IMG/VR virus record: IMGVR_UViG_3300033177_000056
Length of the DNA stretch: 14,462 nt
Origin: a virus
Reading direction: 5' to 3' (one strand)
Shown here: positions 1 through 14,462 of the stretch, piece after piece
Layout of the letters: every line of letters starts with the position of its first letter
How positions within the stretch are numbered: position 1 is the first letter of the stretch
Made by a program: the position numbers and the translations under genes
Notes under the pieces: generated by a model
What the model was told of the DNA's origin: nothing
Database searches by the model: none
What the model saw: only the letters and a program-made list of their open reading frames with translations

Positions 1-127
1 TACACCACCTGGTTGTCCGCCGGGTGTGCCTGATACATCCCATCGTTCAGCAGCTGCAGTATAAAGCTGGCCGCCGACGGATCCACCTCGATCGTCGATG
101 GATAATACCTGACCTCCTCCCCCCCGG
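1..127. repeat. Left copy of the exact 127-nt terminal direct repeat (identical to 14336-14462)
   Basis: Compared by eye: tacaccacctggttgtccgccgggtgtgcctgatacatcc...gacctcctcccccccgg occurs at both window ends. It lies inside the terL coding sequence, so it is an assembly or circular-permutation overlap rather than a non-coding LTR. Confidence 0.95.
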
Positions 128-1139
128 CCGGGGGCTCCGCCCCCGGCCAGGGTGTGCGCATCTCCGCGGGCGGGGTATAGGTATGACTCAGCCACGCCGC
201 CATATCACGTGAGTACTCGACATCAGTCTTCTGCCGCCCGGTAACGCTAGAATCCCAATAGTATTCGCGGGACGCGTACCAAGTCCCGTCCCGGTATCTC
301 TCCATCTGGACAAAGTAGGTAGGGTTCTTAGTACCGTAGTCTACGCCCACCCGGACCTCAACAGGAACAGAACCAACGGGCGGCGAGGATATGTGCTTGT
401 CACGAGCGAAGTTGGAGATGGCTAGACCCGACGCGGATCGCCAGAGACCCATGATGTTACGGTCATAGAACAGGGTGCCGGGAGGGTTCTCTCGAACGAT
501 CGCTTCCTTGTAAGACTGATCAAGATGGGGGTTGTCGGATAACGTGAACCTCCACGCGGCTATGTCGTCGGGTCCCTCGTCTACCCCGGGGAGGAGGGGC
601 GCGCCACACTCGCCGGCGGCTGCGGCCGCCGGCTCGCCGTTGCGGTCGTGTACCTTGCTCACGAATCTACGGTACAGGTAATGACTAGGAGGCCCCGGGT
701 TAAGGGTACCGATGATGGCAGCTCCAGGGTCGGACAGTCTGCTCAGGGCGGTCATGGTGAAGTTCTCGGGTACATGTAACCACTCGTCAACGTATACCCG
801 CCACAATGACTCACCCTCGATGCGCTTGTAGCTGTCAAGCTTGTCAGCTCCCTCGCACCAGATCTCCCTATTAAAGATGGTAAGCACTTTCGCTTGCCTT
901 TTGAAGTTGACGTAATCAGGTAGCAACTTTTTAATCTCACTCACTATGTTTCTCTCGATACTTGAAATGGTATTCCCAACAAGCAGCACATTACCATCAG
1001 GGTGTTCGAGCGTTTCCCATAGCATCTTGAGTACCTGAGCCATGGTCTTGCCACTACGCCAGCTCCCATACAGGATGTTAATCCGTTTCGATGGGGTCAC
1101 TAAATACTGGCCTTGCTTTCCTGTCGGTATCTGTAGCAT
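1..1139 (-). CDS. terL: Terminase large subunit, N-terminal and central part (continues across the circular junction into 14152-14335)
   Basis: The minus-strand frame is open from ATG 1139-1137 to base 1; I scanned every in-frame triplet and found no stop. It is absent from the ORF track only because it has no stop inside the window. Translation starts MLQIPTGKQGQYLVTPSKRINILYGSWRSGKT (Walker A GSWRSGKT). Later motifs are LWRVYVDEW (Walker B-like) and VGVDYG (nuclease Asp). Joined to the C-part it is 1323 nt, i.e. 440 aa plus stop. Confidence 0.9.
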   Translation of the reverse strand, partial: MLQIPTGKQGQYLVTPSKRINILYGSWRSGKTMAQVLKMLWETLEHPDGNVLLVGNTISSIERNIVSEIKKLLPDYVNFKRQAKVLTIFNREIWCEGADKLDSYKRIEGESLWRVYVDEWLHVPENFTMTALSRLSDPGAAIIGTLNPGPPSHYLYRRFVSKVHDRNGEPAAAAAGECGAPLLPGVDEGPDDIAAWRFTLSDNPHLDQSYKEAIVRENPPGTLFYDRNIMGLWRSASGLAISNFARDKHISSPPVGSVPVEVRVGVDYGTKNPTYFVQMERYRDGTWYASREYYWDSSVTGRQKTDVEYSRDMAAWLSHTYTPPAEMRTPWPGAEPPAGGEEVRYYPSTIEVDPSAASFILQLLNDGMYQAHPADNQVV

Positions 1140-1605
1140 TGTCCACCTGCACCTGCTGGAATATCTGCACGAGTCGATTCATAGCATGATCCTGATCATC
1201 ACCGGATTCGACTGCATACTTGTCCACGATAATCCCCATACAGATACACAGATCCTTGATATCCCGTGGACACAACTCCGGTCGAAGCAGCATCGCCTGG
1301 ACGCGATCCATCGCAAAACTCAGTGCTTCTTGCCGCTTCTCCGTCTTGATATATCTCGTATACGAATTCAGCCCATCCTCTAGCTCCGACTTCTTGGCCA
1401 GCAGCTTCTCTTGCATGGTCTTAGTCAGCATACCCTTGTGTTTCTCAGCCGCACGGATCACGAACCCGCGATCTCTTCCCAGCATCCGACCGATCTTGTT
1501 CGGGTTGATCCCCTGCACCAGATACTCCACGCACTTCAACTCCTCCTCCGGAGTGCTGGCCCTTCGCCGCCTAACGTTTTTCAGTTCTCTTTCTGGCTCT
1601 GTCAT
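1078..1605 (-). CDS. terS: Putative terminase small subunit / HTH DNA-binding protein (175 aa)
   Basis: It sits immediately upstream of terL and overlaps it by 62 nt. It has a basic N-terminus (RRRRAS), an HTH-like segment INPNKIGRMLGRDRGFVIRAAEKH, then a predicted helical region. SD GGAGGT lies 4 nt before the ATG. Confidence 0.55.
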   Translation of the reverse strand: MTEPERELKNVRRRRASTPEEELKCVEYLVQGINPNKIGRMLGRDRGFVIRAAEKHKGMLTKTMQEKLLAKKSELEDGLNSYTRYIKTEKRQEALSFAMDRVQAMLLRPELCPRDIKDLCICMGIIVDKYAVESGDDQDHAMNRLVQIFQQVQVDNATDTDRKARPVFSDPIETD

Positions 1606-1617
1606 CGTAGACCTCCG

Positions 1618-1630
1618 TTTCCACTGGAAC
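1618..1630. promoter_or_regulatory. Palindromic box TTTCCACTGGAAC (core TTCCA-N-TGGAA) in the terS 5' leader
   Basis: An exact 13-nt copy recurs at 1961-1973 and an inverted or variant copy at 1988-1998. This copy lies 13 nt upstream of the terS ATG, next to the SD. Confidence 0.5.
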
Positions 1631-1671
1631 TTTTGTCACCCCGCCCAGTTCTCCAGGCAGTGCCGAGATTT

Positions 1672-1947
1672 ATGGTAGAACCATGGTAGAACTGAACTCC
1701 CTATGGTAACTCCACAGAGGCGCTGCATAGCGTTATGGTACAAATGGTAGAAATGTGCGATGCTTAGTTTCCATACAGATTCATTGTACATATCTGTACA
1801 ACAGCTGCTGTACATAATTGTACAATGCCCTATACGAATTATTTCGCCATTATTTCTACCATTTGTACCATAACATACCATAAGGAATCTACTGATATCG
1901 ATTTCATCTATGGTAGAACTGAGAAAATCTATGGTAGAATGGTAGAA
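1672..1947. repeat. Iteron array: 9-mer ATGGTAGAA (often ATGGTAGAACT); putative replication origin
   Basis: Perfect direct copies at 1672, 1683, 1744, 1910, 1931 and 1939. One perfect inverted copy at 1854-1862. Degenerate copies at 1703 (atggtaac), 1735 (atggtac), 1865 (gtaccat) and 1875 (ataccat). Spacings of 11, 20-21 and 32 nt are close to helical multiples. The region is visibly more AT-rich than the rest of the genome. Confidence 0.65.
1782..1827. repeat. 46-nt quasi-palindrome with four TGTACA boxes symmetric about CAGCTG
   Basis: cattgtacatatctgtacaacag|ctgctgtacataattgtacaatg, with 19 of 23 arm positions complementary. TGTACA boxes at 1785, 1795, 1809 and 1819 are mirror-symmetric about 1804/1805. 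It sits between the direct and inverted iteron clusters. Confidence 0.7.
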
Positions 1948-1960
1948 CTTGAAAGGTCGA

Positions 1961-1998
1961 TTTCCACTGGAACTAGCCTCGAAATTCTCCAGTGGAAA
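1961..1998. promoter_or_regulatory. Second and third TTCCA-N-TGGAA boxes at the far edge of the origin-like region
   Basis: tttccactggaac at 1961-1973 is identical to 1618-1630. ccagtggaaa at 1989-1998 is its reverse complement. Confidence 0.5.
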
Positions 1999-2013
1999 TG
2001 GACCTTTGAAACC

Positions 2014-2027
2014 AAGTGCTAGCACTT
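2014..2027. terminator. Perfect 14-nt palindrome AAGTGCTAGCACTT just downstream of the primase-helicase stop
   Basis: The reverse complement of aagtgct is agcactt. It lies 25 nt 3' of the stop at 2052. It could be a hairpin or a protein-binding site; no clear T-run follows it. Confidence 0.25.
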
Positions 2028-2051
2028 CATTGGATAGATTCATAGGCAGTA

Positions 2052-4316
2052 TCAACTTCCACACCAGCTCGCCTTGGCTTTAATGTAACCCGGAGTTTCC
2101 TTCAAAGCGAGCTCTAGCTCTTCACTGGACGAGTTCGAAGCCAGCTTGATCCCATCGTAGTACTCGGCTGTCATGTCACGGGTCACCGCGATACCATGGG
2201 CACTCAACAGGTAGCGCCCGACCTTCCTCGGAGATAGCGCAAAGTAGCCGTACTCGGCACAGTATTCCTTGTACTCCTTGTGTAATTCGGCTCTCCGGAC
2301 CTTATATCGTTCACCCTTTATAACCCTGTAATCAACACTAATAAAAGTTTCCAGGCTATTACACGACAGCCTGTACTCCCTGTGCGTCACATCCGCACCG
2401 ACAGGCGGAGTTAGGCCGTGTTTGAGATACTCAGTGTAGCCTTGGATGCACCAGCGCAGGACAGCGCTAAGCTCGTTGTCTAGCTTGTTTCTAAGCATCC
2501 TGTCTATTCGCCCCTTGAAGCTGACGTGGAATGGAATGACCTTGATCCTATCCCAGGCGGCTGCCGTCGTTTCAGTGATCAGTGGCCTGGTGTTACCCGC
2601 GAGCCAGATCGTGGCCTGGGGGTTGAACTGGATCTCCTTCTGGTACAGGGACCTGGCCCTGATAGGGTCGCCGCCTGTCCACGGTTTCAGTACTTCCATA
2701 TTTAAAACAGCGTCATCTCCCGGCTCACCAGCGGAGATGAATCGCTTACCACGGAGGCTAACCAAATCATCGCGTATATCTCTGGAATTCTTCTTCCGAA
2801 GGAATGTGTCCATGTTAGCGTGGATGCCATACTCTCCGCACACACGACGGATGGTCGTCTGGAAGACGGATTTCCCGTTGTCTCCATCACCGGTCGCATC
2901 GTCACAGTAGAAGAAACATTTCTGGGACATGTCCCCTGAGATCCCGTAGCCCACGCATCTCTGGACCCAGTTCCTGATCTCCTCGTCGGGCCAGACCTCC
3001 GTGACGAACTTGTCCCACCGGGCGCCAGTTGCGTCGGGGTCCAGCTTACATCCTCCGATCAAGGTGATGTAGTCCTCGCGCTTAGGAGGATAGCTGGTTG
3101 CGTTTCTGAAGTCGACCGTCCCACCTTCGAATGTCATCTTCATAGGATCGGAGTCAAGCTCCGCGATGCTGATGGCGATGTCAGGATCCCGGGACGCGAG
3201 CGTGAGCATAGCGTTGCGGCCATGCAATGTGTCCGACGATTTGGCCCAGCACGGACCCTTCTCTTCACCGGAGTCTGGCATCAATGAGTATAGGTAGTCA
3301 ATCACCTCGTTTGCCATCGCGTGAATGGTGCTAGCAGCGTCCTCAGCCCATCTGTTGCCATCCCAGATGTACCAGGTCTTCGTCTGGCTGCAGTAGCGGA
3401 CATTCTCTCCGTGCAGCTTCTTGAACCGCAGTGCATTACCACCTTCGGTATTTTCGAAGTTGTCGCCCTTCGGTTGGATGTCTTGTATCATACCGACATC
3501 GATCATTGTCTGGCGGAGCTTAGACTTGTGATCGCGATAGATGTCAGCACACGCTATAACACCAGCGAGTAGGAGGATCAACGATTCCTTACCACCACCT
3601 CGCTGGCACGCATGGCAGAACCATACCTCGTCTTCGACGTTGATAGATAGGCACGTGCCGCTGACCGATCCATGACATGGGACCACTCCCTTCCATTCGT
3701 TGCCACCGCCTACGGTTGGTTCCCACTTGAAGTGCTCGAGGATCTCTGTTATGCTGAACTGGACTTTCCGCTTCATCATGTTCTCTATGGCTGTCTTCAA
3801 AGATACGTGCTTCTTCGCGTTGGTTGAGTAGCCTGAGAAGATGTCCACTAGCTCTGACACCGATAGCACGCGAACCGGCGCAGGATTGACGATTTCCCGT
3901 TTCCCCCCGCGCCAATTGGGGGAGTTGGGAGCTACCGCATTCGCACCGTTGGACTTGATCTCCGCGATCTTGATACCATCTTCGTTGAAGATATTGAACG
4001 GCCCCACGTGTAGCTCGGGGCACTTGTAGTAATAGTGCCTGCTAACATCACCGATGCCATCGGTCAGTGTCTCTGGCATCTTGGTATCGAATGCTGCTCG
4101 CCCATCGATGTTGTCGATGTCAATGACACAAGCTCCTCCGAACCCAGTGCAGATCCCATACGAGATGCCATCAGGAATCTCCGTCTCAGTGAACGAGTTG
4201 TTGATCGTGTTCCACTCCGCGCCGACAGGATTCTTCCCACTGTTCTTGTCACCGAGGACGACAGGCTTGAGCTTGGTGAACCTGAACCGCTGGCCTTTCA
4301 ACTGATCCGGGATCAT
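2052..4316 (-). CDS. Fused primase-polymerase (PrimPol) / CHC2-like zinc finger / D5-P4-type SF3 helicase (754 aa)
   Basis: N-terminal PrimPol motifs: GGACVIDIDNID (DxD), SRHYYYK, AEIKSNGANAVAPNS. Zinc finger: CHGSVSGTCLSINVEDEVWFCHAC. D5_N-like segment: GGNALRFKKLHGENVRYCSQTKTWYIWDGNRW. Walker A: GDGDNGKS. Walker B region: GKRFISAGEPGDD. Confidence 0.9.
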   Translation of the reverse strand: MIPDQLKGQRFRFTKLKPVVLGDKNSGKNPVGAEWNTINNSFTETEIPDGISYGICTGFGGACVIDIDNIDGRAAFDTKMPETLTDGIGDVSRHYYYKCPELHVGPFNIFNEDGIKIAEIKSNGANAVAPNSPNWRGGKREIVNPAPVRVLSVSELVDIFSGYSTNAKKHVSLKTAIENMMKRKVQFSITEILEHFKWEPTVGGGNEWKGVVPCHGSVSGTCLSINVEDEVWFCHACQRGGGKESLILLLAGVIACADIYRDHKSKLRQTMIDVGMIQDIQPKGDNFENTEGGNALRFKKLHGENVRYCSQTKTWYIWDGNRWAEDAASTIHAMANEVIDYLYSLMPDSGEEKGPCWAKSSDTLHGRNAMLTLASRDPDIAISIAELDSDPMKMTFEGGTVDFRNATSYPPKREDYITLIGGCKLDPDATGARWDKFVTEVWPDEEIRNWVQRCVGYGISGDMSQKCFFYCDDATGDGDNGKSVFQTTIRRVCGEYGIHANMDTFLRKKNSRDIRDDLVSLRGKRFISAGEPGDDAVLNMEVLKPWTGGDPIRARSLYQKEIQFNPQATIWLAGNTRPLITETTAAAWDRIKVIPFHVSFKGRIDRMLRNKLDNELSAVLRWCIQGYTEYLKHGLTPPVGADVTHREYRLSCNSLETFISVDYRVIKGERYKVRRAELHKEYKEYCAEYGYFALSPRKVGRYLLSAHGIAVTRDMTAEYYDGIKLASNSSSEELELALKETPGYIKAKASWCGS

Positions 4317-4807
4317 TCGCTACCACCAACGTAAAGCGCAACCGCGAGCGCAGCATCTATGACCCGCGGTATGTCGAGGAAGACATTATTCTTGCACAGC
4401 AAGTAGTTGTCAACCACAATTTCGGAAAGGACCTTCACGTTAGTGACAAGCTCCAGAGGAGGGATCGCATCAATAGCCCAGCCACATCGCCTGAGATTAT
4501 CCATCTGCAGCTTGCGTCTGACTGCCATCAGCTCTGCCCTGATGGCATCGGTCGTAGGAGAATATTCAGGTGCGTTCAGTACGACGTGCTGGAAGTGCAT
4601 CGATCGGATGGCAATATCTATCATCGCACTCTCATCGAAACAGAACTTGTGGGAGAGCTCTCTGAGCATCTCTTTCTCAGAGACCTCGTGCGATATTCTA
4701 TCACGCACGAGATCGCTGACGGTCCTACCGGACTCGGCAGCATCTCTCTTCAGCACTCGCATGTCGTCTTCGTCAACTCGTATGGTCAACCACTTCGATC
4801 TCGCCAT
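4313..4807 (-). CDS. Ribbon-helix-helix (CopG/Arc/MetJ-like) DNA-binding protein with an uncharacterised C-terminal domain (164 aa)
   Basis: The N-terminus KWLTIRVDEDDMRVLKRDAAESGRTVSDLVRDRI fits the RHH beta-alpha-alpha pattern. Its stop overlaps the primase-helicase start as ATGA (4316-4313). There is no SD; a TATA element is centred 27 nt upstream of the ATG. Confidence 0.7.
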   Translation of the reverse strand: MARSKWLTIRVDEDDMRVLKRDAAESGRTVSDLVRDRISHEVSEKEMLRELSHKFCFDESAMIDIAIRSMHFQHVVLNAPEYSPTTDAIRAELMAVRRKLQMDNLRRCGWAIDAIPPLELVTNVKVLSEIVVDNYLLCKNNVFLDIPRVIDAALAVALYVGGSE

Positions 4808-4824
4808 ACACTATGATGTGTGGC

Positions 4825-4843
4825 ACACCCTATATAAGGGTGT
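4825..4843 (-). promoter_or_regulatory. TATA-like box (minus strand TTATATA, 4837-4831) embedded in the palindrome ACACCCT-ATATA-AGGGTGT; putative promoter/operator of the RHH-primase operon
   Basis: Perfect 7-nt inverted arms at 4825-4831 and 4837-4843 with a 5-nt spacer. The TATA centre at 4834 is 27 nt from the A of the ATG at 4807. Confidence 0.5.
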
Positions 4844-4849
4844 TGCACC

Positions 4850-4920
4850 AGCGACTGGAAGAAGGCAGCGGCCCTTCGGGCTTCCCGCGCTGCGGCGCGG
4901 CGCTGCCATCTTCCGTCGCT
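4850..4920. other. 71-nt GC-rich Y-shaped (three-way junction) structure; candidate operon terminator, pac-type site or structured RNA
   Basis: The outer stem is 19 bp: 4850-4855/4915-4920, 4857-4862/4909-4914 and 4864-4870/4901-4907, with one bulge and one mismatch. It encloses hairpin gccc-ttc-gggc (4871-4881) and hairpin ccgcgc-tgcg-gcgcgg (4885-4900). Confidence 0.45.
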
Positions 4921-4988
4921 TCTCCAACCTTATTGATGAGCTGCGCTCCGGGGGTGCGTGGGGGGAAATATGTTGCTGATTGTGTCGG

Positions 4989-5237
4989 TCATAGAACAGC
5001 CATTCCTACCCCGATGGTCGCGGCAATCGCTATCACGCCACCCGCTGCGTATATGATGATGGTATGTCGCCAGACAGTTCCGTGAAGGTTGGACACCTCA
5101 CCGCGCATGGCAGCGAGGTTGGCGTCTTGCGCAGAGAACGAGTCATGCATGTCTGACCGGAGTCGAGATACTTCTGCTCGAATACTATCCATACTACCCT
5201 GGATGGCATTTAGTGTATTAAGTATCTGGTCGTTCAC
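4989..5237 (-). CDS. Small coiled-coil protein with a C-terminal transmembrane anchor (82 aa); function unknown, possibly holin-like or egress-related
   Basis: The C-terminus HTIIIYAAGGVIAIAATIGVGMAVL is hydrophobic. The N-terminal 55 aa look helical or coiled. The GTG start overlaps the upstream stop as GTGA (5237-5234), with GGTGGTGG upstream. Confidence 0.55.
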   Translation of the reverse strand: MNDQILNTLNAIQGSMDSIRAEVSRLRSDMHDSFSAQDANLAAMRGEVSNLHGTVWRHTIIIYAAGGVIAIAATIGVGMAVL

Positions 5238-5578
5238 TCGTCCACCACCGGAGCTAGGAACAGTGTCCTCATCGGGAGTTCCCCGTCGACGAGTGGCTCT
5301 GTTGTGAAGTTTAGTACCATGTAAGTAACGCCATCGAGCTTAAACGTATACAGTGGTCCGCCGGTGTGTGTGCGCGACGAGTCTATTTCTTCGTCAGTAA
5401 TGACCTCGACAGTCGACACGGTGAGCCTGCCGGCGTAGCTCATGACCTGCTGGTTCTTCCTGGTCCACCGAACCCAGATGATCTTCTGCCATCCAGGGAT
5501 AACCTCCACATACCCGCCAGCTCCCCGATGGGTAGCCTCCTTGATAGAGACTACCTGTTGGGTAAGATACTCATTCAT
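5234..5578 (-). CDS. Putative head-closure / head-tail joining protein (114 aa from ATG 5578)
   Basis: ATG 5578-5576 overlaps the upstream stop as ATGA and is preceded by GGTGAT. Its small beta-rich sequence (VVSIKEATHRGAGGYVEVIPGWQKIIWVRW..) and its position after the adaptor resemble SPP1 gp16 / HK97 gp9-class proteins. The ORF-track start at 5638 lies inside the upstream gene. Confidence 0.4.
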   Translation of the reverse strand: MNEYLTQQVVSIKEATHRGAGGYVEVIPGWQKIIWVRWTRKNQQVMSYAGRLTVSTVEVITDEEIDSSRTHTGGPLYTFKLDGVTYMVLNFTTEPLVDGELPMRTLFLAPVVDE

Positions 5579-6375
5579 ATGATCACCGCGTGGTCCAGGA
5601 AGTATCCTCGAAGCAACGTGACCGCAATGCTGGACCACATGGAATCGGGATCCTTGCCGACGAGCTCCTCGTGTAGACCGTCTTTGCCCATGGAGAAACT
5701 CCTAACTCCGTCTTGTCGCAGCCGGGCTCGGCGGGTGTCACCATACTTTAACATGACAAGAGCTTCCTCGCAACACGCCATCTTGACTACCAGTGGGACC
5801 TCGCCATCTCCCTCCCACTTCTCTGTCACGGGGTTGTAGAACTCCCGGGGGAACGCGTTGGTCTGTTCGCTGTCTACTTTCCGGCCACCGAACGGGAGCA
5901 TGTTGATCTTCCTGGTGGCCTCGCGCAGCAGGGGGAGACGCAGCCCAAGCCTGCTAGGAACGGGGTCAACTCCACCGTACAGATACGTCTTAGGAGTTTG
6001 GGCGATAAGCTCCGTGCCGTCGCCGGCGGACTCTGCTACAACGAGGGCAGCAGCATTTGCGTTTGCAGCTATCTGTGCGATCACGTCATCGTGGTCGGCG
6101 TCTTCACCATATTCGACTATGATACTTCGCCCGATGACGGATACCATCTCACCGAACTCCGCTGGTTCGAGCCTGACGTTGATCAGGTTGCCTTCAGCAC
6201 CTTCGGTGACCGCCGTGATAATCAGTGGCATGTCGGTCGATTCGACGGTGTTGCAATACATGTACGCAGCAGAGCCTTCCTCACCGGCGGAGAACCAGTC
6301 TAGTGCATACGGTTTGTTCTCAGGATCGAAGTACTCGTTCGCTTCGCTGAGCGTAGCATATTCTTCTGTAATCAT
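5575..6375 (-). CDS. Putative head-tail adaptor (gp6 / DnaT_2-like) with an inserted ~100-aa domain (266 aa from ATG 6375)
   Basis: The N-terminus [16 protein letters not shown] and the C-terminal [36 protein letters not shown] match the '..FPR....vP..v..A..e.A' pattern of head-tail connector/adaptor families. There is an ATGA overlap at 6375-6372. Confidence 0.5.
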
Positions 6376-7952
6376 GTTACCCATCCTACTAGATTGATAA
6401 TGGAGGACCCGTTGCCACCACGACTAAACGAAAACCGTTGTGATGCATTGGCTATAATGTACTGTTGATCGTTCGCGATCTGGGTTCCCCCGCGGTTGAT
6501 GTCGTGTGATGAACTCCCACCGTACTTACGGAGCCGCGTGGTGCCAGTCGATATGGTGAGCTTGTGAACTAAGATGATGGCAACAGCGCCTGCTGGGACG
6601 TTATTTGACACATCGACATCAACGAACGTGTTGCCAGCTCCGGACTGGGATCGGAACGTCACTGTGTCTCCGTTAGCCCAATTGTCTGCACTCGACACTG
6701 TAGTAACTGTATATGGCCCGGTCGCGACGTTTGTAGCAATGCGGAATGAATCCCGGGTGGAGTTGTAAACGAGAACCCTGCATGTGCCCTCGGGCATAAC
6801 TCCGGCTCCAGCCAACACGAAGCTCGTAGAGGTAGGATTACCGCTGATCGTAGTAGACAACACGTCGCTCGACGATCCAGCGATATACAGCACCTGAACT
6901 GGAGTTGCCAGGAGCTCCATGCCTCCACTGCCGGACGGTATATCACTGATCCGCATCCTGTAGTAGTCGCCGTCCCTGGCTACAAGAATGTAATCTCCGT
7001 CGTCGTAACCAGTGGTCCCAAGCCACCACATGTCATCGTCGTCTGCAGAACCAGTGGGTCCGGTGGGGCCGCTAGGCCCGGTCGGCCCGGGAACCGTGGA
7101 CGCGGCACCAGTCGGTCCTGTCGGTCCTGTCGGACCCGGTACGGTGGACCCAGCTCCGGTTGGCCCGGTGGGGCCAGACGGTCCAGTTGGTCCCTGACCG
7201 CCGATCGACGACATGAGTTGCCACCATTCGGCATCAGGCGGTTCCTTGTTTAGACAGTTGTCTTTGATACAAACGTAACTTGAACCACCACGGTTGACAG
7301 AGTCCTTCTTGTTATAGGTGGTACCACTGTCCCATGCGCCTAGGAACTCCAGGGCCCCTGCTTCGCCCTGAGCTCCGGTGGGGCCGGTCTTGCCGGTAGG
7401 CCCAGTTGGGCCAGTCACGGTAGAGTCAGCTCCAGTGGGTCCTGTTGCTCCTGCAGCGCCTGCAGCTCCGGTTGGGCCAGCGGGACCCGCCACGAGAGGA
7501 AGCTGACTAACCTGTGCCCTGAAGTAATCCCCGCCCCCATACCCGTGGATCCAGTCGTCAACAGATATGTCGCCGATCAGAACGTCTGCATCCATGAACG
7601 CCCCGCCACCGCCCCCTCCGGCAGGACCGGTAGCACCGGCTGGGCCGGTAGCACCTGTGGGACCTGTAGGGCCACCACCAAGTAGAGACGCTACTTGTGA
7701 CAAAGTGGCGGATCCGTAATACTTGGTCGAACCAATGTAGAATCCAACAAGAATCTTGTCGGTGGAATCAAGGGGCGCCACTGGGTCCAGGGTGAGGAAG
7801 TCGTCGTCGGGAGCACCACCCCCCCCAGCACCAGCTGGCCCGGTGGGTCCGGTCGATCCTGTCGGTCCCGATGGTCCGGTAGGTCCGGTGCGACCCCACG
7901 AGTCGTCGGTATGCCACTCGTTGCCATGTTGCCCGGGAAGGTCAGTCATCAT
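6372..7952 (-). CDS. Multi-domain collagen-like fibre protein (526 aa from ATG 7952): four G-X-Y segments, a CBM5/12-like module and a C-terminal beta-rich domain
   Basis: GPTGPxG runs lie at nt 7815-7892, 7602-7676, 7356-7490 and 7050-7202. The segment [38 protein letters not shown] (about 7212-7343) resembles a CBM5/12 chitin/carbohydrate-binding motif. There is an ATGA overlap at 7952-7949. Confidence 0.8.
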
Positions 7953-8974
7953 CCACCCCATATACCGCCCCAGCTACTGGCGGCTCCGATTTCCTCTTCT
8001 GACCCGAACGTACCCCATGCAGGTTCGTCTGCTATATATTTACGAGCGATGACCCAGAACACGTCTTCGGTGAACTGGGGGTAAGAACCGTACTTGGAGA
8101 ACTGGAACCCGAGCTTGTCGGCTCCTGACGCAGTGACGCCATTTATGGGTTTGAAACTCTCTGATACAAGTTCGATAGTGTAGTCGTTGCCGACCTTGGT
8201 TATACGATAGATGCCGGGGTACCAGGCGGCACTCTTGGATGTCGTGTACGCGAAGAATTCGTGTCCTGTATCGGACTTGGTAGACCCGGCCCATACGTAT
8301 GAGTAAGGGGAGCCATACGTAAGGTGGCTGGCCGACCCATGACCGTCGTCCGCCATCGATGCTACCAGACACTTCTCATTGCTGTCGTGGATAACCATGC
8401 CGGCGAGGCCCATCCCATGGGAACTTCCCGACCCGCCTGGGTGATATATAGACATGCTGTACTCGATGATTACGTTGGTGGGGATCGTCCATTTAGCAGT
8501 TAGCTGGTATGCGCCTTGGCCGGAGTTGCTGGGCCAATCACCCGGGTGACCAGTAACCCGGAGCTTACCACCACTTACAGACGACGTTAAATTATTGTTC
8601 TCCCACTTGTCTCCATCGAGGCTGGTCCCGGGGAAGTAATCGGCAAACTCGAACGTGTCGTCTGGATCAGACACATCGGTTGCTTCCGCGTCCCCGTAGT
8701 AAATATAATAATCCATCGCAGACGTAGCAACGTCTAGTCTGATCCAGAAACGCTGATATGTTGAATCACCGTATTCGGGGTCGCGTGCAAATGAAAGAGA
8801 GGTGCCAACCGAGTCCTTAAACAAGATGTCGTCTGGGAAACTCTCGCACTTGTCAGCAAGATGGACTTTTGTAGCAGTGTCGGTGCCGGTGCCTTTGTAG
8901 ACGTCGATCCACTTCTGGTACCCAGCTTGAGCAGCGTCTGCAGCTCCCAGCGGAAGTTTACGACGGTACTTCAT
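7949..8974 (-). CDS. DUF2341-like plus concanavalin-A/LamG-like domain protein (341 aa from ATG 8974); probable receptor-binding or virion-surface protein
   Basis: [20 protein letters not shown] resembles the DUF2341 signature (..YYGN..). It is followed by [16 protein letters not shown]....GGKLRV, typical of LamG/ConA-like jelly-rolls. There is an ATGA overlap at 8974-8971. It sits between the two fibre genes. Confidence 0.55.
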
Positions 8975-9717
8975 AGGAACGCCTTCCACTTATAGGGGTA
9001 ATCATCCGATGCCTTGATGTATACATTGGTAGCATCAGCACGAACCGTCACTGTACAATCATCGTCCTCGTCATCTCCGAGGGGGATGACTGCGACAAAC
9101 GGGGTGCCATTGAGCCCGTGAGCGATGGTCTGGAGGCTACCGGTGCCTTCAGACGTTCCGCCGGTAGCAGCAGAAAAGATCTCTGCTCCAGTCGGTCCTC
9201 GATCTCCAGTTGGTCCAGTTGGTCCAGTCGGTCCAGCCACGGTTGAATCGGCGCCAGTTGGTCCTCGATCTCCAGTTGGTCCTGTCATACCAGCTGGTCC
9301 GGTCGGTCCGGTCGGCCCCGTAGCCCCTCCCCCGCCAGCTCCGCCTGCCTGCATGACGAACTTGGTTCCGTCGTACACAAGGGCATCACCGACCTCCGGA
9401 GATGCAGTGGATACGGGGATCCCGGCGATCGACCGAACTCCATAGGGTTCATCGAGGGGGACGAGCGTATGCCACTCGTCACCCTCATACCAGTAGATCT
9501 CCCTGGCTTCCTTGTCGATCACTATGTTACCGGGTACCGGGTCTGCCGGCTTAGCTCCAACGATCGGGCGAAGAGGAGAGTCCGGGTCAAAGAATCCAGC
9601 TTGACGAACGCGCTCGACCGCCTCGTCGAAAGTTGGGGAAACCCGCCCGTGGAGCTCCGCGTAAGTGAGCGGCCTCTGAATCAAATTACGAAGGAGAATA
9701 TCTTCTGTAGTTACCAT
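8971..9717 (-). CDS. Collagen-like fibre protein (248 aa)
   Basis: [54 protein letters not shown] (nt 9187-9345) is flanked by globular N- and C-terminal domains. GGAGG lies 7 nt upstream of the ATG. Confidence 0.8.
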
Positions 9718-10738
9718 CCAATGCCTCCATCAATCTCTCCAGCATATTGGCACAACTATACCTGGATGCGTTTATAGACCCCTTTTCGACTATATCAGGG
9801 GGGGTTTCCAGGGCTAAAAGTACCTTATCGTGAATCTGCTTGTGGTCGAACGGATTGACCGTTAGCTCAGGGTAGCAGACACGGGCGGCCTCACAAGTAA
9901 CCGATGCGACCGTCGGGACGCCAAGCGCCGCAGCATCAACGACGCCTCGGCCGTAAGTGTAGTCTGGAGTTAGATCGAGGTTGATGGTAGCGCGAGACAA
10001 CAACGTTTCAATATACTGTTGATAATCGTGAGTAGGTACCACCCGATCAAACAGGGTCTCAAGATCTATTGTAGGAGGAATCTTGCCCGATACTCCGACG
10101 AGGAACCGCTTTAGTTTGATCGGGTGTAAACTGTAATAATAAGCTGACCACGTTGCGTGGTAGCGATGATACTGACACGTGGCCAGAGGCGGGTCAAACT
10201 TGGTCGCCCGCTTGCGGACAATCTCCAGGGCCTGTGTGTCGACTGGGTGAGGAATATGAAAAACCTTTCGATTGAGGTACCGCTCTAGCATGAAGGCACC
10301 GTACTCTTCGACATGGAATACGAGATCGGCGAGATCTAATTGTCGCTTCATCGTACGGGGTTCGATCGTCTCCCACATGCTGAGTGCATAGTCGATGTTT
10401 GCGATAATCTTGGTATCACTGTTACCGAGCGCCGAGCGAACGGCCTCGATGTAATGGGGATGGCCTGGAGTGTAGTTCACGTGGATGATGTCGTACTGCT
10501 CCAGGTAATCCCGTTCCAATGTGCAATACTCTTCTCCGACATGACCTGCTTTCCGGAAAGCGGTGAGCCATGACCTTATCCCAGACTGTATCAGCGGACC
10601 ACGGTAGATGGTGGGAATTGCATGGCAGCATATAGGAAGGGATGAATCGCTGTCCACCGAGATCACTTTTCTGCAGCTGGGACAGTACGCCTCATACTTA
10701 TCCGGAGTAAGGGGGCCGGAGAAGAGTAGATACTTCAT
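9686..10738 (-). CDS. GT-B fold glycosyltransferase (GT1/GT4-like), 350 aa from ATG 10738, with an N-terminal Cys-rich insert
   Basis: MKYLLFSG (Rossmann start), [35 protein letters not shown] and [30 protein letters not shown] follow the canonical GT4 pattern (..E.fG...lEAma.G.PVvas). The insert is [21 protein letters not shown]. There is an ATGA overlap at 10738-10735; the ORF-track start at 10843 lies inside the upstream gene. Confidence 0.6.
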
Positions 10739-11151
10739 CTGCTCTTGAACCCCATTACGCTTCCAGCGATCAGATAGTTGGACGAGTGCCCATGGGCGAT
10801 ATCCACTTCTATGGTGCCCTTCTTGTCGGCATCCTTCACCCACTTGAACCGCGCAGTCTCGAGCGGACCGAGAACTACTACGGATGCGTAGGTGGACAGG
10901 TCGCCGGTCGGCCGGCGCCAGGTGTAATCTCCAAGTCCAGACCTGGGTCCATCACCCGCTTTGACGGTGATACCATCGCTGGTGGAAGCCCCAGTAAGAT
11001 CGAACCGGAGCCAGAGGGCATCGTCGACATCACCAGACTCGATGACGAGACCGCTGGTGCTGGTGAACGTCTTTGGTGCAGCTATCTCATAGCCCATCTC
11101 GGGATCAGCAGCATACCCAAGATCAACGAAGGGGATCGGTGCTCTTGCCAT
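10735..11151 (-). CDS. Hypothetical beta-rich protein directly after the capsid gene (138 aa); possible capsid decoration or accessory protein
   Basis: The ATG is 1 nt after the MCP stop, with AGGTGA upstream. I recognise no motif; the suggested function rests on position only. Confidence 0.35.
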   Translation of the reverse strand: MARAPIPFVDLGYAADPEMGYEIAAPKTFTSTSGLVIESGDVDDALWLRFDLTGASTSDGITVKAGDGPRSGLGDYTWRRPTGDLSTYASVVVLGPLETARFKWVKDADKKGTIEVDIAHGHSSNYLIAGSVMGFKSR

Positions 11152-11152
11152 T

Positions 11153-12055
11153 TTAACTCACCTTCCTGCAGATCAGCATGGCAAGGGCATCCGGCCTGGC
11201 GACCTTGGCACCATACACATGGAGTCCCTTGACAGCATCTGCAAATCTCTTCTGAGGTCTATATGCCTCAACCTTGTTAACGCTGTCCGCGAAAGTCGTA
11301 GCAATTGGGGTGCCCGCTATTACATACGTCTGGGTCTTGGCCGACTCTCCGCCGGTCCCTGCACCGGTCGGGACGTTGTTACTTTCGAGAATATCGAAGC
11401 CAGCAGCACGCTTAACGAGACCGTTGAGCAGTGCATCCGTAGACGTGCTAGCAGCAGCATCGGAGAACCTCGGGTCACCAGACAGGCGCTCAACGAACCA
11501 GGGAGGTACAATAGCCCACCGACCCTGCTTGGGAACGTTGGCCTCAGACAGAACGGTACCAAGCTCCAGGAGATAATCCCATGCGGTGAGCTTCGTGCCG
11601 GCTTCGTCGGGCCGGAGATCCGGGACCTTAGCCGCGGCGGTCGTTCCGATAACGTTGCCAGCAGGCACGCTCGCCTTCATTATGCCAGCGATGTACTGGT
11701 CAGCAACGTCTGCAAGGTTATACGCGGACTGTTGCATAGCTCCGTTCATTAGGGTCGGTGCAGTCTGTGCCTGGTCGATATCATCGACAGCGAAGTTGAA
11801 GTATTTAGCCTGGGTGATCGAGAGCACACTCTGGGAGTCCTCGAGGGCCTCGGGGTCGGTTATGTCAGCGTCCTTGGTATAGTCACCGATGGTGATATCA
11901 CCGACAGACGTGATCTTAACCGTGCTGCCCTTGCCCTTGATCTCCCCCTCGTAGTCCCGATTGATCACGTTAGGCTGGCCGTACACGAGCGCCTTGTTGA
12001 GATTCTCAAGAAGTCTTGCGCTCCAGATGGTGGGAATGAATCCGTCAACTGCCAT
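11153..12055 (-). CDS. Major capsid protein, HK97 fold (P22-coat / N4-gp56-like family), 300 aa
   Basis: FIPTIWSARLLENLNKALVYGQPNVINRDYEGEIKGKGSTVKI and the C-terminal KGLHVYGAKVARPDALAML are characteristic of this capsid family. It directly follows the scaffold gene (TAA then ATG). Confidence 0.85.
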   Translation of the reverse strand: MAVDGFIPTIWSARLLENLNKALVYGQPNVINRDYEGEIKGKGSTVKITSVGDITIGDYTKDADITDPEALEDSQSVLSITQAKYFNFAVDDIDQAQTAPTLMNGAMQQSAYNLADVADQYIAGIMKASVPAGNVIGTTAAAKVPDLRPDEAGTKLTAWDYLLELGTVLSEANVPKQGRWAIVPPWFVERLSGDPRFSDAAASTSTDALLNGLVKRAAGFDILESNNVPTGAGTGGESAKTQTYVIAGTPIATTFADSVNKVEAYRPQKRFADAVKGLHVYGAKVARPDALAMLICRKVS

Positions 12056-12532
12056 TTATTTCACCGTACCTGCTTTCAACTGTGCAGATATATTTTCCCA
12101 ATCCGCGTTGACCTGTTCGGGTGTCATGGACTTTAGCTCCTGCGCGGTGTAGACGCGGGGCGGTGTGTTGGTAGTCCCTGGATTGGTGACTCCACCTACA
12201 GCGGTTTGCTTGACTCCTAAACTGGCCACCAGCTTGTCGGCACTGGCGGCCATCTCCTCCTTCGTTGATCCAACGACAAACTCGACCAACTCCGTGGGGA
12301 GTCCCTTGGCTGCGGCAATCTCTGCTCGCGTTCGCGTTACGGCAGACTGCGCCAACTCCCCCTCCAGCTTGGCGAGGGCGGCCCGCTCAGAAACAAGTTT
12401 CTCCTCCAGGTTAGTTATCCGCTTAAGAAGATCAGGGTCCATAGCGTTACGCGCTTCTCTGTCGCGAGCTAGACGTTCCTGAACTATGCGGTTAACATCT
12501 TCCTGTGTAAACTTCCTATCGTCTTCTGCCAT
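12056..12532 (-). CDS. Capsid scaffolding protein (DUF4355/GP20-like), 158 aa
   Basis: The FTQEDVNRIVQERLARDRE motif, coiled-coil character, C-terminal MTPEQVNADWENISAQL and its position between portal and MCP. Confidence 0.8.
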   Translation of the reverse strand: MAEDDRKFTQEDVNRIVQERLARDREARNAMDPDLLKRITNLEEKLVSERAALAKLEGELAQSAVTRTRAEIAAAKGLPTELVEFVVGSTKEEMAASADKLVASLGVKQTAVGGVTNPGTTNTPPRVYTAQELKSMTPEQVNADWENISAQLKAGTVK

Positions 12533-12586
12533 AATGCACCAACCTTAACGGCGGTTGTAACCTACACTGTATTATCGGGTTGAACA

Positions 12587-12600
12587 TATTTAAACTTTCG
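12587..12600 (-). promoter_or_regulatory. Archaeal-type BRE/TATA-like element: minus strand CGAAAG-TTTAAATA; putative promoter of the scaffold-capsid-fibre operon
   Basis: The minus strand reads ccGAAAGTTTAAATAtg, and the portal stop TAA lies within it. It is about 58 nt upstream of the scaffold ATG, which predicts a ~30-nt leader carrying GGTtGGTG. Confidence 0.5.
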
Positions 12601-14020
12601 GAACCAGGTCTGCCCTGGCCTGGCCCGCGTACTCAGACTGTTCTCGAGGGGGCTCGCCGATCTCCAGGGCTATGCGGACAAGCTCCGCCCTTGCCTCGGC
12701 CTCGGTGCATTCGTCAAGCCGCCGTATGGCACTCTCCTTGCTGGTCAGCCCGGAGTTCTTCCTGGCCTGTTCTATACGGGCGTCCTCGAGCACGTCGCGG
12801 GGCAAACCGTCGTTGAACTTGATCTTGTCTATCTTAACCTCGATAGCTCCAGGTATCCTACCGATTACATCCAGTTTCGAAGCGGCTTGTAAAGCGCGGC
12901 GGAGTGGAGTCTCAAACGCCAGTCTGATCCGGTTGGTACGACTGATCGTCCTCACCAGCAGCCGGCGCCACGCGGATCCGGTAACCGCCTGACCGGTCGG
13001 GAACCGGCCGAGAGCAGCGGGAGATAAGTCAGTAACATGATACAACATGTCCGTAATAACCTCCATCTCCTTGAAACTCGACGTGAGCTTGCCGTCCCAC
13101 TCGATGTACTGGGGGGGCTGGGCATCTCCACGAAGAGGGATGTAGCGGCCGTGGATCGAAACCTTGCGGGTACCGTCGGTCGGGTTGGTTTCAATCATAC
13201 TGTCTGGACCGGCCATTATGGGGCGGCTATGGATGTCAAGCACGTTCATGATGCGGACCATCCTGGACTCCAACTCCTTGACCAGATTGGCCATCACTTC
13301 GAAATCGGAAGTGCCGTACACATCTCCGCGTCGTCTGGAGTTGATGGCATAAAACACCAACGGATAACCTATGGAGTGGTGCTGGATTGGCTGGACGCCA
13401 ACATACTTCACGCTCATGTCCAGAGGGACCTGGTGATCGATGGTGTTGCCGTTCATCCACCAGAGCTGGTGCTCGACCGAATCGTCCCTGTGGATCTCCA
13501 CCTTGAGCAGCCTCGCGTGAGCTCCGCCTATCTGCTCGGTGAACACCCAGGCCAGAACATGCGCCCTTATATTAGTGACGTCATCGGGATCCACGATAGG
13601 GAACCAGATGCTCGGGTCAACATACCCTATCCGACTACCGCCATTGAACGACACCGAGTAGACACACTCGCCGAACTTGCAGTAATCTCTCGCAAGGTTG
13701 TGAAGCTCCTGGTACAGGTTGCTCCGGTCAACGATAGCTCCAAGCCCGTCCGGGAGGATGGGAGCTTCGCCAAACATGTAGTCAGCATATATGTCCGCCT
13801 CGACATGGAACCAGTTGAAGTCCAGAACCTTCGGGGCGCCGAGGGACTGGAGCATCATGTCAGCACGTTCAAGGTCAGTCATGGACCAGAGCTCCGGCCA
13901 CAACTTCTGGTGATCACCGTCGTACATCATCTGGTATTTCTCGTACCGCCTGAGCCGATCGTTCTCCTCGGGAGGGGGGAACTGCTTGGTCGGGGCTAGC
14001 CAGGACAGATCTGTCAGCAT
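12590..14020 (-). CDS. Portal protein (476 aa)
   Basis: Its size, its position between terL and the scaffold, and the N-terminal PPPEENDRLRRYEKYQMMYDGDH resemble SPP1-gp6-type portals. Confidence 0.8.
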   Translation of the reverse strand: MLTDLSWLAPTKQFPPPEENDRLRRYEKYQMMYDGDHQKLWPELWSMTDLERADMMLQSLGAPKVLDFNWFHVEADIYADYMFGEAPILPDGLGAIVDRSNLYQELHNLARDYCKFGECVYSVSFNGGSRIGYVDPSIWFPIVDPDDVTNIRAHVLAWVFTEQIGGAHARLLKVEIHRDDSVEHQLWWMNGNTIDHQVPLDMSVKYVGVQPIQHHSIGYPLVFYAINSRRRGDVYGTSDFEVMANLVKELESRMVRIMNVLDIHSRPIMAGPDSMIETNPTDGTRKVSIHGRYIPLRGDAQPPQYIEWDGKLTSSFKEMEVITDMLYHVTDLSPAALGRFPTGQAVTGSAWRRLLVRTISRTNRIRLAFETPLRRALQAASKLDVIGRIPGAIEVKIDKIKFNDGLPRDVLEDARIEQARKNSGLTSKESAIRRLDECTEAEARAELVRIALEIGEPPREQSEYAGQARADLVPKV

Positions 14021-14043
14021 ACTGGTTATTATACCTCTGATGG

Positions 14044-14050
14044 TATTTAA
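14044..14050 (-). promoter_or_regulatory. TATA-like box (minus strand TTAAATA) centred 27 nt upstream of the portal ATG
   Basis: The geometry matches the RHH gene: TATA centre at 14047, ATG at 14020, and no correctly spaced SD. A bacterial-looking TATAAT (14033-14028) is also present, so the reading is ambiguous. Confidence 0.4.
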
Positions 14051-14065
14051 GGCCGCTTGGGTCGG

Positions 14066-14072
14066 AAAAAAA
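14066..14072 (-). terminator. T7 run (minus strand) after terL without a preceding hairpin; archaeal-style oligo-T terminator candidate
   Basis: The minus strand reads ccccaaaTTTTTTTccgacc, about 80 nt 3' of the terL stop. I could fold no stem-loop immediately upstream. Confidence 0.4.
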
Positions 14073-14075
14073 TTT

Positions 14076-14151
14076 GGGGTTATGTTGGTGTGTGTGGTGA
14101 TGGTGTGCGTGCTACCTACTTGTTATGCTGTGCCGTGTTGCGGTGTGTGCC
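14076..14151. other. Strand-asymmetric G+T-rich (plus strand) / C+A-rich (transcribed strand) low-complexity tract between terL and portal
   Basis: ggggttatgttggtgtgtgtggtgatggtgtgcgtgctacctacttgttatgctgtgccgtgttgcggtgtgtgc has 60 of 75 bases as G or T by my count. Confidence 0.6.
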
Positions 14152-14462
14152 CTAGACGATGCTGTTAACAACATACCGCAATCCGTCTATAGGGTGGTCA
14201 TCCTCCTTCACCACCTGGTCGTCCGTGCTTGATTCGTCCCACTCGTAGTTCTCGATGCAATGTATCAGCCAAGGTACATTCCAAGTAAGTTTCAGCTTAC
14301 CAGTTTCAAGCATAGATGCAATGTGCCTGATACCATACACCACCTGGTTGTCCGCCGGGTGTGCCTGATACATCCCATCGTTCAGCAGCTGCAGTATAAA
14401 GCTGGCCGCCGACGGATCCACCTCGATCGTCGATGGATAATACCTGACCTCCTCCCCCCCGG
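14152..14462 (-). CDS. terL: Terminase large subunit, C-terminal (nuclease) part; 14336-14462 duplicates bases 1-127
   Basis: ORF-track entry 14152..14421 continues in frame upstream to the window end (..VRYYPSTIEVDPSAASFILQ..). The frame matches the 1-1139 segment after subtracting 14,335. It carries a C-terminal DDHPIDGLRY motif typical of terminase RNaseH-like nucleases. Stop TAG is at 14154-14152. Confidence 0.9.
   Translation of the reverse strand, partial: GGEEVRYYPSTIEVDPSAASFILQLLNDGMYQAHPADNQVVYGIRHIASMLETGKLKLTWNVPWLIHCIENYEWDESSTDDQVVKEDDHPIDGLRYVVNSIV
14336..14462. repeat. Right copy of the exact 127-nt terminal direct repeat (identical to 1-127)
   Basis: Same as the left copy. 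Confidence 0.95.

Follow-up and report, generated by a model that had tools for sequence, protein, structure and literature searches.

Two questions are raised by the stretch of viral DNA analysed here, the 14,462 nt of IMG/VR record IMGVR_UViG_3300033177_000056 (hereafter the window): is it a complete genome and, if so, what kind of element is it? A first-pass annotation had proposed that the identical ends of the window close it into a circle of 14,335 bp. Self-comparison confirmed that positions 1–127 and 14336–14462 match exactly and that no prefix longer than 127 nt recurs as a suffix. An exact match of this length cannot have arisen by chance, and dropping the second, redundant copy (14336–14462) gives a unit of 14,335 bp. 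The first copy (1–127) lies inside terL, at residues 338–380, and it is correct, as had also been claimed, that terL is whole only across the junction. On the minus strand its frame runs from an ATG at 1139 to base 1 and onward, in frame, from 14335 to a stop at 14152–14154, for a total of 440 aa, with codon 380 spanning 14335|1. In the linear window the gene comes in two parts, 379 codons for the N-terminus and, at 14152–14421, an ORF of 89 aa for the C-terminus; gene calls in other assemblies give TerL whole, at 440 aa.

The same genome is present in further assemblies. Three complete MEGAHIT k141 contigs, from different ENA assemblies, are 14,476 bp each, have overlaps of 141 nt (14,335 + k) and show 0 mismatches to the circle; in window coordinates their first bases are 7587, 3056 and 9116. 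A second JGI contig of 14,462 bp starts at 11188, and other full-length contigs start at 811, 11074 and about 178. The eight full-length assemblies have eight different breakpoints (1, ~178, 811, 3056, 7587, 9116, 11074 and 11188), and every complete copy has a unit of 14,335 bp. For the window's own assembly we infer k = 127, which fits the 14,462-bp length of the JGI contigs. A 200-nt string over 14335|1 is unbroken in all nine independent loci that were checked (L001–L009), including one Logan contig and one linear contig. Identical circles were recovered by two assemblers from several samples, the genome was repeatedly assembled as a discrete unit in a series of anaerobic-digester samples, and all copies are free 14.3-kb units. 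No host genes were found on the circle, and comparison with deposited phages at the nucleotide level gave no match.

Because the overlap length tracks k (127 or 141 nt) while the unit is constant, the breakpoints are scattered and independent contigs cross the junction, the 127-nt repeat is the k-mer overlap left by a de Bruijn assembler closing the contig, as the first-pass annotation had suspected, and not a biological terminal repeat. The scattered breakpoints and the contigs running through 14335|1 likewise bear out its claim of a complete unit that lacks host flanks: the window is a complete, circular-mapping genome of 14,335 bp opened at an arbitrary point, and of this, together with the artefactual origin of the overlap, we are nearly certain. 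Short biological terminal repeats also look like exact direct repeats at contig ends, but it is most improbable that the 127 nt are the true direct terminal repeat of a linear molecule with ends at window 1 and 14462. The repeat varies in length with the assembler and in position among the eight breakpoints, the second JGI contig begins elsewhere than window 1, fixed ends were not encountered, and the proposed ends would fall inside the essential terL, cutting codon 380. Fainter still is the chance of a spurious closure, with the contig being chimeric, fragmentary or cut out of a larger prophage. Some relatives defined by the major capsid protein (MCP) do reside in 30–40-kb prophages, but the same circle came from two assemblers and several samples, lacks both host genes and matches to deposited phages, and is genic over ~95% of its length on one strand throughout; moreover, relatives close on themselves at 12.9–15 kb. 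The DNA itself may be circular, circularly permuted (headful) or a linear molecule whose terminal repeat is longer than 127 nt and lies elsewhere.

The circle carries 15 genes, all on the minus strand, in a near gap-free array that covers ~95% of its length (overlaps counted twice). The hallmarks of Caudoviricetes, an HK97-fold MCP, a portal and a large terminase, are present by Pfam, NCBIfam and PDB matches. The proposal of a 440-aa terminase with Walker A and B and nuclease motifs was upheld. TerL matches Pfam Terminase_3 and Terminase_6N and NCBIfam TIGR01547 (PBSX family; 127.8 bits, cut-off 105), and it aligns over its full length with the solved TerL of phage D6E (5OE8/5OEA, E 4e-38), including Walker A GSWRSGKT, Walker B VYVDE and the nuclease motifs VDYG, VDPSAASF and DDHPIDGLRY. 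Codons 1–380 (1–1139) hold the ATPase domain and the first part of the nuclease domain; codons 380–440 and the stop (14152–14335) hold the last of these motifs. Overlapping the start of terL is a gene for a 175-aa TerS-like protein (1078–1605), which lies directly upstream of terL in 28 related loci. The protein has only 8 homologous clusters among 1.84 billion representatives, HTH domains were found in 10 of 18 members of its family, and its single-sequence AF2 model is all-helical at low confidence (pLDDT 61). A search for a TerS family match found none, and its position and the HTH domain suggest that it is a putative TerS. The module continues with a 476-aa SPP1-type portal (12590–14020; Pfam SPP1_portal), 24–26% identical to the portals encoded by phages of Terrisporobacter, Paenibacillus and Clostridium, a 158-aa scaffolding protein (12056–12532; Pfam DUF4355, capsid assembly scaffolding protein Gp46, E 6e-10) and the 300-aa HK97-fold MCP (11153–12055; Pfam Phage_capsid_4, Phage_capsid_2 and P22_CoatProtein). 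The 138-aa conserved head-associated protein that completes it (10735–11151; phrog_24894, function unknown) is encoded after the MCP gene in 99 loci, in mini-elements and full-size relatives alike.

Between head and neck lies a surface module consisting of a glycosyltransferase and three collagen or LamG fibre proteins. The 350-aa glycosyltransferase (9686–10738) is of GT-B, GT4-like fold. Its AF2 model has a pLDDT of 91 and Foldseek matches to PglA, BshA and PimA (E ~1e-10), and 12 of 25 homologues have a Glyco_transf_4 match. A 248-aa collagen-repeat fibre protein (8971–9717) matches PHROG tail-fibre families, and residues 1–122, its N-terminal anchor domain, are conserved only in mini-element contigs of the window's clade. 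It is followed by a 341-aa DUF2341 (LamG-like) protein (7949–8974; Pfam DUF2341, E 3.5e-12) and a 526-aa collagen-repeat fibre protein (6372–7952; phrog_5073 tail fibre, E 7e-28; Pfam Collagen), which has Gly-X-Y DNA repeats at 7042–7897 and a weak match to BclA. Of the neck, which is of siphovirus type, the head side alone was found. It comprises a 266-aa Ad1-type head-tail adaptor (5575–6375; phrog_477, E 3.7e-5; Pfam DnaT_2, E 1.2e-6), with an N-terminal extension of roughly 150 aa, and a 114-aa protein at the stopper, or head-closure, position (5234–5578). Adaptors of the same family in L019 and in L098, a full-size relative, match phrog_477 at E 1.8e-10 and 1.5e-24, respectively. In 36 loci the 114-aa protein is conserved on the downstream side of the adaptor. 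An HMM built out from the L098 prophage's 98-aa phrog_793 connector matches it (E 4e-8), and it is the homologue of that connector, which comes after the adaptor in full-size relatives. The next gene encodes an 82-aa protein (4989–5237) whose N-terminus is a coiled coil and whose C-terminal part includes a hydrophobic segment; no significant family match was found for it, and it is possibly a membrane or holin-like protein.

The replication module consists of a regulator, a primase-helicase and an origin-like region. The 754-aa primase-helicase (2052–4316) is of the P4 type, with matches to Pfam Prim-Pol, D5_N and DUF5906 and to the P4-family primase C-terminal/helicase model TIGR01613 (E 2e-51). 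The 164-aa regulator (4313–4807) is a CopG-like ribbon-helix-helix (RHH) protein (Pfam RHH_1, E 1.2e-5), and its gene is the first after the sole sizeable intergenic region (4808–4988, read on the minus strand). That region contains a GC-rich imperfect hairpin and then an inverted repeat, CACCCT-TATAT-AGGGTG, that ends 17 nt before the RHH ATG, its TTATATA core ending 23 nt before; by its sequence it is a candidate terminator plus promoter/operator. No Shine-Dalgarno motif was read ahead of the RHH gene. Between the primase-helicase and terS-like genes lies an iteron-rich region of lower GC (1606–2051), in which the ENA assemblies have no gene calls and an ORF termed g142 is probably spurious. 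Nine copies of ATGGTAGAA/ATGGTACAA fall within 1672–1947; the window as a whole has 12 matches against 2.5 expected, a number reached in 0 of 200 shuffles. The region also holds a perfect 23-nt inverted repeat (1732–1754/1852–1874), repeats of TCCAGTGGAAA and four copies of TGTACA, and it is a candidate replication origin. In SaPI and PICI replicons an iteron origin region adjoins the replicase gene, as the origin-like region does here.

Beyond the head-side neck, no tail completion protein, tail tube, tape measure, baseplate or nozzle was recognised in the genome, nor was an integrase or endolysin. The order of genes in L098 shows what full-size relatives have at this place: the MCP, the Ad1 adaptor and the 98-aa connector are followed by Neck1/tail completion, a further connector, the major tail protein, a chaperone and a 1210-aa tape measure, and full-size relatives have a complete siphovirus tail module. 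HMMs of Neck1/tail completion, the phrog_2595 connector and the major tail protein found no match in the window even at E 10, no ORF in it is able to encode a tape measure, and a self-encoded tube, tape measure, nozzle or knob has no Pfam, PHROG or NCBIfam match there. Nozzle, knob, tail-hub and ejection proteins and an endolysin domain were not found even at Pfam E <= 1. Integrase domains are absent from all ORFs (Pfam, NCBIfam), neither an AlpA/MerR/Stl-type regulator nor an HNH was found, the RHH protein being the only regulator, and no protein matched a holin; the genome does have the membrane-like 82-aa ORF and the three proteins that match PHROG tail-fibre families. The unannotated C-terminal parts of the fibre proteins, or the small ORFs, could conceal nozzle, ejection or lysin domains too divergent to be recognised. 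The suggestion that the window is a remarkably small complete head-tail virus was not borne out as stated and is only half right, given that head, packaging, head-side neck and fibre genes are present and tail-side neck, tube, tape measure, nozzle and lysin are absent.

The absence of tail genes is shared by the window's mini-element relatives. In an MCP tree, a simple NJ tree, midpoint-rooted and without support values, the window falls within one clade of tail-less elements of 12.9–15.6 kb, comprising about 70 mini-element loci. A Neck1 homologue was found in none of these and is present in many full-size prophages outside the clade. Several relatives also close: L130 has an exact 99-nt overlap that gives 13,800 bp, L010, L013 and L052 wrap onto themselves, and a contig of 28,416 bp contains a 14,938-bp unit 1.9 times over. 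The small size had been thought rare; it is not unique, dozens of 13–16-kb relatives being already in IMG/VR and MAG bins. In the sister group (L021, L032, L033 and L090; 14.3–14.5 kb, MCP 69–70% identical), neither the window's fibre proteins nor its glycosyltransferase have a homologue. The annotated member of this group, L033, encodes a tyrosine integrase, an HTH regulator and a MuF-like protein, and the group looks like capsid-forming satellites. More distant minis have D5 helicase, MuF, HTH or RHH regulators and accessory genes, and no tail genes. The MCP lineage is common to prophages of Bacillota, Chloroflexota and Acidobacteriota. Given this tail-less clade and the lack of tail-side neck, tube, tape measure, nozzle and lysin, the small size of the genome is most simply explained by absent functions.

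Capsid-forming PICIs (cf-PICIs) are roughly 10–15 kb in size, and the window is similar. Like cf-PICIs, it has TerL, portal, capsid, head-tail adaptor and connector, a primase-replicase (Prim-Pol, D5_N, TIGR01613) and a TerS-like protein, and it lacks a tail tube, a tape measure and a lysis cassette. As defined for SatelliteFinder (e.g., EcCIEDL933), cf-PICIs are without tails and holins (PMC10085698). The window differs from them in having no integrase or HNH, an RHH protein in place of an AlpA/MerR/Stl regulator, fibre proteins and a glycosyltransferase; it is a free circular-mapping unit and not a chromosomal island, and it belongs to another capsid/terminase lineage, with a PBSX-type TerL. 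A second comparison, of annotated records with the window's gene order, is with the Streptomyces satellites MulchRoom (14.8 kb, with integrase and no fibres) and MiniFlayer (17.4 kb, no integrase, with a fibre block ahead of the adaptor) (PMC10690885). Here too one family has paired layouts, integrase without fibres and fibres without integrase: that of MulchRoom resembles the window's sister group, and that of MiniFlayer resembles the window, with a fibre or 'adsorption' block between the small gene next to the MCP and the adaptor. The head gene order terS, terL, portal, scaffold, MCP is also the same. In tblastn searches of all window proteins against both records (OQ357865 and OQ784832), nothing fell below E 0.01. 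Both satellites lack any primase, in contrast to the window with its 754-aa P4-type enzyme; they come from another environment and probable host, and their terminal repeats were measured at 1.0–1.6 kb, whereas the window is known from assemblies. With P4 the window shares the P4-family primase-helicase (TIGR01613) and a small genome, and a plasmid-like, non-integrated state is possible for it, P4 having a plasmid state (PMC10690885). Unlike P4, which has no capsid, portal or terminase of its own and uses P2 head proteins, the window encodes all three.

Among the smallest cultured tailed phages, Rhodococcus RRH1, Mycoplasma P1 and Salmonella astrithr are each assumed to carry their own tail genes. 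Their genomes are 14.3, 11.7 and 11.6 kb, and they are isolated viruses classed in Siphoviridae or Podoviridae (PMC7762592). Small tailed-phage genomes of 11.6–14.5 kb have been described, as has a metagenomic peak at 12.6 kb (PMC7762592). The window has a Caudoviricetes-type head, and its size lies where T=3 or T=4 capsids are predicted; it differs from these phages in having no detectable tail module and no nucleotide similarity to deposited phages.

These comparisons leave room for an autonomous, minimal podovirus-like virus, in which adaptor, stopper ring and three fibres would make a complete short tail and unrecognised proteins would provide lysis and DNA delivery. The fibre proteins match PHROG tail-fibre families (best E 7e-28), and confinement of the anchor domain to the mini-element clade suggests that the fibres attach to the element's own particle; with this anchor and three fibre-like proteins, the element could build a minimal tail of its own. 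The genome has its own replication and packaging genes, has no integrase or lysogeny module and was repeatedly assembled as a discrete unit from the digester series, and the 82-aa protein, with its hydrophobic C-terminus, could be a holin. We nevertheless consider autonomy unlikely. The searches at Pfam E <= 1 gave no nozzle, knob, tail-hub, ejection or endolysin domain, the neck is of the Ad1 plus connector type to which full-size relatives next add tail completion, tube and tape measure, and the entire MCP clade is without tail genes, its sister group being laid out like a capsid-forming satellite. Further, MiniFlayer illustrates that a podovirus-like look of the fibres does not imply autonomy (PMC10690885).

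In sum, that the element forms capsids and is tail-less is quite likely. Judged from its genes, we lean towards its being a helper-dependent satellite, and the best explanation of the whole, which we hold with moderate confidence, is a capsid-forming, probably helper-dependent element analogous, but not homologous, to cf-PICIs and MiniFlayer. Such an element would replicate episomally from its own origin and build its own small capsids, and its own terminase would package its DNA from concatemers. A co-infecting siphovirus would supply the missing tail, lysis or both; alternatively, the element might ride on its helper by means of its own fibres, like MiniFlayer. If the element is instead autonomous, its genome would be among the smallest of complete head-tail viruses; as a helper-dependent element, it is probably small because parts are borrowed from another phage.

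The window begins and ends with the same 127 bases, which are the longest stretch shared exactly by its start and its end, so that the single-copy unit is a 14,335-bp circle, as the first-pass annotation had claimed. A look-up of the window's exact portal protein found it in 22 contigs. Three complete MEGAHIT contigs (k141_... names), each from a different ENA assembly, are 14,476 bp long with a 141-nt end overlap, i.e., 14,335 plus k; they match the circle with 0 mismatches and start at window positions 7587, 3056 and 9116. Two more 14,476-bp contigs begin at window 811 and 11074, a second 14,462-bp JGI contig (3300033169, Ga0334887_1003795) starts at window 11188, and a 14,490-bp JGI contig starts near window 178. 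Because the length of the repeat tracks the assembler's k (127 versus 141 nt), its position is arbitrary and the unit length is constant, the overlap is an artefact that arose in assembly from a path closing on itself, of the de Bruijn type that had been proposed. The junction check that had also been proposed was made at contig level: a 200-nt string over 14335|1, where the window's ends join, is uninterrupted in 9/9 loci carrying this genome, a Logan contig and a linear contig of 11.6 kb among them. The closure of the window genome is real and was reproduced independently, and the independent assemblies sharing a 14,335-bp unit strengthen the earlier claim of a complete genome. With the same unit opened at scattered points, a genuine 127-nt terminal repeat is excluded for practical purposes, and so are a chimera and a fragment. 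A closed circle, headful-packaged permuted linear DNA, and linear DNA with a terminal repeat longer than k would each assemble alike; an exact end overlap as long as the assembler's k reliably marks a unit genome as complete and is uninformative on physical ends. Two assemblies, L004 (Logan SRR10872661) and L009 (ENA ERZ27252292), do not close. Both break within the replication module, where window 2775–2953 is missing from L004 and window 1504–4264 from L009, and elsewhere they differ from the window by no more than 2 bases. These breaks may reflect strain variation or repeats in the replication module.

The junction lies inside terL. The minus-strand ORF starts with the ATG at 1139, reaches base 1, and is still in phase when it resumes at 14335, from where it extends to its stop codon (14152–14154), encoding 440 aa; the junction cuts codon 380, and residues 338–380 are encoded by the duplicated segment. 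The gene calls of the other assemblies contain an intact single 440-aa TerL, in agreement with the earlier statement that the gene is intact only across the junction. Judged by its sequence, the 440-aa protein is a large terminase. It matches Pfam Terminase_3 and Terminase_6N, scores over the trusted cut-off of NCBIfam TIGR01547 (PBSX family), and aligns end to end with the TerL crystal structure of phage D6E (5OE8/5OEA; E 4e-38), with both Walker motifs (A, GSWRSGKT; B, VYVDE) and all three acidic motifs of the nuclease aligned. Two insertions are missing from the D6E TerL alignment, one Pro/Gly/Ala-rich (PPAEMRTPWPGAEPPAGGEE) between the nuclease motifs at residues about 320–345, the other (EPAAAAAGECGAPLLPGVDEGPDD) after the ATPase domain. 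The gap between terL and the portal gene is 131 nt (window 14021–14151). Headful packaging is the putative mode for the window genome. Its nearest TerL relatives are PBSX-family TerLs of phages of Gram-positive hosts, along with that of phage D6E; the papers searched do not state the end type of these relatives explicitly. Upstream of terL is the gene for a 175-aa, HTH-containing protein (window 1078–1605, minus strand), conserved at this place in 28 relatives, and we call it TerS-like by position only. The protein family is very rare, with 8 clusters among 1.84 billion representative proteins in an exhaustive search. A word-indexed database returned no homologues of the 175-aa protein, nor the query itself, and its AF2 model, made from the single sequence, was of too low quality to be used in searching for folds.

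All 15 genes are on the minus strand and occupy about 95% of the circle (overlaps counted twice), with stop and start codons that mostly overlap or abut. In transcription order, an RHH (ribbon-helix-helix) regulator is followed by a 754-aa primase-helicase of the Prim-Pol/D5_N/P4 family, a lower-GC untranslated stretch (1606–2051), the TerS-like protein, TerL, an SPP1-type portal, a scaffold protein, an HK97-fold major capsid protein (MCP), a conserved 138-aa head-associated protein, a GT-B glycosyltransferase (9686–10738, minus strand), a 248-aa fibre protein with collagen repeats, a 341-aa DUF2341/LamG-like protein, a 526-aa fibre protein with collagen repeats, a 266-aa Ad1-type head-tail adaptor, a 114-aa protein, and an 82-aa protein with a hydrophobic C-terminus. 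A nucleotide search of the circle against 50,697 phage records gave no match. The untranslated stretch, directly downstream of the primase-helicase gene, is dense in repeats: ATGGTAGAA/ATGGTACAA is present nine times, TGTACA four times and TCCAGTGGAAA three times, alongside a perfect inverted repeat of 23 nt. We read the stretch as the probable replication origin, which may also contain a pac site. A 135-aa ORF within it was called by JGI and omitted from the ENA gene calls. The sole large intergenic region, 4808–4988 (minus strand), contains an imperfect GC-rich hairpin (GGAAGATGGCAGCG...CGCTGCCTTCTTCC) and, after it, CACCCT-TATAT-AGGGTG, an inverted repeat whose end lies 17 nt ahead of the RHH ATG; no Shine-Dalgarno motif was found upstream of that gene. 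This region looks like a single promoter/operator, with the transcription unit running round the whole circle.

Searches of the window against Pfam, PHROGs and NCBIfam, at permissive thresholds too, found no integrase, endolysin, tail tube, tape measure, baseplate or nozzle, and no ORF in the window is capable of encoding a tape measure. The gene order in full-size relatives makes the absence of a tail meaningful. In prophages with an MCP 50–54% identical to that of the window, e.g., Thermoanaerobacterium prophage L098, the order is MCP, Ad1 adaptor, a 98-aa connector (phrog_793), Neck1/tail completion, the phrog_2595 connector, major tail protein, chaperone, and a 1210-aa tape measure. An HMM built up from the 98-aa connector matches the window's 114-aa protein (E 4e-8), and HMMs of Neck1/tail completion, the phrog_2595 connector and the major tail protein gave no match in the window. 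What the window retains of a siphovirus-type neck is thus exactly its head side, with no recognisable tail-side protein. Searched in the word-indexed database, the 114-aa protein returned itself only or nothing.

A 385-aa ORF after the MCP gene was considered as a tail or nozzle protein and ruled out as such, being the GT-B glycosyltransferase. The structure model of the glycosyltransferase has a pLDDT of 91, and Foldseek matched it to PglA, BshA and PimA at about 1e-10; PDB sequence searches with this ORF, with the fibre protein and with the adaptor gave nothing useful. The gene (GT-B/GT4-like) sits within the structural module, flanked by the conserved head protein and the three collagen/LamG fibre genes. 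A glycosyltransferase adjoining collagen-like fibre genes suggests possible virion or fibre glycosylation in a very small, 14-kb genome. In one relative (compare L019:2396–3499), the portal and scaffold genes are separated by the gene for an extra beta-1,4-glycosyltransferase, of GT-A type. The N-terminal anchor domain of the 248-aa fibre is restricted to mini-elements, i.e., tail-less elements of 12.9–15.6 kb, of the window's clade; it was sought in large phages, with possible baseplate docking shared with a helper in mind, and was found in mini-elements only. This clade restriction suggests that the fibres dock on the element's own particle.

MCP relatives number about 280 in IMG/VR and >550 in GTDB genomes, and about 70 short-contig loci form one clade in a midpoint-rooted NJ tree of MCP. 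Many clade members have a D5 helicase and a stopper-like gene; a Neck1 homologue was found in none of the clade and in many full-size prophages outside it. One member, L130, has an exact 99-nt end overlap and a unit of 13,800 bp. The 28,416-bp record IMGVR_UViG_3300037067_000271 (L011, L173, L175) consists of a 14,938-bp unit repeated head to tail about 1.9 times, and a unit 100% identical to it came from another sample (L174). Three contigs (L010, L013, L052) wrap onto their own copies at 87–97% identity, and these diverged wraps are probably strain mixtures. For these three and for IMGVR_UViG_3300037067_000271, the database lengths overstate genome size. The nearest relatives of the window (MCP 73–84% identical) have its fibre block in common with it, and often the glycosyltransferase too. 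The sister group, made up of IMG/VR contigs and one Dehalococcoidia MAG contig (L021, L032, L033 and L090; MCP 69–70% identical, 14.3–14.5 kb), has the same head and neck genes, and no fibre-block or glycosyltransferase homologue was found in its four members. All four have a variable lysogeny region at the contig ends; the annotated member, L033, encodes a tyrosine integrase and a MuF-like protein and, on the opposite strand, an HTH regulator. Farther mini-elements carry D5 helicase, MuF, HTH or RHH regulators and assorted accessory genes, and no tail genes were found in them.

The identical genome is present in IMG metagenome 3300033169, from an anaerobic digester in Wageningen (PMC10159854), a data set reported to include viruses targeted by CRISPR spacers of both Anaerolineales and Methanosarcinales (PMC10159854). 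Relatives of TerL are found in phages of Actinomycetota and Bacillota, those of the portal in phages of Bacillota, and those of the MCP in prophages of Bacillota, Herpetosiphon and Acidobacteriota. The bins into which small contigs of the family fall are those of Dehalococcoidia, Anaerolineales, Methanothrix and other taxa, which is weak evidence for a host; binning of 14-kb contigs is unreliable. An archaeal (Methanothrix) host was suggested by the TATA-like palindrome before the apparently leaderless first gene and by the Methanothrix MAG bins; beyond these hints it is unsupported, since most genes have Shine-Dalgarno-like motifs and the relatives of TerL, portal and MCP lie in phages and prophages of Bacillota, Actinomycetota, Chloroflexota and Acidobacteriota. 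A set of GTDB MAG contigs (L090, L091, L106, L112, L113, L130, L155, L157), from fragments of about 5.7 kb to near-complete units of 16 kb, lies in bins of Dehalococcoidia, Azonexus, Methanothrix/Methanotrichaceae, Clostridia, Synergistetes and Lacrimispora; these may be mobile elements placed in the wrong bins and thus no evidence of the host.

The first-pass annotation had considered very few complete head-tail genomes to be this small. That holds for isolates but not for metagenomic genomes, since gut metagenome-assembled tailed phages show a minor peak at 12.6 kb (PMC7762592). The picture of a complete head-tail virus is only partly supported: the window has head and fibre genes, and no tail genes were found. 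Small size goes together here with missing tail and lysis functions, and it is most simply explained if the window genome is that of an element with a head and fibres only. A small and complete genome is not the same as a minimal autonomous virus unless tail and lysis genes have been checked.

What the window encodes would be a capsid-forming, tail-less, probably helper-dependent element, maintained as an episome, and on balance we lean towards helper dependence. We think the main rival unlikely, that the element is an autonomous minimal podovirus-like virus, with a tail made of adaptor, stopper and fibres; the confinement of the 248-aa fibre's anchor domain to the window clade speaks for such a virus, and the missing endolysin and the lack of any tail-side match speak against it. 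The large undescribed clade looks like another independent origin of capsid-forming satellites. A broader scenario, to which we give somewhat less than an even chance, builds on helper dependence: an undescribed, widespread, apparently monophyletic lineage of 13–16-kb tail-less capsid-forming satellites would inhabit anaerobic communities, and the window's sub-lineage would have exchanged its integrase/lysogeny module for an episomal lifestyle and gained a glycosyltransferase and collagen-fibre "adsorption" module. This would independently repeat the transition from MulchRoom to MiniFlayer, two Streptomyces satellites, with non-integrating elements decorating stolen tails or riding a helper.

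The definition of a capsid-forming PICI requires TerS, TerL, portal, capsid, adaptor and connector of its own, as well as integrase, regulator and primase, and excludes genes for tails and holins (PMC10085698). The window resembles these elements in TerL, portal, capsid, adaptor, connector and replicase, but no integrase or HNH was found in it, its regulator is of another type and it has fibre matches, and it should not be filed as a cf-PICI. The closest analogy is with MulchRoom (14.8 kb), which has an integrase, is without fibres and uses stolen long tails, and MiniFlayer (17.4 kb), which lacks an integrase, carries a fibre block immediately ahead of the adaptor and fastens onto the neck of its helper (PMC10690885). 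Both layouts also occur side by side in the window's family, but the two satellites have no sequence homology to the window and are without a primase-helicase, which the window has. If helper dependence is true, the window's clade would be an additional lineage of capsid-forming satellites, with no sequence homology to the known ones, and would extend such satellites to uncultivated anaerobic-digester communities. It would also provide a second natural example of the switch from integrase to fibre module, and how non-integrating satellites stay with their helpers would become testable by comparison.

Follow-up and report, generated by a model that had tools for sequence, protein, structure and literature searches.

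The 446-base gap at positions 1606-2051 probably represents the replication origin cognate to the virus's own self-loading primase-helicase, a function that we infer from how the gap and its neighboring genes are organized. The window (the whole 14,462-nt stretch of DNA analysed here) is a complete circular genome of 14,335 bp whose minus strand carries every gene, and the gap lies within it, bounded by an RHH/PrimPol-SF3-helicase operon on one side and by a putative terS gene on the other; a methane-producing archaeon is the probable host. An origin-like region had already been proposed at this place in the preliminary description, and that reading gains support from a repeat array that is the sole non-coding repeat cluster in the genome, from the low-GC core of this array, from the non-coding character of the ORF that crosses it, from the layout seen in relatives, and from a winged helix in the helicase protein.

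Seven loci standing for 16 contigs with this virus were compared and the gap was identical in all 16 copies, so that no within-species variation is available as a test of constraint. Looking beyond this virus, a megablast search of 50,697 phage records with the full window as query gave no match, an IMG/VR scan with the helicase protein as query revealed no relatives, and no described small Methanothrix viruses turned up in the literature collection searched. Cumulative GC skew falls almost monotonically because all genes lie on one strand, and its extremes (~779 and 5829 when detrended, 770 and 13969 when raw) are unrelated to the gap. Two other kinds of site were considered and rejected, namely attP (the genome has no integrase, and a tRNA search found none) and a partition site (the genome has no ParA-type gene).

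The gap contains a 9-nt iteron, ATGGTAGAA, which has 7 exact matches in the window, all inside 1672-1947, against 0.10 expected (70-fold over-representation, with 0 of 200 shuffles reaching 7 copies). Six of these matches are on the plus strand (1672, 1683, 1744, 1910, 1931 and 1939) and one is on the minus strand (1854-1862), so that our recount returned the six direct and one inverted perfect 9-mers reported earlier. A one-mismatch iteron, ATGGTACAA, occurs at 1735 (plus) and 1863 (minus), while the iteron core TATGGTA reveals weaker copies at 1702 (plus) and 1876 (minus); the window has 8 occurrences of this core where 1.3 would be expected, and all but one of the 8 are within the gap region. 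In total, the stretch 104-380 nt past the helicase stop holds 7 perfect, 2 one-mismatch and 2-3 degenerate iterons. The term 'phased' in the preliminary description applies only loosely, with spacings inside clusters of 8, 9, 11 and 21 nt.

These iterons fall into four clusters. Cluster 1 (1910-1947, minus strand) comprises three perfect copies of TTCTACCAT, the minus-strand reading of the word (1910-1918, 1931-1939 and 1939-1947). Cluster 2 (1852-1882, plus strand) has the opposite orientation and comprises a perfect TTCTACCAT (1854-1862), TTGTACCAT with 1 mismatch (1863-1871) and a degenerate copy (1874-1882). Cluster 3 (1732-1754, minus strand) holds, as read on the plus strand, ATGGTACAA at 1735-1743 and ATGGTAGAA at 1744-1752, and cluster 4 (1672-1712, minus strand) holds perfect copies at 1672-1680 and 1683-1691, 11 nt apart, together with the degenerate TATGGTA-core copy at 1702. 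The last iteron of cluster 4 adjoins a TATA-like CATAAAT, which could be a late promoter.

The inner clusters form a perfect inverted pair around a 97-bp AT-rich core. Their 23-nt arms, 1852-1874 in cluster 2 (inner left arm) and 1732-1754 in cluster 3 (inner right arm), lie 97 nt apart, carry two iterons each, and give the potential for a 143-nt stem-loop (DNA fold -35.3 kcal/mol, z = -8.4). This inverted repeat was absent from the earlier reading of the sequence. Because the iteron word is tandem within each arm, at a spacing of 8-11 nt, we read the copies as recognition units, beyond their part as hairpin arms. The core (1755-1851; 96-103 nt long in relatives) is overlapped by the genome's lowest-GC 200-nt window (33.5%, starting at 1764), and nowhere in the genome outside the stretch enclosed by the iteron array does GC drop below 42%; we regard the core as a putative DNA unwinding or cruciform element. 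It contains a 46-nt quasi-palindrome (1782-1827) with TGTACA at 1785, 1795, 1809 and 1819, a word with one further occurrence elsewhere in the window. The arms of this palindrome (1782-1804 and 1805-1827) are complementary at 19 of 23 positions (83%) around a CAGCTG centered at 1804/1805, which confirms the four-box TGTACA palindrome first described there.

On the helicase side, the gap is preceded by an operon of two genes, an RHH (CopG/NikA-like) gene of 164 aa (4313-4807, minus strand; Pfam RHH_1, E 1.2e-5, above cut-off) and a replication gene of 754 aa (2052-4316, minus strand), with the RHH stop overlapping the helicase start as ATGA in a 4-nt overlap at 4313-4316. The 754-aa protein possesses PrimPol (AEP), D5_N and SF3 helicase (DUF5906) domains and a C-terminal winged helix (~665-725). 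Pfam matches were obtained for D5_N (E 9.5e-23) and Prim-Pol (E 4.8e-8), with DUF5906 at 26.5 bits, just below cut-off, and PHROG matches were found too; the primase domain is an AEP Prim-Pol (PF09250), not Toprim. An AF2 model of the protein (pLDDT 80) places a beta-H-H-beta-beta winged helix at residues 665-725 (pLDDT 85-96), and Foldseek with this model returned AsfvPrimPol, poxvirus D5/E5 and 7OLA, the SaPI5 PriRep5 structure to which phmmer also links the 754-aa protein (E 1.8e-6). The profile of the C-terminal domain matches the RFX1 winged helix and, with E 3.6e-4, residues 679-765 of 7OLA, and a model of this domain resembles the RFX1 DNA-binding domain (1DP7, TMt 0.73) and ORC/Cdc6 winged helices. 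Upstream of both genes, the palindrome GTGCAACACCCT-TATAT-AGGGTGTGCCAC (4820-4848, minus strand; inverted repeat I4, read from the sequence) carries a TATA-like TTATATA box (4831-4837) centered 27 nt ahead of the RHH ATG (4807), with no Shine-Dalgarno sequence before that ATG. By analogy with the pRN1 orf56/orf904 promoter (PMC4234260), we consider it a putative early promoter/operator for the replication operon.

Evaluating relatives of the helicase (42-65% identical), we found that a repeat array in both orientations follows right after the stop codon; since the nearest relative is only 55% identical, layouts were compared rather than aligned bases. The window, L017/L052, L016 and L008/L029 share one plan, consisting of direct iterons, a spacer with a box, inverted iterons, a palindrome core of 96-103 nt and direct iterons again, with a second box after the last direct iterons in the window, L017 and L008. 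Each has its own iteron word, namely TTCTACCAT in the window, CACTAATATCAC in L017/L052, TTATATCACC in L016 and AACATACATAA in L008/L029, and enrichment in the three closer lineages reaches 4 observed vs 0.04 expected, 5 vs 0.18, and 11 vs 1.0. The conservation of layout that had been named as a check thus holds in these three lineages, each with a word of its own. Between stop codon and array lie 104 nt in the window, with a hairpin among them, against 7-20 nt in relatives. In two more distant lineages, L018 and L036, a short word recurs in inverted orientation on the two sides of a central spacer; the L036 word count is not significant by itself (3 vs 1.8 expected), while its 41-nt inverted repeat is clear. 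L034 and L037 showed no convincing repeat array, so that some of the relatives at 40-43% identity lack the layout. Neither the genes that flank the chromosomal copy in Methanothrix (L052) nor the small proteins encoded 5' of the helicase in relatives gave a Pfam match.

One element is kept in relatives with different iterons, the 8-mer box CGCTATGC, which stands in the window at 1725-1732 (minus strand, context AACGCTATGCAGCGCC) and was absent from the earlier reading. In the L008-type and L017/L052-type loci it occurs exactly twice per locus, both times within the array, while the box in the first spacer is degenerate in the window and in L016. That degenerate copy in the window, AATCGATATCA for the conserved AATCGCTATGC (1893-1903, minus strand), lies between clusters 1 and 2 at the position of the CGCTATGC box in L017 and L008.

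The iteron word may change along with the part of the helicase protein that might read it. The winged helix is the most divergent portion of this protein, and protein P0004 is nearer the window protein in its helicase core (72% against 66%) and nearer P0002 in its winged helix (52% against 44%), with P0002 and P0004 having a common iteron word. Sequence comparison thus suggests that the winged helix weakly tracks the iteron word, a signal made up of some five residues within a segment of 62 and of three iteron words. The iteron reader could instead be the RHH protein or the putative terS.

We also weighed whether the gap serves transcription control purely, with its repeats serving the RHH protein, or some different regulator, as operators in an early-to-late switch and with replication starting elsewhere, which we consider improbable. 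Because all genes are co-oriented, the early unit must end, and the late unit begin, within the gap, and RHH proteins such as omega bind arrays of short repeats, both direct and inverted. Just past the helicase stop lies a hairpin (1949-2010, minus strand; inverted repeat I2) whose two 23-nt arms, 91% complementary, enclose a loop of 16 nt and whose RNA fold reaches -38 kcal/mol (z = -3.5); it is a putative early-operon terminator and/or regulator site, in a position that matches the pRN1 terminator hairpin. Each arm carries one copy of the palindromic word TTCCA(C/G)TGGAA, which is found at 1619, 1962 and 1987 (3 copies vs 0.21 expected). Neither this hairpin nor this word figured in the earlier reading. 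The third copy, TTCCACTGGAA at 1619-1629, stands directly 5' of the p175 ribosome-binding site GGAGGT, so that these palindromes mark both the hairpin and the start of the next operon, as a regulatory role would have it; the copy at 1962 shares the 14-mer TTTCCACTGGAGAA with L017. A perfect 14-nt palindrome, AAGTGCTAGCACTT (2014-2027), 25 nt past the helicase stop, is predicted to fold into a small RNA hairpin. Scans of 1500-2200 for sigma-70 promoters and intrinsic terminators found none, using bacterial models while the host is probably archaeal. Against transcription control as the sole function, the RHH gene's own palindrome (CACCCT..AGGGTG) is unlike both the iteron and TGTACA, the upstream genes of relatives that share the layout include either a different RHH gene or none that can be recognised, and the 14.3-kb genome offers no other origin candidate. 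Such control is, moreover, compatible with an origin rather than exclusive of one.

A packaging site (pac or cosB-like), bound by the downstream small terminase and cut in or near the central palindrome, is improbable as well. Arrays of short repeats do lie beside the cut sites of P1 pac, SPP1 pac and lambda cosB, the gap is directly 5' of the putative terS-terL genes, and assemblies begin at many different points, as would be compatible with headful packaging. The gene that bounds the gap on this side encodes 175 aa (p175; 1078-1605, minus strand), overlaps terL and opens the structural operon. Of the flanking genes named in the preliminary description, the primase-helicase (4316-2052, minus) stands as given, and this 175-aa gene (1605-1078, minus) is putatively terS, a label assigned by position only; p175 has no Pfam or PHROG family match, including Pfam at E <= 10, and no recognisable terS family match. 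Homologues of p175 (37-46% identity) occur 3' of the helicase gene in relatives with small genomes (L018-L023, L030, L032 and L034-L038), where the gap always lies between these two genes. However, the same layout follows the helicase with no p175 or terL homologue nearby in L008-L015 (6 kb downstream examined) and in L017/L052, which includes the Methanothrix chromosomal copy. The array is therefore linked to the helicase gene and not to those for packaging, which argues against pac as its main role, as does, weakly, the tracking between repeat word and helicase winged helix. Packaging ends are not revealed by a circular assembly.

It is very unlikely that the gap encodes a structured non-coding RNA whose stems are the inverted repeats. 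Compared with shuffled sequences, the folds predicted for it have very high stability, but this stability follows trivially from DNA inverted repeats, the stems are tandem copies of one short word that RNA stems would not need, and Rfam (at the gathering threshold and at E <= 1) and a tRNA search were both empty. Finally, it is scarcely credible that the 142-aa ORF (2064-1636, minus strand) represents a genuine gene whose coding produced the repeats as a side effect: JGI gene calling annotates a 135-aa product here and 142 stop-free codons were reached in only 2 of 5000 mononucleotide shuffles of the AT-rich stretch, but the conserved coding signal named in the preliminary description as telling against an origin was not found, with no homologue detected (only itself among 5.8 billion proteins, tblastn in relatives empty, Pfam at E <= 10 empty), GC1/2/3 flat at 0.42/0.41/0.41 vs a GC3 of 0.53-0.72 in real genes, a negative codon score, no ribosome-binding site at either start, omission from the ENA gene calls, and iterons read in all three frames, which places the repetition at the DNA level.

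Returning to the gap as the helicase's own origin, we envisage the following sequence of events. A TATA-type promoter at ~4834 would drive the early operon to yield the RHH regulator and the 754-aa PrimPol-SF3-helicase, whose C-terminal winged helix would bind the 9-bp iterons TTCTACCAT in the four clusters. Two hexamers would then assemble, one on each side, and melt the core, aided by extrusion of the TGTACA palindrome or of the 143-nt stem-loop under negative supercoiling. PrimPol would prime the exposed strands, possibly at the CGCTATGC boxes (a speculative role for these boxes), after which host polymerases would take over. The hairpin at 1949-2010 would probably terminate the early transcript, and a late promoter is probably also located at the promoter-proximal end of the gap; with the early transcript ending and a late promoter starting there, the region likely combines origin and transcription signals.

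A more elaborate version, which we hold to be possible if unlikely, is a hybrid origin in a Methanothrix tailed virus that joins the iteron logic of SaPI/P4 to the stem-loop logic of pRN1 by way of two mutually exclusive hairpins of ~100-140 nt. Cluster 2 (1852-1882) can pair with either cluster 1 or cluster 3, and the two hairpins would therefore exclude each other. The cluster 1/2 hairpin, in whose apical part the degenerate box at 1893-1903 sits, would offer a lineage-independent CGCTATGC mini-hairpin at its apex as a PrimPol start site, extrusion of the TGTACA core would fall to the cluster 2/3 hairpin, and helicase loading would flip the DNA between both states. If true, such an archaeal viral origin in a 14.3-kb tailed virus would not have been described before.

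To our knowledge, hardly any archaeal virus has had its replication origin mapped. The present gap provides a precisely delimited candidate origin, accompanied by a candidate initiator domain, in tailed viruses of very small size that form a family not described until now and whose relatives sit in the genomes of Methanothrix and other methanogens. The RHH-PrimPol-helicase-ori cassette measures ~3.2 kb, making it directly testable and a possible vector replicon for methanogens, and one layout with differing iteron words represents a natural specificity-swap series for origin reading by self-loading SF3 helicases.

Among known replicons, the SaPIs encode a Rep whose winged helix binds iterons that lie directly 3' of rep on both sides of an AT-rich center in opposite orientation (PMC9371898). 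The virus resembles SaPI Rep/PriRep5 (7OLA, PMC9371898) in its fused primase-SF3 helicase, C-terminal winged helix and downstream iterons; its 23-nt arms flank the AT-rich center with at least two oppositely oriented iterons per side, as in SaPI-type origins, and its iteron count falls within their six to twelve. It differs in having iterons of 9 bp rather than the 5-6 bp of SaPIs, four clusters (the two outer ones being extra), a 46-nt TGTACA palindrome in the core, an RHH gene ahead of the helicase gene, a probably archaeal host, and an array that begins 104 nt past the stop behind a hairpin.

The minimal replicon of the Sulfolobus plasmid pRN1 has been mapped experimentally and comprises an RHH gene, a PrimPol-SF3-helicase gene, a hairpin and a large stem-loop, with orf56 and orf904 co-transcribed and a stem-loop of ~100 nt required for replication (PMC4234260, PMC3869888). 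The virus presents the same succession, a CopG-type RHH gene, a PrimPol-SF3-winged-helix gene, and then a hairpin and stem-loop (143 nt here), and its RHH gene likewise overlaps the replication gene, with a putative repressor function. Within the pRN family the stem-loop structure is kept while its sequence varies (PMC4234260, PMC3869888), which parallels the lineage-specific arms seen here, where L017, L016, L008, L029, L018 and L036 have inverted repeats of other sequence. Specific binding of pRN1 ORF904 to its downstream region could not be demonstrated (PMC4234260, PMC3869888). The systems differ in that pRN1 has no iterons (PMC4234260) whereas the arms here are tandem iterons, and in that the cassette here belongs to a tailed-virus genome, not a plasmid. 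A Pfam scan of the 754-aa protein gave no match to the pRN1_helical domain.

Phage P4 requires a second iteron region, crr, several kb from ori, whereas the genome here has one repeat cluster, with all exact iterons in 1672-1947 and no crr-like second region. P4 alpha is comparable as a multifunctional primase-helicase whose winged helix binds repeated origin words, and differs in that its primase is Toprim-type (PMC4234260) and the one here AEP. The oriV of RSF1010 combines iterons with the short hairpins ssiA and ssiB, where a dedicated primase starts (PMC4234260); the gap likewise combines iterons with short hairpin boxes, and by that analogy we speculate that the CGCTATGC mini-hairpin boxes (on opposite strands in L008) play an ssi-like priming role, even as RSF1010 divides the work among three separate proteins, RepC, RepA and RepB'. 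The candidate origin is thus of the kind expected beside such a helicase gene, and it is organized like known origins of self-loading helicases.

Because its ends share a 127-nt overlap, the window is a circular assembly and complete genome of 14,335 bp (unique circle 1-14335), with at least 16 nearly identical contigs of differing start points in several ENA and JGI samples and no DNA-level relative among 50,697 phage records. This genome is of tailed-virus type and carries only ~16 genes, all on the minus strand, with no tail-tube or tape-measure gene found among them. Transcription runs from a ribbon-helix-helix (RHH) gene (4807-4313) into the gene of a 754-aa PrimPol/D5_N/SF3 helicase (4316-2052), across a 446-nt non-coding gap (2051-1606) to a 175-aa gene (putative small terminase by position) overlapping terL, which wraps the window ends, and then through portal, scaffold, major capsid and tail-fibre genes. 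Elsewhere, we noted a GC-rich hairpin with 14-nt arms (CCCCGGCCGGGGGC / GCCCCCGGCCAGGG) at 122-152 within the terL coding sequence, and another non-coding gap, rich in GC, that precedes the RHH gene (4808-4988), probably where the late operon ends and the early one starts, with another hairpin of 14-nt arms (4857-4870 / 4901-4914). In the fibre region of the L006 sample, gene calls differ, giving a 219-aa product behind a gap in place of a 526-aa product, which suggests variation or an assembly problem.

Evaluating the gap between the helicase and 175-aa genes, we found the iteron ATGGTAGAA seven times (6 on the plus strand, 1 on the minus), with every copy in the window inside 1672-1947 (0.1 expected), plus two one-mismatch copies (ATGGTACAA; 1735 on the plus strand, 1863 on the minus) and two weaker ones with a TATGGTA core in common. 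This count bears out the repeated word reported in a preliminary description, while the phasing claimed for it stands only loosely, at within-cluster spacings of 8, 9, 11 and 21 nt. Also confirmed was a four-box 46-nt palindrome centred at 1804/1805 (TGTACA at 1785, 1795, 1809 and 1819; arm complementarity 19/23), and nearly concentric with it lies a perfect 23-nt inverted repeat (1732-1754 and 1852-1874), with two iterons per arm, arms 97 nt apart and the potential for a 143-nt stem-loop (-35.3 kcal/mol, z = -8.4). Tandem copies of the word within an arm are more than a hairpin requires, and point to a protein-binding unit present in several copies. GC content is at its genome-wide minimum in the 200 nt from 1764 (33.5%, genome 54.8%), and the sole stretch below 42% GC is enclosed by the iteron array. 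Directly past the helicase stop codon is a hairpin with 23-nt arms (1949-2010); the palindromic word TTCCA(C/G)TGGAA occurs three times versus 0.21 expected, with two copies (1962-1972, 1987-1997) being arms of this hairpin and one (1619-1629) adjoining the ribosome-binding site of the 175-aa gene. The 14-mer TTTCCACTGGAGAA, at the 1962 copy, also occurs in the related contig L017 (3683-3698) despite the different iterons there. No further non-coding repeat cluster was found in the genome, the remaining repeats being collagen-like Gly-X-Y coding repeats of 9-nt period in two tail-fibre genes (7050-7895, 9182-9327).

The nearest helicase relatives are 42-65% identical, and we fetched their contigs and compared the sequence directly past the helicase stop codon. 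Three closer lineages keep one layout there: a direct-repeat cluster, a 27-47-nt spacer, the same word inverted, a core of 96-103 nt with its own palindrome, and the word direct again. The words themselves are lineage-specific, with TTCTACCAT in the window (7 observed vs 0.10 expected), CACTAATATCAC in L017/L052 (helicase 65% identical to that of the window; 4 vs 0.04), TTATATCACC in L016 (55%; 5 vs 0.18) and AACATACATAA in L008/L029 (45-48%; 11 vs 1.0, 7/11 in the array). At 42% identity, L018 and L036 possess GTGAC-type or TGTGATGTA repeats in inverted orientation on the two sides of an AT-rich centre, the L036 word count being not significant on its own, and L034 and L037 show no convincing repeats after the helicase gene. 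In such distant small-genome relatives the gap before the 175-aa gene can be as short as ~110 nt (L018 11058-11192; L036 2266-2393), and the L036 gap holds scarcely more than an inverted repeat of iterons with a TATA-like centre. Origin and late promoter must share sequence in these relatives.

A packaging (pac) site may lie within 1606-2051, next to the putative small terminase gene. However, the array follows the helicase gene even in loci whose downstream sequence is without a homologue of the 175-aa protein or terL (L008-L015, over 6 kb, and L017/L052), and by this comparison it is the helicase gene, rather than the packaging genes, to which the array is linked.

The AlphaFold2 model of the helicase (pLDDT 80) possesses a beta-helix-helix-beta-beta unit at residues 665-725, past the helicase core, and the full model matches AsfvPrimPol, poxvirus D5/E5 and PriRep5, the primase-helicase of SaPI5. 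The C-terminal domain profile matches the PriRep5 C-terminal domain (7OLA residues 679-765, E 3.6e-4) as well as the RFX1 winged helix. Modelled on its own, this domain resembles the DNA-binding domain of RFX1 (TMt 0.73) and, more weakly, Cdt1, Orc1/Cdc6 and ORC winged helices. No other part of the helicase diverges as much as this winged helix. For two relatives' proteins whose arrays have one repeat word in common, P0002 and P0004, the P0004 helicase core is nearer the window protein (72% vs 66%) and its winged helix nearer P0002 (52% vs 44%), which, given the small numbers, is no more than suggestive of a winged helix that varies along with the iteron word.

A stop-free frame of 142 codons on the minus (coding) strand, annotated as a gene by JGI (1636-2064), is very unlikely to be a real gene, in keeping with the earlier description of the gap as non-coding: its GC1/2/3 is flat (0.42/0.41/0.41; GC3 of 13/13 real genes 0.53-0.72), its codon-usage score is negative (all genes positive), it reads the iterons in three frames (FYH, STI, LPW), no ribosome-binding site precedes it, its only match among 5.8 billion proteins is itself, and tblastn against the relatives gave no signal for it where the neighbouring 175-aa gene is conserved at 37-46% identity. 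A conserved coding signal for this frame in related genomes would have counted against the preliminary description, and the comparison gave none. Only 2/5000 shuffles attain a run of this length, a null that is too strict because shuffling destroys the repeat structure, and the run may be a by-product of repeat words that lack stops.

Lineages with different iterons have in common an 8-mer, CGCTATGC, whose context AAtCGCTATGCnnCGCC is a mini-hairpin. L008-type (up to 18.7 kb) and L017/L052-type loci each hold exactly two copies, both in the array (L008, 12516-12523 and 12686-12693 on opposite strands; L017, 3438-3445 and 3609-3616 on the same strand), and the window array holds one (1725-1732) plus a degenerate copy. 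We speculate that this box is a start site for PrimPol priming. The fold of iteron clusters 1 and 2 (1910-1947 and 1852-1882 in the window) carries a box-like sequence in its apical part in 4/4 lineages folded, and the window fold of clusters 2 and 3 (the latter 1732-1754) contains the TGTACA core. These two observations prompt the speculation that cluster 2, the middle one, alternates between two hairpins.

On circumstantial grounds, a methanogenic archaeon, likely Methanothrix, is the probable host. A closed Methanothrix sp. MAG chromosome (L052, CP086218.1) carries the 65%-identical helicase (1408-4413) with its own iteron array (4414-4700), and distant helicase relatives occur in a Methanomicrobiales MAG and Methanoculleus viruses. 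A bioreactor virus assigned to Methanosarcinales (L055, BK063672.1) is matched in the capsid, post-capsid (phrog_24894) and portal families, with 47.5% identity between the two capsid proteins. Finally, a TTATATA box within a palindrome (4820-4848) is centred 27 nt before the leaderless-looking ATG of the RHH gene, which lacks a Shine-Dalgarno sequence; the region looks like a leaderless promoter of archaea. Were this host assignment true, the virus would, for an archaeal tailed virus, be unusually small.

Comparative and structural inference thus supports the origin-like reading of the preliminary description, and we consider it quite probable that 1606-2051 is a replication origin. [quoted passage not shown] The region probably also terminates the early transcript and holds the late promoter.

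We file the element as an origin adjoining a self-loading SF3 primase-helicase, a known class. P4 alpha is similar in function to the window helicase, but the window differs in primase type and in the second cis region. The Rep proteins of SaPIs belong to the self-loading SF3 helicases, and their C-terminal winged helix binds 5-6-nt iterons. Between 6 and 12 of these directly follow rep, two or more on either side of an AT-rich centre and in opposite orientations (PMC9371898), and the window gap has this same iteron layout. The pRN1 minimal replicon consists of the operon orf56 (RHH repressor) / orf904 (PrimPol-SF3 helicase-winged helix) and 166-232 bp downstream of orf904, which contain a terminator hairpin together with a 100-nt stem-loop needed for replication, the latter keeping its structure while varying in sequence across the pRN family (PMC4234260, PMC3869888). 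The window has the same gene order and hairpin-plus-stem-loop arrangement, whereas pRN1 is without iterons. By analogy, the window element would resemble both SaPI and pRN1 in its working, combining features of the two.

What the first reader, a model, noticed from the sequence alone, without database searches (positions are those of the whole stretch)
9686..10738. A glycosyltransferase inside the capsid/fibre operon, adjacent to GPT-type collagen-like fibres: possible self-glycosylating virion
The 350-aa ORF follows the GT-B/GT4 motif order. It is translationally coupled (ATGA) to the post-capsid gene and overlaps the first collagen-like fibre gene. Devoting 7% of a 14-kb genome to a GT is striking. 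GPT-repeat collagen-like proteins are known glycosylation substrates; Bacillus BclA is O-glycosylated on Thr within GPT triplets, and giant viruses glycosylate their collagen-like fibres with virus-encoded enzymes. The fibres here are dominated by GPTGPTG. The GT also carries an unusual Cys-rich insert (CPSC..x13..CCH) near its N-terminus and has D where the second Glu of the E-x7-E motif is usually found.
Basis: partly seen in the sequence, partly recalled or inferred. Interest (0 to 1): 0.7.

Follow-up and report, generated by a model that had tools for sequence, protein, structure and literature searches.

The report
Glycosyltransferase inside a mini-phage structural operon
A complete 14.3-kb phage genome carries a real sugar-transferring enzyme between its capsid and collagen-like fibre genes; it probably decorates the virus particle with sugars, but what it modifies is unproven and it is not tied to collagen in all relatives.

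Summary
Window 9686-10738 (minus strand) encodes a 350-aa protein. Its AlphaFold2 model (pLDDT 93) is a GT-B glycosyltransferase closest to retaining GT4/GT5/GT20 enzymes (BshA, PglA, PimA, glycogen synthase). It is ATGA-coupled to the 138-aa post-capsid gene and overlaps a GPT-rich collagen-like fibre gene by 32 nt. The window is a complete circular 14,335-bp genome, so the gene takes 7.3% of it.

The enzyme belongs to an uncharacterised, almost purely viral family: 166 clusters at E<=1e-30, none in cultured phages. Across the family of ~14-15-kb phages it always follows the post-capsid gene and diverges like a core gene (46-55% identity).

- For fibre glycosylation: the position is conserved; three of four collagen-bearing lineages add a second GT-A+TPR enzyme, in one lineage ATGA-coupled to the GPT-rich fibre gene, echoing C. 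difficile sgtA-bclA3; and GPT peptides need Thr glycosylation to form a triple helix.
- Against collagen as the defining acceptor: two relatives keep the enzyme (minus its zinc ribbon) with non-collagen fibres, and about 45 distant homologues lie in nucleotide-sugar clusters of large viral contigs with no collagen nearby.

Best reading: a late-expressed virion-protein glycosyltransferase, with fibres the likeliest target. Interest is moderate.

The parts
9686..10738 (-). Glycosyltransferase gene, 350 aa, GT-B fold, GT4-like.
   Evidence: ORF and sequence. AF2 pLDDT 93.4, pTM 0.90. Foldseek PDB top hits are glycogen synthase, PglA, BshA, PimA, MshA and OtsA at E~1e-9. Family profile versus BshA 2jjm gives E=0.004 across both domains. 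19 of 36 family members hit Pfam Glyco_transf_4 and 13 of 36 hit Glycos_transf_1.
10735..10738 (-). ATGA overlap: stop of the 138-aa gene and start of the GT gene (translational coupling).
   Evidence: Read directly. The homologues' N-termini support this start.
10598..10714 (-). Zinc-ribbon-like insert (about residues 9-47; C19, C22, C37, C38/H39) between beta1 and the Gly loop of the N-terminal domain.
   Evidence: Alignment A1 shows CxxC...CxC in the closest homologues and an absence in most of the family. AF2 models beta-hairpins with pLDDT above 90. Weak Zn_ribbon Pfam hits occur in family members. The tree places the insert in one clade, with one loss in L014/L034.
10568..10585 (-). N-terminal Gly loop (S52-G53-I54...W57). 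G53 and W57 are invariant.
   Evidence: This is the position of the GT4 'GG' loop that follows beta1 (established knowledge of GT-B enzymes).
10148..10168 (-). Invariant H191-R192-Y193...W197 loop after the first strand of the C-terminal domain. It occupies the place of the phosphate-binding Arg/Lys of GT4 enzymes.
   Evidence: Invariance in 36 of 36 sequences. Secondary structure. The functional role is inferred.
9911..9958 (-). Donor-binding helix motif T261-Y-G-R-G-V-V-D268-A-A-A-L-G-V-P-T276, the equivalent of the GT4 E-x7-E region. The second acidic residue is D268. The first Glu is absent (Y260, just upstream of this interval at 9959-9961).
   Evidence: HMM alignment to BshA, 'ESFGLVLLEAMACGVP'. 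Column counts.
10735..11151 (-). 138-aa post-capsid protein, all-beta, function unknown. It always precedes the GT gene in this phage family.
   Evidence: Only 8 homologues were found. The AF2 model is low-confidence (pLDDT 56) and gave no significant fold match.
8971..9717 (-). 248-aa fibre protein: a conserved N-terminal domain plus two short collagen-like runs (residues 131-157 and 162-179, nt 9181-9327), mostly GPT. Candidate acceptor.
   Evidence: Homologues follow the GT gene in the collagen-bearing mini-phage contigs and are absent from L014 and L034.
9686..9728 (-). 32-nt overlap of the GT 3' end with the fibre gene (9686-9717), plus the fibre gene's GGAGG ribosome-binding site (9724-9728) inside the GT coding sequence.
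   Evidence: Read directly.
7949..8989 (-). 346-aa DUF2341 protein between the two fibre genes (variable slot in relatives).
   Evidence: Pfam DUF2341 E=3.6e-12. It is replaced by other genes in L009 and L013.
6372..7961 (-). 529-aa fibre protein with seven short collagen-like runs (40 triplets, 19 GPT) and a CBM5/12-like module. Candidate acceptor.
   Evidence: Pfam Collagen 7e-07 and CBM_5_12 0.005. PHROG tail fibre 7e-28. Triplet counts.
11153..12055 (-). Major capsid protein (HK97-like), start of the head-decoration-GT-fibre gene string. Alternative acceptor.
   Evidence: Pfam Phage_capsid_4, Phage_capsid_2 and P22_CoatProtein.

Best explanation
The gene encodes a soluble GT-B, GT4-like (probably retaining) glycosyltransferase that depends on a nucleotide-sugar donor.

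Expression (inferred from the sequence): it is made late, from the same message as the capsid, the 138-aa protein and the fibres. The evidence is the ATGA coupling upstream and the 32-nt overlap with the fibre gene downstream.

Donor (inferred): the 14.3-kb genome has no sugar-activation genes, so the enzyme must use a nucleotide sugar from the host pool.

Acceptor (inferred): I infer that it transfers the sugar onto a surface protein of the virion in the cytoplasm, before or during assembly. The likeliest acceptors in this phage are Thr/Ser residues of the two fibre proteins, including their GPT triplets. Glycosylation there would stabilise the short triple helices and/or mask or tune the fibres.

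The zinc-ribbon insert in the acceptor-side N-terminal domain is a candidate acceptor-recognition or oligomerisation module.

Shown: the fold, the conserved cleft residues, the gene position and its conservation, and the family context.

Inferred: catalytic activity, retaining stereochemistry, donor identity, that the acceptor is a protein, and that it is the fibre.
For: 1. Fold: AF2 pLDDT 93.4. All top Foldseek PDB hits are GT-B transferases, and BFVD hits are viral GT-B enzymes.
2. It looks like a live enzyme. 29 columns are invariant across 36 sequences at 36-55% identity to the window protein. They include the Gly loop (G53), D83/H86/N88, D116, E144, H164, H191-R192-Y193, T261-G263-R264-G265 and an acidic 268.
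3. Family members are fused to SAM methyltransferases or to a GT2 domain. Distant homologues sit inside nucleotide-sugar pathways: UDP-GlcNAc 3-dehydrogenase, UDP-ManNAc dehydrogenase, DegT, acetyltransferase and WbuX amidotransferase. It is therefore a glycan-building enzyme.
4. In every contig of the mini-phage family that covers the region, the gene follows the 138-aa post-capsid gene. It diverges like a core gene: GT 46-55% versus portal 51-54% and MCP 65-84%.
5. A second GT of GT-A+TPR architecture, with a weak SunS peptide-glycosyltransferase hit, occurs in three of four collagen-bearing lineages and in neither collagen-free contig. In L013 it is ATGA-coupled to the GPT-rich fibre gene. 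This mirrors sgtA immediately upstream of bclA3 in C. difficile, where SgtA O-GlcNAcylates Thr of GPT repeats (PMC7157674).
6. GPT (TGP) triplets are anomalously frequent in viral collagen-like proteins, and (Gly-Pro-Thr)10 folds only when Thr is glycosylated (PMC11923368).
7. Phage-encoded GTs that glycosylate capsid and tail-tube proteins are documented in mycobacteriophages.
8. The family is acidic (median pI 5.6), unlike typical membrane-associated lipid-acceptor GT4 enzymes. This is weak evidence.
9. No integrase or lysogeny module is present, which argues against serotype conversion.
Against: - No direct evidence of any glycan on any protein.
- L014 and L034 keep the GT with a non-collagen fibre, and L013's homologue of the 248-aa fibre lacks collagen repeats. 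Collagen is therefore not required for retention of the GT.
- About 45 distant homologues have no collagen-like ORF within 10 kb.
- The only gene shared between the mini-phages and those large contigs is the GT itself, so no conserved acceptor can be named.
- The first Glu of E-x7-E is missing.
- The link between zinc ribbon and collagen rests on a single evolutionary loss. Zinc-ribbon forms also occur in large contigs without nearby collagen, L017 and L035.
- The window phage lacks the GT-A+TPR partner that is the better candidate for the initiating Thr transferase.
- GT4 enzymes most often act on lipid-linked or small-molecule acceptors (hits).
Confidence: 0.5

Rival explanations
1. The enzyme modifies a host envelope glycopolymer or its lipid-linked precursor (teichoic acid, S-layer glycan, capsule or LPS-type). 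This would mask the receptor late in infection, causing superinfection exclusion or preventing progeny from sticking to debris. It would not modify the virion.
For: - The closest solved structures act on lipid-linked or small acceptors: PglA, PimA, BshA and MshA.
- Distant homologues sit in clusters that look like O-antigen or archaeal N-glycan sugar pathways.
- Host-serotype modification by phage GTs is a known role.
- The GT is retained irrespective of fibre type.
Against: - The phage has no integrase or lysogeny module.
- The gene is embedded and coupled inside the late structural operon, not in a moron or early region.
- The protein and its family are acidic, with no predicted membrane-binding feature.
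- Envelope remodelling within one lytic cycle is slow.
- A TPR-bearing second GT in relatives points to protein substrates.
Confidence: 0.2
2. It is a virion glycosyltransferase, but the acceptor is the capsid surface (the MCP or the 138-aa post-capsid protein), as in mycobacteriophages and chloroviruses. The fibres are not the acceptor.
For: - The only invariant neighbour of the GT across the whole mini-phage family is the 138-aa gene upstream, ATGA-coupled in the window.
- The GT persists when the collagen fibres are replaced.
- Mycobacteriophage glycans are on capsid and tail-tube subunits.
Against: - Neither the MCP nor the 138-aa protein has a Ser/Thr-rich tail or a repeat that suggests a glycosylation site (sequences; S+T 13-17%).
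- The 138-aa protein could not be identified.
- Large-virus homologues have no MCP or p138 homologue.
Confidence: 0.15
3. It is a DNA glycosyltransferase like T4 alpha- or beta-glucosyltransferase (also GT-B). It would hypermodify phage DNA to evade restriction.
For: - The GT-B fold is shared with T4 AGT and BGT (established knowledge).
- Virus GTs that glycosylate DNA are diverse (Pyle 2024, cited).
- A short thymidylate-synthase-like gene lies near the GT in some large-virus loci: L020, L021, L022, L038, L039 and L042.
Against: - The 14.3-kb genome encodes no thymidylate-synthase or hydroxymethylase homologue, no DNA polymerase and no dNTP-modifying enzyme. There is therefore no hydroxymethyl-pyrimidine to glycosylate.
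- The gene is in the structural operon.
- No T4 AGT or BGT appears among the 50 best fold matches listed.
Confidence: 0.03
4. The protein is a catalytically dead GT-B fold recruited as a structural or assembly factor (for example a fibre chaperone or virion component).
For: The first Glu of E-x7-E is lost, the Pfam score is sub-threshold, and the gene lies between structural genes.
Against: - Invariant residues line the canonical donor and acceptor cleft positions across a family spanning 36-55% identity to the window protein.
- Homologues are embedded in sugar-nucleotide pathways and fused to methyltransferases.
- An acidic residue at 268 is strictly kept as D or E.
Confidence: 0.07

Closest known systems
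Retaining GT-B glycosyltransferases of CAZy GT4 (BshA, PglA, PimA, MshA) and the related GT5 and GT20 (glycogen synthase, OtsA)
   Same: - Two-Rossmann-domain GT-B fold.
- N-terminal Gly loop.
- C-terminal 'G-x-G...(D/E)-A-x-A-x-G-x-P' donor helix.
- Arg after the first C-domain strand.
- Best sequence-profile and fold matches.
   Different: - Only 10-16% identity, and the Pfam score is below the gathering threshold.
- The first Glu of E-x7-E is absent and an invariant Arg (R264) sits in the motif.
- A zinc-ribbon insert follows beta1.
- The family is almost exclusively viral.
Mycobacteriophage virion glycosylation (Che8 gp110, Corndog gp38, Myrna; Freeman et al. 2023, as cited in PMC11256854, PMC12363180 and PMC12619734)
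   Same: A phage-encoded glycosyltransferase in a tailed phage. The proposed outcome is glycans on virion surface proteins.
   Different: - No detectable sequence homology: tblastn of the window GT against 50,697 phage records found nothing.
- Those phages are 50-150 kb with several GTs. Their glycans are on the C-termini of capsid and tail-tube proteins, not on collagen-like fibres.
- Here glycosylation is not demonstrated.
C. difficile SgtA-BclA3 and B. anthracis BclA: O-glycosylation of Thr in GPT collagen-like repeats
   Same: A GPT-dominated collagen-like protein encoded immediately next to a glycosyltransferase gene (PMC7157674). Relatives of this phage even carry a GT-A+TPR enzyme of SgtA-like architecture coupled to the fibre gene.
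   Different: - The window's enzyme is GT-B, not GT-A+TPR.
- The window lacks the GT-A+TPR gene.
- The system is viral, not a spore surface.
- Homology of the phage GT-A+TPR to SgtA was not tested.
Giant-virus and chlorovirus self-encoded glycosylation (PBCV-1 A064R, a GT+GT+methyltransferase; Mimivirus fibril glycans)
   Same: Virus-encoded GTs build glycans on virion proteins independently of host glycosylation machinery. GT-methyltransferase fusions exist in this family too. Giant-virus GT-B proteins appear among the fold matches.
   Different: Those are eukaryotic viruses with genomes 20-100 times larger that also encode their own sugar-nucleotide pathways. This 14.3-kb phage encodes only the transferase.

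Membership tests
GT-B fold glycosyltransferase superfamily | Two Rossmann-like beta/alpha/beta domains facing a central cleft | tested here: met
   AF2 pLDDT 93.4, pTM 0.90, with alternating beta/alpha elements in two halves. Foldseek finds 232 PDB matches at E<=0.001, and the top 50 are all GT-B enzymes with TM 0.52-0.65 apart from one chain at 0.41.
GT-B fold glycosyltransferase superfamily | Conserved nucleotide-sugar-binding elements in the C-terminal domain and a Gly loop in the N-terminal domain | tested here: met
   G53 loop, H191-R192, T261-G-R-G...D268-A-A-A-L-G-x-P275 are invariant or nearly so. They align to the BshA donor helix.
GT-B fold glycosyltransferase superfamily | Glycosyl transfer from an activated donor | not testable with these tools
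   Needs an enzyme assay.
CAZy GT4 / Pfam Glyco_transf_4 + Glycos_transf_1 | Score above Pfam gathering thresholds | tested here: not met
   The window protein scores 14.8 bits on Glyco_transf_4 against a cutoff of 28.5. 19 of 36 relatives hit at E<=0.1, best 2.1e-5. One (P0022) carries a precomputed PF13439 hit.
CAZy GT4 / Pfam Glyco_transf_4 + Glycos_transf_1 | E-x7-E motif | tested here: not met
   The first Glu position is Y260 and varies in the family. The second is D268, with 30 D and 6 E.
CAZy GT4 / Pfam Glyco_transf_4 + Glycos_transf_1 | Retaining stereochemistry | not testable with these tools
   Inferred only from the nearest structural neighbours.
Phage-encoded virion glycosylation systems (mycobacteriophage type) | Phage-encoded GT homologous to Che8 gp110 or Corndog gp38 | tested here: not met
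   tblastn of the GT against the INPHARED phage collection found no match at E<=1e-3.
Phage-encoded virion glycosylation systems (mycobacteriophage type) | Glycans covalently attached to virion proteins | not testable with these tools
   Needs mass spectrometry or glycostaining of virions.
Collagen-like GPT-repeat O-glycosylation (BclA / BclA3-SgtA type) | GPT-rich collagen-like acceptor encoded adjacent to the GT | tested here: met
   The GT overlaps the 248-aa fibre gene. 27 of 55 triplets are GPT. The pair recurs in L007-L012, L027-L032 and L081; in L013/L033 the gene after the GT lacks collagen repeats. It is not universal: L014 and L034 lack collagen.
Collagen-like GPT-repeat O-glycosylation (BclA / BclA3-SgtA type) | GT-A + TPR O-GlcNAc-transferase architecture (SgtA) | tested here: not met
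   The window GT is GT-B. A GT-A+TPR gene exists only in relatives, at L010 7030-8127 and L013 12287-13378.
Phage DNA glycosyltransferases (T4 AGT/BGT type) | Co-encoded hydroxymethyl-pyrimidine synthesis (dCMP or dUMP hydroxymethylase) | tested here: not met
   No Thymidylat_synt or related hit on any gene of the 14.3-kb genome.

The most novel reading that the evidence does not exclude
The zinc-ribbon GT-B enzyme is a dedicated O-glycosyltransferase for Thr (or Ser) of the phage's own GPT-type collagen-like fibres. This glycosylation would be needed for the short triple helices to fold or remain stable. It would be the first tailed phage shown to glycosylate its own fibres with a self-encoded enzyme, in a genome of only 14.3 kb. 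It would also answer experimentally why GPT triplets are over-represented in viral collagens.
Probability: 0.25. Interest if true: 0.8.

Novelty: new variant of a known kind. Interest (0 to 1): 0.55.

Why it matters
- Virus-encoded glycosylation of virions is well known for giant and archaeal viruses. For tailed phages it has been shown only recently, in large mycobacteriophages.
- Here a transferase is a fixed, core-like gene of the structural operon in one of the smallest tailed-phage genome types (14.3 kb). In so small a genome, a gene retained across the whole family is likely to matter for virion production.
- It sits next to GPT-rich collagen-like fibres. GPT triplets are anomalously common in viral collagens, GPT peptides fold only when Thr is glycosylated, and whether such glycosylation happens in viruses is an open question (PMC11923368).
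- The system is minimal: one enzyme and two small fibre genes, all clonable. That makes the question directly testable.
- It also defines an uncharacterised, almost purely viral GT-B family (166 clusters at E<=1e-30). In larger viruses this family is wired to pathways for unusual diacetamido-uronic-acid-type sugars.

Tried and rejected
- Single-sequence searches of the GT gave nothing: phmmer against PDB sequences, PHROGs, NCBIfam and tblastn against cultured phages. The assignment rests on the family profile and the predicted fold.
- The 138-aa neighbour could not be identified. It has only 8 homologues, its AF2 model has pLDDT 56, and Foldseek gave no match better than E=0.016.
- Neighbours of the GT in the large viral contigs had no Pfam or PHROG hits, including the presumed capsid proteins. 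I therefore could not test whether the GT cluster adjoins structural genes there.
- The ~315-aa 'A2' protein that accompanies the GT in large contigs resembles the GT only weakly (hhalign E=0.014, probability 3%). It has no relevant PDB sequence hit: the only match is endonuclease IV at E=0.19. I do not call it a paralogue.
- I considered the zinc ribbon as a collagen-recognition module. The correlation (ribbon lost where collagen is lost) rests on one lineage. Ribbon-bearing forms also occur in large contigs without nearby collagen, L017 and L035. It remains only a hypothesis.
- DNA glycosylation is rejected for this phage because no hydroxymethylase is encoded.
- Lysogenic serotype conversion is disfavoured because no integrase or repressor module is present.
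- The primary paper on mycobacteriophage virion glycosylation (PMC10527164) is not held. It is cited through three papers that describe it.
- Genome-collection relatives are only four MAG contigs binned as Acholeplasmataceae or Parcubacteria. These are probably mis-binned viral contigs, so the host remains unknown.
Full report
**1. What is in the window**

All long ORFs lie on the minus strand and form a compact phage genome. In order they are:
- terminase, which spans the window ends
- portal, 12590-14020
- DUF4355 scaffold, 12056-12532
- HK97-type major capsid protein, 11153-12055
- a 138-aa protein, 10735-11151
- the 350-aa candidate, 9686-10738
- a 248-aa collagen-like fibre, 8971-9717
- a DUF2341 protein, 7949-8989
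- a 529-aa collagen-like fibre, 6372-7961
- an adaptor-like 269-aa protein
- three small ORFs
- a PrimPol-D5 helicase, 2052-4316
- two further small ORFs

The window has a 127-nt exact terminal overlap. Independent assemblies of the same genome start at different points. It is therefore a complete circular or permuted genome of 14,335 bp, and the candidate gene is 7.3% of it.

**2. Check of the observation**

- The ATG at 10738 overlaps the stop of the 138-aa gene as ATGA.
- The gene's last 32 nt overlap the 248-aa fibre gene, which has a GGAGG seven bases upstream of its ATG.
- Homologues start at the same position, which rules out the longer GTG ORF.
- The two fibres contain 55 G-X-Y triplets, 27 of them GPT and 35 with Thr in the Y position.
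- The Cys-rich insert is C19-x2-C22-x14-C37-C38-H39. In homologues it is CxxC...CxC.
- D268 stands at the second Glu of the GT4 E-x7-E motif. The first Glu position is Y260 and is not conserved.

**3. Is it a glycosyltransferase?**

The single sequence is nearly silent:
- Pfam Glyco_transf_4 E=0.029, below threshold
- no PHROG, NCBIfam or PDB sequence hit

The family-level evidence is clear:
- The protein has 46 homologues.
- An alignment of 36 of them (A1) gives a profile that matches B. anthracis BshA across both domains at E=0.004.
- 19 of the 36 members hit Glyco_transf_4 and 13 hit Glycos_transf_1.
- AlphaFold2 with this alignment gives pLDDT 93.4 and pTM 0.90.
- Foldseek returns only GT-B transferases at the top: glycogen synthase, PglA, BshA, PimA, MshA and OtsA, at E~1e-9 and TM 0.52-0.65 apart from one chain at 0.41.
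- The viral structure library returns viral GT-B enzymes.

Twenty-nine columns are invariant at 36-55% identity to the window protein. They fall where GT4 enzymes bind donor and acceptor:
- the Gly loop (G53)
- D83/H86/N88, D116, E144 and H164
- H191-R192-Y193
- T261-G-R-G
- an acidic residue at 268

I conclude with high confidence that this is a live GT-B enzyme related to, but outside, curated GT4.

**4. The wider family**

A profile search of 1.84 billion representatives finds 166 clusters at E<=1e-30 and 323 at E<=1e-10. Several members are fusions with class-I SAM methyltransferases, and one is a fusion with a GT2 domain.

There is no match in 50,697 cultured-phage records. Among 185,579 species genomes there are only four MAG contigs.

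I fetched 92 loci and scored their context. I also built a tree of 60 distinct GTs. Two contexts emerge.

(a) A family of ~14-15-kb phages syntenic with the window.
- The GT gene always follows the 138-aa gene.
- It diverges at the pace of core genes: GT 46-55%, portal 51-54%, MCP 65-84%.

(b) About 45 loci from 20-80-kb viral-looking contigs.
- There the GT lies beside a ~315-aa partner protein and nucleotide-sugar genes.
- These genes are archaeal-type UDP-GlcNAc 3-dehydrogenase, UDP-ManNAc dehydrogenase, two DegT aminotransferases, acetyltransferases, a 4,6-dehydratase and a WbuX amidotransferase.
- This is a pathway for diacetamido-uronic-acid-type sugars.
- Only the GT is shared between the two contexts.

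**5. Bearing on the acceptor**

Evidence for fibre glycosylation:
- The GT-fibre adjacency recurs in L007-L012, L027-L032 and L081; in L013/L033 the gene after the GT lacks collagen repeats.
- Three of the four collagen-bearing lineages carry a second transferase with Pfam Glycos_transf_2 plus TPR and a weak SunS peptide-glycosyltransferase hit.
- In one lineage group this second gene sits between portal and scaffold (L010). In L013 it sits immediately upstream of, and ATGA-coupled to, the 709-aa GPT-rich fibre gene.
- That architecture and arrangement match C. difficile sgtA-bclA3. SgtA (GT-A+TPR) adds O-GlcNAc to Thr of GPT repeats, and its gene lies directly upstream of bclA3 (PMC7157674).
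- Neither collagen-free mini-phage contig has this second GT.
- GPT (TGP) triplets are anomalously frequent in viral collagen-like proteins.
- (Gly-Pro-Thr)10 is a random coil unless its Thr residues are glycosylated. Whether this glycosylation occurs is stated to be open (PMC11923368).

Evidence against collagen as the defining acceptor:
- L014 and L034 keep an intact GT that lacks the zinc ribbon. They have a single non-collagen fibre and no homologue of the 248-aa protein.
- L013's homologue of the 248-aa protein has no collagen repeats.
- None of the distant loci has a collagen-like ORF within 10 kb.
- The zinc ribbon marks one clade that also includes large-contig members (L017, L035), and it was lost once. 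Its link to collagen is a single event.

**6. Mechanism I consider most likely (confidence about 0.5)**

The enzyme is made late with the head and fibre proteins. It uses a host nucleotide sugar, because the phage encodes no sugar-activation genes. It glycosylates a virion surface protein in the cytoplasm.

In this phage the fibres are the best candidates. Sugars on Thr of GPT triplets would stabilise the short, interrupted triple helices and/or shield the fibres.

Shown: fold, conserved cleft, operon position and family context. Inferred: activity, donor and acceptor.

Rivals, each with its estimated probability:
- Host-envelope glycan modification for receptor masking, 0.2. GT4 enzymes commonly use lipid-linked acceptors, but the gene is in the structural operon of a phage without a lysogeny module.
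- Capsid or 138-aa protein as acceptor, 0.15. The 138-aa gene is the only invariant neighbour, but it could not be identified.
- A dead, structural GT fold, 0.07. The conserved cleft residues and the sugar-pathway context contradict it.
- DNA glycosylation, 0.03. No hydroxymethylase is encoded anywhere in the genome.

**7. Comparison with the known**

The enzyme works like a GT4-type GT-B transferase but fails two GT4 membership features: the Pfam threshold and the first Glu of E-x7-E.

The system resembles mycobacteriophage virion glycosylation and giant-virus self-glycosylation, but shares no sequence homology with the mycobacteriophage enzymes.

It also resembles BclA/BclA3 glycosylation in its substrate type and gene adjacency. 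However, the window's enzyme is GT-B, not GT-A+TPR.

I class it as a new variant of a known kind: a virus-encoded glycosyltransferase acting on, or near, the virion.

**8. Verdict**

- The finding is not ordinary. A core-like glycosyltransferase in a 14.3-kb tailed-phage genome, flanked by GPT-collagen fibres, offers a minimal and testable system for an open question about viral collagens.
- The key functional claim remains unproven, and the comparative data show the enzyme is not collagen-dependent across its family.
- Interest is 0.55.

Noticed in passing
window 1-14462 (127-nt terminal overlap): The window is a complete circular or permuted genome of 14,335 bp, among the smallest tailed-phage genome types. 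It has terminase, portal, scaffold and HK97-type capsid genes, two fibres and a single PrimPol-D5 helicase as its replication gene. No recognisable tail-tube, tape-measure, endolysin, holin or integrase gene was found.
   Followed up: partly
L010 7030-8127; L013 12287-13378; also L009, L027, L028, L030, L031, L033: Many relatives carry a second glycosyltransferase (Pfam Glycos_transf_2 + TPR, weak SunS-family hit) at two different positions in the structural module. In L013 it is ATGA-coupled to the 709-aa GPT-rich fibre gene. This is the same architecture and arrangement as C. difficile sgtA-bclA3. The window phage lacks it.
   Followed up: partly
L014 3934-6358; L034: Two related mini-phage contigs have a GT without the zinc-ribbon insert. 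In place of both collagen fibres they have a single 496-aa non-collagen fibre with repeated '...DDDHTQY(A/V)LRS(I/V)LTEQGS...' units. Its N-terminus resembles that of the 529-aa fibre.
   Followed up: partly
L018, L020, L021, L038, L039, L041, L042 and others (GT at about 10,000 in each locus): Distant GT homologues lie in 20-80-kb, almost unannotatable viral contigs. They sit inside a full pathway for diacetamido-uronic-acid-type sugars, whose best matches are archaeal equivalogs, plus a WbuX amidotransferase. In some loci there is also a short (208-229 aa) thymidylate-synthase-like gene. The hosts may be archaea (methanogens) from digesters and landfills.
   Followed up: partly
L021 10761-11705; L018 10963-11928; L022 9047-10000; L016 8407-9408; L015 8938-9861: A conserved ~315-aa protein of unknown family accompanies the GT in nearly all large-contig loci. 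It has a '...Y-G-x-N-x-L-E-A...' motif reminiscent of a GT-B donor helix, but only a weak profile match to the GT (hhalign E=0.014).
   Followed up: partly
P0066, P0068, P0070, P0072, P0074, P0123, P0147, P0148, P0090: Family members occur as fusions with class-I SAM methyltransferase domains at either end, and one occurs fused to a GT2 domain. This suggests methylated glycans, as in chlorovirus A064R.
   Followed up: no
window 6372-7961 (about residues 209-250 of the 529-aa fibre); L013 13375-15504: The long fibre carries a CBM5/12-like carbohydrate-binding module (Pfam E=0.005) between collagen runs, and L013's fibre has two copies. This is likely the receptor-binding part.
   Followed up: no
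L010 (contig IMGVR_UViG_3300037067_000271, 28,416 bp): This contig contains the ~14-kb genome twice in tandem: primpol, terminase and portal each appear twice. It is either an assembled concatemer or an assembly artefact of a circular genome.
   Followed up: no
window 4989-5237: The 82-aa protein ends in a hydrophobic segment (...YAAGGVIAIAATIGVGMAVL). It is the only holin-like candidate in a genome with no recognisable lysis genes.
   Followed up: no

Follow-up and report, generated by a model that had tools for sequence, protein, structure and literature searches.

Genome and the portal-scaffold junction

The window (the whole stretch of DNA that was analysed, 14,462 nt) carries a viral genome that is cut inside the large terminase gene (terL) and comprises 14,335 unique bp. 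The same sequence has been assembled at least 22 times from digester metagenomes, as 14,476-bp contigs with differing circular permutations. Since the terminal repeats, 141 nt in the 14,476-bp contigs and 127 nt in the window, both lead to 14,335 unique bp, the genome is complete and either circular or circularly permuted. The source sample is an anaerobic digester (Wageningen digesters, IMG 3300033169-78), and the genome as a whole is absent from INPHARED.

All genes lie on the minus strand, with only four non-coding gaps that add up to 816 nt. The order is p175 (terS-like), terL, portal, scaffold, capsid, p138, p350, a collagen-like protein of 248 aa, a DUF2341 protein of 341 aa, a second collagen-like protein of 526 aa, an adaptor-like protein of 266 aa, p114 and p82, followed after a gap by an RHH protein (164 aa), a PrimPol-D5 primase-helicase (754 aa) and an iteron region. 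The head genes are those of Caudoviricetes, namely an HK97-fold capsid (PF25209/PF19821, phrog_267), a portal (PF05133, phrog_533) and a large terminase (PF03237/PF04466, phrog_2). Searches of the window with Pfam, PHROGs and further protein databases recognised no tail tube, sheath, nozzle or tape measure, and the only tail-related matches are those of the adaptor-like protein (phrog_477, E = 4e-5, weak) and 'fibre' matches of the collagen repeats. Neither an endolysin or other peptidoglycan-directed gene nor a sigma-like or gp55-like gene was detected in the 14.3 kb, and the window gave no hits in tRNA or Rfam searches.

Two parts of the genome deserve a separate description. The protein p350 (9686-10738, minus strand) has a GT-B-like C-terminal motif of 16 residues and a weak PDB match (4xso, E = 0.44), with no family match. 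Relatives carry GT-A glycosyltransferase genes (Glycos_transf_2 + TPR; L010 2453-3499, L012 11721-12806 and L019 5213-6220), and p350 was rejected as a relative of these, no relationship being found on comparison. ATGGTAGAA(C) recurs at least seven times in a non-coding region of low GC (1606-2051, 45%) between the primase gene and p175, which also has other palindromes besides a perfect 23-nt inverted repeat (1732-1754 / 1852-1874). This region is probably the replication origin, and the 135/142-aa ORF called within it is probably spurious. The closest primase outside the family (P0021, 45% identity) is encoded by an element of far greater size from the same digester samples (L019-L025, e.g. 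NPIE01000771.1, 76,930 bp). This element also encodes a Helicase_C_2 protein, a DUF7557 protein and a GT-A+TPR glycosyltransferase, and is likely another archaeal virus or plasmid with a common replication module.

The features at the portal-scaffold junction, all on the minus strand, are the following:

14020..12590, minus: portal gene, 476 aa, SPP1-type (PF05133, phrog_533)
12600..12595, minus: BRE-like purine-rich hexamer CGAAAG, directly upstream of the TATA box
12594..12587, minus: TATA box TTTAAATA (box A of methanogen promoters), exact match to TTTAWATA
12586..12564, minus: spacer from TATA box to start, unconserved in alignment A1 (8 relatives), in which TATA box and leader are conserved
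12563/12562, minus: predicted transcription start at the A/G of tAGG, 24 nt past the TATA box and 30-31 nt before the scaffold ATG
12562..12533, minus: 30-nt 5' leader GGTTAC-CAACC-GCCGTTAA-GGTTG-GTGCATT, conserved across relatives
12557..12540, minus: leader hairpin CAACC-GCCGTTAA-GGTTG (5' arm 12557..12553, loop 12552..12545, 3' arm 12544..12540), with compensating stems
12540..12537, minus: SD-like GGTG, abutted by the hairpin
12532-12056, minus: scaffold gene (DUF4355)
12055-11153, minus: capsid gene (HK97-type)
12532..4989, minus: putative late structural operon (scaffold, capsid, p138, p350, collagen-like proteins, DUF2341 protein, adaptor-like protein, p114, p82), its extent judged from gene packing

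The minus strand around the motif reads ...ggttcCGAAAGTTTAAATAtgttcaacccgataatacagtgtaGGTTACAACCGCCGTTAAGGTTGGTGcattATGgca (longer stretch, ggttcCGAAAGTTTAAATAtgttcaacccgataatacagtgtaGGTTACAACCGCCGTTAAGGTTGGTGcattATG), with the portal stop TAA (12592..12590) lying inside the TATA box and the scaffold ATG at 12532. The initial annotation had described the 14-mer as a near-consensus archaeal BRE+TATA element with the portal stop embedded in it. Its coordinates and sequence are confirmed on the minus strand, and the TATA part stands as an exact TTTAWATA match; the BRE part is weaker than stated, being purine-rich with a sequence that is not conserved in relatives.

TTTAWATA has two exact matches in the window, both on the minus (coding) strand, against 0.15 expected, and 4 of 200 shuffles reach this number. 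The coding strand has five sites within one mismatch, three of which fall in the three short gaps at promoter positions (369 nt of 14,335). The full 14-mer is uninformative alone, since 69 of 200 shuffles contain at least one match when up to three mismatches are allowed. The second exact TTTAAATA (2699-2706, minus strand) is located in the primase-helicase gene with no long ATG-opened ORF within 80 nt downstream, and could be a chance occurrence or an internal promoter.

The probable scaffold promoter and its leader in relatives

Portal homologues that are 45-51% identical define a small-genome family (L010, L012, L014, L026, L028 and L029, on contigs of 11-17 kb), and capsid identity to relatives is 64-84%. 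The relatives were reached through a protein database search, and further members through an alignment-based capsid scan of IMG/VR; an IMG/VR scan with the portal protein alone found no relatives. For L014 (5729-9678) and L015, the gene calls give terL, a gap of ~1.2 kb, two minus-strand ORFs and only a 291-aa C-terminal fragment of the portal. In a tblastn search, however, the whole of the window portal finds its match at L014 8188-9672, and the portal calls of both contigs look wrong.

In the comparison of 14 distinct loci, the box mostly keeps its place. In 11 of them a TATA 8-mer with at most one mismatch to TTTAWATA ends 21-25 nt before the start of the conserved leader, for which shuffles give a null of ~0.03 per sequence; the other three have no such 8-mer in the expected interval. 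The TATA-like 8-mers found upstream of the scaffold gene in the family are TTTAAATA, TTTATATA, TATAAATA, CTTAAATA, TCTAAATA, TTGATATA or AATAAATA, and the sublineage resembling a provirus of Methanothrix soehngenii GP6 (see below) has only degenerate AT/T-rich boxes (TTTGTATA, TTTTTAAT). The layout in relatives is a TATA-like 8-mer, 21-25 nt that do not align, the leader beginning (t/c)A-GG(T/C)T.AC, and then the ATG. 5' of the box, the window and L028 have the portal gene, L010, L012 and L029 a glycosyltransferase gene, and L014 and L026 a small ORF; because this upstream gene differs among members, the box belongs with the scaffold gene and not with the portal stop codon.

In all relatives conservation sets in at the predicted start. 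This agrees with the earlier proposal of a start about 30 nt upstream of the scaffold ATG and of a leader carrying an SD, as the conserved leader begins 30-31 nt before the ATG and holds the SD-like GGTG. Within the spacer, an AT-rich GATAAT at about -13..-8 may help melting. The aligned relatives contain no conserved -35/-10 pair, and their -10 region varies. At the BRE position most of them are A/purine-rich (CAATGA, GAATACG, AAGAAGT, GAATAAC, GAAAAG) while the sequence itself varies, so that the BRE, only loosely conserved, appears to be the least secure part of the motif.

Among larger relatives in IMG/VR with capsids ~50% identical (L083, L084, L103 and L107), TTTAAATA or TTTATATA is found 23-24 nt before the same leader start, and the archaeal promoter layout therefore reaches beyond the small-genome family. 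These four have in common a further upstream motif, ACAA(T/A)AAGGACAAA, which could be a regulator site.

The leader can fold into a hairpin whose stem changes while its pairing is kept. At least nine different compensating stems were found (CGGCC/GGTTG, CAACT/AGTTG, CGACT/AGTTG, CGAT/ATCG, CGAAG/CTTCG, CGAG/CTCG, CTGG/CCAG, CGGA/TCCG and CGAAGGG/TCCTTTG), with the loop core C(G/A)TNAA kept. An anchored-stem test gave a stem of at least 4 bp in each of the 13 family leaders (mean 5.0). With the 3' flank shuffled 2000 times the figure was 3.15±0.34, and none of these shuffles reached the result of the real leaders. RNAalifold run on the MAFFT alignment gave no leader structure, because MAFFT misregisters the hairpin arms; no Rfam family matches the leader. 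G.U pairs fit the sense strand only, which suggests an RNA hairpin rather than a DNA palindrome.

The hairpin is present in L010, L012, L014, L026, L028, L031, L043, L045, L083, L084, L088, L102, L103, L107, L035 and L027. The last two are the bacterial phage D6E (L035) and a Firmicutes-type contig (L027), in which a similar hairpin (loop ACGTTAAAC) precedes the scaffold gene. It is thus common to archaeal-type and bacterial-type viruses having the DUF4355 scaffold / Phage_capsid_4 module, and for this reason is part of the capsid module rather than of the promoter. A role as a translational operator, for example in scaffold autoregulation, is plausible by analogy with P22, where autoregulation by the scaffold protein gp8 has been described.

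In addition to the scaffold promoter, two other operons of the window have a box, and a candidate terminator lies after terL:

14072..14066, minus: T7 run after terL, in a conserved AAATTTT motif
14051..14044, minus: second predicted promoter, CTTAAATA, ending 23 nt before the portal ATG (14020), no SD, leaderless geometry
4838..4831, minus: third predicted promoter, CTTATATA, ending 23 nt before the RHH regulator ATG (4807), no SD, for a leaderless early operon RHH-primase

A TATA box occurs 22-24 nt before the portal ATG without an SD in 6 of 7 genomes, and at the same distance from the ATG of the RHH-type first early gene in all five genomes compared. The start codons are backed by the conserved portal N-termini MLT(D/N)..(W/F)L and by the RHH-type early proteins. 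The genes of the late operon abut or overlap, and their internal starts are preceded by SD-like GGTG/GGAGG, unlike those of the portal and RHH genes. A box 22-24 nt before the start codon without an SD is the standard archaeal leaderless arrangement. This geometry fits no bacterial element, because in bacterial leaderless mRNA the -10 sits about 7 nt before the ATG. When the distances between TATA boxes and ATG-opened ORFs were collected in a histogram without use of annotation, archaeal and bacterial control genomes could not be told apart, and position-specific tests on homologous upstream regions were used instead.

T4-T7 runs occur at the same place in five relatives, and the T7 run is a probable archaeal oligo-T terminator of the p175-terL unit. 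The terL-portal gap (14021-14151) also contains a G-poor, C/A-rich tract (caccatcaccacacacacc...) that might be a packaging site. In L010, L012, L026, L028 and L029 this gap has (TA)n runs too, with the AAATTTT motif upstream of the portal TATA box.

Kinship with a provirus of Methanothrix

The first named capsid homologue in a large protein database (69% identical) is encoded on a 3,008,626-bp contig annotated as Methanothrix soehngenii, which is the closed chromosome of M. soehngenii GP6 (CP002565.1). It belongs to a provirus of ~14-15 kb (locus L031, CP002565.1 1679359-1700246; provirus span about 1,686,000-1,700,246 and beyond) that adjoins pheS/pheT and a CBS-domain gene. Its genes encode an integrase, a DUF7343 protein, scaffold, capsid, two small proteins, an adaptor-like protein of 266 aa, a D5 primase, a terS-like protein, terL, portal and Mu F. 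The scaffold, capsid, small head proteins, adaptor-like protein, primase, terS-like protein, terL and portal have their counterparts in the window, as do the similar size and the conserved leader before the scaffold gene (GGTGACGACTTCCATAAAAGTTGG). The provirus differs in having the integrase and the Mu F-like protein, a GC content of 40%, more degenerate TATA boxes and a portal gene with a leader containing GGAG, and it is without the p350, two collagen-like proteins and DUF2341 protein of the window.

The identities between window and provirus are 69% for the capsid, 46% for the portal (E = 2e-140), 44% for terL, 48% for p138, 35% for the scaffold and 31% for the adaptor-like protein, whereas the best bacterial phages in INPHARED reach only 51%, 26.5% and 32% for capsid, portal and terL. 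Among cultured phages the capsid is closest to Geobacillus phage D6E (51%) and Methanosarcinales virus vir515 (47.5%), the portal to Firmicutes phages (at most 26.5%) and terL to Streptomyces phages (32%), and the primase is ~30% identical to both Bacillus phages and a Methanoculleus virus. The sole phage-database match of the DUF2341 protein is a weak one to a Methanofastidiosa virus (E = 8e-3). Overall these matches, at 23-51% identity, are a mixture of phages of Firmicutes and Actinobacteria with a few viruses of methanogens, and leave the host undecided. The names in the primase cluster are equally mixed (Dehalobacter, Syntrophorhabdus, Eubacteriales, Methanothrix, Euryarchaeota) and uninformative for the host. 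Thus the taxonomic spread of the best capsid, terL and primase matches, which the initial annotation had named as a check, is ambiguous where cultured phages are concerned, and in the large protein database it leads from the capsid to M. soehngenii.

The GP6 provirus is also found as free contigs of ~14.3-15.4 kb in metagenomes and IMG/VR (L037, L033, L034, L046, L050 and L051). One of these, L037 (14,343 bp), has head, connector, packaging, primase and integrase genes only, with no fibre or tail genes. A scan of genome contigs returned only two, both from MAGs: L037 (DDXZ01000040.1), labelled 'Dehalococcoidia bacterium UBA2247', and L038 (CAYVMJ010000022.1), labelled 'Methanolinea sp.'. Because each is 88-89% identical in DNA to the GP6 provirus, these labels are unreliable and probably reflect mis-binning, and neither Dehalococcoidia nor Methanolinea was taken to name the host.

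Since the family includes a provirus integrated in M. soehngenii, the host is read as an archaeon. From these comparisons an archaeal host appears well supported at the family level, in keeping with the initial proposal: the closest named relative sits in a closed archaeal chromosome, and several of its proteins are much closer than those of any bacterial phage. For the lineage of the window itself, Methanothrix is the most likely host, as judged from the family relative, the promoter architecture and the habitat. Hwang et al. cite IMG 3300033169 together with the Methanothrix genome study of Gagliano et al., and report that viruses in these digesters are matched by spacers of both Anaerolineales and Methanosarcinales.

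Probable promoter function and possible nature of the family

The promoter type is textbook archaeal and already known; what is new is the genome that carries it. The locus is like the archaeal basal promoter (TTTAWATA box A + BRE; methanogens, Sulfolobus, haloarchaea) in that TTTAAATA would be centred about -27/-28 from the predicted start, a purine-rich hexamer lies directly upstream, the start would be a purine after a pyrimidine, and leaderless variants with the box 22-24 nt before the ATG occur at other operons of the same genome. It differs in that the BRE is unconserved among relatives and the box overlaps the stop codon of the upstream gene; the window promoter is predicted from its sequence. 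We consider it likely that the 14-mer is the core of an archaeal-type TATA/BRE promoter driving the capsid genes, and that the host is an archaeon.

We infer that TBP would bind TTTAAATA (12594..12587) and TFB the purine-rich CGAAAG upstream of it, recruiting RNAP, and that transcription would start ~24 nt downstream of the box at 12563/12562. The transcript would carry the conserved 30-nt leader, with the hairpin beside the GGTG SD, and then the packed scaffold-capsid-fibre-adaptor operon from 12532 to about 4989, and the portal would be made from its own leaderless promoter with a weaker box. Because the scaffold promoter straddles the portal stop codon, scaffold and capsid could be made in far larger amounts than the portal.

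On another reading, the AT-rich sequence at the portal stop would be there by chance and have no promoter function, and scaffold and capsid would depend entirely on transcripts reading through from the portal promoter; this is very improbable. The DNA between genes is richer in AT than coding DNA, 14-mers with up to three mismatches are common in shuffles, and the exact box within the primase gene (2699..2706) has no obvious role. Against these points, the 8-mer is kept at its distance from the leader in 11 of 14 loci, despite a differing upstream gene and spacer and a null of only ~0.03 per sequence. Could the conserved block be mainly a site for a virus regulator such as the RHH protein, or a T4-late-type element, rather than a basal TBP site? 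An RHH regulator is indeed encoded as the first early gene, T4 late promoters read TATAAATA, which is among the family's boxes, and some wider-clade relatives have the further upstream motif described above. However, the early gene itself and the portal gene also have this type of box in front of them at the same spacing, which argues for a general promoter element, and a sigma-like or gp55-like gene is missing from the 14.3 kb. This reading is therefore unlikely, and a regulator could instead act on top of the TBP site.

A bacterial promoter in a bacterial phage, with Firmicutes, Chloroflexi or similar hosts, would have to use TTTAAA as a poor -35 together with GATAAT (12574..12569) as the -10, or the -10 only. 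GATAAT does lie 7 nt before the predicted start, but the 14-nt spacer to TTTAAA is too short (16-18 nt are needed), the pair is found in the window only, and in relatives it is the -30 box and not the -10-like hexamer that is conserved. A sigma-70 scan of the window called 9 sites against 10.1 expected, none of them upstream of the scaffold ATG, which bears out the earlier remark that no good -35/-10 pair could be placed here. Intrinsic (hairpin-plus-T) terminators are likewise not enriched in the window (5 against 9.1 expected), no endolysin was found, and the boxes 22-24 nt before the portal and early-gene ATGs fit no bacterial element. As for the host, many homologues of the capsid, portal, terL and primase occur in phages of Firmicutes and Actinobacteria (capsid, portal and primase at 25-51%), one free 14.3-kb relative was binned in a Dehalococcoidia MAG, and the digester viruses of Hwang et al. 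are matched by Anaerolineales as well as Methanosarcinales spacers. The contig behind the MAG label is nearly identical to the GP6 provirus, which speaks against that label, and the chromosome that harbours the closest relative is archaeal. We regard a bacterial origin of the promoter and its phage as highly unlikely.

The window can be compared with the known methanogen head-tailed (pro)viruses (compendium of Medvedeva et al.; PMC11576556; e.g. vir515, BK063672), with which it has in common the HK97-type capsid (47.5% identical in vir515), the archaeal host and the anaerobic bioreactor habitat. The Methanothrix head-tailed (pro)viruses in the accessible part of Table S6 of PMC11576556 are 32-97 kb long and have tape measure and tail genes, whereas the window genome has 14.3 kb without a recognisable tail tube, sheath or tape measure. 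The small-family IMG/VR contigs are absent from those tables of PMC11576556 that were examined. No description of the GP6 provirus or of the small family was found in the literature searched, although the Medvedeva 2023 compendium may contain one. The initial annotation had spoken of an unusually small archaeal head-tail virus: small it is, being complete at 14,335 bp against 32-97 kb, while the 'head-tail' label is unproven, the searches having turned up no recognisable gene for a tail tube, sheath, tape measure or nozzle.

This gene content brings to mind another class of elements. Bacterial capsid-forming phage-inducible chromosomal islands (cf-PICIs) were reportedly described by Alqurainy et al. 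in 2023 and are said to be ~14-15 kb in size, with their own terS/terL, portal, scaffold, capsid, head-tail connectors and primase and no tail, a gene content that the present elements appear to share. On gene content, the GP6-like lineage, which also has an integrase, seems to resemble such bacterial capsid-forming satellites. There are differences too, since the cf-PICIs are bacterial while the present elements are archaeal, and the window lineage is without an integrase and has fibre-like collagen-repeat genes.

The kind of element is known, and its member in the window is new. We tentatively suggest that the undescribed Methanothrix-associated capsid-forming family of ~14-15 kb comprises the smallest autonomous head-tail viruses of archaea, or else the first archaeal equivalents of tail-borrowing satellites, and that the hairpin operator, with its covarying stem and CGTNAA loop, is a cross-domain RNA element, possibly serving scaffold autoregulation.

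Methanothrix ranks among the chief methane producers that consume acetate in digesters, wetlands and rice paddies, and we know of no cultured Methanothrix virus. Similarity of capsid, portal and primase is ambiguous as to the host, and a promoter signature read from sequence alone would assign this 14.3-kb genome, along with its relatives, to an archaeon. It also yields a predicted transcription map of a minimal archaeal capsid-forming element, with three TATA promoters, two leaderless operons and one oligo-T terminator. The genomes of the family are not even half as long as those of the Methanothrix head-tailed viruses in the accessible part of the published list, and the family may prove a tractable system for studying how archaeal viruses assemble and whether capsid-forming satellites exist in archaea.
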